From: a virus
Taxonomy: Duplodnaviria > Caudoviricetes
Length of the DNA stretch: 57,793 nt
Direction: 5' to 3' (one strand)
Virus record (IMG/VR): IMGVR_UViG_3300020043_007152
Location: 1-57,793 of that record
In this document: one piece after another, positions 1-57,793 of the stretch
How positions within the stretch are numbered: position 1 is the first letter of the stretch
Layout of the letters: each line of letters opens with the position of its first letter
Notes under the pieces: generated by a model
The model's input: only the letters and a program-made list of their open reading frames with translations
The model's database searches: none
Told to the model about the DNA's origin: nothing
Translations under genes and position numbers: made by a program

Positions 1-3000
1 CCGCTGAAGAAGAATCTCCAGCGCCACCGCCTTCCGCGGAAGCTCCCCGCGCCCAAAGTGTGCCGGAATACCTCAACGAGCTTGAGCGCCGCACGCTGGC
101 CGACAACCCGAAGATGGGCAAGGACGACAAGGCCACGCTGAAAAAGGCGCTGCTTGTGTTCGGACCGTTTATCCACGCTTTCCGCGATGCGTTCCCTGGA
201 GGCATCGTCATCACGCCGAACAAAATAGGTTCCGCGGGACTGATGTACACAACGGAGCCAACAGCCGCGCTTACCGTCTCTCTGCCGGACTTCACAAAGC
301 ACCTGAAGCACGCTAAGGACGTTCGCAAATGGGCGCTGTCCGCAGTTCTTGAGGAAGTTGTCCACGCCATCGTGGATACGAAAAAGCTCCTGAAAACGTC
401 CGGCGCAATCATGGCGCAGATCGCGGAAAGCGCACCAGCAACACACAAACTTATCCGGGAGGCATATCCGACAGCCAACACACCGGAGGGAGCAGCGGCG
501 CAGGTTCACGAATTCATCCGCATGGTAGTCCAGGGCCGTATTAAGCTGACCGTGGACGGTGTGACTCTGGACGGCGAATTGACAGAGGACCAGTATTCCG
601 AGACCGTGATGGGGCTCATTCTGCGCGTGCTGCGCGAGTTCCATGCGTTCGTAAAGAACATGGTGAAGTCCGTAGGGCCGAAACTGGCGGCGGACATCGA
701 AGCACAAGCGGCGATTGTGGAGGGGCACATTCAGGCGCTTTTGACGGGAGCGACGGGAGAATCAGCGGCGAAAGCGCCGGAGGGAGCGCCAGCGGAGACG
801 GGTTCACCCGCGTCTGGCGCTCCCGCGGCCTCGCCTGCGTCTGAGCCGTTAATAGTGGCGAGAGAAAGCGGAACTGGGCCGATAGCGGAGTGGGGAGTAG
901 CTTTTCGTAGTGCGCACGCTCACCCGGATAACCCGATAACAGCTATTCAAGTTGTACAAGCTCGTAGCGCTGAGGAGGCGTTGGACAAAGTAAAGCGCGA
1001 GCGGTTAAAACCTGGCGAAACGGTAGTCGGTGTGCCGGTCGAAATACCAAAACCTGCCGAATCGGTAGAAGCGCCGCAGTCGGACTACACGCCTTACGTG
1101 CAAGGCAAGATCGCGGAGTTCCAGGAGGCCATGCAAGGCCCGGTAGGCGAAGCGTTTCGCAAACTGGTTGGCATTCTGTCCGGCAAAAAGCGATACGTGC
1201 GTGTCGCAGGAAGCTCAACCCCCGGAACAGTGGCGGCGTTCGGAGCAGAATGGCCGGTGACTGACGAAGAAGCCTCCACTGTGCGAGAACTTTGGGAAGT
1301 TGTTCGCGATGGGCTTCCAGGCGCTGCCTTTGGGCGCAACCCGGAGAACCCCTTCCAGATCGAAGTGGAAGACACAGCGGAAGAAGCCAAGCGCGCAGCA
1401 GAAAGCACGAAGAAGTTCAAAGACGCCCTCAAAGGTGGGAAGCCTACCACGATAGACGCGCCCGCGAACGAAGCCGCGACAAGCCCTGAGAACGACATCC
1501 CTCAGCCAACGGAAGCCCAAAAGAAGGCAGGCAACTACCAGAAGGGGCACGTCCGCTTTGGCGGCATGGACATCAGCATTGAGAATCCGGCGGGCAGCGA
1601 GCGCACCGGCGTAGATGCGTCCGGGAAGAAATGGAGTGTCACGATGAAGTCGCACTACGGCTATGTGCGCGGAACCGAGGGCAAAGATGGCGATCATGTG
1701 GACATCTTTATCGCAGAAGGGACGCCTTTGGACTACGATGGGCCGGTATTCGTGGTGAATCAGGTAAAGGCCAACGGGCACTTCGACGAGCACAAGGCTG
1801 TGACCGGCGTCGGGATTACCAATGATGCTTCCGCGAAAAACGAATACCGCTCCAACTACAGCAAAGGATGGAAGGGGCTCCCATCTGATGGCGGCTTGAA
1901 AAGCGAGTATGCGGATGTGGTCGGATTTACAAACATGGCAGCGTTCCGCGAATGGCTGGCTGGTGCAGACCTGACAAAGGCGGCTGAAATCGAAAGCGCC
2001 GCCCCCGGAGATCAACCCGAAGGCGGCGCGGATGCTGTCTTGGCCAAGCCCGGCGCAGGATCATCAACGCCAGTTGTCAGCGACTTGCAGGAAACTGATA
2101 CTATTCCGCAGGATGTCAAGCCTTCCCTGACGCCCGAAGAGCAGGCCGTGAAGGATATTCTCGACGGCATTCTCGGCGGGCAGATCAAGTCACAGCCGGT
2201 AGGCGAGCGCGCTTTCGATACCAGCATCCCGGATGCCGCATTCCTGCCAATGATGCAGGCCGCGAGGGCTCTCTACAAATCCGGCGTCAACGCGCCCGAT
2301 GCGCTTGCGGCATCCCTCGCAAAGATGGGAGACGCCTACACTCAGTTTTCCGCCGCCATCTGGTCGGCCATTCGTGCAACGGATACGAGCCTGGAGCCAT
2401 CGCCGGACTGGAACGCGGTATATTCGGCGCTTGAAAAGCCATCCAGCATCACGGAACCTGCCGCCGATGAACGACAACTGGAGCAGCGCACCCCAAGTAT
2501 TGAAACCGGAGACACTGCGCCGGTTGGAGAAAATCCTGAGCCCGCTGGGGATGAGGATAGCGGACGGATGGGCGGCGACGGGCAAGAAGCAGATGCAGGC
2601 GTGGGAAGCGGAGGGAGTGCTGGAGAGAAAGTTGCGGGAAGCGGACGTAAAGGCCGGGGAAATCGTAGCGGAGGCGCATCAACGCGGGATAAATCACCTG
2701 ACGGACCGGGAGATACTGGAGGAACACGGGACAGTGACGCACCGGATACCGGCGGCATAGCGGCCAGCAACTACCGCATCACCGCTGCCGACAATCTCGG
2801 CGCGGGCAGCCTGCGCCAGAAGTATGCCGACAATGTGGCGGCAATCAAGCTGGTCAAAACCCTCCAGGCCGAGGGGAGGGGCGCGACGCAGGACGAAAAG
2901 CGCGTGCTCGTGAAGTACGTCGGATGGGGCGGCATTAAGGGAGTGTTCAACCCCGACAACAAAGAGTGGGGCGCGGCGCATCGCGAATTAAAAGCGCTGC

Positions 3001-6000
3001 TGACCGAAGAGGAATACGCCGCGGCCAGTCGCTCGCAGTTGGACGCACACTATACGAGCGAAGAAATCATCACCCGCGGAGTATGGGCGGCAATGCAGCG
3101 GTTTGGATTCAGCGGCGGGAAGATGTATGAAGGAGGTGTAGGCGTCGGGCATTTCATTGGTCTGATGCCGGATGCCATCAGACCAGCCAGCCATTACATT
3201 GGCGTGGAGCAGGACGCCATTTCAGCCGCCGTGGCGAAGTATCTCTACCCGGAAGCGAAAATTTGGCACATGGGGTTTCAGGATGCCGCATTCAGCCCCG
3301 GCAGCGCCGACGGCATTGTAGGCAATCCGCCGTTCGGCCAGCAATCGCTCTACGATCCGCAGTTCAAGCACCTGAGCAAGTTCAGCATCCACAACTATTT
3401 CATCGCGAAACAACTGGAGCTTCTGCGGCCCGGTGGCGTGGCGGCATTCGTAGTTTCCCGCTACTTCCTGGACGCTCTGGACTCCACGGCGCGCGAGCAC
3501 ATCGCCAAGAGCGCCGAGTTCCTCGGTGCCATCCGGCTTCCGAATACCGCCTTCAAGGGGAACGCGAACACCGAAGTCGTCACGGATATTGTCTTCTTCA
3601 AGAAGCTGCCGAATGGGCAGTCGGGAGCAACGACATGGACGAAAGCCGCGAAGCAAAAAGACGAGGCGACCGGCGCGGAGTTCTCGTTGAACCGTTGGAT
3701 CAATGATAGCCCGCAAATGGTGCTGGGGACGCCCGCAATGACCGGCTCACGGTATCGCGAGAATGAATACACCGTGGAGCCCTTTCCCGGAGCCGGTTTA
3801 GGTGAGCTTCTGGACGAAGTGGTCGGGAAACTGCCGCAGGGCGTGTATGAGCATGTGGACGCAGCGACGGCGGAACGTCTCACGACGCCGGAGATCGTAG
3901 AAGGGGCCGGAACCCCGCGCGTGGGCGGATACATGGTCGGCAAAGACGGCGAAATCTACCGCCGCCTGCCCGACGTGGACATGGAGATCCGCTACGAGAG
4001 CGCCGGGATTACCGCGGACACGTCAAAGAAGAAAATGCGCGGCATGATCGCGATTCGCGACGCCATGAACCGATTGATCGCGGCGGAAATCAAAGACGAG
4101 CCATCCGAAAAGCTGGAGTCCCTGCGGAAGCGGCTGAATTCCATCTACGATGTTTTCGTCAAAGAGTTCGGCCCGCTGAACAAGCAGGGGAACCGGCAGG
4201 CTTTCAGCCGCGACCCGGAAGCCTCGCGCATTCTTGGCCTGGAGCGCGAGTTTGACGCCGGAGTCTCAAAGGACGCCGCCAAAAATAAGGGCATCGCGCC
4301 ACGCACTCCTTCCGCGAAGAAGGCGGACATCTTCCAAAAACGGACCAATGTTCCCTACATCGAAATCACCCATGCAGAGACAGCCAAAGAGGCGCTGGCG
4401 GTGTCCCTGAATCAGCGCGGCATGGTTTCACTGCCCTACATGCAGGAATTGACGGGCATGGACGAAGAACGCATCTTGAGCGACTTGGAAGGCATCATTT
4501 TCCGGCTTCCCGAGGGTGGATTCGAGATGCGGGACTTGTATCTGTCCGGGAATGTGAGGGCAAAACTCAACGCCGCGAAAGAAGCCGCAGAGGAAAACCC
4601 GGAATTTCAGAAGAACGTGGACGCTTTGGAAACGGCGCAGCCCGTGCCCCTGCTGCCGGAGCAAATCAGCGCCACAATCGGCGCTGGGTGGATACCGGAG
4701 GACGTGTATTCAGACTTTGTGCAGTCACTTGTGGGAGAGCGTCCTGGCAGCATTGTGTATCTCAAGGCAACCGGCGGATGGGCATTCCTCCTGGACTCCG
4801 ATTCGCTGGCGGCAAATCACACATGGGGAGTGCCGAAAACGGCGAGCAGCAACGAAGAGGACGGCTCGCCCGGAAAGTCATTTGGGGCGCTGTTCAGCGA
4901 CCTTTTGAACGCCAAGCCGCCGACGGTTTATATCACAGTGGACAAGAAGCGACTGGTTCACCAATCCGCGACCGCCGCCGCCATCGAAAAGACCGAGGCT
5001 ATCAAGGCCAAGTGGCAGGAGTGGCTGTTTCAGGACAAGGAACGGCGGGACAGGCTCGCGAAAATCTACAACGAGAAGGTCAACAACTACGCCGATGCGA
5101 AATTCGACGGCTCGCACCTGCAATTCCCCGGCATGTCCGCCCTCGTGGAACTGCGCAGGCACCAGTCGGACGTGGCATGGCGCATCATCACGCAGGGCTC
5201 TACGCTTCTGGACCACGTAGTAGGCGCTGGCAAAACCTTTGCGGGGATTGCGGCATTCGCAGAAATGCGGCGCACTGGTCGCGTCAGGAAGCCGCTCTTC
5301 GCGGTGCCGAACCACCTTGTCACGCAATGGAGGGACGACTTCATCAAGCTCTACCCCAACGCCAATGTGCTCTACGCCAAACCGTCCGACTTTGCGAAAG
5401 ACAAACGGAAGGTGCTCTTCGCAAAAATCATGACCGGGGAATATGACGCCATCATCGTCGGGCATTCTTCACTCGGCAAGATTGCTATGGACCCGGCAGG
5501 ACAGCGGGAACTCCTCTCCGAAATGGTCGAGGAGATCATGGACACTATTCGCGCGCTGAAGGAGGATGCGAGCAACGGGAGAGCCATTGCCACCCTGGAG
5601 AGGCAGCGTGAGAGCCTGGAGCAGAAAATGAAGAAGCTCGCAGACCGGCAGCGTGGCGATGATACCGTGACGTTCGAGGAACTTGGCATTGATGCGCTGT
5701 TCGTGGATGAAGCCCACGAGTTTAAGAATCTGTTCTACACCACGCAGATGCAGCGCGTCGCCGGGCTTGGGAATCCTACTGGCTCCGGCAAGGCGTTCGA
5801 CCTTTACCTGAAAACCCGCCAACTGCGGAAACGGTTTGGCGCAAAGGCTCCGGTCGTGTTTGCCACGGGGACGCCGCTCAGTAATTCACTGGTCGAGATG
5901 TTCACCATCCAGCGGTATTTGCAGCCAGAGGCATTGCAGGAAATGGGGGCGACCACCCTGGACGCATGGGCCAAGCTGTTCGGCGACGTGAAGCAGGTCT

Positions 6001-9000
6001 ATGAGGTCAATCCCACCGGGACCGGCTATCGCATGGCGACCCGATTTGCCGAATTCCAGAACGTCGGCGACCTGTCAGCGGTGTATAAGACCGTCGCCGA
6101 TGTGATCGCGCAGCCAGATTTGGAACGTCAGGCGCAGGAGCGCGGAGAGACATTCCCGATCCCCAAAGTGGCCGGAGGCAAGCCGAAGGTGTTCGCGGTG
6201 AAGCGCAGCGAGGCGCAAGAGAACTATTTTGGAGTCGAAACGCAGGTGACAGACGCCGAAGGGAACGGAGTCTTCGACAGCGACGGGAATCCCGTGACCG
6301 CCTACCCGCAAGGCTCGATCAACTGGCGCGTGGACAACATGCCCGATGACCCGAGCGAAGACAACATGCTGAAACTGACCAGCGACGCGCGTAAGGCGGG
6401 ACTGGACATGCGCCTGATAAATCCGAACCTGCCGGACGAACCAAACTCAAAAGTGAACGTGGCGGTGAAGGAAATGGTCCGCGAATACCGGAAATGGGAT
6501 GCCGACAAAGGAACGCAGTTGGTATTCTGCGACCTGTCCGTGCCATCCAGCGCCCGAGGAAAAGCCAAAGCCAAAGCCGCGTCGCAAGAATCAAGCGACG
6601 AATCCCCCGCCGAAGAGATAGACGACGAGCAGGAAGACGCGACAGAAGAGATCAGCATGGACGAACTCCTCGCCGAATCCTCTACGTTCTCCGTGTACGA
6701 TGACGTTCGCGACAAGCTGATTGCCGCAGGCATCCCAGCCAACGAAATCACTTTCATCCACGACTACGACACCCCGGAGAAGAAAGCCAAGCTGTTTGCG
6801 GACATGAACGCGGGCAGGGTACGCATCCTGATGGGGAGCACTCCAAAGCTGGGGGCGGGAACGAACGTGCAGGAGCGTCTTGTTGCGCTGCATCACTTGG
6901 ACGCGCCGTGGAGGCCGTCTGATTTGGAGCAGCGGGAGGGCCGCATTATTCGACAGGGGAATTTACTGTATAAGCGCGACCCGGAAGGGTTTGAAGTTTT
7001 CATCGGGCGTTACGGAACTGAACTGACCTACGACGCCCGGATGTGGCAAATCATCGAGCACAAAGCCGCCGGGATCGAAGGGTTCAAGCGAGCCGACCGC
7101 TCCACGCGAACGATGCAGGACATCGCAGGCGAGGCCGCCAACGCTGCGGACATGAAAGCGGCAACATCAGGGAATCCGCTCATCCGCGAAGAGATCGAAC
7201 TGCGCGGGAAGCTGGAGAAGCTGCTGCAACAACAGAAGGCATGGCAGGCCAACCAATACACGATAGACCGCGACCTCGCCTATTATGAGGGCGAGTCGAA
7301 GCGGGTAGAGAACCACCGGAAGGACGTGGCCGCCAGGATCGCGGCTCGGGACAAATACAAAGGAGCGGAATTTGAGATGGTTCTGAGCCCTCCGGGAGGC
7401 AGCAAGAAGCGATTCGACGAGAAAGCCGGGATAGTTGAAGTGATCGCCGAAAGCGTGCGTCACATGAAGGACACCCGGAATAAGTCATGGCCAGGCATCG
7501 GAGAGTATCGCGGGTTCAGTCTTGGACTGGAGATAGCGGCGGACCGGCTGGCGATTACAATGGCAGCACCCGGCGTCCCGCGGTGGACGGTTTCGCGCTA
7601 CTCAAAAGACGACACCTTGAGCGATGTAGGATTCGTGCAGCGGTTGGACAATGCGCTCAAGGGGCTGGACGACGATCTTGTCTCACAGGACTATCGGATT
7701 CCGGCGGCTGAGAAGAAGATCAAGGATTTGACCGAAGCGAAGAGCGCGCCGTTCACAAAGGCTGCGGAAATCGAAGAGACGCGCAAGAAGCACGTCGAGA
7801 TTCGCGCCGCTCTGATGGAAAGCAAGAAGTCCGCGCCGGTGAAACGGTCGGGAGGTTCTGGAGGGAGTCAAGTTACTCCGGGGCCGCTGACGCCAGCCGA
7901 TCCCGCATTGTTGTCGGACGAAGTAATGCGCACGCTGCGCCGCGCGGACATCACGGGGAGCTTTTTGAGGCTGCCTGAACAATTAGACCCTAAGCTCTAC
8001 AAGAAAGTGAACGCGGCATTGGAATCCGCAGGCGGGCGATGGGACAAGACATCGAAGGCGCATGTATTTGCAGGAGACCCAACGGAAGCGCTCGGTTTGA
8101 AACAAGGCCAGCGCATTTACTCCCGCGCCATCCCCGCGCCCGCGATGCGCGCTAGCATAACCGAGCAAGGCCAGCCGCTGTTCAGCAGGGATGTGGTCGG
8201 CGACAGCACTCCGCCGGGCGCGACTGAAGAGGTGATTCTCGAAACGCTTGTCGATATATCAAGGAATCTCATTGGAGGCGAAATAGGAATCCGCGCTCTG
8301 CATCCCGACGAGAACCCTAAAATAGGAGACATTCTCCCTGAATCATACCACTGGAACGACGACGTTAGAACGGACGATCCAATTGGCGGAACGGCGGTGT
8401 TTGGGGGATACGGGGATTTAGCCAGGGCGGCAGTTGGTTACTTTGGCAGCGGTGGCAGATATGCGGTTGTTTCGGGGTCTGGCTTCGCCCCATCCAATAT
8501 GCCTGAACGCCACGCAAAGGCCCTAAGGGACGCCGAGGTTATCGCTTTAGTGGATGCAAGAAAGAGCCCCACCCAGATTACTCTAAGTGAGGCTCTTATG
8601 AGCGCAGGCTCGTTTCAATCCGCGCTTCCCGAAGGAAGCGAACCGAATGGCCCTCTCGGTTATGAGGTTGCAAACCATAAGCCAAGCCCTCCGAACCGGA
8701 TAAGCAAAGAGACGCTCGGGCAAATATGGGCCGCCGCCGGGACACAATCACAGCCCGCGCCCGGCGTCAACGAAAATTCCGCGGGCGAGTCGTTCAGCCT
8801 CGGCAAGGCCGCGCCGGTCACGCCCGCGCAGGACGCGGAATACATGGCCGCGGTTGAGGCGGGCGACATGGAGACGGCGCAGAGGATGGTGGACGCGGCG
8901 GCGAAGGCGGCGGGGTATGCATTTGAACGAGGGGAACGCGATTATGCGGGTTATCTGGAAGAAGGAGAAGGTGAATCCGGTCGTGGCGTCTATGCTTACC

Positions 9001-12000
9001 CAACCGGGCAACAAACAATGAGGGCCTATTATACACAGGCTGGAGAAACGAGGGTTTGGGTAAAGCCTTTGGGGGAAGTGGTGGATTTAACGCGGGCGGA
9101 AGAAAAGGCAGCAGTTTTAGCCCAGGCCAAGAAACAAGGGATCGTCGCCAATGCATCAAATTACTATCGCCAGCCATTTGCCGTAATGGCACACATGATG
9201 CAGGCGCATCCATCCGCCGCCGGTTATACTGTCCCCCATATCGGTCCGGGAATTCCAAGTGGTAAGCAGACGATCTTTAACGCAGATCGAGTTACACACC
9301 AATCCGCTGCCCCTGTGACCCGCGACGAAACGGGCAACGTGATCCCGCTCAGTGAGCGGTTCAACCCCGCGAAGGACAGCATCCTGTATTCTCGCGACAT
9401 TGTGGGTGAGCAGGAAGCCGCGGAAGCCGCTATCAACGCCGAACTCGACAATATGGTGGAGGCATGGCAGCGAGGCGAGACGGCGCGTCCAGGCGACCCG
9501 GCGTATTCCGGCAGCGCGCAGAGCATACAGTCGGATGTGGTGGACCAGATGCACATAGACCGGCACACGCCGGAGAGCATTGCGGAGTGGGACGAGGAAG
9601 CGCAGCGCATCCGGGAGCGGATGGGCGACGCTGCGGCGCGGGCGATGTTGTTCCAGAAGATGCAGCGTGGAGAGTTCCTGACGCCTGCGGAAACGAGGCT
9701 GGCGCTGACTCTGGAGCATGACAGCACGAAGAACCTGCGGACGCCGGAGCAGATCGAGGCACACCGCCGGTTCCGCATGGCTTGGCGTATTTCCGGGCGT
9801 GAAGTGGCGCGCTCCCTCAGTTCCCGAATGGACCCATACATGATGCCCGCCGAGCGAGCCAAAGCGTTCATCATGGACGAGATCATGGAGCCCTCGCCGA
9901 CAGCCAAAGCGCAGGCCTCAAAAAAACGGCAGCAGGCGAACAACACGCCGAACGCCGCGGAGAAGAAGGAACTGGAAAAGGAAGCCAACCGCATCGAGGA
10001 CGACAGCAGCAAGAAGCGACTGGCCGAAGTGGTTGCGAAGCTCAAGGAAGCCGGGTTCACCCTTCAGGAGTTTCTGAACACCCGCGTTGTCATCGCTGAG
10101 AAAGCGCCCGCGTTTGAGTCCATGCTGCGGGCTATGGACGACTGGAAGCGGATGGTGATGCGGAAGCTCCAGGGTGGCGACATCCCATTCCGCACGCTCG
10201 CCAAGCAGATCGGCAAGGCCGAGAAGGAAGTGCGTGGGGCGCGGGATGAATTTGAGAAGCGCTTCACCGCATGGGCGATGGGGCAACTGAAACCCGGCAT
10301 GACCGCGGACGACCTTGTTGCGCTGACAGAAGGCGTGCTGAAATCGCAGCCTGCGCCGGAAGGGCCTATGAGCGACGCAGACAAGCAGCGCATCATTGCC
10401 GAGGCCATGATGAAAATGGGGCTGGTCCCTCCTGACAAGCAAGGCAAGGCCAAGGTGAAGAGCAAACGCACCGGAAAGGGCGAGCCGATGGACCCGGACA
10501 CCGTGGCCGCACTCATTCTGGAGCGGTGGAAGTCCCCGAACCGCCGCGTGCCGACAGCAGTAGGCCAGGCCATCAAGGACTATCTCAAAGCGAAGGCTGG
10601 CACCGAGGAGGCCAAGACGGCATTCCGCGAGAAGCTGGAGGAAATGGGCGTGTCTGAAGCAAACGCGGCGGAACTCACCGAGGCCGCGCATCAGAAGCTG
10701 GTGGACAGCCTCGCAGGACGCCGGGAGAAGGTGATGGTGTATGTGGACATGGAGGATGCGGAGAGCGCCATCGTGGCAGCAAAGGCGTTGAGCGCAGCCC
10801 GCGGGGACGCTTTGGACATGCTCAAAGAATACTGGTATGCCTCCTATCTGAGCGGTCCGAAGACGCAGATTGTCAATCTTGCGAATTACCCGACGCACTT
10901 GCTGCTGAATATGGGGCTCAAGCGCACCGTGGCGGCAGCGATGGGAAGCCTTTTCGGAGCCCGGTCGGCGAAAACTCCGATGCTGGGCGAACTAGGCGCG
11001 ATGTGGCGGGCAATGGGGCCGGGCATTCTCGACGGCTTGCGGTTGGCGGTGAAAAGCTGGAAAACCGGCGTGGACTTCCTCGCATTCGACAAACTGCACG
11101 ACAAACTGGCCCCGGAGACGGCGGCGGAGGATTACCAGAAGCTCGTCAAAGACATGGGTCTGGAAGTGCCATCGCCAGCAATTCCAGGACGGCTGGGCGG
11201 CATCATCCGTTCGCCCATGCGCGCCATGCAGTTCATGGACGTGCTGGGAAAAACCATTGTTGCACACATGGAAGCGGCGGCGAACGCCTACCGCATCGCC
11301 AAGACTGAGCAGAAGGGCAAGACTTTTGCCAGCCGTGCCGCCAAAACGGCAGACATGGAAGGCCGGATGACCGAACTCCTGAACACTCCGGGAAGCCCCG
11401 CATGGCAGACGGCTATAGCCGAGTCACTGGAGGCCGGATTTCAGACGCCGTTGCAGGGCCGCAACAGTCCGACGCCAAAGAATGCCGTGGATGCGATGGA
11501 GCGGGCCGTTGCCGGTGTACTGGGAGCGGTGGACGCGGCGCTCAACCGGAAGTCCGGCAGCGCATGGGCAAACGCAGTGAAGCTGCTGGCCAAGATGATT
11601 CTGTTCCCGTTCGTCAAGACGCCCTATAATATCGCCCGTGTCGGCGCGCGTATGTCTCCGCTGGGGATCGCTCCATTCATCATGCGCACGTTTGAGGCCG
11701 GACTGATGAAGATGCGCGGGAAGAAGGAATTTCTGGACACGTTCGGGAAATTCTTCGAGCACGCGACCGAGCAGGCGATGGCATGGACGGCGTTCTTCCT
11801 TCTCGCAGGAATGGCAGAGGGAGACGACGACGACGATAAAAAGGATTGGCTCCTGACCGGGGGGCCGCTACCGGGTCGGAACGACCGTGCGGAAAACATG
11901 CTGCGGCTCGCGGCGGTCGGTGGAGACTACACATTCCGGGTGTATGGGACAGACATCCCGTTCTCGCGCTACGAGCCTATCGCCACGGCGCTGGGAACAA

Positions 12001-12731
12001 CCGTGGACGGAATGCGCGCCTGGAAGATGAGCGAAGCCGACGCAGGCGAAAAAGCACACCGTCTGTTCTCCTCGATGCTGGGACAGATGGAGCAAAAGAC
12101 CTTCATGCAGGGGCTCAGTAACGCAATGTCGCTCATGGACGACCTGCGAACGACCGACAAGAGCCGGTCAAAGATGTTCGGGCTGCGAGTGCTCTCCAGC
12201 TTTGTGCCAAACATCATCCGCGCCCCGATGCGCGACACCGACGACCTGATGCGCGAGAGTCGCACGGCGGACGCCAGCTACATGTTCTGGCCGTCCGAGA
12301 ACTCCGCGGAGGCAAAGGTATTGCCAGCGACCGGAAAGGAAGTGCGCAAAGAAGGGCCGGACGCCCTGCGGCTGCTGCTGCCAACAGGAATGGACCCCGG
12401 CAAGGCTCCGGCATGGGTGAAGGGGCTCGCTGCCTACAATGCGAACCGCGGCGGGAAGAAATTCGAGGATGGCGGCATGTGGGCTCCTGATATTCCAGGT
12501 GAGAAGCTGGAGAAGCACCCGCTCGCAAAGGGCCGGGATGTGGAACTCAGCGCGCAGGCATACAAGTTCCTGATCGCGCGGCGCGCCACGCTGGCCAACC
12601 GGGCGCTGACCGGCGAGAAAGGAACATCGCAGAAGTCCGTGGAGCGCATCAAGGCCGCCTTTGAGGAAGCCGGAAAGACCGCGCGCGAGGAACTGCGCCG
12701 CCGCCCGCTGGAGTGGGTCGAAAAGAAGTGA
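1..12731 (+). CDS. Giant polyvalent DarB-like virion/ejection protein (5'-truncated): zincin-like region, inorganic-pyrophosphatase-like domain, N6-adenine MTase, SNF2 helicase, possible ART-like module, C-terminal helical virion domain
   Basis: Frame is open from position 3, so GTG at 60 is probably not the real start. InPase-like motif PTEAQKKAGNYQKGH...HYGY...DGDHVD (~1506-1700); MTase EGGVGVG (~3129) and NPPF (3324); helicase DHVVGAGKT (~5211), DEAH (5706), PWRPSDLEQREGRIIRQGN; C-terminal SGPKTQIVN...FPFVKTPYN. Confidence 0.9.
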   Translation, partial: AEEESPAPPPSAEAPRAQSVPEYLNELERRTLADNPKMGKDDKATLKKALLVFGPFIHAFRDAFPGGIVITPNKIGSAGLMYTTEPTAALTVSLPDFTKHLKHAKDVRKWALSAVLEEVVHAIVDTKKLLKTSGAIMAQIAESAPATHKLIREAYPTANTPEGAAAQVHEFIRMVVQGRIKLTVDGVTLDGELTEDQYSETVMGLILRVLREFHAFVKNMVKSVGPKLAADIEAQAAIVEGHIQALLTGATGESAAKAPEGAPAETGSPASGAPAASPASEPLIVARESGTGPIAEWGVAFRSAHAHPDNPITAIQVVQARSAEEALDKVKRERLKPGETVVGVPVEIPKPAESVEAPQSDYTPYVQGKIAEFQEAMQGPVGEAFRKLVGILSGKKRYVRVAGSSTPGTVAAFGAEWPVTDEEASTVRELWEVVRDGLPGAAFGRNPENPFQIEVEDTAEEAKRAAESTKKFKDALKGGKPTTIDAPANEAATSPENDIPQPTEAQKKAGNYQKGHVRFGGMDISIENPAGSERTGVDASGKKWSVTMKSHYGYVRGTEGKDGDHVDIFIAEGTPLDYDGPVFVVNQVKANGHFDEHKAVTGVGITNDASAKNEYRSNYSKGWKGLPSDGGLKSEYADVVGFTNMAAFREWLAGADLTKAAEIESAAPGDQPEGGADAVLAKPGAGSSTPVVSDLQETDTIPQDVKPSLTPEEQAVKDILDGILGGQIKSQPVGERAFDTSIPDAAFLPMMQAARALYKSGVNAPDALAASLAKMGDAYTQFSAAIWSAIRATDTSLEPSPDWNAVYSALEKPSSITEPAADERQLEQRTPSIETGDTAPVGENPEPAGDEDSGRMGGDGQEADAGVGSGGSAGEKVAGSGRKGRGNRSGGASTRDKSPDGPGDTGGTRDSDAPDTGGIAASNYRITAADNLGAGSLRQKYADNVAAIKLVKTLQAEGRGATQDEKRVLVKYVGWGGIKGVFNPDNKEWGAAHRELKALLTEEEYAAASRSQLDAHYTSEEIITRGVWAAMQRFGFSGGKMYEGGVGVGHFIGLMPDAIRPASHYIGVEQDAISAAVAKYLYPEAKIWHMGFQDAAFSPGSADGIVGNPPFGQQSLYDPQFKHLSKFSIHNYFIAKQLELLRPGGVAAFVVSRYFLDALDSTAREHIAKSAEFLGAIRLPNTAFKGNANTEVVTDIVFFKKLPNGQSGATTWTKAAKQKDEATGAEFSLNRWINDSPQMVLGTPAMTGSRYRENEYTVEPFPGAGLGELLDEVVGKLPQGVYEHVDAATAERLTTPEIVEGAGTPRVGGYMVGKDGEIYRRLPDVDMEIRYESAGITADTSKKKMRGMIAIRDAMNRLIAAEIKDEPSEKLESLRKRLNSIYDVFVKEFGPLNKQGNRQAFSRDPEASRILGLEREFDAGVSKDAAKNKGIAPRTPSAKKADIFQKRTNVPYIEITHAETAKEALAVSLNQRGMVSLPYMQELTGMDEERILSDLEGIIFRLPEGGFEMRDLYLSGNVRAKLNAAKEAAEENPEFQKNVDALETAQPVPLLPEQISATIGAGWIPEDVYSDFVQSLVGERPGSIVYLKATGGWAFLLDSDSLAANHTWGVPKTASSNEEDGSPGKSFGALFSDLLNAKPPTVYITVDKKRLVHQSATAAAIEKTEAIKAKWQEWLFQDKERRDRLAKIYNEKVNNYADAKFDGSHLQFPGMSALVELRRHQSDVAWRIITQGSTLLDHVVGAGKTFAGIAAFAEMRRTGRVRKPLFAVPNHLVTQWRDDFIKLYPNANVLYAKPSDFAKDKRKVLFAKIMTGEYDAIIVGHSSLGKIAMDPAGQRELLSEMVEEIMDTIRALKEDASNGRAIATLERQRESLEQKMKKLADRQRGDDTVTFEELGIDALFVDEAHEFKNLFYTTQMQRVAGLGNPTGSGKAFDLYLKTRQLRKRFGAKAPVVFATGTPLSNSLVEMFTIQRYLQPEALQEMGATTLDAWAKLFGDVKQVYEVNPTGTGYRMATRFAEFQNVGDLSAVYKTVADVIAQPDLERQAQERGETFPIPKVAGGKPKVFAVKRSEAQENYFGVETQVTDAEGNGVFDSDGNPVTAYPQGSINWRVDNMPDDPSEDNMLKLTSDARKAGLDMRLINPNLPDEPNSKVNVAVKEMVREYRKWDADKGTQLVFCDLSVPSSARGKAKAKAASQESSDESPAEEIDDEQEDATEEISMDELLAESSTFSVYDDVRDKLIAAGIPANEITFIHDYDTPEKKAKLFADMNAGRVRILMGSTPKLGAGTNVQERLVALHHLDAPWRPSDLEQREGRIIRQGNLLYKRDPEGFEVFIGRYGTELTYDARMWQIIEHKAAGIEGFKRADRSTRTMQDIAGEAANAADMKAATSGNPLIREEIELRGKLEKLLQQQKAWQANQYTIDRDLAYYEGESKRVENHRKDVAARIAARDKYKGAEFEMVLSPPGGSKKRFDEKAGIVEVIAESVRHMKDTRNKSWPGIGEYRGFSLGLEIAADRLAITMAAPGVPRWTVSRYSKDDTLSDVGFVQRLDNALKGLDDDLVSQDYRIPAAEKKIKDLTEAKSAPFTKAAEIEETRKKHVEIRAALMESKKSAPVKRSGGSGGSQVTPGPLTPADPALLSDEVMRTLRRADITGSFLRLPEQLDPKLYKKVNAALESAGGRWDKTSKAHVFAGDPTEALGLKQGQRIYSRAIPAPAMRASITEQGQPLFSRDVVGDSTPPGATEEVILETLVDISRNLIGGEIGIRALHPDENPKIGDILPESYHWNDDVRTDDPIGGTAVFGGYGDLARAAVGYFGSGGRYAVVSGSGFAPSNMPERHAKALRDAEVIALVDARKSPTQITLSEALMSAGSFQSALPEGSEPNGPLGYEVANHKPSPPNRISKETLGQIWAAAGTQSQPAPGVNENSAGESFSLGKAAPVTPAQDAEYMAAVEAGDMETAQRMVDAAAKAAGYAFERGERDYAGYLEEGEGESGRGVYAYPTGQQTMRAYYTQAGETRVWVKPLGEVVDLTRAEEKAAVLAQAKKQGIVANASNYYRQPFAVMAHMMQAHPSAAGYTVPHIGPGIPSGKQTIFNADRVTHQSAAPVTRDETGNVIPLSERFNPAKDSILYSRDIVGEQEAAEAAINAELDNMVEAWQRGETARPGDPAYSGSAQSIQSDVVDQMHIDRHTPESIAEWDEEAQRIRERMGDAAARAMLFQKMQRGEFLTPAETRLALTLEHDSTKNLRTPEQIEAHRRFRMAWRISGREVARSLSSRMDPYMMPAERAKAFIMDEIMEPSPTAKAQASKKRQQANNTPNAAEKKELEKEANRIEDDSSKKRLAEVVAKLKEAGFTLQEFLNTRVVIAEKAPAFESMLRAMDDWKRMVMRKLQGGDIPFRTLAKQIGKAEKEVRGARDEFEKRFTAWAMGQLKPGMTADDLVALTEGVLKSQPAPEGPMSDADKQRIIAEAMMKMGLVPPDKQGKAKVKSKRTGKGEPMDPDTVAALILERWKSPNRRVPTAVGQAIKDYLKAKAGTEEAKTAFREKLEEMGVSEANAAELTEAAHQKLVDSLAGRREKVMVYVDMEDAESAIVAAKALSAARGDALDMLKEYWYASYLSGPKTQIVNLANYPTHLLLNMGLKRTVAAAMGSLFGARSAKTPMLGELGAMWRAMGPGILDGLRLAVKSWKTGVDFLAFDKLHDKLAPETAAEDYQKLVKDMGLEVPSPAIPGRLGGIIRSPMRAMQFMDVLGKTIVAHMEAAANAYRIAKTEQKGKTFASRAAKTADMEGRMTELLNTPGSPAWQTAIAESLEAGFQTPLQGRNSPTPKNAVDAMERAVAGVLGAVDAALNRKSGSAWANAVKLLAKMILFPFVKTPYNIARVGARMSPLGIAPFIMRTFEAGLMKMRGKKEFLDTFGKFFEHATEQAMAWTAFFLLAGMAEGDDDDDKKDWLLTGGPLPGRNDRAENMLRLAAVGGDYTFRVYGTDIPFSRYEPIATALGTTVDGMRAWKMSEADAGEKAHRLFSSMLGQMEQKTFMQGLSNAMSLMDDLRTTDKSRSKMFGLRVLSSFVPNIIRAPMRDTDDLMRESRTADASYMFWPSENSAEAKVLPATGKEVRKEGPDALRLLLPTGMDPGKAPAWVKGLAAYNANRGGKKFEDGGMWAPDIPGEKLEKHPLAKGRDVELSAQAYKFLIARRATLANRALTGEKGTSQKSVERIKAAFEEAGKTAREELRRRPLEWVEKK

Positions 12732-12768
12732 AATAATTGCTTGCAATGCAAAAATCCTCGCGCAGAGT
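12731..12768 (+). promoter_or_regulatory. Putative sigma70-like promoter, copy 1 of AATAAT(T)GCTTGCAATGCAAAAA
   Basis: TTGCAA-N16-CAGAGT; near-identical upstream motif at 23862. Confidence 0.5.
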
Positions 12769-12777
12769 GGCGGCGAA

Positions 12778-13002
12778 ATGAACGCCTCCTCTCTAGACGC
12801 CAACGAGCGCGAAGAAATCACCCGCGCCCTTCTCGCCAGCAAGGCTTGGTCTCACATCATCAAGCCGGAAGTGGACTGTGCCATACGCGAATGCGATAGA
12901 ATTTGCCTGGAGTCAGGGCAGACCATCGAAGAAATTCAGAAAGCCCGCAGCATCAAAGAGTCCATGAAATCTTTGCTGCGGCGTATAGAATATACCACAT
13001 AA
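12778..13002 (+). CDS. Hypothetical protein (74 aa)
   Basis: ATG 12778 just after the promoter motif, in frame with track ORF 12661..13002. Confidence 0.6.
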   Translation: MNASSLDANEREEITRALLASKAWSHIIKPEVDCAIRECDRICLESGQTIEEIQKARSIKESMKSLLRRIEYTT

Positions 13003-13045
13003 CCGGCGCGACTTCGCGCACGCTTTCCGGCACTGATCGGAAGCG

Positions 13046-13056
13046 GTTCTTTGACA
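13046..13056 (+). promoter_or_regulatory. boxA-like antitermination sequence
   Basis: GTTCTTTGACA resembles rrn boxA and sits immediately before the ncRNA cluster. Confidence 0.4.
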
Positions 13057-13062
13057 TAATTT

Positions 13063-13255
13063 GAGCGCGTGGCGGAATTAGACGCAGCATCTTGGGATGC
13101 CGCAGGTAATAAGCGAAAATACTACCCGAAAGGTATCGGAACATAAGCGAGCCGGGACACTGGCATAGGGGATGCCCAAAGCGAAAACCGAGAGAAATAG
13201 GATGGACGATAGCGAATAGCTGACATTGCAGGTGCAAGCCCTGCCGCGCTCACCA
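13063..13255 (+). ncRNA. tRNA-like RNA with ~140-nt insert replacing anticodon/variable arms
   Basis: Acceptor GAGCGCG/CGCGCTC + A + CCA; Leu-type D arm TGGCGGAATTAGACGC; T arm GCAGG-TGCAAGC-CCTGC. Confidence 0.7.
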
Positions 13256-13257
13256 AA

Positions 13258-13448
13258 TTTGAAGGAATGTTGGCTTAGAGGCAGCCATCATCTAAGGAGT
13301 AGCCCGTTGGGGAAACTGCTGTAAAAAGACTCGGCGAGCATCAGAAAGAGCCGGTCAAAGCGCGCTGGAGACAGTGGCGTTGTAGTAGGAATCCCGCCTG
13401 GTGCCTTGTCAATCTGCAAGGCTTTTGGCGTCGCAGCACACCTTCAAA
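13258..13448 (+). ncRNA. 23S rRNA H43-H44 (L11-binding, GTPase-associated centre)-like RNA with 127-nt insertion
   Basis: ATGTTGGCTTAGAGGCAGCCATCATCTAAGGAGT...GCGTCGCAGCACAC; closed by TTTGAAGG/CCTTCAAA; insertion closed by AGCC/GGCT. Confidence 0.75.
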
Positions 13449-13452
13449 ACAA

Positions 13453-13591
13453 TTTGCCTGCCGTGCCTGTGCTGGCCGAGCATCGGTCTAGAGCCGAAAG
13501 CGACAAGCTGCGAAGCGCGAGAAGCAACGAGTGGGAATACCAACCGGACCCGGCGGATGCAGAGCCCGGGTAAATCGCGGCGGCAGGCAAA
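13453..13591 (+). ncRNA. Unknown structured RNA
   Basis: 11-bp terminal stem TTTGCCTGCCG/CGGCAGGCAAA within the ncRNA cluster. Confidence 0.5.
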
Positions 13592-13622
13592 CAATCCCCA
13601 TAGTGAGGAGTAATACCTCATC

Positions 13623-13712
13623 GGGCCGTAGCTCAATTCAAGGCTAAGGATTCTAAATCCATACTGGAGCAACCCGAGGCAAACCGGGCAGCCGATACGG
13701 CGACTGCCTGGA
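13623..13712 (+). ncRNA. Degenerate tRNA-like fragment plus hairpins
   Basis: GGGCCGTAGCTCAATT tRNA-type 5' end; GGA-TTCTAAA-TCC stem-loop; no T arm or CCA found. Confidence 0.3.
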
Positions 13713-13764
13713 CAATTTCAAGACCGAAGCCAATCGAACGACCGGCAAAACCAATACAACACCC

Positions 13765-14010
13765 ATGACACCTACAAAAATTGACGACGGCGGGCCTGCG
13801 TTTCCGCTAGCCACATCATGCGGCAGTAATGAGTCTGTGAACGGCATGTCCCTCCGCGACTGGTTCGCCGGGCAGGCGTTGGCGGGGCTTCTGGCGCACC
13901 CTGAATGCACAAAGGTCGGACCCGGATATGAAATTACAACGTGCTGTCTTGCGGACGAGTCCTATGCGTGCGCCGACGCCATGCTCGCCGCACGAAAGGA
14001 GGTCGCATGA
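13765..14010 (+). CDS. Conserved phage hypothetical protein
   Basis: DDGGPAFP...GMSLRDWFAGQAL...ADAMLAAR motif common in phages. Confidence 0.85.
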   Translation: MTPTKIDDGGPAFPLATSCGSNESVNGMSLRDWFAGQALAGLLAHPECTKVGPGYEITTCCLADESYACADAMLAARKEVA

Positions 14011-14381
14011 CACCAGAGCAGCAACGAATCGCCATCGCGCAGGCGTGTGGGTGGATAAACATCGGCTGGCATCCTCGAAATTATTTCAACGAAGCTACCG
14101 ACCGTGCGCTTGGTAACACACGGGACTGGTGGCGACATCCAGATAAGCGTGAAGTTTGCATGGAAGCCGATCTTCCAGACTACCTTAACGACCTGAACGC
14201 CTGTCACGAAATGGAGAAGGCGATGGACCGCGAACAAGCCGCCGCTTACCATGATTTTCTAAGAGAGTCCACCCCGTCCTGCGCCACAATGAAATGCTGG
14301 GCCGACCGGTGGACTTATCACGCCAACGCCGCCCAACGATGCGAAGCCTTCCTTCGCACAAAGGGCATTTTGAAAGACTGA
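14007..14381 (+). CDS. Phage hypothetical protein (paralog of 14741..15196)
   Basis: EQQRIAIA...LPDYLNDLNACHEME...AAQRCEAFLR; ATGA overlap. Confidence 0.8.
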   Translation: MTPEQQRIAIAQACGWINIGWHPRNYFNEATDRALGNTRDWWRHPDKREVCMEADLPDYLNDLNACHEMEKAMDREQAAAYHDFLRESTPSCATMKCWADRWTYHANAAQRCEAFLRTKGILKD

Positions 14382-14384
14382 CTT

Positions 14385-14744
14385 ATGGACAAAATTGAAC
14401 ACCTACAACGCATCCGCGCTAAGTGCGTGGAGCTTTTGGAAATCGCCGGCAAGCGGACGCCGGGGAAGTGGAAAGCTGGAGGTAAATACGATCGGGATTA
14501 CGTTTCGGCTGGCGTTTGGGATGACGAAGTTTTTTGCACTGGACACCGATACAACGCCGCCTTCATCGCCGCCTGCGCCGGACGGGCCGAAGCCGGATGG
14601 CGCAACACGATTGATGAAATTGACGAATTAATGCCGCACGTTATAGCTTCCGAGAGCAAGGCAATTCCACCGACCGTGATGCAAGCCCACGCAAACCGCC
14701 GTTCCGAAAAAATCAAAGCCGCATGGCCGGAGGAACTGCTATGA
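14385..14744 (+). CDS. Ead/Ea22-like phage protein
   Basis: RTPGKW...NAAFIAAC motif. Confidence 0.6.
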   Translation: MDKIEHLQRIRAKCVELLEIAGKRTPGKWKAGGKYDRDYVSAGVWDDEVFCTGHRYNAAFIAACAGRAEAGWRNTIDEIDELMPHVIASESKAIPPTVMQAHANRRSEKIKAAWPEELL

Positions 14745-15196
14745 CACTGGAAGCCCAACGAATCGCCATCGCTAAACTTCTTGGCGCTCAGATAATTAAA
14801 AAGCAGTTCCCGAGCGGATGGGACGGAAGGGTGGTAATCGGGAAGAAGTGGGCATGGCATGGTGATGAGGCAAAGCCATGCGCGTATCCCGGCGGCGGCC
14901 TTCATGGATTCGGCTGGAATGATGAGGCATACCCAAGTGAATTACCGAACTACCCGGAATCGCTCGACGCCTGCGCCGAGTTTGAGGCGGGGCTATCGGA
15001 TGAGGAATACATCCATTTCTGCGTGCATCTGAACGAAATCTGGAGCCGCGACAAAGTTACGGACATGCCAAAAATTACGATCAGCCGCGCGGCATCGGCT
15101 ACCGCCCCCCAGCGGTGCGAAGCCTTCCTGAGACTGAAAGGCAAGTGGCCGCAAACAACTGTCCCCGAAACCAAAACAGAAACACAAGAACCATGA
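14741..15196 (+). CDS. Phage hypothetical protein (paralog of 14007..14381)
   Basis: EAQRIAIA...LPNYPESLDACAEFE...APQRCEAFLR. Confidence 0.8.
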   Translation: MTLEAQRIAIAKLLGAQIIKKQFPSGWDGRVVIGKKWAWHGDEAKPCAYPGGGLHGFGWNDEAYPSELPNYPESLDACAEFEAGLSDEEYIHFCVHLNEIWSRDKVTDMPKITISRAASATAPQRCEAFLRLKGKWPQTTVPETKTETQEP

Positions 15197-15501
15197 AAGA
15201 CGACATCATCCGATTCCTCGAAGGAATCCGCAACGAACTAGACACCAGAACTGGCGTCCCTCATTTGCCTGGAATCATCCAGCGCATTGACCGGATGATT
15301 ACTGAGTTGAGCGCGCTGCCGGCCAATGAAGAGAACGCGACAGACCCCGAGCCGGAATTGCTGCCGGTTACACCCGTTGCAGACGATACTCCCGAGACGC
15401 CTGGAGCGGAATCCGTAACGGAACCCGTCGGGCAAGACCACGCCGCTACCGGAACGATTGCAGTTCCCATTGCGCCATCGCTTCCCAACGAAGAAGCCTA
15501 A
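15193..15501 (+). CDS. Hypothetical protein
   Basis: ATGA overlap with previous gene, followed by terminator. Confidence 0.7.
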   Translation: MKDDIIRFLEGIRNELDTRTGVPHLPGIIQRIDRMITELSALPANEENATDPEPELLPVTPVADDTPETPGAESVTEPVGQDHAATGTIAVPIAPSLPNEEA

Positions 15502-15525
15502 GCCTTCCAGAATATCATCCTTGCG

Positions 15526-15561
15526 AAAAGCCCGGCGCGGATACTCTGTGCCGGGCTTTTT
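15526..15561 (+). terminator. Rho-independent terminator (possibly bidirectional)
   Basis: AAAAGCCCGGCGCGGA-TAC-TCTGTGCCGGGCTTTTT. Confidence 0.8.
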
Positions 15562-15594
15562 GTGCCTACGTGTAACCATTGACCACCTACACCC

Positions 15595-16467
15595 ATGTTT
15601 ATCCTAAGCCGCGACCCGGCTCGCTCTCTGGCCGTTGAACTGTGCCAGCGCTTCTTTACTCCCTGGCAGATGGCGGACGAAATTCCGTCTCCCAATTCGC
15701 AAATAGCAATCTCCAGTCTCGGCATATTGACGCCTGCGGAGTTGCTGCACTGCCTACAGCACAACATCCGGGTGAACACCCCGCGGATTGACACACAGTT
15801 CAGCAGCGGAATGGGGCAGCACAACTGGCCTCTCCTACTGGAGCTTATTCCTGTGCTGGAGCAGGCCGCTGGTGTAGCGAGCGCGCCGGACAGCGTACAG
15901 ACGACAGCAAGGCAGGAACGCGATCCAACAACGGAGGACGCCATGAAGCTGATGCAAGCCACGGAGGCGATGCGTTCACTCAAGGCCGCACATCCAGAGT
16001 CCCGCGAGATCGAACTGGCGCTGGCGCTACTTGAGGGGCGAGACCCCGACTTGCCCGGCGACAGGACCGAACAGCCTCCTGCGGCAGCGCCTGCCGGTGC
16101 GGTGCGCATCAGGTTTGAAAGCGGGAAGTATGCCGACCCGGACGGGCTGCCGGTGGAGAAGGAGGATGCCGCTGTGTTTGCGAATGCAGAGAGCGCGGAG
16201 ACGTGGCTGGGGCTGGCGATTAACCGGAAGCTGCACGACCCTACCTTTCCGAGGGAAGCGCTACCGCCAGGAGAGGCGGACTGTGAACCGGTGGAAGAGG
16301 AAACGCCGGAGCGGAAAGAGCTGGAAAGAGAAATGACCCCTGAAGAGCTTCACCTTGCGCGGCTCAAAGCTGAATTGGACGCCATGCCGGATTTGCCGCA
16401 GCCTGCGCCGGATGCGCCAAAGAAGCGCGGACGTAAGCGCAAAGCGGCAGCGGAAGCCACAGAATGA
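15595..16467 (+). CDS. Hypothetical protein upstream of terminase
   Basis: 290-aa ORF, ATGA-coupled to TerL. Confidence 0.7.
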   Translation: MFILSRDPARSLAVELCQRFFTPWQMADEIPSPNSQIAISSLGILTPAELLHCLQHNIRVNTPRIDTQFSSGMGQHNWPLLLELIPVLEQAAGVASAPDSVQTTARQERDPTTEDAMKLMQATEAMRSLKAAHPESREIELALALLEGRDPDLPGDRTEQPPAAAPAGAVRIRFESGKYADPDGLPVEKEDAAVFANAESAETWLGLAINRKLHDPTFPREALPPGEADCEPVEEETPERKELEREMTPEELHLARLKAELDAMPDLPQPAPDAPKKRGRKRKAAAEATE

Positions 16468-18308
16468 GCCTGAGCCGCAACGACTTCCTCGGCGCGCAGA
16501 TCGAGCTTATGGCCCGCGCCAACCCGATGGCGTGGTTTGAGACTTACGGGACCATCATGGGGCCGAAACGCGAGCCCTTGCGATGGCCGGAGCTTATCGC
16601 GAACAAAATGCAGCGCGAGGAGGATGAAGTCATCCGTTACTGCGAGGCGAGGGATATTCCCTGCAAGATCATCAAGCTGAAAGGACGGCGGCAGGGGAGC
16701 AGCACAGGGAGCCTTGCGCAAATGGCCCACCGCGTCCGCCGGAAGCCGACAGCGGCCATTATCTGCGGTCTCGAATACCAGAAGAACGTGAAGGTGATGG
16801 AGGAAATTTTCTGGCGTTTCTGCGACGAGGATAAACTTCCCTGGGGAGTGAAAGCCAAGCGGCTCCGCGGGCAAGGTGGGGAATGGAGCAATGGGAGCAA
16901 ACTGACGCTCATCACAGCAAACAACCCGGACGCGGGCAAAGGCGACGGCGCTCAGTTCGTTCTAATGACCGAGGCTGCCTATTACCCGGTCAGCGAAAAG
17001 AAGAACGACGCCGACCTGTTCCGCAGCCTGTTCCAGCTTGTGCCACGCGAAGGCGGGAGCGTTATCATTATTGAGAGCACGCCAAAAGGCGAGGGCGGGC
17101 GATTCCATGAGACATGGGTAGGGGCGATTTCATTTGAGGATTTGAAAGCCGGGCGCATCCCGGAGAACTGGAACGGCTTCGTGAAACTGTTCTATCCGTG
17201 GCATGAGCATCCAGGCTACCGTCGCAATCTGACGCTGATGGAGGAATTGCGCGTCCGTGAGACACTGTCAGAGCGCGAGGAGGAACTGATGGCGGAGTTC
17301 CCGCACATCGCCGCCGATTTAGGACGCCTTGCATGGCGGCGCGCGGTCATCGCCGGGCCGGACTTCCTCGGAGACGAAGCGGAGTTTGAACGGGAATACC
17401 CCAGCGACGAAATCCGCTGCTTTGCCGGGAGTGGAACGGGATTCTTCGACGGGCTCAAACTCAAGCACATGCGCGACCACTGCCGGGAGGGCGAAACGGG
17501 CAAGCTGGCGATGGGGCCGGACGAATTCGTGGACTTTGTGCCGGGCTTGGAAGGTGCGTGGTGCCGGGTGTGGGAACGCCCGAAGGACGGCTTCTCCTAC
17601 TGGATTTCCGTGGACACCATGACCGGCGAGCTTTCGGGCAGCAAGGACAGTGACAACCACGCCGTGCTGGTCTGGCGCTCCGGGCATTTCGGGCCGGACG
17701 GATGGGTGCCTCCTGCGATTGTGGCGCGTCTGGCGGACGTGGCGGCGGAAGGATACCCGAAGAACAAGGATAAGCTCGCGTGCCGTTGGGATACGGACAT
17801 CGTTGAGTCCCGTCTGGCGCTCCTGGCGCAATACTACGGGTGCGCTCCAATGGTCATCGAGACCAACCAGGACAACGGCTTGCAGCGCAGTATGCGGGCC
17901 TACGGCTGGGCGACGTTTTACAAGCAGGAGCGGGAGAATGAGGTGGAGACGGACCCGAAGGAAATATACGGCTGGCGGACAACCACAAAGAACCGGCTGG
18001 CCATGCTGGAGCCGCTGAAAGCCGCAATTCGGCAGTGGCGACCGCCGGGAAAGAGGCTGGCGGCAGATGCGGACGGCGTGGACATTTGGGACGCGCGAAT
18101 TCTGCGTGAGTTCTCCCGGTTCATCGTGAAGGACAACGGGCGCATCGAGGCCGGAGCGGGCGCGAAAGACGACAGCGTGATGAGCGCGGCCATTGGCTTG
18201 GCGACGAAGCACATGGCAAAGATATTCCGTGACCGGCGGGCGTATATTCTGGACGGCGGGGCGTTCAGAGACCAGGGCAGGCCGAGGGATCAGTCGTTTG
18301 GGCTTTGA
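16464..18308 (+). CDS. terL: Terminase large subunit
   Basis: Walker A-like KGRRQGSST, Walker B FVLMTEAA, coupling motif IESTP, nuclease ISVDT and DDSVMSAAI. Confidence 0.9.
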   Translation: MSLSRNDFLGAQIELMARANPMAWFETYGTIMGPKREPLRWPELIANKMQREEDEVIRYCEARDIPCKIIKLKGRRQGSSTGSLAQMAHRVRRKPTAAIICGLEYQKNVKVMEEIFWRFCDEDKLPWGVKAKRLRGQGGEWSNGSKLTLITANNPDAGKGDGAQFVLMTEAAYYPVSEKKNDADLFRSLFQLVPREGGSVIIIESTPKGEGGRFHETWVGAISFEDLKAGRIPENWNGFVKLFYPWHEHPGYRRNLTLMEELRVRETLSEREEELMAEFPHIAADLGRLAWRRAVIAGPDFLGDEAEFEREYPSDEIRCFAGSGTGFFDGLKLKHMRDHCREGETGKLAMGPDEFVDFVPGLEGAWCRVWERPKDGFSYWISVDTMTGELSGSKDSDNHAVLVWRSGHFGPDGWVPPAIVARLADVAAEGYPKNKDKLACRWDTDIVESRLALLAQYYGCAPMVIETNQDNGLQRSMRAYGWATFYKQERENEVETDPKEIYGWRTTTKNRLAMLEPLKAAIRQWRPPGKRLAADADGVDIWDARILREFSRFIVKDNGRIEAGAGAKDDSVMSAAIGLATKHMAKIFRDRRAYILDGGAFRDQGRPRDQSFGL

Positions 18309-18483
18309 TTATCTCGGCTCCGGTGTAGTGGGGGTGCCAGCGGCTGTCTTGTGACGTCCCCGATTCGATCACTTCAAAAAAACCGTCCAAGCGCTTGTCT
18401 GAGACAACAAAAACAGGACGCCCGAACGACGGGATTTTCACGCGGTCTCCGACTTGCAAAGCGCAGTATTCTTCCTCGCTCAT
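18265..18483 (-). CDS. Hypothetical protein
   Basis: Last of a chain of overlapping minus-strand ORFs. Confidence 0.5.
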   Translation of the reverse strand: MSEEEYCALQVGDRVKIPSFGRPVFVVSDKRLDGFFEVIESGTSQDSRWHPHYTGAEIIKAQTTDPSACPGL

Positions 18484-18698
18484 GGCCGGACAAAAGTAAC
18501 TTCGGTGTCATCGGCGACCTGCCACGCATTGCCGTCCCAGATGAAATCCAGCAAGTAATGCTGCGGAGGGCCGCTGTGGATGCTCCAATCGCGGGCTTTG
18601 TTGCACCCTTTTAAGCAGAGGCGAACGTGACGTAGTTTACCGCCGTCCGGCGGTAGTGCAGAGCAGGCCCGCAAAAACTCAGAGAGCAAGACTTTCAT
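18480..18698 (-). CDS. Hypothetical protein
   Basis: ATGA overlaps on both sides. Confidence 0.6.
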   Translation of the reverse strand: MKVLLSEFLRACSALPPDGGKLRHVRLCLKGCNKARDWSIHSGPPQHYLLDFIWDGNAWQVADDTEVTFVRP

Positions 18699-19081
18699 GG
18701 TTGAGAAGAATGTGAGATTTGCGGCGGATGCTCGCGTTGTATTTTGCGCAGCAGTCGCGATAACAAAAAACTGGAGGCGATGACTTGCCCCATTACCGCG
18801 GCGCTGACAGCCTCATCCAAAGCCTTGTATTCCGGCGATTCTTTCACTGCCCGGCGGCAGCGCTTTTCCTTCTCATACATGGCATCGATCAAATCGTGCC
18901 TGCGTGCGTTAATGACATGGAAGTTGGTGCTGCCATGCACCGGCGACTCCCGCGGGATGCGGCGGCAAGCGCGCAAATACTTCTTCCACCGGTGTTTGCG
19001 CGGATTTGATATGGAATCCAGACAGCGGCCCAGCAAGCTGGACGGGCTCGGGCGGACAGAAGCGAACAGGTCCGCATTCAC
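18695..19081 (-). CDS. Hypothetical protein
   Basis: ATGA overlaps on both sides. Confidence 0.6.
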   Translation of the reverse strand: MNADLFASVRPSPSSLLGRCLDSISNPRKHRWKKYLRACRRIPRESPVHGSTNFHVINARRHDLIDAMYEKEKRCRRAVKESPEYKALDEAVSAAVMGQVIASSFLLSRLLRKIQREHPPQISHSSQP

Positions 19082-19530
19082 GGCATTGCGGCGGTTTGTG
19101 GCTCTGGCTTCTCAATCCAATACTCGACGGCGAGCGCAACGCATTCTACCAGTGTTGGAGCGTGGTGAAGGTGCGTGCCGGACTCGCCTGGGATTGGCAC
19201 TTCGAGTTCAAACCGTTTGCCAGTGGTATTGTAATGCGGGACTTTGCCGAAATGACGCATGGATTCTTCGTAGGCGGCATCGTGCGCCTCGTATCTTCCG
19301 CGGACAGTCGGGGCAGCATTGCGGACGCAATCCGACGGAACATCCCTCAGGTGGCGCTGAATGGACTGAATGGCTTCCTCCAAGTCCTGCCGTTCGGTCT
19401 TAGCTCCATTGCCGCGGCGGATGATCTTTTTGAAGGCGTTGAACAGTGGCGGGCTGGTAACTCCAAATGCATTGGCGATGTCGTAGATGTCGCAGGTGAC
19501 GCCTTTGATGGTGGCTTGTGGGTATTTCAT
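19078..19530 (-). CDS. DUF3310-like phage protein
   Basis: DIYDIANAFGV...AFKKIIRRG...KTERQDLEEAIQSIQR. Confidence 0.65.
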   Translation of the reverse strand: MKYPQATIKGVTCDIYDIANAFGVTSPPLFNAFKKIIRRGNGAKTERQDLEEAIQSIQRHLRDVPSDCVRNAAPTVRGRYEAHDAAYEESMRHFGKVPHYNTTGKRFELEVPIPGESGTHLHHAPTLVECVALAVEYWIEKPEPQTAAMP

Positions 19531-19539
19531 AGGTGTGAG

Positions 19540-20256
19540 TTAATCGAGTGAGGTTAGAATGCCGTGCCAGAACAGGCCAGCCCATGTAGAGCCGGGGCTG
19601 GCATCTAGTTCGGCCTGGCTGATTGTGGCGCTCTTTGTGCTGGAGCGAATTTCGATGATGTTCCCGCAGGCGCGCGAAGGGTCGAGTGTGAGCATGATGC
19701 CTTCTGAATACTGGTAGAGCGAGAAATCCATGTCGGCGATGTTCGGGTCGCCGCCGTAGGTGTCCCAATAGTCGCGGGCCTCGGTGTTGTCGCTGCTGTG
19801 ATCCCATTGCAGGACGCCGTTCACATAGACTTCAACCCAGTCGTCTCCAGCGTAGGCTGCCTGTCCGCGGATTTGCCCCCACATCGTCATGTAGGCGTAG
19901 GACGCGCAGCAGATGCCGAATTGGACGGAGCCGGAACAGACAACGCCTCGATCATCCGCCGAGTCTGCGTACAGCGCCCTGCAAACAAGCCCGCTGCCAG
20001 AAGGACCGGCAGGAAAGACCGGCTCCGTGCGAACTCCAGAACTGACCGCGCCTGTTGAATCCGCGTGTCCCGCCGATTGATACAGTCTCGGAGTAGTCCC
20101 GGCAAACGCCTCGAAGCCAGAACTCCCGTTCTGGCAGCAGACAGGAAACGGGTCCGTGTAGGTCCACGCGACAGGGCCGCTGCCGTCCTGCGCGTCTATG
20201 TAGGTGTCGTCGTATCCGGCGATGCCTTGGAGGGAGATAGGTGTGATTAGGTGCAT
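19540..20256 (-). CDS. Hypothetical beta-rich protein, possibly structural
   Basis: 238-aa G/S/Y/D-rich ORF. Confidence 0.6.
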   Translation of the reverse strand: MHLITPISLQGIAGYDDTYIDAQDGSGPVAWTYTDPFPVCCQNGSSGFEAFAGTTPRLYQSAGHADSTGAVSSGVRTEPVFPAGPSGSGLVCRALYADSADDRGVVCSGSVQFGICCASYAYMTMWGQIRGQAAYAGDDWVEVYVNGVLQWDHSSDNTEARDYWDTYGGDPNIADMDFSLYQYSEGIMLTLDPSRACGNIIEIRSSTKSATISQAELDASPGSTWAGLFWHGILTSLD

Positions 20257-20378
20257 TTTGCGTTCGGGTTAAACTTCCTGCGGCGCGGCCTGACGGCTTT
20301 CGCGGCATCGTAGGCGATACAGGAGCGACGGAGCATTTCCAGCGAGTGCAGGAGGCTTTGGAGGGCGTTGGTTTTGGG

Positions 20379-20477
20379 TTTCATGGTCTAGTGTTGGTTT
20401 CGTTGGTTGGCTGGCGCTGTTGGCATTCTCTCGGATTGCGCGTGATGGTTAACATTTTTGTCGGTGAACGACTAGTT
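20379..20477 (+). repeat. attI-like site type A, copy 1
   Basis: GTGATGGTTAACATTTTTGTCGGTGAACGACTAG|TT; ~100-bp repeat shared with 21246-21348. Confidence 0.7.
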
Positions 20478-20723
20478 CGGGCTACAATAAAGGTCGATCA
20501 CTCCTTGAGCAGTGCCGTAGTAGCTGGGGTTAAAGTGGGCGTCGCATTGCCAGTTCTGAGGGCCGCAGGTTCCGTGGTCTCGCATGTTGCCCATATGTGG
20601 TCTCAGTCGCTTTCCGCACTTCGGGCATCGCGGCCAACCGTCTTTCTGGCATCGGAGCAAAGCCCGAACAAGACGGTGATCAGAACCGCCCGGAAGCGTC
20701 TGTTGTGGAGGGGTAGCGTTCAT
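20472..20723 (-). CDS. Cassette gene, Cys-rich protein
   Basis: Bounded by GTTCGGGCT/AGCCCGAAC; CPKC motif. Confidence 0.7.
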   Translation of the reverse strand: MNATPPQQTLPGGSDHRLVRALLRCQKDGWPRCPKCGKRLRPHMGNMRDHGTCGPQNWQCDAHFNPSYYGTAQGVIDLYCSPN

Positions 20724-20753
20724 GACGGGCGGTCTGATACCTCAGCGTTCGCG
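20663..20753 (+). repeat. attC-like site
   Basis: CCCGAAC..GGTGATCAGAACCGCCCG...CGGGCGGTCTGATACC..GTTCGCG, with extrahelical bases in the left arm. Confidence 0.8.
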
Positions 20754-20956
20754 TCATAGATTGCTTGCCACTCCTCCAAGGATTCCCAAGTCCCGCAGCC
20801 GTTGCCGCAGGTTCGCACCCCCTCGAAGTGTGGCCCGCCTCCTAGGTCGTGCGCGGTGGGCGGTTTCGCCCCGCATTTAGGGCAGTCCCACCACACGCGA
20901 ACAATCCGCGGCAGTGAACCGCCCGTTGGCGCTGGTGGCAGATCGGATGCTTTCAT
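20720..20956 (-). CDS. Cassette gene, Zn-ribbon protein
   Basis: Bounded by GTTCGCGT/ACGCGAAC; CPKC...CGNGC. Confidence 0.7.
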   Translation of the reverse strand: MKASDLPPAPTGGSLPRIVRVWWDCPKCGAKPPTAHDLGGGPHFEGVRTCGNGCGTWESLEEWQAIYDANAEVSDRPS

Positions 20957-20985
20957 AGGGCGGTCACTGCGCTTTGGCGTTCGGC
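20896..20985 (+). repeat. attC-like site
   Basis: CGCGAAC..GCGGCAGTGAACCGCCC...GGGCGGTCACTGCGC..GTTCGGC. Confidence 0.8.
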
Positions 20986-21251
20986 AGACCCATCAGCGAG
21001 CAGACCGCCGTGATTTGCTGCGTGATGTAGTCCTGCTTGGCTTGGGCCATCCGCCAGAAGTGCCACCGGATGCACGGGCGCTTGTTGCTGGGTTGTATGG
21101 AGCCGCGACTTGGCGGGCGGATGTGGTCGCCGCGCAGAGCATGGAGCCGCATTTTCACCCGTCGTTTTTGATCTCGGGCCTCGTCCTGCAACTGCCGAAC
21201 AAGCCTATAGAGAGGGACGCCGTGCGCGTCGCTGTTGTATCGCGTTTTCAT
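20964..21251 (-). CDS. Cassette gene, hypothetical
   Basis: Bounded by GTTCGGCAG/CTGCCGAAC. Confidence 0.65.
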   Translation of the reverse strand: MKTRYNSDAHGVPLYRLVRQLQDEARDQKRRVKMRLHALRGDHIRPPSRGSIQPSNKRPCIRWHFWRMAQAKQDYITQQITAVCSLMGLPNAKAQ

Positions 21252-21348
21252 GGTCTATCGTTGGCGGCGTTGGCTGGCTGGCTGGCGTTGTTGGAATTCT
21301 CACGGATTGCGCGTGATAGTTAACATTTTTGTCGGCGAACGACTAGTT
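21246..21348 (+). repeat. attI-like site type A, copy 2
   Basis: GTGATAGTTAACATTTTTGTCGGCGAACGACTAG|TT. Confidence 0.7.
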
Positions 21349-21594
21349 ATCCGAATTCTTTGCGGCGTAGCGGCCTGACTCCCGCTGCCAAAGCGCACGC
21401 TCCGTCAAGGCGAGCAATTCGTGGAGTTCAGTACTTCTGATTCGCCCGCGTTTATACGCGTAGTGGAAAATCCTGCCGATGAAGGCGTAGAGTGGTGCCG
21501 CAAAGATTCGGATAACAAGACGTTGTAGCCAACCGGCTTGCAGTATCTGATGATCTTTGGTTTGCAGTGCGTCAATGTAGTGTCGGTATTTCAT
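21343..21594 (-). CDS. Cassette gene, hypothetical
   Basis: Bounded by GTTATCCGAAT/ATTCGGATAAC; ATG 21594 lies in the attC loop. Confidence 0.65.
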   Translation of the reverse strand: MKYRHYIDALQTKDHQILQAGWLQRLVIRIFAAPLYAFIGRIFHYAYKRGRIRSTELHELLALTERALWQRESGRYAAKNSDN

Positions 21595-21636
21595 GGTAAT
21601 TCGTGGGTGCCGGTGGCTAAACTTTGGCCGTTCGGC
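21510..21636 (+). repeat. attC-like site
   Basis: GGATAAC..GTTGTAGCCAACCGGC...GCCGGTGGCTAAAC..GTTCGGC. Confidence 0.8.
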
Positions 21637-21845
21637 GACTTCGCCTTTTCGCGCCCGATGGCCGATGCTTTCAGCCACAAGCGGCGGAGTTCCAGGTCGG
21701 TTTCTTCTGCCGCCATGCGTTCGAGGTTCTGCGCGGCCCATAGGTAGTTCTTTGCCGTCGCCGAACCATCCACGGCAGCCAACCGCCGGGGCTGTTCGGC
21801 GGTCAATGGCTGTGGTGCCGCTTCTGGAGTGATAGGATTACTCAT
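21591..21845 (-). CDS. Cassette gene, hypothetical
   Basis: Bounded by GTTCGGCGAC/GTCGCCGAAC; ATG 21845 lies in the attC loop. Confidence 0.65.
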   Translation of the reverse strand: MSNPITPEAAPQPLTAEQPRRLAAVDGSATAKNYLWAAQNLERMAAEETDLELRRLWLKASAIGREKAKSPNGQSLATGTHELP

Positions 21846-21892
21846 GGTCTTGTGTGCCGGAGTCCGGCGGTTGCTGCGTTTGGCCGTTCGTG
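21760..21892 (+). repeat. attC-like site
   Basis: GCCGAAC..ACGGCAGCCAACCGCCGG...CCGGCGGTTGCTGCGT..GTTCGTG. Confidence 0.75.
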
Positions 21893-21903
21893 CAGGATGA
21901 TTT

Positions 21904-22440
21904 TCATGCGTCTGCCTCCTGCTGTGATAGACTCTGGCGGCGGTAAAACTCGGCAATCAGCGCCGCGTCCACCATTCCGCTGTGCGGGACTTTGCTCCGA
22001 TTCGATGCCAGGAATGTCTCTTCCGGCCAGAGACGTTTCGCCAACGCGGCAGCAGCCAGTTTGGTTTCGCCCTTAGCAACACGGCCAAGCATAGCGCGCT
22101 GCCATGAATCTTTCGGATTACCGGAACGCACGCGGATAATGCGACGCTGCCAGACAAGCCGGGACATTGCGGCAACGATCACGCCGTAGCTGAATGCCAT
22201 GCTGCGCATGATGGATGCGCGTTCGGAGTGAGCGGGGCATTCCTCCACCACAACAACCGTCTCGCCATCGCGGTGGTAAGGGCTGACTTGTGCATACAAC
22301 ATTCCGGCGGAAATCTCGCCGGTTACGCACAGCGGCATGGGGAATGCGTCCACCAGAAGCCCGGCGTTGGTCTTGCCGGTAGTGCCGGAGAGTATGGCGA
22401 CGCCGCCGGAGACGCCGTTATCAATTCCAATGACGATCAT
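21904..22440 (-). CDS. RuvC-like Holliday junction resolvase
   Basis: MIVIGIDNGVSGG, VVVEE, DAALIAEF. Confidence 0.85.
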   Translation of the reverse strand: MIVIGIDNGVSGGVAILSGTTGKTNAGLLVDAFPMPLCVTGEISAGMLYAQVSPYHRDGETVVVVEECPAHSERASIMRSMAFSYGVIVAAMSRLVWQRRIIRVRSGNPKDSWQRAMLGRVAKGETKLAAAALAKRLWPEETFLASNRSKVPHSGMVDAALIAEFYRRQSLSQQEADA

Positions 22441-22691
22441 GCTTTCTCCTTCCATTGTCCGCAGACGTTGAGGGCTTTCGTTTTGCCATGACCGTAGGCA
22501 GTCTTCCCTTTCGGTGCCATCAGGCAGCAGTAGGTGTATTTGTCGCTGTATTGGTGCCTGTAGAAGTGGGCGCATGTTGCGCAGCGTTTAGCGTCTGTGC
22601 GCTTGGCTTTGCCGGGCTGTGGACTTTTTGCGTAAGTTAGCTTTCGTTCCGAAAGCCACTTCTCCTGTTCGGGTGTGGGCGGGTGTTTCAT
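22437..22691 (-). CDS. Cys-rich hypothetical protein
   Basis: CATCAH...CC...CGQW; overlaps both neighbours. Confidence 0.65.
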   Translation of the reverse strand: MKHPPTPEQEKWLSERKLTYAKSPQPGKAKRTDAKRCATCAHFYRHQYSDKYTYCCLMAPKGKTAYGHGKTKALNVCGQWKEKA

Positions 22692-23803
22692 TTGGAAAGG
22701 GCGGTCAGAGCGGCCAGGGCGGTTTTTACGATCTTCCCAGCCTCCGCGGCTGTGCCGCGGTTGCCGAGTCGCGGGACCGGAACGGCGCGGATGCCTGCGA
22801 TGTAGTGGTCCAGCTTTTCGGCATCGCCTGCGGCTTCCAGCGCGGCAGCGGCGGCGCGTTCGCGTTCCTCCTGTTCACGCGCGGCGCGCTCGACTGCTTC
22901 ACGCGCCTTTCGTTCCTCGGTGGCGGCGCGTTCAGCGGCTTCCTTCTCAGCGCGCAATTTGGCTTCTGCTTCCTCGCGCTCTTTGCGGGCTGCCGCCTCT
23001 TTTGCCTCCTGTTCGGCGCGGGCCTTAGCCATTTCTGCCGCATGGCGTGCGCGCTCTGCTGCTGCCGCCGCTTCCTGTGCCTCACGTTCGGCGCGGGCTT
23101 TGGCCTCCAGTGCGGCTACTTCGGCGAGACGGGCCTTTTCTTTTTCCTCCGCCTCGGCGCGCAAACGCGCCGCTTCCTTCCGGGCTTCCTCTGCTTCGCG
23201 GGCAACGCGCTCGCGCTCCAGTCGCTCTTCCTCGGCCTTCCGAGCGGCTTCTTCTGCCGCCTGCTTCTCGCGCTCAAGGCGCATGGCGTGCAGGTCTTTC
23301 GCGTCCGCAAGCTGGCGCTGATATTGATCTTCGGTGAGCTTGCCGAGATCAACGGCGAGGGGACCATTGAGGAATGGGGTAATTTCAGCAGTGCGGCGCT
23401 GGCGTGTCTCCTCTTCGAGGCGAAGGCGCTCGTTCTCCTCGAAATCCTCTATGGCCTTGAGGTGTGCCTCTGCGGCTTCGCAGCGCTGGCGAATGCCGCC
23501 GTTAGCTCCGTCAATGTGGCGTCCAATCTCCAGAATATCGGCCTTGAGGGCGGTTTTGGCCTTCTCTGCCTCACGGCGGGCGACAGCGAAACAGTCAAGT
23601 CTCAGGCGGCGCGCCTCTTTAGCCAACTTACGGCGCTCGTCCGCTGGCATTTCGGCGCTGATCGTCATCGCGAGCGCGCGGGCTTCGTTTTCGTCCAGGA
23701 CTTGGCAGAACGGCTTGAATGCGTCTAGCGCATTGGCGCTGGCTGCTGGAATGGGCAGAAGCTCTGCCTCAACGGGTATTGTAATAGGTAGTTTGGCGCT
23801 CAT
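22688..23803 (-). CDS. Coiled-coil phage protein
   Basis: 371 aa with a long A/E/R-rich helix. Confidence 0.8.
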   Translation of the reverse strand: MSAKLPITIPVEAELLPIPAASANALDAFKPFCQVLDENEARALAMTISAEMPADERRKLAKEARRLRLDCFAVARREAEKAKTALKADILEIGRHIDGANGGIRQRCEAAEAHLKAIEDFEENERLRLEEETRQRRTAEITPFLNGPLAVDLGKLTEDQYQRQLADAKDLHAMRLEREKQAAEEAARKAEEERLERERVAREAEEARKEAARLRAEAEEKEKARLAEVAALEAKARAEREAQEAAAAAERARHAAEMAKARAEQEAKEAAARKEREEAEAKLRAEKEAAERAATEERKAREAVERAAREQEERERAAAAALEAAGDAEKLDHYIAGIRAVPVPRLGNRGTAAEAGKIVKTALAALTALSK

Positions 23804-23861
23804 GGCGCGGCACTTCTACAGCCGGAATCCGGGAGCGCAAGAAAAAACTCGCCAGCAAAGA

Positions 23862-23898
23862 AAATAATGCTTGCAATGCAAAAAGACAGCGCCAGAAT
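23862..23898 (+). promoter_or_regulatory. Putative promoter, copy 2 of AATAATGCTTGCAATGCAAAAA
   Basis: TTGCAA-N16-CAGAAT at the divergence point of two operons. Confidence 0.55.
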
Positions 23899-23903
23899 CC
23901 CGC

Positions 23904-24071
23904 ATGGCTACAGACAAACCAAAACAACCGTGGCGTTCGATTACGATTCGCCTGAACCCCAAAGAATACGCCTCGCTTATGGCGCGCGTGGCGAAGCTAT
24001 CCAAAGGCTTCGCAAAGACCAATCCGACGGCGCTCGTAAAAAGCGAGTGGCTGGAAGGCATCAAGACATGA
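23904..24071 (+). CDS. Small putative ribbon-helix-helix regulator
   Basis: RSITIRLNPKEYASL; first gene after the promoter. Confidence 0.5.
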   Translation: MATDKPKQPWRSITIRLNPKEYASLMARVAKLSKGFAKTNPTALVKSEWLEGIKT

Positions 24072-24769
24072 TTACCATGCAAACACAACCACTACACGAG
24101 AAATTGCGGCTCGCCGCGCACATCACCGAGCACAAGCTGCCGTGGGAGCACAGGACTAAACCATTCTCAGATTTCGCTTTAGCGATTATGTCGTCTCCGT
24201 TAGACATTCTGCGCGTGAACGGGGAAATCCGCCTCGCAGACGGCTGGCTTCCGCACTACGGCGGGGAATGCCCGGTTGAGCCTGCGAGCATACCGAAAAG
24301 GCTATTCCGCGATGGGGTTATCTCCTCACTATTAAACGCATCCGACTGTTGCTGGGAAAGCGACGCGCCAAGTCCCGTCATCGCCTACAAGCCCGACCCA
24401 TACGGTAAATTCCGGCAGGCGATTGCGGACGGGAAGGAGGTGGAATTTAAGATTAGTGAAACTTTATGGAAAACGGGGGCTTTTCTTGATTTCTGTTATC
24501 CACCCAACCACTACCGCATCGCGCCGGAGAAGAAGCGCGTCCCGCTCGGGCCGGAGGATGTTCCGCCGGGGAGTGTCGTAAAATGGCAAAACGGTTACTG
24601 GAGCATGGTATTGCAAATTTGCGATAGCGGTATTGATATTAAGGGGCACGGATACGAAACATTTACTGGTCTATCTGATCCCCGCTGGCAAATCAACCGC
24701 CCGAAGCACCGAGACGCGGACGGCAACCCGACTCTATGGGAGTCGTGCTACAAGGAGGTCGAGGTATGA
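24068..24769 (+). CDS. Hypothetical phage protein
   Basis: ATGA overlap; W.PHYGGECPV motif. Confidence 0.7.
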   Translation: MITMQTQPLHEKLRLAAHITEHKLPWEHRTKPFSDFALAIMSSPLDILRVNGEIRLADGWLPHYGGECPVEPASIPKRLFRDGVISSLLNASDCCWESDAPSPVIAYKPDPYGKFRQAIADGKEVEFKISETLWKTGAFLDFCYPPNHYRIAPEKKRVPLGPEDVPPGSVVKWQNGYWSMVLQICDSGIDIKGHGYETFTGLSDPRWQINRPKHRDADGNPTLWESCYKEVEV

Positions 24770-25005
24770 TAACCGAACTGCGTTACGATGACGGCTCCGG
24801 CGGGCATACCCTATATTCCAGTGACGGCTGGGTAATCCTATATTCCAGTGACGGCTGGGTAATATCGTTACAGTCCGAGCCGCTGGGAGTTCACGAATGC
24901 TACGTCGCCTATCATCGCGACAACGGCACAACTATTACAATCTCCGCCCGCGTAGTGCTTTTCATACGCGAACAAGAGCCAACCGCTAAAGCCGCCACAC
25001 CATGA
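24766..25005 (+). CDS. Hypothetical protein with 9-aa tandem duplication
   Basis: LYSSDGWVI x2. Confidence 0.6.
   Translation: MITELRYDDGSGGHTLYSSDGWVILYSSDGWVISLQSEPLGVHECYVAYHRDNGTTITISARVVLFIREQEPTAKAATP
24810..24863 (+). repeat. Perfect 27-bp tandem duplication
   Basis: CCTATATTCCAGTGACGGCTGGGTAAT x2. Confidence 0.95.
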
Positions 25006-25370
25006 TACTGCCAGCATCTACAGCCAACGACACGCCTGCTATGACGCGCGAAAGAACCCGCCAGCGCAGCATTGAAGCGCACTACCTCGCACAATGCGTG
25101 GAGTGCCCTATGTGCGGTGCCAATAGTAATGGCCTGGAACTCCGCGAGGTTCCGCCGTGGCTCCACGGCCACGACCCGCAGAGCCGCATCGTGTGCGACT
25201 GCGGAGTGTGCGGACCTACCGAGTCCTCGATAGACGAAGCGGTGGATTCCTGGAACACCCGGACCAGCACCATCGCGCCGACGTGGCCGCGGCCTTTCGC
25301 GCTCGGATTTGTCATCGGCTGCCTGTCCAGCATCGCTGCCGCCATCCTATTCATTCTTTTCGGACTATGA
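25002..25370 (+). CDS. Lar-like (restriction alleviation) Zn-finger protein with C-terminal hydrophobic helix
   Basis: CPMCG...VCDCGVCGP...EAVDSWNTR. Confidence 0.65.
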   Translation: MILPASTANDTPAMTRERTRQRSIEAHYLAQCVECPMCGANSNGLELREVPPWLHGHDPQSRIVCDCGVCGPTESSIDEAVDSWNTRTSTIAPTWPRPFALGFVIGCLSSIAAAILFILFGL

Positions 25371-26398
25371 GCACAACAGCACTGACACACATGCCACAAC
25401 ACGGCGATCAACTTGCCATCACTGAGCCGCAACTGATCGAGGTTCTCCGCGCCAGCCTTTACCCGGACGCCGCGCCAGAAAGCGTCGCACTTGTGCTTGG
25501 CTACTGCCGGGCGGCAAATCTCGACCCCATGCAAAAGCCTGTCCACATCGTGCCTATGTGGAGCAAGGCTGCGGGAAGCATGAGGGATGTCATCATGCCG
25601 GGTATTGCGCTCTACCGAATCCAGGCGTCCCGCAGCGGGCAACTCGCCGGTATCGGGCAACCGGAATTCGGTCCAGACAAGACCGAGAACATAGGCGGGA
25701 TCACGGTCACTTACCCGGAATGGTGCCGGGTTGTCGTGCGCCGCCGTATGCCGACTGGAGAAATCGCCGAGTTCATTGGCCTGGAGCGGTGGAGAGAGAA
25801 CTACGCGCAGAAGGGAGGCAAGGAAAGGTCCATTGCTCCTAATTCAATGTGGGAGCGGCGTCCCAGCGCGCAGCTTGCCAAGTGCGCAGAATCGCAGGCA
25901 TTGCGCCGGGCATTCCCCGAAATGTGCAGCGCCCCGACTGCCGAGGAAATGGAGGGCAGGCAATACCAAGAGCGCGACGCGACTCCAACAAAGCGCCAGC
26001 CTGTGCCGGACCCTTTCCAAGCTGCGGCGCTTCCGGCGCTGCCCGCTCCAACGTGGCAGTCTCTCTATCCCCACGCATGGGGAGACGAGCCGGTGCCGGG
26101 GCGCGACGGCAAGACCTACGGGGAGATCGCGGACGCTGACGACGGGGAAACCGCGATGCGCGACTTGTGGCGCAACGACCCATCGAATCCTTGGCTGTGC
26201 GCATGGAGCGCGCAGTGGATAGAGAAAGCAGCAGCGCAGGTCCGCGATTTCGACTTGGCCAGCTTCAAGGCTCAGTTGGGAGTGCCGGATATTTTCGACT
26301 GCACACCGAAGCAACTTCGCACAATGGCTGGCACGCTGCTTAAGTGGCTAGCCCAACAGGCCGACAACGACGCGAAGGAGGCGCAGGAAGCGCAATGA
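25367..26398 (+). CDS. bet: Bet-family single-strand annealing protein
   Basis: YCRAANLDPMQKPVHIVPM...QLAKCAESQALRRAFP. Confidence 0.92.
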   Translation: MSTTALTHMPQHGDQLAITEPQLIEVLRASLYPDAAPESVALVLGYCRAANLDPMQKPVHIVPMWSKAAGSMRDVIMPGIALYRIQASRSGQLAGIGQPEFGPDKTENIGGITVTYPEWCRVVVRRRMPTGEIAEFIGLERWRENYAQKGGKERSIAPNSMWERRPSAQLAKCAESQALRRAFPEMCSAPTAEEMEGRQYQERDATPTKRQPVPDPFQAAALPALPAPTWQSLYPHAWGDEPVPGRDGKTYGEIADADDGETAMRDLWRNDPSNPWLCAWSAQWIEKAAAQVRDFDLASFKAQLGVPDIFDCTPKQLRTMAGTLLKWLAQQADNDAKEAQEAQ

Positions 26399-26835
26399 AC
26401 ATCCGCAAACTTACCATAAAGGAGCGCGTGCAAGCCCGCAAGATTCTAAGGGCGCAAATCGCGGGGGCGAAGACAGTCCTTACTGAAATACCACGCGACC
26501 AATGGCCCTCCCCTGATTCGTCACATCCAAAGCGCCCGGCAAAAGTGTGGCTATCGAAGACGTTTCTCGTTCAAGCGTCCGTAGAGGAGCACGACATTGT
26601 TCGGCTATCCGTGAACCGAACTGAGCTTGTAATTGAGACAGGCCACTGGCAAGACGGCATCACTTGGGACGAACTCATGCGCGTGAAGAAGGAATGCGGG
26701 TACGGCGACCGTTGGGCAGTAGAAGTGTTCCCTCCCGACGACGAAGTCGTCAATGTCGCCAACATACGACACCTGTGGTTATTGCCGAATGCCCCCACCT
26801 TCGCCTGGAATAGCGCCAACCCTCCACAACAATGA
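26395..26835 (+). CDS. Conserved phage hypothetical protein
   Basis: ITWDELMRVK...AVEVFP...VNVANIRHLW. Confidence 0.8.
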   Translation: MNIRKLTIKERVQARKILRAQIAGAKTVLTEIPRDQWPSPDSSHPKRPAKVWLSKTFLVQASVEEHDIVRLSVNRTELVIETGHWQDGITWDELMRVKKECGYGDRWAVEVFPPDDEVVNVANIRHLWLLPNAPTFAWNSANPPQQ

Positions 26836-27515
26836 ACCCGCTCGCCAAAATACACACCGACCTGATTCAAGGCTCCGACGAATGGTTCCGCGCACGGTTG
26901 GGACGCGCGACCGCCAGCCAGGCCAAGCGCATTATCACGGCAGCGAAGGGAGACTATTCCAAGCAGGCACCCGATTACGCTGCCGAACTTATTGCGGAAT
27001 GCCTCGCTCCGAATGAGCCGCCCTCATTTGCCGGGAATTGGGCCACTGACCGAGGGAATGAAATGGAGCCTCACGCTATCGCTGCGTTCGAGGCGCAAAC
27101 CGGCCTGAAAGTCCAGAAGGTCGGCTTCATATCCGTTCGCCTCCGCGAGGACAGCCCGGTGGACATCGTAGGCCTTTCGCCTGACGGACTGGTGCTGGAC
27201 TCGGACGGCTTCGACTACTGTGCCGGCCTCGAAGTGAAATGCCCGCTGCGCACACAGCACGTTCAGAATGCGCTCACCGGAGAGCTTCCCGACGACTACA
27301 AGCAGCAGGTCCACTGGAGCCTTGCGCTGACAAAGCTGCCCGAATGGCATTTCTGGTCGTGGCATCCAGACATACAGCCGGTTCACTACGTTGTCCGACC
27401 AGACGCATACACGGAGAAAGTTTCCGCAGCTATTGAGCAGTTTGTCTGCGAATACGTGGCCATGCGCACGCGACTTGTGCCCAAGCTGCAACTTCCGCCG
27501 GGCCTGAGCGAATAA
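26832..27515 (+). CDS. YqaJ/lambda-exonuclease family protein
   Basis: QGSDEWFRARLGRATAS, SPDGL, EVKCP, QVHW. Confidence 0.92.
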   Translation: MNPLAKIHTDLIQGSDEWFRARLGRATASQAKRIITAAKGDYSKQAPDYAAELIAECLAPNEPPSFAGNWATDRGNEMEPHAIAAFEAQTGLKVQKVGFISVRLREDSPVDIVGLSPDGLVLDSDGFDYCAGLEVKCPLRTQHVQNALTGELPDDYKQQVHWSLALTKLPEWHFWSWHPDIQPVHYVVRPDAYTEKVSAAIEQFVCEYVAMRTRLVPKLQLPPGLSE

Positions 27516-27545
27516 TTCACCAACCCAAAACACGCCAAAACTACC

Positions 27546-28136
27546 ATGCACGACGACGACAACACCGACGACCTTTCAAAGCCGCGCTTTGACTATGACA
27601 CCGGCATTTACCGGGACTGCCCGCAATGCCACGGCGACGGAATGGACGGCAAAGGCTGCCCGCAGTGTGAGCCCTCCAATAAAGCCGACTTTGATAAGCA
27701 TTGCGCCGAGAATCCGCCCATCACATTCCACCAGGACGACGAGGACGAAATGGCCATCGCACGCGCCATATTCAGCGGAATGACCGAGCGGCCAATCGAA
27801 GACACCGGTTGGCTTTTGGAGGCATACCGGAGACACAAGAAAAGTTGGGAGGAGCCAGCGTTGGGAAGGCTAAGCTACAAGGCGTTTTACGAACACATGG
27901 GTAAAGGATTCCGTGAGTATTTCGCCACGCAGATTAGAGCCGAATTGAAGGCGATGCAGGAAAAGGCGGAGGAAGCGCAGCGCGCCGCAGAACTGGCGAA
28001 GCGCCCGCAAAGAACTTATCAGTGCGGTCTCTGCCAGAAAACGCAGCAGGTGGCCGAGCCGGAGCCGTGGGAGCGCATCCCGTTCCCAAAGTGCTGCGGG
28101 AAAGTAATGAAGCACATCACAACCACACCGAACTAA
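27546..28136 (+). CDS. Zn-finger hypothetical protein
   Basis: CPQCHG..GCPQC; CGLC...CCG. Confidence 0.7.
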   Translation: MHDDDNTDDLSKPRFDYDTGIYRDCPQCHGDGMDGKGCPQCEPSNKADFDKHCAENPPITFHQDDEDEMAIARAIFSGMTERPIEDTGWLLEAYRRHKKSWEEPALGRLSYKAFYEHMGKGFREYFATQIRAELKAMQEKAEEAQRAAELAKRPQRTYQCGLCQKTQQVAEPEPWERIPFPKCCGKVMKHITTTPN

Positions 28137-28137
28137 T

Positions 28138-28605
28138 ATGAAGACAACCAAAGAAGAACGCGCCGCCCGTCTGCATGGCGTGGAGATCGGCGACGAATGC
28201 GCTGACCCGCAAATCATCGCGGACGCGAAGGAGAGCAATCTCCTGATCGTCTATGGCTACAGCGACGACATCTGCGAGTTTGGCGGGGCGTTTCGAGAGG
28301 AGTGTTACCCCAACAGGAGTGGCAAGATGGCAATCACGCGCAGCGGCAAGGCATTTGACGAAGATGCTGTCCAGGAGGCGTTGGAAACACTGGAGAATGC
28401 ACTTGGCGTCACAGTGCCTATGCCAGAACTGCTGGACGTGACGGCGCATTGGTGCAAAACAGCCCTGGATGGCAGAGAGCCATCATGGCATTACACGACA
28501 AGCCTGCCTCACGCGACGTTCGATGTGATGGAAGACGGCGAGCTTTACTGCATAGGGATCGTCATTGACCTGAGCGAACAGCCGACCACGGAGGAAGCGC
28601 CATGA
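28138..28605 (+). CDS. Conserved phage hypothetical protein
   Basis: VYGYSDDICEFGG...PHATFDVMEDGELYCIGIV. Confidence 0.8.
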   Translation: MKTTKEERAARLHGVEIGDECADPQIIADAKESNLLIVYGYSDDICEFGGAFREECYPNRSGKMAITRSGKAFDEDAVQEALETLENALGVTVPMPELLDVTAHWCKTALDGREPSWHYTTSLPHATFDVMEDGELYCIGIVIDLSEQPTTEEAP

Positions 28606-29108
28606 GCTTTTTCCAGTTCTCGCCAATCGCCAAGACGCGCAATGAACACCGCTGCGCATGGTGCAACGAGAAGATCGAGAAGGGAGCCGCCGCGGTGCGC
28701 GGCTCAGGGTTTGGAGACGACGGTTTCTGGAGCGCCATTGAGCACCCGGAATGCTACCGCGCATGTCAATATGAGTGGTGGAATGAGTCGGACGAATATC
28801 CACTGGACTCCATGCGCCGCGGAACTTGCCTCGAAAGCGGAGATACAGGCGACTGCACGATATGGAGCAGCGAGCCTGTGACTGCGGAGGAACTTCGGAC
28901 AGTGGGGCGACACGCAAAGAACACTCGTCCATTCGCAAATTTCTGGCCGGTTTGGAAATGCGAGTGCGGACTCGAATTTGCCCTAGATTCATCGCCTATA
29001 GACGGAAGCCTTCGATGGAACGGTTACGCATGGGAGCACCACCACGGCGGACAGGCCGGGCATTTCCGTATGACGAAAACATTTCAGCCAAACAAGACAC
29101 TGCCATGA
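28602..29108 (+). CDS. Hypothetical protein
   Basis: HRCAWCNEKI...HPEC; ATGA overlaps. Confidence 0.7.
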   Translation: MSFFQFSPIAKTRNEHRCAWCNEKIEKGAAAVRGSGFGDDGFWSAIEHPECYRACQYEWWNESDEYPLDSMRRGTCLESGDTGDCTIWSSEPVTAEELRTVGRHAKNTRPFANFWPVWKCECGLEFALDSSPIDGSLRWNGYAWEHHHGGQAGHFRMTKTFQPNKTLP

Positions 29109-29311
29109 GCACACCAAATACAACCGCCCCTGCTGTTGTTCGGCCTCGCCGTCCACGTTGCAATCATCGATGCGTTGGATGGGACGAGGCCAATAAATGC
29201 GGGCATGTTCACGGGTGCTGGACATGCACCCTCAAGCGCGGGCACCGCGGACCACATATCGCGTGCGGGATCGGCAAAGGGCACAACTTCGCACATTGGC
29301 CGAACGCTTGA
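29105..29311 (+). CDS. Cassette gene, Cys/His-rich protein
   Basis: Bounded by GTTCGGCC (29138)/GGCCGAAC (29305). Confidence 0.65.
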   Translation: MSTPNTTAPAVVRPRRPRCNHRCVGWDEANKCGHVHGCWTCTLKRGHRGPHIACGIGKGHNFAHWPNA

Positions 29312-29358
29312 GATCAGCCACGAGCCTTAGCGAGTTGGGCTGCATCTCATGGTTAGCT
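29299..29358 (-). repeat. attC-like site (short, 60 bp)
   Basis: Minus strand AGCTAAC CAT GAGATGCAGCC...GGCTGATCTC AAGC GTTCGGC. Confidence 0.85.
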
Positions 29359-29487
29359 GGCTGGTCTGGACCTCTGAAAACGCGGCAGCGCAAGGACGAG
29401 AGGAATAAATTAAATCTCCTCTTTACAAACCAAAGCGGTTAGGTTACAGATACCGGGGTCAACGGAAAACCCAACTCACCCAAAAAA

Positions 29488-29763
29488 ATGAAAACTGAAA
29501 TCATCGAAGTTAAAATGACTCGTCAAGCTGGCAACGATTGGATCGTCCGACTCTCCGACCGCGAGGGCTGGTGGATGCTACCAACGCACATGGTCTCCGC
29601 TGAGATCAACATGCGCAACATCCGGCAGTTTAAGGGCAACCCTGCCGCACTCGAAGATGTGACGCCATCTGCTATCATGGGCATCGCAATGTGCGGATAT
29701 CCAGTGCAAACCGCATACTACGAGACCGCCAAAAAGGGCAACTCCAAGATGGCACGCCGGTAA
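29488..29763 (+). CDS. Cassette gene, hypothetical
   Basis: Inside cassette bounded by GTTAGCTGGCT/AGCCAGCTAAC. Confidence 0.7.
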   Translation: MKTEIIEVKMTRQAGNDWIVRLSDREGWWMLPTHMVSAEINMRNIRQFKGNPAALEDVTPSAIMGIAMCGYPVQTAYYETAKKGNSKMARR

Positions 29764-29793
29764 ATCATCCAATCATCCAATCATCAAAAAAGC

Positions 29794-30099
29794 ATGAAAA
29801 TCAAAACACTCAAAGCTGGCACTATCGTCCAAATGCACGGAATCCCCGTCGAGCTGCTCGGCGAGGTCAAAGCACAAAGCTCAAAGGGCAATTGGACAAT
29901 GATCGACAGCGGCATCAAAGAGCGGGCAAAGCAAATGGGACGCAAAGGAGGACTGCAAACGTCTGAAGCCAAAGCCGCCGCTGTCCGAGAAAATGGTAAG
30001 CTCGGCGGGCGGCCTCGGAAAACTCCGAAGGCTGAGCCGCCGTCTGAGCCAGCTAACGACGCCGGTCAGCGACATTCGCCGCGCCAAGAGACTTTATGA
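29794..30099 (+). CDS. Cassette gene, small basic putative DNA-binding protein
   Basis: GRKGG..TSEAKAAAVRENGKLGGRPRK motif. Confidence 0.75.
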   Translation: MKIKTLKAGTIVQMHGIPVELLGEVKAQSSKGNWTMIDSGIKERAKQMGRKGGLQTSEAKAAAVRENGKLGGRPRKTPKAEPPSEPANDAGQRHSPRQETL

Positions 30100-30150
30100 C
30101 CACGAAAACCGACAACGCGGCGAATGTTCGCTGCACTGGCATGGTTAGGG
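30051..30150 (-). repeat. attC-like site
   Basis: Minus strand CCCTAAC CAT GCCAGTGCAGCGAACATTCGCCGCG...CGCGGCGAATGTCGCTGACCGGC GTC GTTAGCT. Confidence 0.85.
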
Positions 30151-30368
30151 CGCACTTACCAGCGCGTCTCAGGAGTGCGCTGGAGGCGGTGGTGGCTGGC
30201 GAGGGCGACGACCTGTATTTCGTGCTCGGATACCTGTCAGCGTCCACGGCGAGAAGCTATATGTCGCAACTCAAAGCGCGCGGACTAGCCTACACGCACG
30301 TCAGCGGCGGGACGGTGGAGGTCTGGGCGCACGACAAGGGGAGGCGTCTAGTGCGCCCTAACGACTGA
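30096..30368 (+). CDS. Cassette gene, possible winged-helix protein
   Basis: Bounded by the perfect 12-bp pair GTTAGGGCGCAC/GTGCGCCCTAAC. Confidence 0.7.
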   Translation: MTTKTDNAANVRCTGMVRAHLPARLRSALEAVVAGEGDDLYFVLGYLSASTARSYMSQLKARGLAYTHVSGGTVEVWAHDKGRRLVRPND

Positions 30369-30397
30369 CTCGTCCGCAAAGTGCGGAATATCACACC
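30360..30397 (-). repeat. attI-like site type B, copy 1
   Basis: Plus strand AACGACTGACTCGTCCGCAAAGTGCGGAATATCACACC; repeated at 39405. Confidence 0.65.
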
Positions 30398-30405
30398 TAA
30401 ACACA

Positions 30406-30699
30406 ATGACCTATACAGAAGAACAACTCAAGCTCGCGCTCATTAGGGCGCTTCCTGACACTATTCGCATCACTCCTGATGGATGCGCGAATCCAAATCA
30501 TATGTACTGGCTTCATGGTGATTGTGATGCAGTCACGCAACACGAATGGCCAGCCATCGTTGGGATGGCGTTCACGAAATGGATTGAAGAAGGAGGCCGA
30601 GACTTCGCTTACTACAGTTTCTTTTCACCCATCGTATCATGGCAACAAGTCGCTACTTACCTCGCAGAAATCGGCGCAATCAAAATCGAGACGCCATGA
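30406..30699 (+). CDS. Hypothetical protein
   Basis: 97-aa ORF after the attI-like site. Confidence 0.65.
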   Translation: MTYTEEQLKLALIRALPDTIRITPDGCANPNHMYWLHGDCDAVTQHEWPAIVGMAFTKWIEEGGRDFAYYSFFSPIVSWQQVATYLAEIGAIKIETP

Positions 30700-31028
30700 A
30701 CCCAATCACCCCGCCGCAGACCTATCAGGCGCGGACAGCAACAGGCACGGTGCCCAAAAGACAACAAATCTTAGGGAAGGGTAAAATATCACCGGCGCTA
30801 GGTGCTGATGCTGCGGATTCGGGCTCGTTGTCCGACTCTGCGGCGGGGCTATTTTTTCCTTGCCATTAGCCGTGACTCCGGCACACTCCGGCAAAGCGAC
30901 TTGATCTTCGCTCCCCGAAATTCAATGAACCTCACTACCTCCAACATTTTTCCCGCCCCCAATCCGCGTTGCCGTTTGTTCATTGACGGAGATCAGAGCG
31001 CGGCTGGGAGGCGGGATTTTGTTTGGCC

Positions 31029-31925
31029 GTGAACTATTACCCTCACCATTTAGGCGACTACGCAAAGGACACTGGCCATTTGAGCCTTCTGGAGCATGGT
31101 GCATACCGCCTGCTTCTGGACCATTACTATTCCACCGAGAAGCCGCTCCCTAATTCTCCCGATGCACTGCATCGCATCTGCCGCGCCACCACAAAGCAGG
31201 AAAAGGAGGCCGTAGCATCAATAGCCAAGCAGTTCTTCCGGGAGGAAGATGGAGCGCTCGCGCATGGCCGTGTAGAGCGGGAGATTGAGGAATTCAGACG
31301 CAAATCTGAGAAAGCCGGACTGGCAGGCAAGGCTAGTGGGGAAGCGAGAAGATTAAAGGCTTCTAAAGAAAACGAACGGACGTTCAACGGACGTTCAACG
31401 GACGTTCAACGGACGTTCAACGAATGTTCGTCTGGAGTTCAACCAGCCAATAACCAAGAGCCAATAACCAGTGTTCTTTTAGGAAAAGAACCAAAACCGC
31501 GCGGGCGCGGGAGGGATGATGATGATGCAGACTTTGCAGCGGCATCAGCACACCAACTCGACCTGACGGCCTCCCCGAAGCTCAAGGCCGCTTGGCAGGA
31601 ATGGCAGGCTTACCGCCAGCGCAGGCACCGCGCCAAAGGCCAAAAACATCTGGACTGGACGCTCCAATCCGCTCGCCTTTCGGCGGCTGGCATCATGGCA
31701 GCTTCAGAGCAGCACGGCGACCAGATTGTTTCAGACCGCATCGCCGCCGCAATTACCGGCGACTGGCAAGGACTCAACTTCGACACCATCAAACACCCAC
31801 AAACCAATGGCTATTCAACACATCCAGGACATCGCCCTGCGCCGCGCTTCGCCACCGACACCAGAACCGGACCCGGCACCATTGCGGGGGGCGGCCAAAG
31901 CGAAGCTCATAAGCACCGTCTCTGA
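31029..31925 (+). CDS. DUF1376/YdaU-family replication initiator
   Basis: NYYPHHLGDYAKDTGHLSLLEHGAYRLLLDHYYSTEKPLP; internal iterons. Confidence 0.88.
   Translation: MNYYPHHLGDYAKDTGHLSLLEHGAYRLLLDHYYSTEKPLPNSPDALHRICRATTKQEKEAVASIAKQFFREEDGALAHGRVEREIEEFRRKSEKAGLAGKASGEARRLKASKENERTFNGRSTDVQRTFNECSSGVQPANNQEPITSVLLGKEPKPRGRGRDDDDADFAAASAHQLDLTASPKLKAAWQEWQAYRQRRHRAKGQKHLDWTLQSARLSAAGIMAASEQHGDQIVSDRIAAAITGDWQGLNFDTIKHPQTNGYSTHPGHRPAPRFATDTRTGPGTIAGGGQSEAHKHRL
31375..31429 (+). repeat. Iteron array, probable replication origin
   Basis: AACGGACGTTC x4 plus AACGAATGTTC inside the initiator gene. Confidence 0.85.
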
Positions 31926-32511
31926 CTACATCACCACCGGCCCCGGCTGGACGGAAGCGGAGTCGTCAAACGCCACCGAAGCCCGCGAATTGGCGATGGA
32001 AGCAGCCACTCACATGTTCCGACACGCTCCAGGCTACTGCCTCGCTTTCATTGGCCAGACCACCTGCGGGAAAACATTTCTCGCCCGAAAGCTCAAAAAG
32101 TGGTGGAGCGAAGTTGCGCGCTTTGCCGGTGGAACGGAATGGAAATACGATCACGGCGAGTGGATAAGCTGGCCGAATCACACCTACGAGGAAGTCGAGG
32201 AAAAGGGGCAGACCACCGGCCTGCTTGTCATTGACGAGGCGGGACGAGGCCGGACCGGCGCGGTAGCCTCCACCGCAGCCGTGGACCGCCTCATCGAAAC
32301 TCTTTCCATCCGCGAGCACCGCAGGCTGTTTACGGTCGTAACCGCGAACTGGACGGCTGACTGCGTGCCAGACAGGGCCTTGCTGGAGCGACTTCGCCGC
32401 CCGCCCGCCCGCTGCCTGCAATCGCCTGTATCCCTACGCCCCTACAACAAGCGCCTGCCAGACGAGACCGCCGGGACGGGCAGAATCTTCACCGCAACTG
32501 AACAGCCTTGA
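31807..32511 (+). CDS. DnaC/IstB-like AAA+ helicase loader
   Basis: Walker A GQTTCGKT, Walker B LLVIDEAG, TVVTAN. Confidence 0.8.
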   Translation: MAIQHIQDIALRRASPPTPEPDPAPLRGAAKAKLISTVSDYITTGPGWTEAESSNATEARELAMEAATHMFRHAPGYCLAFIGQTTCGKTFLARKLKKWWSEVARFAGGTEWKYDHGEWISWPNHTYEEVEEKGQTTGLLVIDEAGRGRTGAVASTAAVDRLIETLSIREHRRLFTVVTANWTADCVPDRALLERLRRPPARCLQSPVSLRPYNKRLPDETAGTGRIFTATEQP

Positions 32512-32717
32512 AACGCCGCCACAGCCAACCCAAACGGAAGCAAAAACGCGCCCAATGCTCCGAAGCCGCCCGCGCCGAATACCTCGCCCGTAATGGCTTT
32601 CCGTGCCAACGCTGCGGCCAATTCTTCAACACCCCCCTCGAAATCGAAGCACACCGCCGGTTCTGCGAGCCGGACAACTCTCCACCCACACCCACACCCA
32701 CACCGCCATGCCCGTAG
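32508..32717 (+). CDS. Small Zn-finger protein
   Basis: CQRC...H...C. Confidence 0.45.
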   Translation: MKRRHSQPKRKQKRAQCSEAARAEYLARNGFPCQRCGQFFNTPLEIEAHRRFCEPDNSPPTPTPTPPCP

Positions 32718-33238
32718 AACTCCAATTCGCCAGCCGCCCCGCAAATCCATACCGGCCACCCCCGCAGCCGCCTTCCGCGTCCCTCCTCACGCCCCGCTGG
32801 AACGAAAGGGACTCTGTTGACCACATCGCCGGCATCCTCCGGCGTGTAGGACTCATCAACCCTCTCGCCCTCGCGCCAGATACGAGAACCGCCCTCTCAC
32901 GCACGTCCAGCGCCTCCGACTGGCTCGCATGGCTCGCCGCCGCCGGATACCCCCGAGACGCAGCGCAGCGCCTATCCGTCGCGATTTGCGCCCTCGCCGC
33001 CCCTTTAGGCTCAGAGCCGGAACGCGAAGCCTCAGAAATTCAGGCGGCCATACGCTCCTGCGGCTTCACCCAGGCCGAAATCGCCTCCGCCAGCGGCATC
33101 ACCACCAGCGAGATCAGCAACTTTGCCACCGGGAAGCGCCCTCCTACCCCTCAGAAGCAGGAACGCATCTACACAGCTATCGCCACCCTCCGCGAGCGCC
33201 GAATGGACGCCCTCGCTTCTCGTAAGGGCGACACTTAA
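32708..33238 (+). CDS. XRE-type HTH protein
   Basis: GFTQAEIASASGITTSEISNFATGKRPP. Confidence 0.8.
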   Translation: MPVELQFASRPANPYRPPPQPPSASLLTPRWNERDSVDHIAGILRRVGLINPLALAPDTRTALSRTSSASDWLAWLAAAGYPRDAAQRLSVAICALAAPLGSEPEREASEIQAAIRSCGFTQAEIASASGITTSEISNFATGKRPPTPQKQERIYTAIATLRERRMDALASRKGDT

Positions 33239-33507
33239 GGCATCTGCGGCTCCCTTCCAACTTCTGGGAGCCGCATTTTGCGCACCCGGACGGCCTTCCT
33301 GTGCGTCCAGGCTCCCGGCCCGCAGCTTTGGCTCGTTCCTCGCGCTCCCGGCGCTGTGTCTCAGCTTGTCGCGTGCTCATGGGGTAAATATCAAGTCAAG
33401 CAACCCCTCGCCAATCAGGGTTAGCAGCGCGAAGGCTATCATTATTGCGAAAATAAGGCAGGATTTTAGGCGGTCGGGCGGTTCGCTCATAGGTTTTTGG
33501 GTTGGAG

Positions 33508-33897
33508 TTATGCGCAAAATACCCGCTCACCAGAGCCGTATCGGCTGGATATGTCGTCGGGGCTAAGTCCGGCCAAGCCTAACCGCAAGGCGCTGGCCCC
33601 TAAATTACCCCATTGGGGCCAAAACGGCGGGTGGTTGTCGTAGCTGGATAGATACACCTCAGCCAATACCCTGCGCTGCGCATCCGTGACATGCTCTGGC
33701 ATGGGGCATCCATCGGCGACATGCAGATATACACTGCCAACCTGGTTGCGTATCCCGCCGCGTGTTCGCGTGTCAGTATAGGACACTGAGCCGCCGGGAG
33801 TTATGGTTACAATGACACCTCCGCGCTGTGGTTGAAACTGCGGATCGTAATGGTAGATAACGCATCCCTCAAGGATTATGTCGTGCGGTTCGCTCAC
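33508..33897 (-). CDS. Hypothetical protein
   Basis: GTG start overlapping stop of the upstream minus gene. Confidence 0.5.
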   Translation of the reverse strand: MSEPHDIILEGCVIYHYDPQFQPQRGGVIVTITPGGSVSYTDTRTRGGIRNQVGSVYLHVADGCPMPEHVTDAQRRVLAEVYLSSYDNHPPFWPQWGNLGASALRLGLAGLSPDDISSRYGSGERVFCA

Positions 33898-34199
33898 GGC
33901 TGGCCTCCTTCCGCTTTGGCGATGGCGGCATCCATCGCTTCCTGAATTTCCGGCCAGCCGTCTTGCTCTTCCATGTAGCGCGTATGGTCGGCTATTGCTT
34001 TGAGGACGGCCAGCAACTCCGGCGCGGCGGCGATTAGGCGGGCGTCGGCAAGGAGGGTGTCCGCGCGGCGACTGGATTCGACAACACAGATGGACGCGCC
34101 TCCAAGCTCGGATGAACGGCTGACGCATATCTCCTGCTCGCCATTAGCGGCTAGGTTTGAGAGATGCCACGGCCCGGGTGTGTGTTTCGGTTCGTTCAT
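33894..34199 (-). CDS. Conserved phage hypothetical protein
   Basis: KHTPGPW...ADARLIAAAPELL...AAIAKAEG. Confidence 0.85.
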   Translation of the reverse strand: MNEPKHTPGPWHLSNLAANGEQEICVSRSSELGGASICVVESSRRADTLLADARLIAAAPELLAVLKAIADHTRYMEEQDGWPEIQEAMDAAIAKAEGGQP

Positions 34200-34343
34200 G
34201 GTGGTAGTTTGTTTGTAGTTTGGCCGCCGGTAGTTCATGGCGACGAGCCACTAAAGCACAGCCACAACAAAAGCGCAACGGTTTTCTGCAAGAATTATTT
34301 CCCCCTTTGACTTTCCCCTTTCAATCCGCCATCTTTCGCAACT

Positions 34344-34886
34344 ATGAGAATACCGCAGACTGGTGAGCATTCGGGGGCTGCCGAACCGGAAAAGGGTCGC
34401 GGGCGCGCACGCGCGACGGAACTTGTTGAGACAGTGGAGCTTGTGCTGGAGACAGGCGGGCCATGCCACGAAAGGGAAAGGAAGCTGACGAAGCTGGAGC
34501 AGAGGCATTTAACGGCAAAAGCCGATGTAACAGAGGCGGTATCAGAGGGTTACGAATTTGCGGAGGCGCTGAGGCATGAGTTGATACGGCAGTTGCCGGC
34601 GGATGAGTGGGCAATGGAGGTTGCGAGCTTATGCCGCCATGAGCAGCCGATGGTTAAGGAGAGAGGGTGCCGCCTATGGGCCGAATACACGGCTGGGAAG
34701 CCGCTGACACGCACCGAGAACAAGAGCATGGAAGTCCACTACGACGCTCCCCTGGACCCAGCGATGCTCACGGCTACCCCGGCGGCAGCGGAAGCGATGG
34801 CGCGCACGCTGGCTGCCACACCCAGCGGGCGCGAGGCACTGGCCGCGATACTTGGCGTTGAGATACCAGACGCGGTCGCGAAGTGA
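34344..34886 (+). CDS. Hypothetical protein, possible terminase small subunit
   Basis: Helical 180 aa; RLWAEYTAGKP resembles TerS-like C-termini (weak). Confidence 0.45.
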   Translation: MRIPQTGEHSGAAEPEKGRGRARATELVETVELVLETGGPCHERERKLTKLEQRHLTAKADVTEAVSEGYEFAEALRHELIRQLPADEWAMEVASLCRHEQPMVKERGCRLWAEYTAGKPLTRTENKSMEVHYDAPLDPAMLTATPAAAEAMARTLAATPSGREALAAILGVEIPDAVAK

Positions 34887-34972
34887 TACAAATCCGGCGC
34901 GAAAATGAGGTTTGCCCACGGGGCCGACATCGCGCTTAGTATCGGAACGCCTGAAAAAGCGTGGGAAATGTC

Positions 34973-35012
34973 GGAAAAAGCGATGTGGGAATCCCCCATA
35001 GCGCGCCAGGCC
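34973..35012 (+). repeat. ~38-bp direct repeat, copy 1 (copy 2 at 37913-37950)
   Basis: GGAAAA(A)GCGATGTGGGAATCCCC(C)ATAGCGCGCC(A/C)GGCC. Confidence 0.85.
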
Positions 35013-35074
35013 GGGAGTGCCGCGGGGGAGATGTCCCCCGCGGATCGGCAGCCCCGCGCCCCCTCGCTTCGCAT

Positions 35075-35149
35075 AACTAGTTGTTCAGCGACAAAACTGT
35101 TCAGTATTACGCGGATTCCGAGGCAAAACAGACACACAGGCACCCCATG
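35075..35149 (-). repeat. attI-like site type A, copy 3
   Basis: Plus strand AACTAGTTGTTCAGCGACAAAACTGTTCAGTATTACGCGGATTCCGAGGCAAAACAGAC. Confidence 0.65.
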
Positions 35150-35997
35150 ACTCTCCAGACCCTCCACGACCTGTTATCCCGCTGCCCTCAGCCGAACACC
35201 ACCCCGCCCAGCCCTAACAGGGTGATGAGCGCATTCCGCAGAAAATCAGCAGGCACGTCGGCGATGTCAGCAATGGTGAGCATGAGGGAAAAAGAAAGTC
35301 GTTAGGCCCGGGGCAGTTTGATTCCGGCGAAGGCATAGAGCAGCGCCGTCGCCGCCGTGCGCCCCAGCCCCGTGCGCGACATCACCGCAGGCGTATAGAC
35401 CCACTGCACCGGCCGCACGATGCGGCCCGGGCTCACGATGAACGAGTGCCCGTTCGGATGTGGTGTGATCGTCGCGTCGAAGCGGAAACACAGTTGCTGA
35501 GGATTGTCTGGATGCGGCAGCCCTGCTGCGAAACTTGATTGTCCATAAGGCTTCGGTGCCTGATCAGGATTTTCTGGAAGGGGCTGTAGGCTGTCAGAAG
35601 TTCCTCGACAGGCTGCCGGGGGTATCCCCCGTGCTTGGGCGGCGATTTTGGCAAATCATGGAAAATTAGAGCGCGCCGGTAATCTCACGAATCTACCGGG
35701 CGCGCTTCTGGGCACGTTCCTTTGCCAGTGCTTCTTTGGCGTCGCGCAGACGCGCCCGCAGTTCGCCTGATTCCAAGATGGTTTCGGCATTGAATGCAGG
35801 GGCTTGATTGGTGGTGGCGTCCACGGCGCGCTTTGCCGTCCTAGATGGGTCTTTAGCTGGCATTCTACACCTTGCCCGCATTTCAAGGCATTCGCAACAG
35901 CGGCGTTTGCGTGTCGCAGGAAAGATTAGTGAGTCGTGCCGATTTTGCGCGTTGACATACTCTCCGGGATATTCCATGAGTCCTAAACTCAAGACTC

Positions 35998-36450
35998 ATG
36001 GACGCAAAAACCGCACTACTCGCCGAGCGCCAGCGCATCATCAAGGAACTCGCAGACCTTGATAGCGTGCTCGCATCGCGCTTTGGATGGACTGCCGACA
36101 AAAAGGCGGAACCACTAAGCGCCCCGCCCGCCGCTCCTGAGCGCGAGGAGGCAAAGCCTTTTGCTCTCGATTCAGTAAAAACGCCTGCAAGGAGGCGGAC
36201 GCCGCCGACTGACGCGGGGCGGGCCGAATCTATCGCCTATGCACGCGAGGCGGACGAATGGCTGGAAACGGTCAGCGGCCAGTTCAGCGTTGTACAGTTC
36301 CGCGAATGGCTGCGCGCCAAATACGGGGATGCTTTGAATGATGCTTCTATCAAAGGCCCGTTTCGCGCTCTCGAACGATCCGGCAAATTGAAGATTGTCA
36401 CGCCGGGGGCTGGTCGCCGCCCCACGGTCTATACCAAGCCAAATCAGTAA
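35998..36450 (+). CDS. Hypothetical protein, possible C-terminal winged helix
   Basis: 150-aa ORF ending LERSGKLKIV..GAGRRPTVY. Confidence 0.7.
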   Translation: MDAKTALLAERQRIIKELADLDSVLASRFGWTADKKAEPLSAPPAAPEREEAKPFALDSVKTPARRRTPPTDAGRAESIAYAREADEWLETVSGQFSVVQFREWLRAKYGDALNDASIKGPFRALERSGKLKIVTPGAGRRPTVYTKPNQ

Positions 36451-36602
36451 TTTCTTCCAACCTCACCCAACATGACCGCATTATTAGTCCACGGGGGCCG
36501 GTTCAGCCGATGCCTGTCGCCGTAAAAAGAAAACCCGGCGCTGACTTCCGAACTTTAGCGAGGAAGGAGTCAGCGCCGGGCAAGGCAGTTCAAGAACAAC
36601 AT

Positions 36603-36674
36603 GCGCTCGTAGTGTAACGGAAAACATCCGACCGTCGTAAGTCCGGGATGCGGGTTCGATTCCTGCCGGGCGCG
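36603..36674 (+). tRNA. tRNA-like gene, possibly Thr(CGT), with defective anticodon stem (pseudo-tRNA)
   Basis: Acceptor GCGCTCG/CGGGCGC; D stem GTGT/ACAT; T arm GCGGG-TTCGATT-CCTGC; loop TCGTAA. Confidence 0.55.
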
Positions 36675-36681
36675 CTTTTCT

Positions 36682-36909
36682 TCAAAGAACTCCAAGAGCT
36701 TTATCGGGTTCTCCGCTGTTTTCAAGTGGAATCCGACTGGCCCACTGCAACAATAGCGCATCCACGGTGCCGCTCAAGTTGCTGGTCCGTTTGCGGGCAA
36801 GCGTCACGGTAGTTGACGACAGCGTAAGCGTGACGCGCTCTTTCCCCTGAGGCTTTCGCCCCGCTCCTTCGCGACGACCGCCGCGCGCAGGTTTGGTAAG
36901 TGGGTTCAT
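36682..36909 (-). CDS. Small putative RHH/antitoxin-like DNA-binding protein
   Basis: RGGRREGAGRK...VTLTL...NLSGTVDALL; divergent from the transposase. Confidence 0.6.
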   Translation of the reverse strand: MNPLTKPARGGRREGAGRKPQGKERVTLTLSSTTVTLARKRTSNLSGTVDALLLQWASRIPLENSGEPDKALGVL

Positions 36910-36988
36910 TTGAAAAGATATGCAGTAAATCAGTTGACTTTGCGGGTTGTTTGATACAGTATGCACTGAATCGAATCCGTCAACACAA

Positions 36989-37891
36989 ATGAGCGCACCA
37001 CTTTCCAAAGAGAAGAAGGCTTTAGTTCTTGCGATGCTGTCAGAAGGAACCGCTATCAACGCGGTTTGTCGCGTGCTGCATGTTGGCGTGGTGCAAGTGC
37101 TGCGGCTTATTCTGGACGCCGGGGCCGCGGCTCGCGAGTGGCACACTGAGCATGTCCGCAACCTGACGTGCGAATACATCGCGGCGGATGAGGTTTGGAG
37201 CTACATCGGCGAGCATGAAGCAAGGCTCCCAAAGGGCAACGTGAAGGACAAGGAGAACTGGCGCGGTGATTGCTGGCTACTTTCTTCCTCCTGCTCTGTG
37301 AGTAAGTTGGTGATCGCATGGCGTAGCGGTGAGCGCACGGAAGAAACCGTCTCGCATCTTTTCTCGGACGTTCTGGACTGTGTTCCGGGGCGCTTCCAGT
37401 TGACCACCGATTGCTTCGGAACCTTTATCAAGCTGATGCGAAAGCTGCCGGAACGCGTTTCCTGTGCGACTGAGCTAAAAGTCTTTGGCGGCGCGAGCGA
37501 CCCCGGCAGCTTCAAGAAAGTGAACCGTTTACTGGGATGCGAGCGCCGCCCAATCAAGGGAACGCCTGAGATGAGTAAGGCAACAACCGCGTTCCAAGAA
37601 CGTCTGCACCTGACCTTTCGGCAGCAGATGCGCCGGTTTGGACGCCGCACCATTGGTTACTCCAAGACATACGCGCACCATACCGCTGCAATTAGTCTGT
37701 TCATCTTCATCTACAATTGGTGCCGTCGCAGTGAGGCCAAAGCCCTGAACGGGCAAACTCCCGCAATGGCCGCTGGCTTGGCAGACAAGCCGTTTAGTTT
37801 AGAACGGCTGGTGGAGATCACAGAAGCCTACCTCAAGAAACAAGAGGCGGCTAAATGGGAAGCGGCTTTCGCTGAGAAGTATAACCACTAG
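36989..37891 (+). mobile_element. IS1-family-like DDE transposase (element ends not identified)
   Basis: N-terminal HTH; DEVWSYIG, LTTD, ERLHLTFRQQMRRFGRRTIGYSK, YNWCR, TPAMAAGL. Confidence 0.85.
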
Positions 37892-37910
37892 AATTCACCG
37901 AAAGTGACGC

Positions 37911-37992
37911 CGGGAAAAGCGATGTGGGAATCCCCATAGCGCGCCCGGCCTGGTCCATGAGGCCGTCAGTTCGAGTCTGGCCGTCCCGACCA
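37911..37992 (+). pseudogene. Degenerate tRNA (Pro-like) with intact 3' half
   Basis: T arm GTCAG-TTCGAGT-CTGGC followed by CGTCCCG-A-CCA; 5' CGGGA can pair with TCCCG. Confidence 0.5.
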
Positions 37993-38033
37993 ACATTATA
38001 CGCGAAGGCGTATTTGCGGGCGGGGAGTTCGCG

Positions 38034-38157
38034 GGGTAACGGCCAAAGCTGAGCCGCAGCGGCAATAAACATCAACGACGAACAAAACGATCCCATGAAC
38101 GAAGCACTCGAAATCCCCCAGCCGACCACGCTGTCGGCTCCAGCGCCGTTGTTATCT
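38034..38157 (-). repeat. attC-like site
   Basis: Plus strand GGGTAAC..GCTGAGCCGCAGCG...CGCTGTCGGCTCCAGC..GTTATCT. Confidence 0.8.
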
Positions 38158-38307
38158 GAAATCGCTGAAGCGGTCGGAGCCATCGCGGAACTTCAGGGAA
38201 GGGCCACAGGACAGGGGCAGCACGTTGTCGCGGCCAAGTTACAGTGTGCCCGCGATGAACTGCGGTCGGCAGTGGGGTCATGGAACCACGGCATTTCAGA
38301 TAACTAG
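38095..38307 (+). CDS. Cassette gene, hypothetical
   Basis: Bounded by the perfect 12-bp pair GTTATCTGAAAT/ATTTCAGATAAC. Confidence 0.7.
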   Translation: MNEALEIPQPTTLSAPAPLLSEIAEAVGAIAELQGRATGQGQHVVAAKLQCARDELRSAVGSWNHGISDN

Positions 38308-38373
38308 TCGTTCACCAACACAATTGTTCACTATCACACAGATTCCGATGCAAAACAGACGCACAACGCTATG
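38302..38373 (-). repeat. attI-like site type A, copy 4
   Basis: Plus strand AACTAGTCGTTCACCAACACAATTGTTCACTATCACACAGATTCCGATGCAAAACAGAC. Confidence 0.7.
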
Positions 38374-38634
38374 ACAGAAACACTACAGAGACAGACGGCG
38401 GGCGATTGCCTGACGCGGCTTGTTCGCGGATCACTACCGGTTTTAATCGAAGCTCTATACGCAGCCTCCCAATTTGAGGAATCTTACGCTGACGCCCATA
38501 CGCTTAAGCCGTGGGAAATGACTGACGAACTCAAAAAGACCGCAGAAAAGGCGCGGGCAAAAGCAGGAAAATACCTAAAACTCAGGAAAGAACTAATATC
38601 CGCGAACGATAAACAGAAACACATCCATGAGTGA
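38371..38634 (+). CDS. Cassette gene, hypothetical
   Basis: Bounded by GTTCGCGGAT/ATCCGCGAAC. Confidence 0.7.
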   Translation: MTETLQRQTAGDCLTRLVRGSLPVLIEALYAASQFEESYADAHTLKPWEMTDELKKTAEKARAKAGKYLKLRKELISANDKQKHIHE

Positions 38635-38693
38635 ACTACCGAAGAACCAAGACCTGCCCGAGGCTGTTGCTGCCTGCATCTGATTTGTTCAGC
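38601..38693 (-). repeat. Degenerate attC-like site
   Basis: Both R boxes and one good L arm (CCTGCATCTG); the other arm is eroded. Confidence 0.5.
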
Positions 38694-38716
38694 CGCGCCC
38701 CAATTTACCAAACATT

Positions 38717-38905
38717 ATGAAAGTGAAATTCTACGTGGATTCAGGAGCAAATATCCACTCAAAACGCTCCCAAATACTCGATACAGTGAAAGACCTCGGA
38801 ATGCAGGAGGGCGAATGGGAATCCATGCCAGAAGATCAACGCTACGAATACGTTGACTCATGGGTATCAGAGAAGATCGAACAAGGATACGAGGAAGTTA
38901 GCTAA
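38717..38905 (+). CDS. Cassette gene, small acidic protein
   Basis: 62-aa ORF between attC-like sites. Confidence 0.7.
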   Translation: MKVKFYVDSGANIHSKRSQILDTVKDLGMQEGEWESMPEDQRYEYVDSWVSEKIEQGYEEVS

Positions 38906-39017
38906 CGACCAAGCGCAGCCGGCCCCGGAACCAACCTCAACCCCGCAAGAAAATGAATGATCTACCTGTAACGAACATCCCGGACTTGAAGGTGTCGGCT
39001 GACGCGACTGGTTCGCC
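38900..39017 (-). repeat. attC-like site
   Basis: Plus strand AGCTAAC..GCGCAGCCGGC...GTCGGCTGACGC..GTTCGCC. Confidence 0.75.
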
Positions 39018-39192
39018 GAAGCATGTCCATAAGCCGTGCGAATGGAAAAATGGCTTCTTTGGCTGGACATGCACGCACTGCAAGATGCTCGCCGAGACCG
39101 AGGACGAAACCTATGAAATCGAGGCAGCCTGTGAGCGCGTCGCTGCGGAGAACGCTCCGGGTGAGCGACGCGGCGAATTACCAATGACATGA
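38953..39192 (+). CDS. Cassette gene, hypothetical
   Basis: Bounded by GTTCGCCG/CGGAGAAC (1 mismatch). Confidence 0.65.
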   Translation: MNDLPVTNIPDLKVSADATGSPKHVHKPCEWKNGFFGWTCTHCKMLAETEDETYEIEAACERVAAENAPGERRGELPMT

Positions 39193-39252
39193 CTATGCCG
39201 AAAACCAAACGAAAACCGATGGCCCGCGTTCGCTCCAGCCGGATTGTTGTCT
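39147..39252 (-). repeat. attC-like site
   Basis: Plus strand GGAGAAC..TCCGGGTGAGCGACGCGG...CCGCGTTCGCTCCAGCCGGA..GTTGTCT. Confidence 0.8.
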
Positions 39253-39413
39253 GCGTTCGTTCGCGTGACGGATGGTGTGCGCTGCGAGATCAGCGTAAAA
39301 CCGCCTACAGCGATCATGTGCAAACCAGATGTGGAATGGTCGTAACGCTCCCGTGGGGAATAGGGCGACGACAACCTGACTGCCCCGACTGCAAGAAAGC
39401 AGACAACTACTGA
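39189..39413 (+). CDS. Cassette gene, Cys-rich protein
   Basis: Bounded by GTTGTCTGC/GCAGACAAC. Confidence 0.7.
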   Translation: MTMPKTKRKPMARVRSSRIVVCVRSRDGWCALRDQRKTAYSDHVQTRCGMVVTLPWGIGRRQPDCPDCKKADNY

Positions 39414-39442
39414 CTCGTCCGCACTTTGCGGAATATCACACC
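39405..39442 (-). repeat. attI-like site type B, copy 2
   Basis: Plus strand AACTACTGACTCGTCCGCACTTTGCGGAATATCACACC. Confidence 0.65.
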
Positions 39443-39486
39443 GCCAACTCACAAAAAGACCAACGAACAACCCAACCCAACACATT

Positions 39487-39834
39487 ATGCCTAAAAAGAA
39501 ATTCCAACCCGAAACCGAGACCGGCCTGCTGCTGCGTGTCATCGCCGACCAAGCCCGCGGGATTGCCCGCAAGATGGTCAACAAGTTCGCAGACGACGCG
39601 AAGGCGAGCAAAGCGCACCCGATGGCTGGGCCGACAGCGGCTGTAGTGTGCGCTGAAGCTGGCTACGTTGCCCTGATGCGTGAGAACCCTGAGACTGCGC
39701 ACCTGATCGCAGCTTGCGCGGAGGGGGAGTTGTCCCGGGTGATCACGAGCGTGCGCGGCGTCCAGACGGAACTCCAGCCGAAGCCTGAGCCCGTGGAGGA
39801 GCCACGGGTAATCATTGCCACCAAAATGCCATGA
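39487..39834 (+). CDS. Hypothetical protein
   Basis: Start of an overlapping gene chain. Confidence 0.7.
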   Translation: MPKKKFQPETETGLLLRVIADQARGIARKMVNKFADDAKASKAHPMAGPTAAVVCAEAGYVALMRENPETAHLIAACAEGELSRVITSVRGVQTELQPKPEPVEEPRVIIATKMP

Positions 39835-40097
39835 GCGCCAATACAAAACGCACGATGCTGCGGAGCCCCAACACAGCCCCGAAGGACCGAGTATTCCTTG
39901 CTGATTTCGGCTACCCGTGGCTCCTGCCCGCAATTTGGAACGGGCACAGCGAGCAGTGGGCAACCGTGACGCTGCAAGCCTGCGAAATGCGGGACGGCAC
40001 AATCGACAGGTATTATGAGCAGGAATATGAGGCTGAAAGCGACCTCCGCGGCTGGGTAGAAATGCCGAAAGTTCACCGTAAAAAGAAGAAGCCATGA
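39831..40097 (+). CDS. Hypothetical protein (DUF551-like)
   Basis: TAPKD...GWVEMP. Confidence 0.6.
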   Translation: MSANTKRTMLRSPNTAPKDRVFLADFGYPWLLPAIWNGHSEQWATVTLQACEMRDGTIDRYYEQEYEAESDLRGWVEMPKVHRKKKKP

Positions 40098-40414
40098 GCA
40101 CCGAAGAGCAAAACATCGTCATCGCCATTCTGGTGGCACTCGTTGTCGCGTTGGCGTTCATGCTACATGCCAGTGCGAAGCGCGGGGGCGAACTAAGGAG
40201 CGAACTGCTGGACGCAGGCAAAACAATAGTATCGCTCGGGAGAAGGGTCTATGACGGGGAGAAAGAACGCGACAAACTGAGGGCCGAGCGCTGGGGACAA
40301 GGTGTTGACCTATCCAAGTGCACGGACTGCGGAGGCTTCCGCGGGCATGGGCATGAGTGCCCGAAACCGCCGCTTGCCGAGACGCCGGAGCCGAGTAATG
40401 CCGCAGAATCTTAA
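40094..40414 (+). CDS. Membrane-anchored hypothetical protein
   Basis: N-terminal hydrophobic helix. Confidence 0.6.
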   Translation: MSTEEQNIVIAILVALVVALAFMLHASAKRGGELRSELLDAGKTIVSLGRRVYDGEKERDKLRAERWGQGVDLSKCTDCGGFRGHGHECPKPPLAETPEPSNAAES

Positions 40415-40433
40415 CCAACCCGCTCTGAACAAT

Positions 40434-40976
40434 ATGCCGAACCTGAAATCACTACTAGAAGGACCGATTATGGTCTTCGATGTTGAGTCCATAGGGCTGC
40501 ATGGCGAAGCCTTTGCGGTGGGGTTTGTTGTCATGGCGGAAGGCAAGGTAACCGACTGCGGTTATTTCGCCTGCCCGCGGGGATTGGCGGAGGGCGCGGA
40601 AAGCGACCGCGAGTGGGTGGATGAAAACATTCCAAAGCTCGATGTGAACTCGCCTGATCCTTTCACGGTGAGAGAAAAGTTTTGGCGGAAGTGGGCGGAA
40701 TGGAGGGACATGGGCGCGCTTCTCGCAGCGGAGTGCGCTTGGCCGGTAGAGAGCCGGTTTCTGAATGCGTGCGTGGATGCGCTGCCTAACGAACGCCGGT
40801 TTGGCGGTCCGTACCCAATGATAGAAATCTCAACGCTGATGATGGCGGCGGGCATGGACCCGATGGCGAATTATGTGCGGAACAAATACGAGCAGCCAAA
40901 GCACTGTCCATTGGCCGACGCCCGTCAGTCCGCGCGACTGATGTTCAAGGCGGCTCAAAAACTCAACGCTCAATAA
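40434..40976 (+). CDS. DEDDh 3'-5' exonuclease-like protein
   Basis: MVFDVESIGL...KHCPLADARQS. Confidence 0.8.
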   Translation: MPNLKSLLEGPIMVFDVESIGLHGEAFAVGFVVMAEGKVTDCGYFACPRGLAEGAESDREWVDENIPKLDVNSPDPFTVREKFWRKWAEWRDMGALLAAECAWPVESRFLNACVDALPNERRFGGPYPMIEISTLMMAAGMDPMANYVRNKYEQPKHCPLADARQSARLMFKAAQKLNAQ

Positions 40977-40978
40977 TC

Positions 40979-41470
40979 ATGCCGAATCTGAACAAAGTCA
41001 TGCTCATGGGGAACCTCACCCGAGACCCGGAGCCGAGATACACGCCGAAGGGCGTTGCCATTGCCGAAATCGGCCTGGCCATAAACCGCCGATGGAAGAC
41101 CGAGGGGGGCGAAGTGAAGGAGGAAGTCACATTCGTTGACGTGACCTTTTGGGGCAAGCAGGCGGAGACGATCAACACCTATTGCAAGAAGGGCCACCCA
41201 ATCTATGTCGAGGGCAGGCTGCACCTTGATTCATGGGACGACAAGGATACGGGCAAGAAGCAGTATCGGCTGAGGGTCGTAGGCGAGGGCTTTCAGTTCC
41301 TGCCGACTGGCGACAAGTCCGAGAAGCCCGAGAAGTCCGCGAAGTCCGAGCGCGGAGAACAGCAGCAAGCGCCCGCGCCGAGATCACAAGCGCCCGTCCG
41401 CAAGCAAGAGGGCAGACCGCTGTCGTCACTATCACAGGATGGCTTTGATGATGACGAGATTCCTTTCTGA
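40979..41470 (+). CDS. ssb: Single-stranded DNA-binding protein
   Basis: NKVMLMGNLTRDPE...VEGRL...DDDEIPF. Confidence 0.97.
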   Translation: MPNLNKVMLMGNLTRDPEPRYTPKGVAIAEIGLAINRRWKTEGGEVKEEVTFVDVTFWGKQAETINTYCKKGHPIYVEGRLHLDSWDDKDTGKKQYRLRVVGEGFQFLPTGDKSEKPEKSAKSERGEQQQAPAPRSQAPVRKQEGRPLSSLSQDGFDDDEIPF

Positions 41471-41482
41471 CCACACACTACC

Positions 41483-41848
41483 ATGAACAAACTTCACCAA
41501 CTACCAAGCGGGGACTGGATAGACCTGTCATGCGTTCGCGTTATCACCGCCGAAGAGGCTTATACGCTTGCTGGAACATCCCTGGTTGCATTCAAAGACC
41601 GGGTGATTATCCGGTCCGGCGTAGATCGAGAGGGGATTTACTGGCGCGATGTAGTCGTGCCTTTCGACACCTACAAGGAAGCCCGCGGCTCGGTGACGGG
41701 CTTATATTCTCCGCACACGCAGCACTTGGCGGTATGCCAGCAAGCATCGCCGCATTTCCGCCTGCCGTGCTTTATTATGCCGCCGACGCAGGTTGAGCCT
41801 GAGCCGCCAGCGCCATCTGTTGCTCCTGCATCTGCTTGTCCGCAATGA
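41483..41848 (+). CDS. Hypothetical protein (3' end overlaps portal)
   Basis: ORF track; C-terminal part doubtful. Confidence 0.45.
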   Translation: MNKLHQLPSGDWIDLSCVRVITAEEAYTLAGTSLVAFKDRVIIRSGVDREGIYWRDVVVPFDTYKEARGSVTGLYSPHTQHLAVCQQASPHFRLPCFIMPPTQVEPEPPAPSVAPASACPQ

Positions 41849-44117
41849 TGGCCTCCAGCATGGGCTTGGCATTCTCAATGCCCATTGCGTTGAGTTGGTC
41901 CACCCACATATCCACGGTGGCAGCCATTGTGCCGGACGAGAGAGGCAGGAACTGCGCGTTGATGTCGGCAATGGCATTCCGGCGCGATTCCGTGATTTTC
42001 TCGTTCCACCAGGACGTGAGCAAAACACGCGCGGAGAGTTGAAGGTGTCGGATGTCGCGCTTATTGAGGGTGAACTGGCGGGCAACAGGGCCGTCGTGAA
42101 TGGCGAACACCTCGTCTTCGGGGACGGTCTTGAAGCAGACGACCACGAAGTCGCTGAGAGCGGCGGAGAGACCTTCCTTGAGGTTGGCCAGGGCGGCGGA
42201 GGTCATTTCATCGCCTGCCGCAGTGATACTGCGGATGCCGGTAGCCGTTTTCTGGCTGTCCATACCCGCCGCATTGGCGTCGTTCGCATTGGCGGTGCCG
42301 GATTCATTTACGGCGGACTGCGTGAGCATCTGCATCATGTTGAGCAGGTCCGGGCTTTGGCCTTCGTAGAGTGGAACGCGCTGGATGATGTCCTCCGGCT
42401 TGTATTGGCCAATGGGCGTGTAGGTAACGGAAGGGTCCAGTTGCAGGGAAGGATTCCGCTCGCCCTGTAAAGTGCGGTCGGGACGCCAAAATGTGACAAA
42501 TCCCGCACTGCTGAGAACAACTGCCGCCCGGTTTAGGTAGAGGTCAATCAGATTGTCCGCGTGCTCGAAGCGTTCCATTTCACCCTGGCCGAACCATCGC
42601 CCGTTGACCGGATTGGGGCAAACAACCGTGTAGGGGCGCTTTTTCGTAGGGCTGGAGGCAGCGGTGTAGTTGTAGTGGATGGGGAGCCATGTCCGGGTAT
42701 CAATGAGGCAGTAAATGTCCGATGTGATTCCGGTGTTCTTGGGGTCGCAGCGGATATAGACGTGCGCCACAGTCAGGCGCGTTCTGTCAGCGATGCCGAA
42801 AGTGTCGTCGTGGAGTTCGCCGAGTTCCCGGCGCGGACGGTCAACATCGGCCCCGTGCTCCAAATCGTTGCTGGAATGCGCCTGAATCGCACTGTTGAGA
42901 ATCTCCGCAGCGGTGGCAATGGTGTCCGGTCGCGCGTTCTCCGCATACTGGCCCGCAAGAGCGGTGATGTCCAACGCCTCCAGGTGGGCAATGCAGATGG
43001 CTTCCTCGATGCTGGGAGCGCCGAGAGGGCACATGAAATCTCGCCAGAAGACCAGAGAAGCCTTTGAACCTTCGTAGTGCGTGTGGCGCTTAGGCCAGAC
43101 GCCCGCGCGGTATTTGTTCGCCGGGATGGGCATCATATCGTGAGCAGGGCTGATGATCTCCCACGAAATGATAGGCGCGCCCTTTTCGTCCACGCCGGTT
43201 TGTCGGCCTTTGCGGGTGGTGCCGGGGTGCCGGGCAAGGGATTCGGTGAGAACTGAGGCGTCCACACCGGCGGAGAGGGGCGCGGCCATGTCGTCCGGTG
43301 TGGCCTCTGCCATGTCCTGAACATCCGCGGGCGTCACTTCCTGAGTCGGCATCCAAACGTCATCGGGCGTGATGTAGTCCCAATCGCCAGCGAGCACCGG
43401 TTTCTCGCCGAAGTCATCGCAGAGCACTTCCTGAAATTCCTCATACACGTCTTCATCCTTCACGGCGCGGGTGTGAATGATTGCTTCCCCAATGACGCAG
43501 GCGCGCGTGATAGCCTGCTGGTATTCTGAATTGCTCCTGCTGTTGTGCGCCATCGTTTCGGCGACCACTTGTAGTTGAGCGACGAATTCCCGTTCCCGGA
43601 TAGGCAGGGCGTCAATCTGGAAGTATGGGGCGGCGTCGAAAATGGCACGGCGGAAACGTGCCGCGCGCTGTCCAGCAATGCGCCTGGCCGTGGAAAGGGT
43701 AAGATTTGACTTCTCAAACACGGTTTTAGGGCGTGCTCGATGCTGGCGGCGGTTCTCAAAGTCCATTTCATACCGCTGGCGCTTACCCATGAATGAGTTC
43801 TCCGCCACCCGCACCTGTTCTACGGACAGATTGCCGTTGGCGGAATACCATTCGGCCCCGACTTGTGCATTTGTCGTGTCGGTGAGGCTCCGCCCAAGCT
43901 CCCGGTCCATTTTCGACATTTCATCCTGAATGAGCTTCACCAGCCGGGCCTCCTGTTGCTCTGTGAGCACAAGATTAGGCGTAGGGAAGGCGACTTTTGG
44001 CTTTCCTTGCTGCCGGGGCTTCTTTTGAGCGGCTTCGCGGACTCGGGCGATGGTGGAATTGCGCGCTTCCTCGTTGTTTTCGATGCGCATCTTGTCTTTA
44101 GGAGGTGTCTTTTTCAT
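41775..44117 (-). CDS. Portal protein (P22-like, probable)
   Basis: 780 aa; RACVIGEAI, FWRDF, PVNGRWFGQG, ESG...AAG...TATGI, Q-rich tail. Confidence 0.75.
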   Translation of the reverse strand: MKKTPPKDKMRIENNEEARNSTIARVREAAQKKPRQQGKPKVAFPTPNLVLTEQQEARLVKLIQDEMSKMDRELGRSLTDTTNAQVGAEWYSANGNLSVEQVRVAENSFMGKRQRYEMDFENRRQHRARPKTVFEKSNLTLSTARRIAGQRAARFRRAIFDAAPYFQIDALPIREREFVAQLQVVAETMAHNSRSNSEYQQAITRACVIGEAIIHTRAVKDEDVYEEFQEVLCDDFGEKPVLAGDWDYITPDDVWMPTQEVTPADVQDMAEATPDDMAAPLSAGVDASVLTESLARHPGTTRKGRQTGVDEKGAPIISWEIISPAHDMMPIPANKYRAGVWPKRHTHYEGSKASLVFWRDFMCPLGAPSIEEAICIAHLEALDITALAGQYAENARPDTIATAAEILNSAIQAHSSNDLEHGADVDRPRRELGELHDDTFGIADRTRLTVAHVYIRCDPKNTGITSDIYCLIDTRTWLPIHYNYTAASSPTKKRPYTVVCPNPVNGRWFGQGEMERFEHADNLIDLYLNRAAVVLSSAGFVTFWRPDRTLQGERNPSLQLDPSVTYTPIGQYKPEDIIQRVPLYEGQSPDLLNMMQMLTQSAVNESGTANANDANAAGMDSQKTATGIRSITAAGDEMTSAALANLKEGLSAALSDFVVVCFKTVPEDEVFAIHDGPVARQFTLNKRDIRHLQLSARVLLTSWWNEKITESRRNAIADINAQFLPLSSGTMAATVDMWVDQLNAMGIENAKPMLEAIIADKQMQEQQMALAAQAQPASAA

Positions 44118-44132
44118 GGGCGATGGGAGGGT

Positions 44133-44891
44133 TTAGGCGGGAGTTGTAAGGAAGATCATATCAACAGGCGTGCCGCTGTTGCAGACGGTGAGTTCGTCAG
44201 TCTCGCCCGCAATATCCAGAGTGGATGTGAGGCTGGTAACGGTCGGAGTGTCAATTTCGCCGTCGCGGTGCTGCCGGATGGTCAAAGTGCCGTCCGTGAT
44301 GGTTGTTGTCGCGATTTTGATATAGCAGAGGGCTTCCGTGTTGGAAGGCGTGCCGGTTTGAACGACAACTGTCCCGGCGGTGGCGTGCCAGACCGTCAGC
44401 ACGGTTCTGCCTGAGACAGTGAGAAGGGCCGCGGCAGGGTCGGCGCTGCCCTCAGTGGTCGGCTCGCGGGTGACGGGTGTCTTCGTGATTGTGAGCTTAA
44501 GATACACCTTGGAGCCGTCCGACACGTCAAATTCGCCTCCATCAACTGCGTTGGACTCCATGAGCGCGGTAAGCGTTGGATTCGCCGCCTCAATGCCTTC
44601 GACATTCGGCGCAGTAAAACTGCCGTCTGCAACACGGACGCGGAAATTCTCCCCATCAGAAATGTTCGTGACGGTGAAATACTTTTCCGAGGCGGCGGCA
44701 TTTCCAGGCACAAGGTTTGCCGCAAGGATTTGCGCCCGGGTGCCGTCGTCCAGTTCCAGGGTGACAATTTCAAACTGCCGCAGCAGATCGCATACAAACT
44801 TCGCGCCGTCGTTGGCTTCGCTGGCAAGCTCAAGGAGCGACTGCGGGTCGGTTCTGCGGCTGCCGTTGTGTAAGAAGGATCGAACAATCAT
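44133..44891 (-). CDS. Hypothetical, probably structural protein
   Basis: T-rich beta-type ORF directly upstream of portal. Confidence 0.65.
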   Translation of the reverse strand: MIVRSFLHNGSRRTDPQSLLELASEANDGAKFVCDLLRQFEIVTLELDDGTRAQILAANLVPGNAAASEKYFTVTNISDGENFRVRVADGSFTAPNVEGIEAANPTLTALMESNAVDGGEFDVSDGSKVYLKLTITKTPVTREPTTEGSADPAAALLTVSGRTVLTVWHATAGTVVVQTGTPSNTEALCYIKIATTTITDGTLTIRQHRDGEIDTPTVTSLTSTLDIAGETDELTVCNSGTPVDMIFLTTPA

Positions 44892-44945
44892 GTTGACAGT
44901 CAGTTCTGAAAGTTGAGAATTAAACCGAACCTGACCAGTTTCGCA

Positions 44946-46121
44946 ATGACCATTCCAGCAACTTCTCCGCAACCGGCTTCTCCGGCTCCCGCTCCTGTGT
45001 CCCACGACCCGCGCCCCGTTATTCCTGAGGGAGACTACCCGACTTCCGGGATTTATGCGGTGGACACTATTTCCGACCCGGCAGCATTGAGGGCGGCTCT
45101 TCTTGCTGATGCGGGGTCCAACGGGCAGCCGCAGTATGAGGCCGATCAGGTATTAATGCCCACGGAGAGCGGAATGTATCGCGTGCCGACAGAACCGGCG
45201 AGAGCGACGCTTTCGGAACAGCCGGTTCCTTCTCCAGAGCCGACGCCGGAGCCAGCGCCCGCGCCAAAAGCACCGGAGCCTCCCGTGGTGGATGACGAGG
45301 TGGCCATGCCGGACATCCGCGAGGCCGCAAAACAGCTTGTTGTCGAAGGGAAGCGCGTTCGTTTGACCGGTCTCCCGGCAGAACTCGCAGAGGAAATCCT
45401 GCGCGCCAAATCCGACCCTGCTGCTGCCGCTTCCATGCTTTCCCGGCTCAAAGGCCAGGCTCAAGAGTCACCCGCCCCCGCTGCGGAGCCGGACCCCGTA
45501 GCAACTGCGCCCGCATCGCCAACGCCAGACGACATTCTGGCGCAGATGGATGAAATCACCAGCAAAATTGCCGAGGCCGACCCCTACGACGCCGAGGCCA
45601 TCCGCGATTTGCAGGCCGAAATGGCTAAAGCGCAGGTCCAATACGCCAAAGCGATGTCCGCACCGGCTCCGGCCAAGCCCGTCCCCGCTCCTGAGGCAGA
45701 AGAAGCACCTGCAACGCCCGAACAAATGGCCTACACCGCGGCATTTGACGCCGACGAGGCCAGCGTTCGCCGTTTCGTTCCCGAAGCATTCGACGAATCC
45801 AGCCCGGTGCGGCAGACGATGAACGCGATTCACCGCGAAATGACCGCCAGCGCAAACCCGGCGGACAAGGCTGCGCTGGAATCTCCGCAGATTACTTCTT
45901 TACTCGCCGAAAAGGCTCTTGCACGACTCGCAGAACTGCAACAGACTCCAGGGCAAGTGCCGGGGCTGCGAGTTGCCCCCGGCCCGTCAGGAACTCAAGC
46001 AACCAGCGCGCAGCCCAGGGTGGAAGCCCGGACGCCCGCAACGGTCTTCGAGCTTAACGAGCAACTCATTCAGGAAGGTCTTTCTCCAGCCGAAATCCGC
46101 GCGGCAATCCTGCGCGGGTAA
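44946..46121 (+). CDS. Putative capsid scaffolding protein
   Basis: A/P/E-rich; immediately upstream of capsid gene. Confidence 0.65.
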   Translation: MTIPATSPQPASPAPAPVSHDPRPVIPEGDYPTSGIYAVDTISDPAALRAALLADAGSNGQPQYEADQVLMPTESGMYRVPTEPARATLSEQPVPSPEPTPEPAPAPKAPEPPVVDDEVAMPDIREAAKQLVVEGKRVRLTGLPAELAEEILRAKSDPAAAASMLSRLKGQAQESPAPAAEPDPVATAPASPTPDDILAQMDEITSKIAEADPYDAEAIRDLQAEMAKAQVQYAKAMSAPAPAKPVPAPEAEEAPATPEQMAYTAAFDADEASVRRFVPEAFDESSPVRQTMNAIHREMTASANPADKAALESPQITSLLAEKALARLAELQQTPGQVPGLRVAPGPSGTQATSAQPRVEARTPATVFELNEQLIQEGLSPAEIRAAILRG

Positions 46122-46329
46122 TCAACAAGGCCAGTCAGTGACGTTCAGGGCGGATAGTCCGGGCATCGCACAGGCATAAAGGCAGCCAAGAGAGGCCAGC
46201 CAACACGGACATTACGTCCGCTGGGTTCCCGTCATGGGCCTGCGTGCCGTCGTGTCCTCACCCCGCATAGTTTCCGCGGACAGCGGAGCCGTGCATCAAA
46301 CCCAACAAACCAACCTCTCTACAAGCACT

Positions 46330-47994
46330 ATGGCTGTTACATCTACATTCATCCCCCACGGCACCCACCCGACGCAAGTCGCCGGGCAACTCGGAAACCT
46401 CACTAAGCCAGAAAAGTGGCAGCTTATGGCTGCCACCGGCATTGACGAAGTTGACTCTCTCGGCGCTCTCGAAGGGAACGACGACAAAGCGTTCGTCTGC
46501 ACTACCGTCAATCTCGGCGCATCCGAAGGAACCATTGTTCAAATGCGCACACGCTCCGGCTTCGCCAATGAGGGCGTCCGCGGCGTCGCCAACTTCACCG
46601 TCAACGCGCAGTTCGAGCAAATGAAGTTCGGGCAATATGGCGTTTTGGTCGGCAAACACCGCCACGCATCTTCCACCAACGACGCGATTTCGACTGAAAT
46701 GCTCATCGAACGCGAATTGAAAGACGGGTCCGCCGTCGAAGAAGGCAAATGGTGCGGTCGCCGGGCATTCGAGAACGGCGCGATGACGATGCGCGAGCGC
46801 ATTCCTGCTGCCGGAAAGATCGGCGTCAACGGACGCGACTGGAACTACATCCGCAGCACCGATACGCTCGGCTTCAACGCCGTTGTGATGGCCAACGCTC
46901 AAGTGAAGCTCTACGGTGGCGCTCTCGGCGACATTTCCCGTGCAGTAGGCTCGAAAAAGCAGTGGCTCATGAAAAACCTCTGCCTCGCCCCTACCGACGT
47001 TCTGACTGGCATCCAGCTTGACCCTCTGTATCAGGCCGCCGCTGCGCAGGCACAGGAACGAGGCGCAAGCAATCCGCTGTGGAGTCAGGAGACCGTCATG
47101 GTGAAGAACACCGCATTCATGGAGCACCTGAGCGTGCTTGGCGACATTGACGGCCCGAAAGGCTCCGTTCTTGCCCCCGAAGGCGTGTTGAATACCCGCG
47201 TTCAGGCGGGCACCGGCGTTATTGACATTCTGTTCGGCAACGTAGGCGGCACCCCTGACGAGTATGTGTATTACTCGAAGTGGTTCCCTGGCTACAATTA
47301 CATCTTCAACGAATACGGTGGACCCGCTTCTGCCGCAGGCGCTGGACAAGACACGCTCGGCAGCCCGCAGAGCACTACCAGCCAGTATCTGCCGGACTTC
47401 ATCCACGGCAGCGCAGGCACCACGGAAAACATTGCCACCGGTGGCGAACACTACCTGATGATCCTCAATCCGCCTTACACCGGAGCGAACGGAGAGCCCG
47501 CCAACGCCATCGGGTACTACTCCTACACCGTCGGAAACGACGGAAAGAAGATCACCATCACAGGCCGTCTCGGTTCCGCCACTGGAGGTTCTTCTGGTGC
47601 ATATCGTGGCCGCGTGACCGAACTCATGAGCAGCGGCGCGCCCGGATACGACGCCGCCAAAACGGTATCGTGGGGCGCGAGCAACGAATGGGGCGGCGTC
47701 CAACTCACGGACGTGCATCCAGCCGGAGCGCGCATCTTCCCCTGCAATGGTCGCGGCGTGCCTATGGCATGGGCGGCGTTCATGGGCAACAACGCGCTCT
47801 ACCGCGTATGGGGCAAGGCCAAGTGCAAACGCGGCACCGAGAACATCGAAGTGGACCACGGCCAGCGCATGTTCACCAGCATGTGGATCGGCCACCGCGT
47901 CCGCGTGAACCGCGAAGGCAACCCCGCTGCGCTCGCGATGGTGCACTGCGCCCGATACATCCCCGGACGCACGACCCCCAACGTTCTCAATTAA
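46330..47994 (+). CDS. Major capsid protein (N4 gp56/DUF4043-like, probable)
   Basis: NLGASEGTIVQM, RHAS, IQLDPLYQAAAAQAQERGASNPLW; followed by terminator. Confidence 0.7.
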   Translation: MAVTSTFIPHGTHPTQVAGQLGNLTKPEKWQLMAATGIDEVDSLGALEGNDDKAFVCTTVNLGASEGTIVQMRTRSGFANEGVRGVANFTVNAQFEQMKFGQYGVLVGKHRHASSTNDAISTEMLIERELKDGSAVEEGKWCGRRAFENGAMTMRERIPAAGKIGVNGRDWNYIRSTDTLGFNAVVMANAQVKLYGGALGDISRAVGSKKQWLMKNLCLAPTDVLTGIQLDPLYQAAAAQAQERGASNPLWSQETVMVKNTAFMEHLSVLGDIDGPKGSVLAPEGVLNTRVQAGTGVIDILFGNVGGTPDEYVYYSKWFPGYNYIFNEYGGPASAAGAGQDTLGSPQSTTSQYLPDFIHGSAGTTENIATGGEHYLMILNPPYTGANGEPANAIGYYSYTVGNDGKKITITGRLGSATGGSSGAYRGRVTELMSSGAPGYDAAKTVSWGASNEWGGVQLTDVHPAGARIFPCNGRGVPMAWAAFMGNNALYRVWGKAKCKRGTENIEVDHGQRMFTSMWIGHRVRVNREGNPAALAMVHCARYIPGRTTPNVLN

Positions 47995-48006
47995 TAACCC
48001 CCAACC

Positions 48007-48046
48007 GGGGCGGAGTTCGGGAAACCGGCTCCGCCCCAAACTTTTT
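48007..48046 (+). terminator. Rho-independent terminator
   Basis: GGGGCGGAGTTCGG-GAAA-CCGGCTCCGCCCC...TTTTT. Confidence 0.75.
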
Positions 48047-48060
48047 CTCCTCTCCTTCTT

Positions 48061-48465
48061 ATGATCTCCAACGAAATTATCGCGGAAATCCTCAACTACG
48101 TTGGAAGCAACGACAATTCGCTGACCAGCTACGGCACCCATTATTACGCCCTCATGTCCGTTATTCCGGGCACCGGCGGCGGGGGAGTGGAGGCGTCTGG
48201 CGTAAGCCGGGTATCGGTGACGAACAACACCACGAATTACCCGACAGTGACCGCCGGCCAAAATGCCAAGTGGCTCCAGGCCGCGGTTCAATGGACCTCC
48301 ATTCCTGTGGGAACGTGGAAAGGCTTCGCCATCTACTCCGCATCCAGTGGAGGCACGCTGATTGGCTTTGCGGCCTTCAATGAGGGAGACATTACGACCC
48401 TTTCCGGCGATTCCATTACGATGGCCGCTGGCAGTTCAGTGAAGTTTGAGATCGCAACCACGTAA
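48061..48465 (+). CDS. Virion structural protein
   Basis: EASG..SRVSV...GFAIYSASSGGTL. Confidence 0.7.
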   Translation: MISNEIIAEILNYVGSNDNSLTSYGTHYYALMSVIPGTGGGGVEASGVSRVSVTNNTTNYPTVTAGQNAKWLQAAVQWTSIPVGTWKGFAIYSASSGGTLIGFAAFNEGDITTLSGDSITMAAGSSVKFEIATT

Positions 48466-48470
48466 CCCTT

Positions 48471-50114
48471 ATGGCCGATTACGCTGCATCGGGCACTATG
48501 GGTATTCCGTTCATGTCCACTACGGAACATGCAGCGGACGGCCTGTTGAGTCTTCGGTTTGCCATTACAGGATCGTCCCGGAATCCCGGGGCGTTCCGTA
48601 GCGGACTTCCGGTTGCTCTGAGGGCGTTCTGGAGTGCCAGCGCCAAGCTGGCGACGGTGCATCAGGCTACAGGAGTTGTCTCCGTCAGTGTAGCGGTAAG
48701 CGGTTCGCGCCGGAAGTCCGCGCCAACAGGAGGGATAGGCGTCCCGGGAGTCTTCCGGGATGCCCTGCGACTGTGGGGCTCATGCTGCGAAGACGATGGA
48801 TTGCCGGACGAATGTGTGCGCGAGGAAGCCGTCAACTGCATCAACGCGGCGCTCCAGCACATCTACGCGCAGGCCACCGTAATGCCGTTCATCAGTCGCC
48901 GCCGCCAGTTCTACCGCTGCCCATCCGGCAGCCAGGAGGTGGCGCTCCCTTTCGAGGTCCAACAGGTAAAAGGCACCGGCCGTGAATACTACGTGGTGGA
49001 GTTCACGGCCACGTCCGAGGATGACCAGAGCCCCAGCACCCCCGTATCTCCTTTAGAGGCATTATGGGCTATGGAATGGAACACCGGAGACGTGATGGGC
49101 GTCAGCACGGCAACCAAACAGAGCTTTGACCGCTGGCTAAAGAGCACCGGAGCTACCTATGGGTGGATGGTGAGCGTATCCGATAACGCATGGCGCTTCA
49201 CGCTTCTCTTTGAAACCCTTCCGACATTCGACGGAGAGACGCCGGTATCATTCTACGGGAACAACGACGGCGGAACGACCGCATCCGTGGACATTCTCGG
49301 CCAAACGCGATGGATGGAGCCCGTAGGCAGCGAACAGGCCGTGGTGGATCATTCGGCCCTCTACGGAACCGGTTCACGCGCCTACTACATTTGGGGCGGC
49401 GACAGCAACCACAACCCGGGCGGTCTTTCGGGGGACATTGAGAGCGACCTGCCTCTTGTTCTGACCGGCTCATTGCACGCCGATGAAAACGTCACGCAAA
49501 TTCCCCTTTCAGGCGCAGGGACATACTGGTCCGGCACCGTAACAGCCATAGACGGGCCGGTCACACTCTGGCTTGTGAAGCGATTGGCAGACGGGAGCGG
49601 CGACTGGACGCCCGTGCAGGAATACACCGTGGACTACGATCCCGGCCCAAATGCGGGAGAGATCGAGTTTTCGTTCACCAGCGAGGAGGGATACTACTAC
49701 GGATTTGAGCCCACATCCGAAGGCGCTCCGACACCGGCGACTCTCACTGCCGTGAACAGCGAGACAATTGACCCGCTGAACGAAGACAGCGTGAAGGCGT
49801 GGGTGAAATTCAGCGAAGCCGCAGAGGAAACCATTGGGTTTAGCCTGGACGTGCAAATGGAGCCCGCCCGCTACAGCCTTGAGGACTACGACGGCGGGAA
49901 AGTTATTCCCTTCCCGAACGCCTACATCGAATCGGTCCTGCTGCCGGTGGTGCGCTGGTATGCGTCCAACAGCATCCGTTTTACCGCCCACGACCGCGCC
50001 GAAGCAATTGCGGTGCAGTATCAGGCGGCTATGAATATCATTCGGGGACTCGACCCTGCGCCGGTGGTGGTGCGGGAACGTGGCGAGCCTGACAACCCAT
50101 CACAGAAAGCATGA
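48471..50114 (+). CDS. Putative head-tail adaptor/tail protein with inserted domain
   Basis: AVNCINAALQHI N-part and SVLLPVVRW C-part; position in structural operon. Confidence 0.55.
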   Translation: MADYAASGTMGIPFMSTTEHAADGLLSLRFAITGSSRNPGAFRSGLPVALRAFWSASAKLATVHQATGVVSVSVAVSGSRRKSAPTGGIGVPGVFRDALRLWGSCCEDDGLPDECVREEAVNCINAALQHIYAQATVMPFISRRRQFYRCPSGSQEVALPFEVQQVKGTGREYYVVEFTATSEDDQSPSTPVSPLEALWAMEWNTGDVMGVSTATKQSFDRWLKSTGATYGWMVSVSDNAWRFTLLFETLPTFDGETPVSFYGNNDGGTTASVDILGQTRWMEPVGSEQAVVDHSALYGTGSRAYYIWGGDSNHNPGGLSGDIESDLPLVLTGSLHADENVTQIPLSGAGTYWSGTVTAIDGPVTLWLVKRLADGSGDWTPVQEYTVDYDPGPNAGEIEFSFTSEEGYYYGFEPTSEGAPTPATLTAVNSETIDPLNEDSVKAWVKFSEAAEETIGFSLDVQMEPARYSLEDYDGGKVIPFPNAYIESVLLPVVRWYASNSIRFTAHDRAEAIAVQYQAAMNIIRGLDPAPVVVRERGEPDNPSQKA

Positions 50115-50938
50115 CTGCCTTTCAACTATCCAATCGTCTCGCGCACTCCTGTCTGACAGTGCGCACCGTCGCCGAAATGGAGCCTGGTCATCTTCAGTTC
50201 ATCGGCGATGCCATCGTGTCGGGCGCGGGACAATACTTCGACAACACGCCGCAGAGGTTCAAGGAAAGGACATGGAAAGGGCGGTTCAATGTTCCTCTGG
50301 ATGGAACGGTATCGGTGACAAACGGCAGCGCCACCGTGACGGGCATGTCATTCCGCAACGGGGCCACTCTGAAAATCGAAGGCGAATTTTTCACCGTGAG
50401 CCAGACACAGGCGGGAACATGGGCGCTGGATGACGTGTGGGAGGGCACGACCGGAAGCAAAACGGCGACACTCGACCGGGACGTGGACAGCTTTTCATGG
50501 CTGTTCGACGGGTTCGCCGGGCCGGTCATGATAAGCAAGTCAGGAGACCCCGGCGAGCTTGAGATCACCGAATATGCCGCCGCAGATCGAGCGGACGAAA
50601 TCGGCTACGCCATCGAGGCGACCGAAACGGGAACGCTGATTCGCCTGCTGCCTAAACTCACCGCCGCATACAATGTGCGGGTGCGGGTAGCGGTCAAAGG
50701 ACTGACCCCGCCGACACTCGCCCAACTGAAAGCAGACGGCTACACCCTTCCCGTGGAGGAAGACCACGCCATCCGGTTCCTGCTGCCACTGTGCGCCGAA
50801 AAGCTCACCGGGCACCCGCTTTTCCGTCCCGAACGTGTGCAGGACGTTATCGCCCGCGCCGAAACCGCGCTCCAGCAACTTTCCCTTGTTCGACCCACCG
50901 TCAGCAACGCCAACAACCGCATCATCCCAGCCCGGTAA
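50111..50938 (+). CDS. Putative adaptor/tail protein
   Basis: GTVSVTNGSATVTG motif; FLLPLC. Confidence 0.6.
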   Translation: MTAFQLSNRLAHSCLTVRTVAEMEPGHLQFIGDAIVSGAGQYFDNTPQRFKERTWKGRFNVPLDGTVSVTNGSATVTGMSFRNGATLKIEGEFFTVSQTQAGTWALDDVWEGTTGSKTATLDRDVDSFSWLFDGFAGPVMISKSGDPGELEITEYAAADRADEIGYAIEATETGTLIRLLPKLTAAYNVRVRVAVKGLTPPTLAQLKADGYTLPVEEDHAIRFLLPLCAEKLTGHPLFRPERVQDVIARAETALQQLSLVRPTVSNANNRIIPAR

Positions 50939-50943
50939 CAGCC

Positions 50944-51249
50944 ATGCCTGAGACATTCATCCAACTTGAAGACCTCGACTCCTTTCTTGAAGACGCTATT
51001 CGCAAAATCAAGAAAGGCGGGATGGTTTGCGGCGCAAAGCCGCGAAGTGTGTCGCTTGTTGTGACAGTCATCGGGGGGAGCAAGACGTTGAATTTTGAAA
51101 CGGGCGCGGACGCAGTGGAGAACATCACGACCGACGTGGCGGTGACGCCGGACACCCGGACCAGCACCAGCACGCGAGGCGAGCAGCGCACCAACTCAGG
51201 AGGGCAAGAGCAGCGAAGCAATTCAACCCAGGAGGACAGCGGAGGATAA
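50944..51249 (+). CDS. Hypothetical protein
   Basis: In structural operon. Confidence 0.6.
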   Translation: MPETFIQLEDLDSFLEDAIRKIKKGGMVCGAKPRSVSLVVTVIGGSKTLNFETGADAVENITTDVAVTPDTRTSTSTRGEQRTNSGGQEQRSNSTQEDSGG

Positions 51250-51254
51250 AACCT

Positions 51255-51446
51255 ATGGCCAGAATCATTACCACCGAATCTACCACCAGCACGACGAACG
51301 GAGAAGGCTTTGCTGCGACGACAACCGACGAGCAGACCGAAGAGTCCCGCCGTGGTCAACAAAGGCGCACCGACAATCAGGGCGCGCAGAAAACATACAC
51401 CGCCGCCCGCATGGGCGCTCAACTCACCATCACCATCGAGCTATGA
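51255..51446 (+). CDS. Hypothetical protein
   Basis: In structural operon; ATGA overlap. Confidence 0.55.
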   Translation: MARIITTESTTSTTNGEGFAATTTDEQTEESRRGQQRRTDNQGAQKTYTAARMGAQLTITIEL

Positions 51447-51862
51447 ACATTCCGCCCCCCATTCTTCCAAATCACGTCTATCTGGACGCGCTGCATTTCG
51501 ATACAACCGACCCCTGGGTGATGCCAATTGGCGGCGCTGGTATTCGGTGGACGATAGCGCTGGCCGACTACGACCTGCCGAGCACCGGAACAATTCAGGT
51601 GCGCACCATTGCCGCGGCAACCGTAAGCGCATGGGTTCCGTATCTCACGCTGTCCGAAGCGCCGCCCATTTTCGACATCACCACGGGCGAGGGGCTTCAA
51701 TACGGCCTCGCCCTCGACGTTGCCCCCAACGATATTTCCTTCACTGCGTCCCCAGCATTCGTCAGCAAAGCCACCGGTGCCGTCATTGTGGACCGCACGA
51801 CGCACATTGACATCATCCAGGGAACAGAAACCGTTTCCGTTCCAAAAGTCGAAGTAACCTAA
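51443..51862 (+). CDS. Hypothetical structural protein
   Basis: In structural operon. Confidence 0.65.
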   Translation: MNIPPPILPNHVYLDALHFDTTDPWVMPIGGAGIRWTIALADYDLPSTGTIQVRTIAAATVSAWVPYLTLSEAPPIFDITTGEGLQYGLALDVAPNDISFTASPAFVSKATGAVIVDRTTHIDIIQGTETVSVPKVEVT

Positions 51863-51882
51863 GCCCTTTCCCTTCTCACCCC

Positions 51883-54486
51883 ATGAAAAGCAAACTCTTC
51901 CAAGCCATTGTCGCCGTCCTGCTGTGCCTTCAACTGACGGCGCTGCCTGCCACGCTGACGTATCCGAGCGGCACCAGGCACGTTTTCAGCCCATCGGCCA
52001 CCACTGCCGGGCTGAATGTTGGCACGCGCGCAGGAAACCCTTCGTCTCTCGTTAATGGGGACATCTGGTATAACAGCAGCACGGCCAGTCTGAACGCCTA
52101 CGTGGGCGGCAGTGTGGCCACTCTCAGCAATTTAGGCGTCTATGAAATCACTGGACTTGCTGCTGACAACTCAACAGACGACAGGGCTGCGTTCCAGGCC
52201 GGACTGGACGCCGCGGGAGTGCTGGCATCGGCATCCGGGACAAAAATCCGCGCTGTCTGCCCGAAGGGAAAGAAAATCAAAGTAGTCGTTACCGCCTACA
52301 CGCCGACCAGCGGAACCGTTGGCTACGGCGGGCTTGGCATTCCGAGTAACGTTATTCTCGACCTCAACGGCTCAACGATTGTCGGATACGACCTTTACAC
52401 CGGTAGCGGAGACGGCGCACTGATCTTCCCAAAAGGCTTGCACACCAATACCACCGACTACGGAGCAGCTTCCGGGTGGGGAGTGGAGAACGGGAGACTG
52501 GAAGTAAGGGCGCGAGTCATTGTAGGCGGCGCAACGGGAGTAACGACCTCCTCCAATACAATCACATCGAACGCTCACGGCTTGAGCAACGGCGAGCGCG
52601 TTACGATGGTGATTGCGACTACAGGACTCGCTCCGGTGACGGCGACCGCGGCAGACGACCTGCTCACCTACACCGCCCACGGGCTTGCGGATGGAACGCC
52701 TGTGGCGCTTTACTTCAACTCATCCGCCGGATATGGCGGGCTAACGTCAGGGACTCGCTATTTCGTGCGGGATAGCGCTGCGGATACATTCAAACTCGCG
52801 GCAACCAGCGGGGGCGCGGCAATTGACATTACTACGGATGGTCCGGGTTCTCAGCCTGGGGCGCAACTTCGCAAGACTTGGGGAGACGTGACGGTTGGGG
52901 GCACTTACTATGTCATCAACTCGACAACGAACACGTTTCAAATATCCGCCACCTACAACGGGAGCGCGGCCACTGTATCCGGCGGTGCTGGATTCTACAG
53001 TGTGGATGCGCGAGTCGGGAACTTGCTTGTTTTCTCGCAATGCCGCGACGTTACCTGGAAAAACTTGACGCTTGGGCAATGTTATTATCATGCGCTCGAA
53101 GTTCAGAGCGGAGACGGATTATGCGTGGAAAACGTCATCATTGACCCACAAAACATTCTTGCCAACGGGGCTCCAGAGATTCAATTCGACGTGGCAGGGA
53201 GCGCCGGGTTCCCTAAGAATAGTGGATTCACGCATACCCCATTGATGACCAATATTGTGTTTCGACGTGTGTATCTCCGCGGATTTCCTCCAAGCGACAA
53301 CGCCGGAACAAGGCGGATTGAGTTCGGGCACAGCGCCGGGGTGTGCCGTAATATACACATCGAAGATTGCTACTTCGACGGGCTGAAGGGCAGCGCTCTC
53401 ACGACGAGCGCCGGGGCACTGCACGCCTTTGATTGCAACACATCCGCCGCTGTGGCGCATGTTATTGACGGACTGACGTTGACGAACACCGTAATCAACC
53501 ACGACTGTATCCACGCATCCTCCGGTGCGTTTATGGCATCCACCGGGACAACGGCCAAGATCAATAACGTGCTTCTCGATGGGTGCGTGATTCAGGGCGT
53601 TTTTGGCGAGGGGATCAGCTTTGGAGGATTCTCAATATCCTCGCCCGCCGCAACCAGCCCGAGCAACCGAACAAACATGGTGGCCCGCAATTGCGTGGTG
53701 AAGATGGGGCACGAAACCACCGCGGGGTCTGCTTGGGATTTCCGGGCGCAGAACGCCTACGCCGTTCCTATGTCCGGTGGGACTATCGTTGCTTACACAG
53801 CTTGCCGCTGCGAGGATATAACCTTCGACAACTGCCGCGCCATCATGCCTACCACGTTCACAAACGCGAATCTGACGCTGCGCGGTTACTATGGGTTCTA
53901 CATGAGCAACAACACCAGCGCGACACTCCGCAACAATAGCGTGAGGTTCACGCATACGCTTGGTGGAAGCGTCCCGGCGGCTGGATATTTCTACGGCGGA
54001 AGGGGTAACATTGACGGCGTAATCACCACAGACACGCGGGATGCGCGATTTGTGCAGGATGGGTTCACGGTGGAGACGGCGAACGCGAGCAACTACAGGT
54101 ATTGCTGGGATGATGACACCGTAACCTCCGCAAATGCTTATCGCCTGTCAGGTTATAGGCGCGGAGTGATCTTCAAGTCCGCCGGGAGTAGCGCCGGAAA
54201 TGAGAATGACCTCATTTGGAACTTGGGCGAATACCGCGCTATCGCGGGGAGCACTGGTAGCGTGACGCAGAACACGATGGCCGGACAAGTTCAGTTTGCC
54301 GCTGCTGCAACCTCGCTCACGGTGACTAACAGCCACGTGCACGCGAACAGCATTATCACGGCCACCGTCGCCACAAACGACACCACAATGAAATCCGTCG
54401 CCGCAGTAGCCGGGACAGGGAGCTTTGTTCTCTATGCGGACGCAGCCGCCACGGGGACAACTAAGGTGAACTGGAAGATTGAATAA
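51883..54486 (+). CDS. Tailspike/fibre with pectate-lyase-like beta-helix
   Basis: STDDRAAFQAGLDAA, PSNVILDLNGSTI, repeated NIHIEDCYF-type strands; xHGL modules. Confidence 0.75.
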   Translation: MKSKLFQAIVAVLLCLQLTALPATLTYPSGTRHVFSPSATTAGLNVGTRAGNPSSLVNGDIWYNSSTASLNAYVGGSVATLSNLGVYEITGLAADNSTDDRAAFQAGLDAAGVLASASGTKIRAVCPKGKKIKVVVTAYTPTSGTVGYGGLGIPSNVILDLNGSTIVGYDLYTGSGDGALIFPKGLHTNTTDYGAASGWGVENGRLEVRARVIVGGATGVTTSSNTITSNAHGLSNGERVTMVIATTGLAPVTATAADDLLTYTAHGLADGTPVALYFNSSAGYGGLTSGTRYFVRDSAADTFKLAATSGGAAIDITTDGPGSQPGAQLRKTWGDVTVGGTYYVINSTTNTFQISATYNGSAATVSGGAGFYSVDARVGNLLVFSQCRDVTWKNLTLGQCYYHALEVQSGDGLCVENVIIDPQNILANGAPEIQFDVAGSAGFPKNSGFTHTPLMTNIVFRRVYLRGFPPSDNAGTRRIEFGHSAGVCRNIHIEDCYFDGLKGSALTTSAGALHAFDCNTSAAVAHVIDGLTLTNTVINHDCIHASSGAFMASTGTTAKINNVLLDGCVIQGVFGEGISFGGFSISSPAATSPSNRTNMVARNCVVKMGHETTAGSAWDFRAQNAYAVPMSGGTIVAYTACRCEDITFDNCRAIMPTTFTNANLTLRGYYGFYMSNNTSATLRNNSVRFTHTLGGSVPAAGYFYGGRGNIDGVITTDTRDARFVQDGFTVETANASNYRYCWDDDTVTSANAYRLSGYRRGVIFKSAGSSAGNENDLIWNLGEYRAIAGSTGSVTQNTMAGQVQFAAAATSLTVTNSHVHANSIITATVATNDTTMKSVAAVAGTGSFVLYADAAATGTTKVNWKIE

Positions 54487-54527
54487 TCAAAGCCCCTGCA
54501 CGCAAAACCAAAACCGATCAGCAGCCT

Positions 54528-55076
54528 ATGAAAACAATCACCATTCATCCCCTTGCCCTAAAAAGCCGCCCCATCACCCCCCCATTAAAAATCCTCAACT
54601 ACGACATTATGCCACTTGTGACCACCTTTATTACTCTGCCTGTCCTGCTTGTTTGGGCCATGATCCCCGTTGCCGGTGTAGTTGTGATGGCCGCGCCTGC
54701 CAGCAGCGATATTGCCGCCGTTCTTGGCGCTCTGTTCGCGTCCGGGATCGCGGTCCTTGAGGCATACCACCGGAAGCGCGACCTGTCCGAGAAGATCAAG
54801 GCATTCATCGGAGCCGCAGGCGTTGGCTCATTCTTTCCCGGCGTACTGGTGAATCTCGGTGTCTTGTGCGGATGGTATCAGCAAAGCGTTGTTGAAGGGA
54901 TTTGGTGGCAGGCGTGGGCATTCATGGGCTTGATTTGCGGCATGAACGCCTGGTGGATTATTCACAAGATCAGCAACCGCGCAAAGAGTCATGTGGAAGG
55001 GCTGTCTGACCGGAAACCCTCAGATTATTTGGCGGTTGAAGACTCCCCGGCAAGGAGCGAAGACGCGAAACCATGA
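54528..55076 (+). CDS. Holin-like membrane protein
   Basis: 3-4 TM helices upstream of endolysin; start may be 54609. Confidence 0.55.
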   Translation: MKTITIHPLALKSRPITPPLKILNYDIMPLVTTFITLPVLLVWAMIPVAGVVVMAAPASSDIAAVLGALFASGIAVLEAYHRKRDLSEKIKAFIGAAGVGSFFPGVLVNLGVLCGWYQQSVVEGIWWQAWAFMGLICGMNAWWIIHKISNRAKSHVEGLSDRKPSDYLAVEDSPARSEDAKP

Positions 55077-55486
55077 AGACCATCATCGTGCTTATCGTGG
55101 CCGCCTGTTTCGGCCTTTCGTCCTGTTCCAGCTTCCAAAGTGGAGGGGGCGGAACCGCTCTCACCACAGCGGCGGCATATCTCGGCGCAGCCAAGACGCT
55201 CGACAGCGCCAAAACGCCGGAATCGCGGGCGCGGAAAGCCAAACGGCTCACGGAACTGGCGAACGGGCTGGACGTGATCGCTTCCGGGAACGTGAGCCAG
55301 ACACAGGTGAAGGAACTGCTGGACCGCGTATTGCCGACCACGGAGCCCGAATGGGCGGCCCTGCGTATCGTGGCGCTCAGTTACTTCCCGCAAGAAGACA
55401 TTCCCGTGCATCACGACGCACGGGTGACAGCGGGCGCGAAAGCCCTCTCCGCTGGAATTCGCCTTGCTCTTCCGTCAGGAAAATAA
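55073..55486 (+). CDS. Lipoprotein (possible spanin)
   Basis: Signal peptide with lipobox LSSC. Confidence 0.65.
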   Translation: MKTIIVLIVAACFGLSSCSSFQSGGGGTALTTAAAYLGAAKTLDSAKTPESRARKAKRLTELANGLDVIASGNVSQTQVKELLDRVLPTTEPEWAALRIVALSYFPQEDIPVHHDARVTAGAKALSAGIRLALPSGK

Positions 55487-55498
55487 CCGCGTTGAAGC

Positions 55499-56041
55499 AT
55501 GAAGCCTCCAAGCTACCTGGGCAAAATATCACCCCTGCCGCGCGTCATCACAGAGGCGCTGCGCCTTGTCGGCGTCTCCGAAACCCTCGGCAGCGAGAAT
55601 AATCCCGTCATCATGGAATGGCGGGATGAATTGAACCGGGCCGGGAAGGAGATTCACGGGTTCTCCGGCGATGAAGTGGCATGGTGCGGACTGTTCGCCG
55701 CCATTGTTTGCCACCGCGCCGGGAAAAAAATTGTGAAGGAGCCTCTTTGGGCGAGAAATTGGGCCAAGTTTGGCGTGAAGTCTCCCGCGCCCAGCCTGGG
55801 CGATGTGATGGTCTTCCCGCGAGGGAATGGCGGTCATGTGGCGTTCTACGTGGGCGAAGATGAAGAAGCCTGGCACATCCTCGGCGGGAATCAGTCTAAC
55901 TCGGTGAACGTGACGCGGATGCCAAAGGCACGCGGACTTGTCGCCTGCCGACGCCCCATCTACAATAATATGCCCGCCACGGTGAAGCCCTACAAGCTCG
56001 CCAAAAGCGGTTCCCTCTCCAGCCCACTAACCGAAAGCTGA
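55499..56041 (+). CDS. TIGR02594-family NlpC/P60-like endolysin
   Basis: DEVAWCGLFA, ARNW, GHVAFY, LGGNQSNSV. Confidence 0.9.
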   Translation: MKPPSYLGKISPLPRVITEALRLVGVSETLGSENNPVIMEWRDELNRAGKEIHGFSGDEVAWCGLFAAIVCHRAGKKIVKEPLWARNWAKFGVKSPAPSLGDVMVFPRGNGGHVAFYVGEDEEAWHILGGNQSNSVNVTRMPKARGLVACRRPIYNNMPATVKPYKLAKSGSLSSPLTES

Positions 56042-56042
56042 C

Positions 56043-56327
56043 ATGCGCCATTTCTATCTCGCCCTCGCCATCATTTTGGGGCTCTGCCTCATCTTCCTAG
56101 CGGTCATTCCGGGGGGAATAGCGATGTGGATTACCCGCGGCATCTTCTTTGTCGGGGCATTTGGCGCGCTCGGATGCTGGCTGGACGCCCGACTGGAGCA
56201 CCGCCTCAAAATCGAGGCTCTGCGTGAACGTGAAACATTCCTCCGCGCCAGAGAAGAAGACCGGGCGCTGGTCGCCGGCATGAGACTTCAGCGCATGGCT
56301 GCCGCAAAACCTGAGAGCGAAACGTAA
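56043..56327 (+). CDS. Two-TM membrane protein
   Basis: Hydrophobic N-half; lysis region. Confidence 0.6.
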   Translation: MRHFYLALAIILGLCLIFLAVIPGGIAMWITRGIFFVGAFGALGCWLDARLEHRLKIEALRERETFLRAREEDRALVAGMRLQRMAAAKPESET

Positions 56328-56401
56328 AATCCTCTTTCCAATCCCCGCAAACGTGTAAATTCACGGCGACCAAACCAAATCCAACCAACATCCTTACACC
56401 T

Positions 56402-57034
56402 ATGTCTCCCAACGGAACTTTTAACACGGAAGGTCATACGACTCTCACATTCAACCTCGGCGGCAGCATCGGGCAAGGTCCATCGCCAGCGATTATCCTC
56501 GACAAAGACGGACTGCGGGCGGCATCAAATCTGGTCATGGGCGTTGGCGTTCCCTACGGGCAGTTGAGCCTTCCTGCCATCTTTGCGACCGGTGGAGTTC
56601 AGCCGGATGCGACCACTTACGGCACGAATACAACTCCTGTCACTACGGAGGGCTATGTTGCACAGATTTTCGTTCCGCATGGACTGGAAAGCACCGGGTT
56701 CCGTCTCCTCAACGGCGATGCCGTTGCCGGAAACGTGGTTGTCGGCCTTTACGACAGCACCGGGAAGCGGCTCGCATCGGCTGCCGCTACCGCCCAATCG
56801 GGCACCGCTGCATTCCAATCGTTCGCGTGGACCGCTCCTGTCAAAATCCCAGGCCCCGGCCATTATTTCGTCATCGTGATGTTTTCCAGCACATCCGCCC
56901 GTTTCCGCACCCATACTTTCGGCGGATTCCGTGCAGGCAAGCTCACCGGCCTGACAGCCGTCACCCTGCCAACGCAGATGACTATCCCGTCAGGCTTCAC
57001 CGCGAGCCTCGGCCCGGTCGGCACGCTTTACTAA
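56402..57034 (+). CDS. Putative structural protein
   Basis: G/T/A-rich beta protein; VGLYDSTG. Confidence 0.65.
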   Translation: MSPNGTFNTEGHTTLTFNLGGSIGQGPSPAIILDKDGLRAASNLVMGVGVPYGQLSLPAIFATGGVQPDATTYGTNTTPVTTEGYVAQIFVPHGLESTGFRLLNGDAVAGNVVVGLYDSTGKRLASAAATAQSGTAAFQSFAWTAPVKIPGPGHYFVIVMFSSTSARFRTHTFGGFRAGKLTGLTAVTLPTQMTIPSGFTASLGPVGTLY

Positions 57035-57056
57035 GATTGTGTTAGTGTGTGAATAG

Positions 57057-57094
57057 ACCGGCGGGAGGGTTTGGTAGTTCTTCCCTCCCGCCGG
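57057..57094. terminator. Strong hairpin
   Basis: ACCGGCGGGAGGG...CCCTCCCGCCGGT. Confidence 0.55.
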
Positions 57095-57113
57095 TTGAGG
57101 CTTTCCTTCCGCC

Positions 57114-57793
57114 ATGAACCAAATCACCGAGATTCAAACGCCAGGCATCGGCACGCAGGCCGCGCAATTCATCAAGCGTGAGCAGAACTACCGCCGCGCC
57201 ATCAGCAGCCCGACTGCGCAAGCGAATCGTATGGCGGCAACAGGAAACCCGCTTCCTATAGCGGAGCAGAAGCAAGCTGGAGCGCCAGGCGCACAAGGCG
57301 CGCCATCATCGCCCTACCGGCGCAAGCTCACGCCCGAGCAAGGCATCGCTTTCACGCGGAAGCGTTCAGCAGCACTCGCCAAGAGCCTTGAGCGTCCCGC
57401 CGCCGCCGCTCCTGCCGCGACGACCACTGACCCCAACGCCGGGCTCCAAAACTTCGCCCGGCAGAAGCTCGGCGGAACCGAATTTCGCATCAATCGCCGC
57501 CATCCCGCGCGCGAGCCGAAAGCCCGCATGGGCGAGTTTGCAGGCATGACGCCAGATCAGGCATCAATCGCCGCGGAAAACCAATACGCCGGACTGAGCC
57601 CCGCGGAGAAAACGCAGTGGGCCAACCGCAGCGACGCGCTCCGCAATCCGGTAGCGCCACCGCCCGCCGCGCCTGCTCCCGCGCCGCGTTCAACTGGCGT
57701 CATGGACACACTGGTCAACCTTTTCCGTGGAGGCAGCGCACCCGCTCCCGCCACACCTGCGGCCCCCTCGCCGCCGACAACCGCCGCACAACC
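57114..57793 (+). CDS. 3'-truncated A/P/Q-rich protein, possibly internal virion protein
   Basis: ATG 57114 MNQITEIQTPG..., open to the window end; absent from track because it has no stop. Confidence 0.65.
   Translation, partial: MNQITEIQTPGIGTQAAQFIKREQNYRRAISSPTAQANRMAATGNPLPIAEQKQAGAPGAQGAPSSPYRRKLTPEQGIAFTRKRSAALAKSLERPAAAAPAATTTDPNAGLQNFARQKLGGTEFRINRRHPAREPKARMGEFAGMTPDQASIAAENQYAGLSPAEKTQWANRSDALRNPVAPPPAAPAPAPRSTGVMDTLVNLFRGGSAPAPATPAAPSPPTTAAQ

Follow-up and report, generated by a model that had tools for sequence, protein, structure and literature searches.

Phage gene blocks that probably represent integron-type cassettes read through their own recombination sites

The attC sites of integrons are about 57-141 nt long, with a variable terminal loop and the R-box consensus RYYYAAC / GTTRRRY, and cassettes are captured at attI, a double-stranded site beside intI. 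In phages, T4-type promoter/stem-loop cassettes and Botstein-type linkers place small accessory genes between repeated regulatory elements that depend on sequence homology between copies and are thought to aid shuffling. Closer to the present case, the available portion of Qi et al. 2023 (PMC9892861) describes predicted attC sites of the canonical type in the genomes of 21 sequenced phages, with IntI1 recombining 5/6 tested phage sites, and the available portion of Nivina et al. 2020 (PMC7439510) shows that one DNA stretch can encode a peptide and function as attC.

We analyzed a 57,793-nucleotide stretch of phage DNA (the window, meaning this whole stretch) that carries three blocks of small early genes, at 20385-21888, 29105-30397, and 38038-39442. 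In our view, each block is likely an array of integron-type cassettes, carried by a phage without an integrase of its own; as the window holds no integrase, we term the arrays CALIN-like. In this interpretation, the genes are read straight through folded recombination sites, so that each ends on an in-frame Asn at the crossover and borrows its stop from the adjoining cassette. An earlier note on this DNA had given the cassette region as 20472-39413; this span also contains ~15 kb of ordinary core genes, and the cassettes are confined to the three blocks.

Architecture of the blocks and their gene ends

We observed the following parts in block I, all on the minus strand:

21764..21888, minus: S0, attC-like hairpin opening block I; AAC 21888-21886, GTT 21766-21764; scan score 14
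21591..21845, minus: cassette gene 5, 84 aa, ending SPN-GQSLATGTHELP-stop; 10-bp inverted repeat 21766-21757 / 21639-21630
21514..21632, minus: S3, attC-like hairpin; next start codon (21594) in loop; score 14; single hairpin, z = +0.33
21343..21594, minus: cassette gene 4, 83 aa, ending SDN-stop; 11-bp inverted repeat 21516-21506 / 21356-21346
21252..21348, minus: repeat A copy 2; begins at AAC, gives TAG stop, extends to next ATG
20964..21251, minus: cassette gene 3, 95 aa, ending LPN-AKAQ-stop; 9-bp inverted repeat 21200-21192 / 20987-20979
20900..20981, minus: S2, attC-like hairpin; ATG 20956 in loop; two 1-nt bulges on GTT arm; score 15, z = -1.52
20720..20956, minus: cassette gene 2, 78 aa, ending DAN-AEVSDRPS-stop; 8-bp inverted repeat 20902-20895 / 20754-20747
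20667..20749, minus: S1, attC-like hairpin; ATG 20723 in loop; score 16, z = -2.70
20472..20723, minus: cassette gene 1, 83 aa, ending SPN-stop; 9-bp inverted repeat 20669-20661 / 20483-20475
20385..20477, minus: repeat A copy 1; begins at AAC, gives TAG stop

Hairpin S0 stands just after a RuvC-like gene, and its AAC is intergenic. Blocks II and III, together with an orphan repeat copy, lie on the plus strand:

29105..29311, plus: cassette gene 6, 68 aa, ending WPN-A-stop; 8-bp inverted repeat 29138-29145 / 29298-29305
29303..29354, plus: S4, short attC-like hairpin, 52 nt; one bulge, no start codon inside; z = -2.26; missed by the two-bulge scan
29352..30057, plus: two-gene cassette, 29488..29763 and 29794..30099 (ending PAN-DAGQRHSPRQETL-stop); 11-bp inverted repeat
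30055..30146, plus: S5, attC-like hairpin, 23-pair stem; ATG 30096 in loop; score 22, z = -4.21, 0/200 shuffles as stable
30096..30368, plus: cassette gene 8, 90 aa, ending RPN-D-stop; 13-bp inverted repeat 30144-30156 / 30350-30362
30360..30397, plus: repeat B copy 1; begins at AAC, gives TGA, holds 6-bp hairpin
35075..35147, plus: repeat A copy 3, orphan; no ORF of at least 40 aa ends at its AAC-TAG
38038..38153, plus: S6, attC-like hairpin opening block III; ATG 38095 in loop; score 14, z = -1.96
38095..38307, plus: cassette gene 9, 70 aa, ending SDN-stop; 12-bp inverted repeat 38151-38162 / 38293-38304
38302..38370, plus: repeat A copy 4; begins at AAC, gives TAG
38371..38634, plus: cassette gene 10, 87 aa, ending SAN-DKQKHIHE-stop; 10-bp inverted repeat 38422-38431 / 38598-38607; linker after it forms no hairpin
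38717..38905, plus: gene 13, 62 aa, sole exception; TAA stop inside palindromic box 38897-38906
38904..39013, plus: S13, hairpin between palindromic box and next GTT; ATG 38953 in loop; -13.5 kcal/mol; missed by the scan
38953..39192, plus: cassette gene 11, 79 aa, ending AEN-APGERRGELPMT-stop; imperfect inverted repeat 10/12, GTT 39011 / AAC 39151
39151..39248, plus: S7, attC-like hairpin; ATG 39189 in loop; score 14, z = -2.76
39189..39413, plus: cassette gene 12, 74 aa, ending ADN-Y-stop; 9-bp inverted repeat 39246-39254 / 39399-39407
39405..39442, plus: repeat B copy 2; similar to copy 1 from exactly the AAC onward

The earlier note had proposed that the crossover AAC is an in-frame Asn codon in 12 of 13 genes. 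Upon re-deriving the gene ends from the sequence, we found all 12 listed genes in frame 0, with the AAC standing 0-14 codons before the stop and every C-terminal tail as it had been written; gene 13 is indeed the only exception, ending AGC-TAA-C within its 10-bp box. A related bias is seen near the ends of early genes, where in-frame AACG is enriched (frames 12:2:2 vs 34:31:16 in gene interiors, Fisher p = 0.015).

The same AACs also mark the ends of repeats that were defined without reference to frame. As expected of a cassette, whose first box should be complementary to its own end box, 11 of the 12 AACs close an exact inverted repeat of 8-13 bp, GTT-X...X'-AAC, as part of its 3' arm. The two arms flank the gene body and span 137-222 nt, once 706 nt; the twelfth repeat is imperfect (10/12 matches). 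For exact inverted repeats that start with GTT and whose arms stand 20-260 nt apart, we counted 13, 8, and 5 in the window at lengths of at least 8, 9, and 10 bp, compared to 3.1, 0.84, and 0.21 in 200 dinucleotide shuffles (maximum 8, 4, and 2).

Some junctions carry repeat families, A with four copies and B with two. The strings AAC-TAG and AAC-NAC-TGA that had been read as attI-like sites are real and form the 5' edges of these families, but the attI-like label is not supported. Repeat A reads AAC-N5-GTT, and both attI1 (viewed on the bottom strand) and the site before the integrase of phage locus L016 read AAC-N3-GTT. No sigma-70-like promoter match was found at repeats A or B.

Hairpin geometry of the junctions

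Between one AAC and the following GTT lies an imperfect hairpin; its GTT arm carries two bulges of 1 nt, and its loop contains the start codon of the next gene. Pairing of AAC with GTT at the hairpin base, as in an R box, is present at nine sites (S0-S7 and S13), and the length from AAC to GTT (52-125 nt, variable terminal loop) meets the attC criterion. An unpaired central spacer, an L box, and, on the recombinogenic strand, extrahelical bases in the arm opposite AAC are found in the seven sites that pass the scan described below. While the R-box triplets are invariant, their flanks are mostly (C/G)CGAAC / GTTCG(G/C) with a minority of TAAC / GTTA, and not RYYYAAC / GTTRRRY. With 7-9 sites in three blocks, the CALIN definition of at least two attC sites without a neighboring integrase is met. 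Each of the seven linkers tested gives a single long hairpin (z from -4.21 to +0.33); for five of them at most 7/200 shuffles were as stable, and the next ATG lies in the loop in six, S4 holding none. S3 was not more stable than its shuffles, the gene strand was not consistently the more stable of the two strands, S4 and S13 fail the two-bulge scan, and the junction after gene 10 is unstructured.

A geometry scan that is blind to genes, and that was tuned on these window sites before being used elsewhere, returned seven window sites, every one on the gene strand, compared to none in 29/30 shuffles and a single site in 1/30. With ten other triplet pairs, the scan gave 0-1 sites, apart from GAA/TTC, whose four were the same sites shifted by one base. 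It also recovered the canonical aadA1 attC on its bottom strand, and this site matches those of the window in geometry, spacings included (5-nt spacer, 3 bp, bulge, 5-6 bp, bulge). In 80 class-1-type loci, 55/57 matches lay upstream of and co-oriented with intI.

Could the in-frame Asn codons merely have been picked by eye among many small genes? By expectation, some 30% of genes carry an AAC within their last 16 codons, and 13 of ~40 genes had been chosen; in-frame AACs within the last 16 codons occur in 20/40 called genes of the region vs 11.8 expected, and in 10/39 outside it. Yet frame-blind definitions yield the same junctions, and with a random frame (1/3 per junction) the probability of at least 12/13 in frame is 1.7e-5, and that of 11/11 is 5.6e-6. 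The shuffle counts of GTT-led repeats and the recovery of the aadA1 site refute this explanation, to which we give next to no credence.

The start codons in the loops raise another possibility, namely that hairpins and long-range repeats are mRNA structures for translational coupling, in which a ribosome that completes the upstream gene would open the 5' arm and so expose the start codon in the loop, and that the mosaic breakpoints reflect ordinary phage recombination at gene borders without a site-specific system. Consistent with this, 4/12 stops are ATGA overlaps, no Shine-Dalgarno sequence was seen by eye upstream of the starts, a 14-bp hairpin at 39797-39925 has an ATG in its loop without AAC/GTT, and the window lacks an integrase. 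However, coupling does not explain why the stem bases always carry AAC/GTT, why perfect repeats specific to a cassette recur at distances of 137-706 nt, or why the bulge spacing is fixed and common to a canonical attC. We regard it as very improbable as the sole explanation, although coupling and recombination roles could co-exist.

Under the cassette interpretation, a unit read along the coding strand runs from the C of AAC through a short unpaired spacer, the 5' hairpin arm, a loop with the start codon, the 3' arm with its two bulged bases, a 5-nt spacer, GTT-X, and the gene body to X'-AA. The hairpin from AAC to the next GTT matches the attC geometry viewed on the recombinogenic bottom strand, and the cassette genes are on that same strand, unlike in classical integrons; the ORF therefore begins in the attC loop, is translated across the GTT arm and body, and arrives at the half-site X'-AA in frame. 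The neighbor provides the C of the Asn codon, 0-14 more codons, and the stop, for which the TGA of an ATGA overlapping its own start often serves. It is our inference that any neighbor can terminate the upstream gene because the frame is fixed, and a purpose of guaranteed termination behind the frame rule is likewise only inferred.

Homologues, breakpoints, and the integrase in other phages

If tails are supplied by neighbors, the identity between homologues should end at the Asn, as the earlier note predicted, and this was borne out in both families for which homologues were available. In the 29794..30099 family, PSEPAN/QPAN is kept in 5/6 closest sequences (window protein included; P0004 has SGSN), and all six were seen to diverge past the Asn in sequence and length. 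In the 21591..21845 family, the stretch of identity opens at the GTT box ('GS') and closes at the Asn, with KSPN kept in 4/4, and is followed by tails of V-stop, I-stop, 12 residues, and 21 residues. Homologues were found for only these two cassette proteins, a search with 38095..38307 giving none, and no close relative of the window was obtained at the DNA level. In other metagenomes, 4 contigs (3 runs) end at 30059/30060, 2 contigs (two runs) stop at 38304, on the last base of the gene 9 AAC, its C, and 3 contigs (three runs) begin at 38046, within S6. Contig ends at the AACs and the diverging homologue tails give only indirect evidence that these are attC sites. Breakpoints of single-base precision are left unexplained by translational coupling.

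The frame convention, too, was found in arrays elsewhere. When a cassette protein was used to fetch further loci, 22/26 evaluable junction AACs are in frame with the longest upstream ORF, against a null of 36% from all AAC triplets in these loci, and the same holds for 60/71 upstream of phage integron-integrase-like genes. As 12/38 sites of a canonical class-1 control also satisfy the strict frame criterion, part of this statistic is non-specific.

No tyrosine recombinase, serine recombinase, or Y1 transposase was found in the record (91% complete), and a six-frame search of the window for PF00589 gave no match at E <= 1, so an IntI beside the array is lacking here. It is present in other phage records with the same site type. 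In two unrelated ones, such sites lie directly upstream of a tyrosine recombinase whose best family is the integron integrase TIGR02249, matched over the full length at 256 and 229 bits (cut-off 265); for one of these enzymes (G002, locus L167; the other, G003, was left out of this search), the best PDB match is IntI4 (2a3v, 8e-44). In 37 of 50 other viral contigs with relatives of that enzyme, sites of this type immediately precede integron-integrase-like genes, and 101/106 sites are upstream and co-oriented, an observed placement that coupling does not account for.

From the missing integrase one might also argue that the cassettes are mobile but not moved by an IntI-type enzyme, since RecT, a YqaJ exonuclease, SSB, and a RuvC-like resolvase are all encoded in the window and could act on folded single strands, or that template switching occurs at hairpin bases. 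As the linkers differ in sequence, however, annealing-based exchange between different junctions would find no homology, and IntI is favored both by the attC geometry and by the association with integrase genes in other phages. We deem a non-IntI mover unlikely and infer that the cassettes are moved by an IntI-type enzyme, from the host or a co-infecting phage.

Comparison with known integrons and phage cassettes

The likeness to classical integrons, with aadA1 of plasmid R100 as the control, extends from AAC/GTT at the base of an imperfect hairpin with a variable loop to the unpaired spacer, the equally spaced bulged bases on the arm opposite AAC, the complementarity between the first and last boxes of a cassette, and an inferred crossover placed between AA and C; moreover, sites in related phage arrays point toward the integrase. 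In contrast to classical cassettes, the window genes occupy the bottom (recombinogenic) strand, with transcription running toward the integrase position, and each ORF begins inside an attC loop and finishes within the following site. The classical order of a top-strand ORF followed by attC is not met: the window genes are on the strand with bulges opposite AAC, the reverse of the aadA1 control. In phage locus L067, Pfam domains likewise occur only in site-strand ORFs (2/5 vs 0/4 opposite-strand ORFs). The window boxes are mostly CGAAC/GTTCG instead of RYYYAAC/GTTRRRY, and the window has no integrase.

We lean, by a small degree, towards a widespread and undescribed class of phage integrons of which the window is an integrase-less member, with bottom-strand-coded cassettes transcribed toward an integrase encoded at the end of the operon, start codons in attC loops, and the AA and C of the crossover kept in frame as Asn. 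If so, the fixed frame would be a common interface, through which any cassette could stand beside any other with the upstream gene still terminated and coupled to the next start, and unrelated phages could trade early accessory genes.

Phage CALINs and integrons resemble the window in having attC clusters without an integrase in phage genomes, as far as the available portion of PMC9892861 goes; that portion makes no mention of bottom-strand genes, in-frame AAC, or start codons inside sites. The synthetic coding attC in the available portion of PMC7439510 was engineered, whereas the overlap in the window is natural, systematic, and in a fixed frame.

Unlike T4-type cassettes and Botstein-type linkers, most window junctions share only structure and the AAC/GTT triplets, although repeats A and B may, by analogy, play the part of such linkers.

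Reading frame and repeat structure of the junctions

The earlier note had proposed that cassette genes run in frame into the junction AAC, read as Asn, and terminate in tails supplied by the neighboring site. We found the AAC in frame, followed by the tails listed there, in 12/12 genes, and the 13th gene (38717..38905) stops at a TAA inside the box. An AAC lay within the last 16 codons of 20 of the 40 genes in the region versus 10 of the 39 elsewhere in the genome, with about 30% of genes expected. As the frame observation alone could have been cherry-picked, we sought a definition of the junctions that is independent of reading frame.

Inverted repeats provided one such definition. Eleven exact GTT...AAC inverted repeats of 8-13 bp bracket gene bodies, each with an inner part unique to its cassette, over spans of 137-222 nt and, in one case, of 706 nt enclosing two genes; a 12th bracketing pair is imperfect (10 of 12 positions matching). 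GTT-led pairs of at least 8, 9 and 10 bp numbered 13, 8 and 5 in the window, compared to 3.1, 0.84 and 0.21 in 200 dinucleotide shuffles, and in 1.12 Mb of other loci GTT-led inverted repeats were not enriched over those led by other triplets. The GTT box, about 50 nt downstream of the start codon, also lies in frame, reading as Val, in 8 of 10 cases. Because this box is translated, an 'R[LI]VR' motif recurs near the N-termini, and we rejected that motif as a protein feature.

Two further repeats were noted in this part of the genome. At 38027-38040, a GTT box with 8 nt identical to the cassette 10 box directly adjoins the AAC box of hairpin site S6, without an intervening body, and may be a relic of a past rearrangement. 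A perfect 14-bp inverted repeat (39797-39810 / 39912-39925), lacking AAC and GTT, lies across the border between genes 39487..39834 and 39831..40097 and holds a start codon in its loop.

A second frame-blind definition came from DNA folding. From an AAC through the GTT that follows it, the sequence (52-125 nt) folds into one long imperfect hairpin, with linker z-scores against shuffles of -2.70, -1.52, +0.33, -2.26, -4.21, -1.96 and -2.76. In 6 of 7 linkers the loop contains the start codon of the next gene (the loop of site S4 has none), and the arm on the GTT side is interrupted by two 1-nt bulges whose spacing is fixed (bulge, 3 bp, 5 unpaired bases, GTT). Upon scanning for this geometry without regard to genes or frame, but with settings tuned on the window's own sites, we obtained 7 sites in the window, each of them on the strand that carries the genes, compared to none in 29 of 30 shuffles and one in the remaining shuffle. 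Ten other triplet pairs gave 0-1 sites; GAA/TTC gave 4, which were the original sites displaced by a single base. Other measures were less informative: constrained folding energy, used to rank all 2358 AAC...GTT pairs, lacked specificity, placing GC-rich coding DNA at the top and S3 and the linkers of repeat A low, neither strand had a consistently lower folding energy, and MAFFT yielded no structural alignment of the sites.

Possible sequence exchange at the AAC

Contigs from 4 other metagenome runs, of wastewater and aquatic origin, carry single cassettes that are 95-99% identical to the window. Four of them, from 3 runs, lose the match at 30059/30060, next to the AAC at 30055-57; two lose it at 38304, the C of an AAC; and in three the match starts at 38046, six bases past another AAC. 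Beyond these breakpoints the contig sequence continues, unlike that of the window. These contigs are short assemblies, and further ends at 31647, 33423 and 30709 are less clear. Each of the 8 sequencing runs contained only 5-8% of the sampled words, leaving parts of the window uncovered, and no RNA datasets were among the runs listed as matching the window.

Protein comparison pointed to the same position. The expectation that identity between homologues should end at the Asn was met exactly in both of the two families with homologues, whose tails vary both in sequence and in length. The second family shows strong identity from the GTT box onward and a merely loose resemblance in the N-terminal part, as would be expected if a hairpin and the body downstream of it moved as a unit. 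Likewise, the similarity between copies 1 and 2 of repeat B in the window starts exactly at the AAC. The proteins of 38095..38307 and 38953..39192 had no homologues beyond themselves, and none of 161 fetched loci contained close DNA relatives of cassette proteins.

Repeats A (4 copies) and B (2 copies) start at the AAC and provide the stop codon. The earlier note called them attI-like, and nothing shows such an identity; they may be promoters, and a sigma-70 scan found no sigma-70-type promoter at either. As exact patterns, they had zero matches in viral, genome and metagenome contigs.

Gene content and recombinases in related arrays

The window is an entire IMG/VR virus record, linear and 57,793 bp long, and 91% complete according to CheckV.

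Genes identified in the window (minus strand indicated)
60..12731, DarB-like giant protein of 4223 aa, with an antirestriction part (methyltransferase-helicase) and a lysozyme-like part
16464..18308, large terminase
21904..22575 (-), RuvC-like resolvase
25367..26398, RecT
26832..27515, YqaJ exonuclease
31023..31925, DUF1376 protein
32708..33238, HTH protein
36989..37891, IS1-like DDE transposase, 62% identical to one from a Verrucomicrobiales genome
40979..41470, SSB
41775..44117 (-), SU10-type portal

Because the giant open reading frame is DarB-like rather than a virion RNA polymerase, N4-like hairpin promoters were ruled out. Megablast of the region against 50,697 phage records gave zero matches, its RecT had one relative (41%), and the major-head query had none. 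The transposase match is the sole, weak hint of a Verrucomicrobiales host, inferred from sequence similarity alone; in one Verrucomicrobiales genome that has this transposase in common, no integron integrase scored above the cut-off.

Several other elements were observed along the genome. A tRNA-Thr (CGT) gene (36603-36675) lies beside the transposase gene, and 37958-37995 resembles a tRNA gene's 3' half, with T arm, acceptor end and CCA, in the fashion of an attachment site, in a window without an integrase; a segment of roughly 25-45 nt beside it (37911-37935) has a second copy 2.9 kb upstream (34972-34996). Within the DUF1376 gene, about 5 head-to-tail copies of an 11-nt unit (31364-31440) may form an iteron-like origin element. 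A 40-nt stretch (34010-34049) in gene 33894..34238 (PHROG 1273, 'AAAPELL'-type motif) recurs in many contigs from 3 runs with differing flanks.

Six-frame searches found no tyrosine recombinase, serine recombinase or Y1 transposase in the window. Two fetched records, near-complete phages unrelated to it, each carry one tyrosine recombinase directly 3' of the array and on the same strand, starting 26-28 nt after the last AAC. Both enzymes best match the integron-integrase model over their full length (256 and 229 bits; cut-off 265), compared to 95-114 bits for the XerC and XerD models, and the closest solved structure to the G002 enzyme, the only one searched, is IntI4.

Integron-integrase-like recombinases
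L167 (G002:C1:3183-4151)
L166 (G003)
L168-L223

Relatives of the enzyme of the L067 record were encoded by 56 IMG/VR viral contigs, with identities of 35-100% (at most 76% excluding the query's own record, L168). In the 50 contigs with a full-length integrase match, 101 of 106 sites were upstream and co-oriented, and 37 loci had at least one site; the arrays immediately precede the recombinase gene on its own strand and comprise as many as 9 sites in 6 kb.

The proposed check of the AAC frame in homologous arrays also came out in favor of a fixed frame. Fourteen loci fetched with one cassette protein contained 34 distinct sites. The AAC was in frame with the longest upstream open reading frame at 22 of 26 evaluable sites, and 24 sites also reached a stop within 25 codons, versus 19% of all AAC triplets there. 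In the 50 integrase-bearing viral contigs, the AAC was in frame at 60 of 71 evaluable sites. Canonical integron loci are not a clean negative control for this statistic: frame 0 was longest at 14 of 20 evaluable sites, and a strict version was met by 12 of 38, partly because the TAA of the box closes one frame and the 3' context recurs across loci. Therefore, protein alignments and the Pfam-supported strand, rather than tallies of open reading frames, form the strongest evidence for in-frame reading. Among the site-strand reading frames in L067 are a Dam methylase and a protein with a PAPS-reductase domain, and 4 opposite-strand ones have no Pfam match. Assigning the coding strand by longest reading frame was dropped as a measure, being correct for 6 of the 13 junctions of the window itself.

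A 17-nt motif is common to the window (29428-29446) and L016 (5797-5815), an integrase-bearing locus of an unrelated phage, in both upstream of the gene preceding a KGG/GGRPRK-motif gene; it may be a promoter carried within the cassette.

Comparison with classical integrons

Integrons are regarded as bacterial devices whose cassettes are promoterless top-strand genes served by one common promoter, with non-coding attC sites. According to PMC5027507, attC boxes read RYYYAAC / GTTRRRY, with extrahelical bases on the bottom strand, in the arm opposite the AAC. The phage sites share this geometry. As a control, we scanned the aadA1 cassette of plasmid R100; its attC was recovered on the bottom strand and agreed with the phage sites in its spacings, and in 80 class-1-type loci 55 of 57 scan matches were upstream of intI and on its coding strand. 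The gene of the R100 cassette lies on the top strand, whereas the phage cassettes have their genes on the bottom-like strand. Overall, phage early genes appear to incorporate integron-type recombination sites in their coding sequence, on the opposite strand and with a fixed crossover frame.

Clusters of attC and some integrons were already known from phages (PMC9892861). We found nothing in the literature, supplementary data excepted, on bottom-strand-coded cassettes, attC loops that contain start codons or an in-frame AAC crossover. As about 50 viral contigs link such sites to integron-integrase-like genes, the idea is directly testable. If an integrase does act on these sites, phage accessory regions would be shuffled site-specifically, beyond homologous and illegitimate recombination, and phage annotation would need to be adjusted for C-terminal tails and N-terminal segments dictated by the neighboring site. 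The same DNA would then naturally be both protein-coding and a recombination site, a combination so far only engineered, with synthetic attC sites built into coding sequence (PMC7439510).

Follow-up and report, generated by a model that had tools for sequence, protein, structure and literature searches.

Integron-type hairpins with start codons in their loops in integrase-less cassette arrays of a Caudoviricetes virus

Introduction

The genome of a virus of the Caudoviricetes, available as a record of 57,793 nt that was analysed over its full length (hereafter, the window), contains nine imperfect hairpins at gene junctions, most of which hold an ATG within the loop. This locus raises the question of whether such hairpins are recombination sites and, if so, to which gene the start codon inside them belongs. 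A gene cassette is usually described as a top-strand ORF followed by a non-coding recombination hairpin. In a preliminary description of the window, the hairpins were regarded as attC sites that lend a start codon, an N-terminal peptide and coupled translation to any promoterless cassette placed downstream.

Hairpins at gene junctions

The nine hairpins cover positions 20663 to 39252, the same span as in the preliminary description, and are bounded by xxxxAAC and GTTxxxx, the AAC and GTT triplets being present in 9/9. They are listed with their scores in covariance model R1, which was trained on attC sites of the host order.

20663..20753, minus strand: attC s1; AAC 20749-20747, loop ATG 20723, GTT 20669-20667; 45.5 bits, E 2e-10
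20896..20985, minus strand: attC s2; loop ATG 20956, upstream stop 8 nt before the ATG; 51.2 bits, E 5e-12
21510..21636, minus strand: attC s3; ATG 21594 in a 72-nt loop, ATGA overlap; 49.1 bits, E 2e-11
21760..21892, minus strand: attC s4; loop ATG 21845, ATGA overlap with a 21-codon bridging ORF; 42.8 bits, E 1e-9
29298..29358, plus strand: attC s9; short, 18-nt loop, loop ATG absent; 23 bits, E 4e-4
30051..30150, plus strand: attC s5; loop ATG 30096, ATGA overlap, 17-bp helix with a bulged T; 31.9 bits, E 1e-6
38034..38157, plus strand: attC s6; loop ATG 38095, GTT out of frame, without overlap with an upstream ORF; no match at E<=1
38900..39017, plus strand: attC s7; loop ATG 38953, TAA stop of the upstream gene inside the AAC box; 33.2 bits, E 6e-7
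39147..39252, plus strand: attC s8; loop ATG 39189, ATGA overlap; no match at E<=1

The loop ATG that had been reported for eight of the nine complete sites is present at each of the positions given, and all eight lie between both arms of their hairpin. Folding yields the organisation of an attC site, with an R-box stem, an unpaired central spacer, an L stem and a variable terminal loop, and the stem sequences vary among the sites while their complementarity is kept. When a strict descriptor was applied that required, between AAC and GTT, a 6-bp helix followed by a 1-nt bulge and a second helix of no fewer than 5 bp, seven AAC/GTT pairs were detected, which correspond to six sites; 100 dinucleotide-preserving shuffles gave 0.03 on average and never more than 1. 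The sites had themselves served to define this descriptor, and independent testing was provided by the covariance model trained on host attCs. The 1-nt bulge is located on the GTT arm only, on the gene-sense strand, in 6/6 strict sites. The succession of a bulged T, 6 bp and a bulged C appears in the folds of s1, s2 and s5, and forms the 3′ arm of s1 in that order. As far as the account of Nivina (2016) extends, the proximal extrahelical base is usually G, whereas the phage sites have C.

Relationship to integron recombination sites

The training set of model R1 comprised only 14 attCs, taken from arrays beside intI in Verrucomicrobiales genomes. Seven of the nine window sites were recovered (E 5e-12 to 4e-4), each at its exact coordinates and on the gene-sense strand; s6 and s8 went undetected at E<=1, and beyond the seven sites nothing in the window matched at this threshold. 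Judged from sequence and predicted folding, the hairpins are genuine attC sites of the integron type and belong to the family of the chromosomal integrons of Verrucomicrobiales. Because of this family match and of an IS1 transposase with 62% identity, Verrucomicrobiales is the probable host order; of 301 genomes sampled from it, 131 have an IntI score exceeding the curated cut-off.

An integron integrase is absent, since the TIGR02249 profile gave no tyrosine recombinase whatsoever in the window, and an intI gene with attI adjoining an array, as in a complete integron, was likewise not found there. The sites instead form three arrays without an integrase (CALINs), which contain four, two and three hairpin sites.

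20.4-21.9 kb, minus strand: array
29.1-30.4 kb, plus strand: array
38.0-39.4 kb, plus strand: array

The cassettes are very small, measuring 137-222 nt from box to box, apart from a single cassette of 706 nt. Perfect inverted repeats of 8-13 bp (GTTxxxx...xxxxAAC) enclose eleven units, and the boxes at both ends are complementary, as pairing in a circular form requires.

The hairpins could in principle be RNA-level elements of the phage, such as processing sites, attenuators or terminators, that merely resemble attC sites. Their constant orientation along transcription on both genome halves and the lack of an integrase gene in the phage are what such elements would predict. This explanation is nevertheless highly improbable, because the sites match a model trained only on attCs adjacent to intI, each gene is flanked by inverted repeats specific to its unit, and single units recur in other sequence contexts. 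In addition, no T-run follows the stems, and the hairpins gave no match to an Rfam family.

Cassette ORFs and reading frame

The ORFs of the cassettes, together with a bridging ORF and two types of module at the array ends (T1 and T2), are as follows.

20472..21845, minus strand: five cassette ORFs (21591-21845, 21343-21594, 20964-21251, 20720-20956, 20472-20723), each with an 8-11 bp GTTxxxx...xxxxAAC repeat
29105..30368, plus strand: cassette ORFs 29105-29311, 29488-29763 with 29794-30099 (one 706-nt cassette), and 30096-30368; repeats of 8, 11 and 13 bp
38095..39413, plus strand: cassette ORFs 38095-38307, 38371-38634, 38953-39192 and 39189-39413, with ORF 38717-38905 interposed
21842..21907, minus strand: 21-codon bridging ORF, with ATGA at both ends (resolvase gene stop, s4 start), reading across the s4 AAC box
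21252..21345, minus strand: array-end module T1, copy A, beginning directly after an AAC box
38305..38370, plus strand: T1, copy B
20385..20474, minus strand: T1, copy C
30363..30405, plus strand: array-end module T2, copy 1, with the in-frame stop AAC-NAC-TGA
39408..39486, plus strand: T2, copy 2

Module T1 consists of an immediate in-frame TAG, a conserved stretch of about 45 nt and an A/C-rich leader up to the next ATG. A degenerate box with an ATT core (30440-30451) lies downstream of T2 copy 1.

In canonical cassettes a top-strand ORF precedes its own attC, and this arrangement was not found in the phage, the ORFs of which are on the bottom strand and start within the attC. Cassette ORFs with Pfam hits in host arrays are on the opposite (top) strand (2/2). 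The phage ORFs are inverted relative to host cassettes.

The ORFs follow a frame convention. AAC is in frame in all 11 cassette ORFs (p 5.6e-6) and GTT in eight of them (p 0.009), and the stop codon is found 0-12 codons past AAC. The recurring peptides of the preliminary description, HRLVR, PRIVR, QRLVI, TGMVR and SRIVV, are indeed encoded by the arm and the GTT box, as are YRLVR (gene 20964-21251) and TRLVR (gene 38371-38634) at half sites. Translation starts upstream of GTT, as had been proposed; in the s5 family no start codon exists between GTT and the core, which begins four residues later. Conservation in this family of 16 proteins extends from the V encoded by GTT to the N encoded by AAC, and in distant homologues that lack the cassette ends the start lies 1-9 residues ahead of the core. 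The sequences around the loop ATGs resemble the A/C-rich leaders without a Shine-Dalgarno sequence that are found throughout the phage.

Crossover point and extent of a cassette

Whether the start codon belongs to the gene or to its neighbour depends on the position of the crossover. On the bottom strand, the one that is recombined, extrahelical bases face the AAC arm, according to the relevant part of Nivina (2016). In the phage, this polarity of the bulges, the strand matched by the host model, the breaks in metagenome contigs and the conservation of loop-encoded residues together with the protein body all point to a crossover at AA|C, on the 5′ arm of the gene-sense strand.

The contigs reveal variation at the level of the cassette, with breaks at AAC boxes. 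One contig carries 20739-20983, the s2 cassette from AAC box to AAC box, with one difference and otherwise unlike flanks. Contigs from three runs, which carry the upstream cassette, lose identity at 30058-30060, immediately past AAC 30055-30057, rather than at GTT 30144. The distance between breaks and AAC boxes is 0-9 nt, too coarse to fix the exact crossover. In the s3 family, the residues encoded in the loop are conserved along with the body and the tails past N differ.

The preliminary description implied a crossover at G|TT in the gene sense, by which the attC would be part of the upstream cassette and lend its ATG, peptide and coupling to whatever lies downstream. The in-frame position of most GTT triplets would suit this arrangement. 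So would the s5 family, in which the segment preceding the V is the most variable part and some homologues have wholly different N-termini upstream of it, compatible with exchange at GTT; moreover, in one short contig identity ends at 29354, directly at the GTT box 29352-29354, and the inverted repeats alone are compatible with either crossover point. A crossover at G|TT is nonetheless improbable, because the bulge polarity and the strand-specific matches of the host model indicate a recombinogenic geometry on the gene-sense strand with cleavage at AA|C, and the contigs from three runs and the s2 unit both break at AAC boxes. Loop-encoded residues also travel with the body in three s5 homologues as well as in the s3 family, with variable C-terminal tails, and the paralogous genes of s1 and s2 have similar hairpins upstream and dissimilar ones downstream.

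With crossover at AA|C, the loop ATG and the N-terminus encoded by the arm would belong to the gene's own cassette, and the idea that the attC hands them to any promoterless downstream cassette is not supported. The evidence supports a unit in which hairpin, ATG and ORF probably form one cassette, the neighbour giving only a stop codon and a short C-terminal tail. In the gene sense, such a cassette would consist of C, the 5′ arm, the ATG-bearing loop, the 3′ arm, the GTT box, the ORF body and xxxxAA. The host integrase may move these phage units.

Stop codons and translational coupling

In the proposed model, the attC belonging to each ORF holds its start codon in the loop, and residues from about 5 to 27 would come from the 3′ arm and the GTT box. 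The ORF itself lacks a stop codon; the downstream AAC would be read as an Asn codon, and translation would enter the next unit, where it meets an in-frame stop. With an array-end module this would happen at once (AAC-TAG or AAC-NAC-TGA), and with a hairpin unit after 1-12 codons through the next 5′ arm, in most cases at a stop that overlaps the following ATG.

An ATGA overlap with the upstream stop, noted earlier as frequent, occurs at five of the eight sites with a loop ATG (s1, s3, s4, s5 and s8); the gaps between stop and ATG at the others are 8 nt (s2), 203 nt (s6) and 47 nt (s7). The geometry is the one expected of termination-reinitiation, in agreement with that part of the earlier coupling idea; its other part, the lending of a start and N-terminus to the next cassette, is not supported. 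Translational coupling is what we infer from this geometry. The mRNA hairpin would block independent initiation in a system lacking Shine-Dalgarno sequences, and a ribosome terminating on the upstream gene would open the hairpin and reinitiate.

The sites may alternatively be real attCs whose overlap with coding sequence reflects genome compaction, genes having grown over hairpins that play no role in translation. ATGA overlaps are common throughout the phage, so that those at the sites could be ordinary gene packing: the 43 other co-directional junctions include 11 with such an overlap, and the sites are weakly enriched in comparison (Fisher p 0.09). The sense-strand RNA folds are no stabler than the antisense folds (sums of -312.9 and -364.3 kcal/mol, respectively), and the stop in the AAC frame comes early at three of the nine sites, s2, s6 and s9, in the last one codon after AAC (GCT-TGA). 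Genome compaction remains an unlikely account of a geometry that recurs in unrelated phages. A second 57-kb phage, G302, is unrelated to the virus of the window in that it has no terminase similarity, and no integrase was found in it, the TIGR02249 profile giving no tyrosine recombinase. A loop ATG that is open and overlaps an AAC-frame stop is present in 7 of 8 G302 sites and 6 of 9 window sites, that is, in 13 of 17 sites with an identical geometry (AAC-frame stop, GTT-frame ATG), compared with 1 of 64 host attCs (Fisher 8e-11), which are non-independent because 39 of them are from one array; without that array the host count is 1/28. Compaction would also leave unexplained the ATGA at both ends of the bridging ORF upstream of s4, and the stems of s1-s5 and s8, which end 1-18 nt before the ATG, a distance within the ribosome footprint.

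Taken together, an explanation in which attC arrays carry bottom-strand ORFs, with crossover at AA|C, starts in the ORFs' own loops and stops supplied by the neighbour, is probably correct; mobility and coupling are its inferred components.

Comparison with known systems

CALINs in phage genomes have already been published, and five of six phage attCs tested were recombined by IntI1, according to the parts of the report consulted here (Qi et al., 2023, Front Microbiol, PMC9892861). Like the window, those phages have at least two co-oriented attCs and no integrase; bottom-strand ORFs, loop starts, protein-coding arms and a frame convention, all of which occur in the window, are not mentioned in those parts (PMC9892861).

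Short ORFs are also known within attI1 (ORF-11 and ORF-18) and within attC, as presented in part of a review (PMC8876359; Hanau-Bercot; Jacquier et al., 2009). There, a short ORF extends across the crossover and is terminated by a stop codon of the adjacent cassette, and the 21-codon ORF 21842-21907 behaves likewise. Termination-reinitiation is described as bringing ribosomes to the next start, and attC stem-loops in mRNA as impeding ribosomes (PMC8876359). These cases, however, concern class 1 integrons, in which non-functional leader peptides with a Shine-Dalgarno sequence are encoded on the top strand (PMC8876359), whereas the window has full-length loop-started genes on the bottom strand, without a Shine-Dalgarno sequence, in which every cassette ORF is stop-less.

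Synthetic attCs in protein-coding sequence, as covered in part by Nivina et al. (2020, Sci Adv, PMC7439510), combine attC structure and reading frame in one DNA. Those sites are engineered, whereas the phage sites are natural and recurrent and also hold a stop/start gene boundary. Full-text literature searches found no bottom-strand coding attCs with a fixed frame convention in print.

Repeated motifs at translation starts, the start-associated sequences, occur at some genes of cluster K mycobacteriophages. They are upstream of the start and non-coding, and are not recombination hairpins.

Canonical chromosomal integron cassettes of the host order (loci L106-L121) share with the phage sites the attC family, the AAC/GTT boxes, the conserved spacers, the bulged T and the 6-bp helix. 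Their ORFs are located between attCs on the top strand, whereas those of the phage are on the bottom strand and start inside the attC. A single cassette in host locus L115 was reversed, in the manner of the phage.

Biological implications

Two reading frames and a gene boundary are superimposed on the phage hairpin, on the strand opposite to that of the usual cassette ORF, and the frame rule preserves the ORFs whatever the neighbour. Phages of integron-rich Verrucomicrobiales may keep a pool of mini-cassettes with coding attCs, the host integrase shuffling units between unrelated phages under a universal frame convention; this suggestion is plausible but tentative, and may well prove wrong. 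If it is true, any order of cassettes would yield intact, translationally chained ORFs, in a natural plug-and-play assembly of small operons of accessory genes, and phage genes captured by a host integron would be silent there because of their position on the bottom strand. The sites would also be natural examples of coding attCs, which have so far only been engineered. If the host integrase does move the units, phages would exploit the bacterial integron machinery for the shuffling of accessory genes, and phage mosaicism and integron biology would be linked.

attC-type hairpins in the phage genome

The complete hairpins are grouped in three arrays:

20663-20753, minus strand, hairpin s1
20896-20985, minus strand, hairpin s2
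21510-21636, minus strand, hairpin s3
21760-21892, minus strand, hairpin s4
29298-29358, plus strand, hairpin s9
30051-30150, plus strand, hairpin s5
38034-38157, plus strand, hairpin s6
38900-39017, plus strand, hairpin s7
39147-39252, plus strand, hairpin s8

The preliminary description assigned eight ATG codons to the variable loops of these sites, and every one of them does lie between the two arms of an imperfect hairpin. A loop ATG is therefore found in eight of the nine complete sites, the exception being the ninth site at 29298-29358; an ATGA stop/start overlap with the upstream gene occurs at five of the eight junctions, and the recurring N-terminal peptides are the in-frame translation of the conserved spacer and the GTT box. 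In gene sense, that is, on the strand of the phage ORFs, each hairpin reads xxxxAAC, a spacer of about 9 nt, the stem, the ATG-bearing loop, the complementary stem, in which there is an additional T, a second spacer (9-10 nt) and GTTxxxx. A strict descriptor of this structure (AAC...GTT, a 6-bp helix, a 1-nt bulge and a helix of at least 5 bp) detected seven AAC/GTT pairs in the window, corresponding to six sites, whereas the mean over 100 dinucleotide shuffles was 0.03; the bulge is located on the gene-sense GTT arm in all of these sites.

The phage sites are members of the attC family of the probable host. The IS1-family transposase of the window shares 62% identity with a transposase from a MAG whose title is Verrucomicrobiales bacterium, and 131 of the 301 sampled genomes of that MAG's order encode an integron integrase scoring above the curated TIGR02249 cut-off. 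In the host comparison DNA, which extended up to 20 kb on either side of eight intI genes, the strict descriptor found 15 sites with the same conserved spacers as those of the phage. Because a MAFFT alignment of eight phage sites was too poor in the loops, the covariance model (R1) was derived from an alignment of 14 host sites and no phage sites. This model recovered seven of the nine phage sites (E 5e-12 to 4e-4) on the gene-sense strand only, at the coordinates listed above; s6 and s8 were missed, and the window held no further match at E≤1. On the host loci it found 64 sites, which form six arrays, each confined to a single strand. Every phage cassette gene is enclosed by perfect inverted repeats of 8-13 bp (GTTxxxx...xxxxAAC) that are specific to the unit, as expected for boxes that have to pair in a circular cassette. 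Taken jointly, the structural and coding claims made for these sites are very probably correct.

One host locus (L121, in host genome G007) is a large array whose integrase has the 'inverted' arrangement: 39 model matches share one strand of the 20 kb that immediately follow intI, in the same orientation as this gene.

Polarity of the cassettes and position of the crossover

With a passage of Nivina et al. on bottom-strand geometry as the polarity reference, this geometry falls on the gene-sense strand of the phage. In host arrays, the ORFs between the attCs lie on the opposite strand, as the two host ORFs that have Pfam matches (one Metallophos, the other DUF1254 with DUF1214) confirm. Phage genes are thus on the bottom strand, inverted with respect to canonical cassettes, and the crossover is therefore expected between AA and C of the AAC box (AA/C), in the 5′ arm in gene sense. 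A cassette would then run from a hairpin with its own loop ATG through the GTT box into the ORF body and close with xxxxAA. A rival model places the crossover at GTT in the 3′ arm. The inverted repeats are compatible with both positions, and it was the polarity, together with the breaks in contigs, that favored AA/C.

These breaks come from contigs of four metagenome runs, which were aligned on window positions 20001-40000 with incomplete cover. A 613-nt contig contains 20739-20983, which is the s2 unit from AAC box to AAC box, with one difference and with flanks unlike those of the window. The cassette 29352-30057 is present in contigs of three runs, and these cease to match at 30058-30060, right after the AAC at 30055-30057, and do not continue across the s5 hairpin to the GTT at 30144. 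Another contig contains 21338-21633 (the s3 unit) and diverges past a short AAC-N5-GTT core. Contrary to the AA/C model, one short contig diverges at 29354, at a GTT box. Units are thus present in differing contexts, and breaks 0-9 nt from AAC boxes support the exact crossover, leaving its position imprecise. Movement of the cassette units would be carried out by a host integrase.

Units reversed within a host chromosomal integron array are found at 700-1700 of the host locus L115. An HTH gene in this array reads the AAC box in frame and has its stop in the loop, and one unit has an ORF starting in the attC loop, as in the phage type.

Reading frames across the sites

A cassette gene begins in the loop and terminates in the neighboring unit. 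All 11 cassette ORFs translate the downstream AAC as a codon (p 5.6e-6), GTT is in frame in eight of them (p 0.009), and 0-12 codons separate AAC from the stop. In all nine window hairpins, the AAC-frame stop precedes or coincides with the loop ATG or follows it by at most 5 nt; in six it overlaps the ATG, as ATGA in s1, s3, s5 and s8 and by 8 nt in s4 and s7.

At the end of an array, the stop is provided by one of two conserved modules, which start exactly 3′ of the last AAC box:

20385-20474, 21252-21345 and 38305-38370, the three copies of module T1, directly after AAC, stop AAC-TAG
30363-30405 and 39408-39486, the two copies of module T2, directly after AAC, stop AAC-NAC-TGA

An ATCAC(A/G)C element is common to both. 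They are possibly phage promoters, which is a guess, or a landing site that resembles attI and has an AAC-N5-GTT core; a sigma-70 scan flagged neither T1 nor T2, and the T1 pattern had no match in viral contigs. Upstream of s4, a 21-codon ORF whose start overlaps the resolvase stop as ATGA runs through the AAC box and terminates within the ATGA at the start of s4. In its behavior this ORF resembles ORF-11 of attI1, the stop of which comes from the inserted cassette according to a passage in the review PMC8876359.

The gene at 30406-30699 contains a degenerate box at 30437-30451 in which ATT replaces GTT. Except for its first base, this box equals the first 10 nt of the s5 GTT box, which lies 296 nt upstream; the AAC box between the two is complementary to the degenerate box.

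Protein families locate the start within the attC. The s5 protein has 15 relatives, and the alignment is conserved from the V encoded by GTT through the N of the downstream AAC; length and content vary before V, and tails differ after N. Distant relatives possess neither end and start 1-9 residues before a conserved LPxRL core. Because cassette forms of s5 have no start codon from GTT to this core, their start must be upstream of GTT, within the attC; starts downstream of GTT, which would have contradicted the preliminary description, were looked for in this family and not found. Three close s5 relatives share loop-encoded residues with the window protein and differ from it in their C-terminal tails. 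The three proteins of the s3 family (68-95% identity) conserve the residues encoded by loop and arm together with the body, and N is followed by a stop, AELRHGGGGKV or SADV. This pattern is compatible with units that would bring their own hairpin and borrow a stop. It does not support the earlier proposal that an attC gives a start and N-terminus to an incoming downstream cassette, since the loop residues stay with the body and the tails vary. The s5 family had no match at all in 401 sampled genomes of the host order, which shows little.

A second phage with the same convention

A second viral record (G302; 57,022 bases, direct terminal repeats) contains an s5 homologue and has no integrase and no terminase similarity to the window. 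The host-derived model found eight sites in it (E≤0.03, both strands), which make up its tally; one more strict-descriptor site is left out. In seven of the eight, the loop contains an ATG in the frame of the core, followed by more than 45 open codons, and the AAC-frame stop overlaps this ATG. For the two phages together, an open loop ATG with an overlapping AAC-frame stop is present in 13/17 sites versus 1/64 host attCs (Fisher 8e-11), and an in-frame open loop ATG in 12/17 versus 2/64 (Fisher 7e-9), the host attCs being non-independent in that 39 come from one array, exclusion of which gives 1/28.

The ORFs of the sites at 24840-24933 in G302 and 20663-20753 in the window both begin with MNAT and carry a CPxCG zinc-ribbon motif, and cassette families beyond s5 therefore appear to be common to these unrelated phages. 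The examined portions of two loci from relatives of the phage, L001 (resolvase 52% identical) and L002 (terminase 46% identical), contained no such sites. The two-part site pattern matched 83 stretches of viral contigs; 82 of these were examined as loci, and not one folds as a site.

Genome content of the phage

The window is an entire IMG/VR virus record; it comprises 57,793 bases and has an estimated completeness of 91%. It encodes a large terminase, a RecT-type annealing protein, a Holliday-junction resolvase, an IS1-family transposase and a DUF1376 protein; no tyrosine recombinase was found in it. Searches of Pfam and PHROGs with the eight site-associated ORFs gave nothing beyond two weak matches, and a tRNA was the sole match in an Rfam scan of the window.

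Several other features were observed. A single ORF of 4223 residues (60-12731) matches DarB-like antirestriction, methyltransferase and helicase families and has a lysozyme-like segment at about residues 460-640. Within the DUF1376 gene (31023-31925), an 11-nt unit is repeated in 5-6 tandem copies at 31364-31440, and these look like iterons of a replication origin. Two tandem copies of a 27-nt direct repeat occupy 24798-24851, an intergenic position 3′ of the gene at 23867-24769. The segment 36603-37891 contains a tRNA-Thr (CGT) gene followed by the IS1-family transposase gene; in a 34.5-kb contig of a related phage (run X3), 35198 is joined to 38382, without this segment and the s6 cassette.

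Translational coupling and relation to known systems

No Shine-Dalgarno sequences were found at the window's genes, the leaders of which are A/C-rich and G-poor, frequently of the form acc-ATG-aaa; such leaders are compatible with a host that uses Shine-Dalgarno-independent initiation. Initiation of this type is thought to require an unstructured start region. In six of the eight loop-ATG sites, the stem ends 1-18 nt 5′ of the start codon, a distance within the reach of an initiating ribosome. The hairpin would thus influence translation: on reaching the stop of the upstream ORF in the loop, a ribosome would already have opened the 5′ arm, and it could then reinitiate. Among the runs listed for 20401-30400 there was no RNA run, and one labelled RNA-Seq is probably DNA. 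Two results count against a special role of the sites: ATGA overlaps also occur at 11 of 43 other junctions in the window (p 0.09), and sense-strand folds of the sites are not favored. A coupling function, which the geometry suggests, is about as likely as not.

Phage attC clusters, effects of attC and attI on translation, and engineered coding attCs are already known: passages in Qi et al. (2023) describe attC clusters without an integrase in phages and recombination of phage attCs by IntI1, and one in Nivina et al. (2020) describes attCs engineered into coding sequence. Full-text literature searches found no paper combining the attC variable terminal structure with a start codon and, for attC with translational coupling, only the review PMC8876359 and two class 1 integron papers. 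What is new is that the ORFs are on the bottom strand, that a start codon in the loop is the rule and not the exception, that the cassettes have no stop codon of their own, and that this frame convention is common to two unrelated phages.
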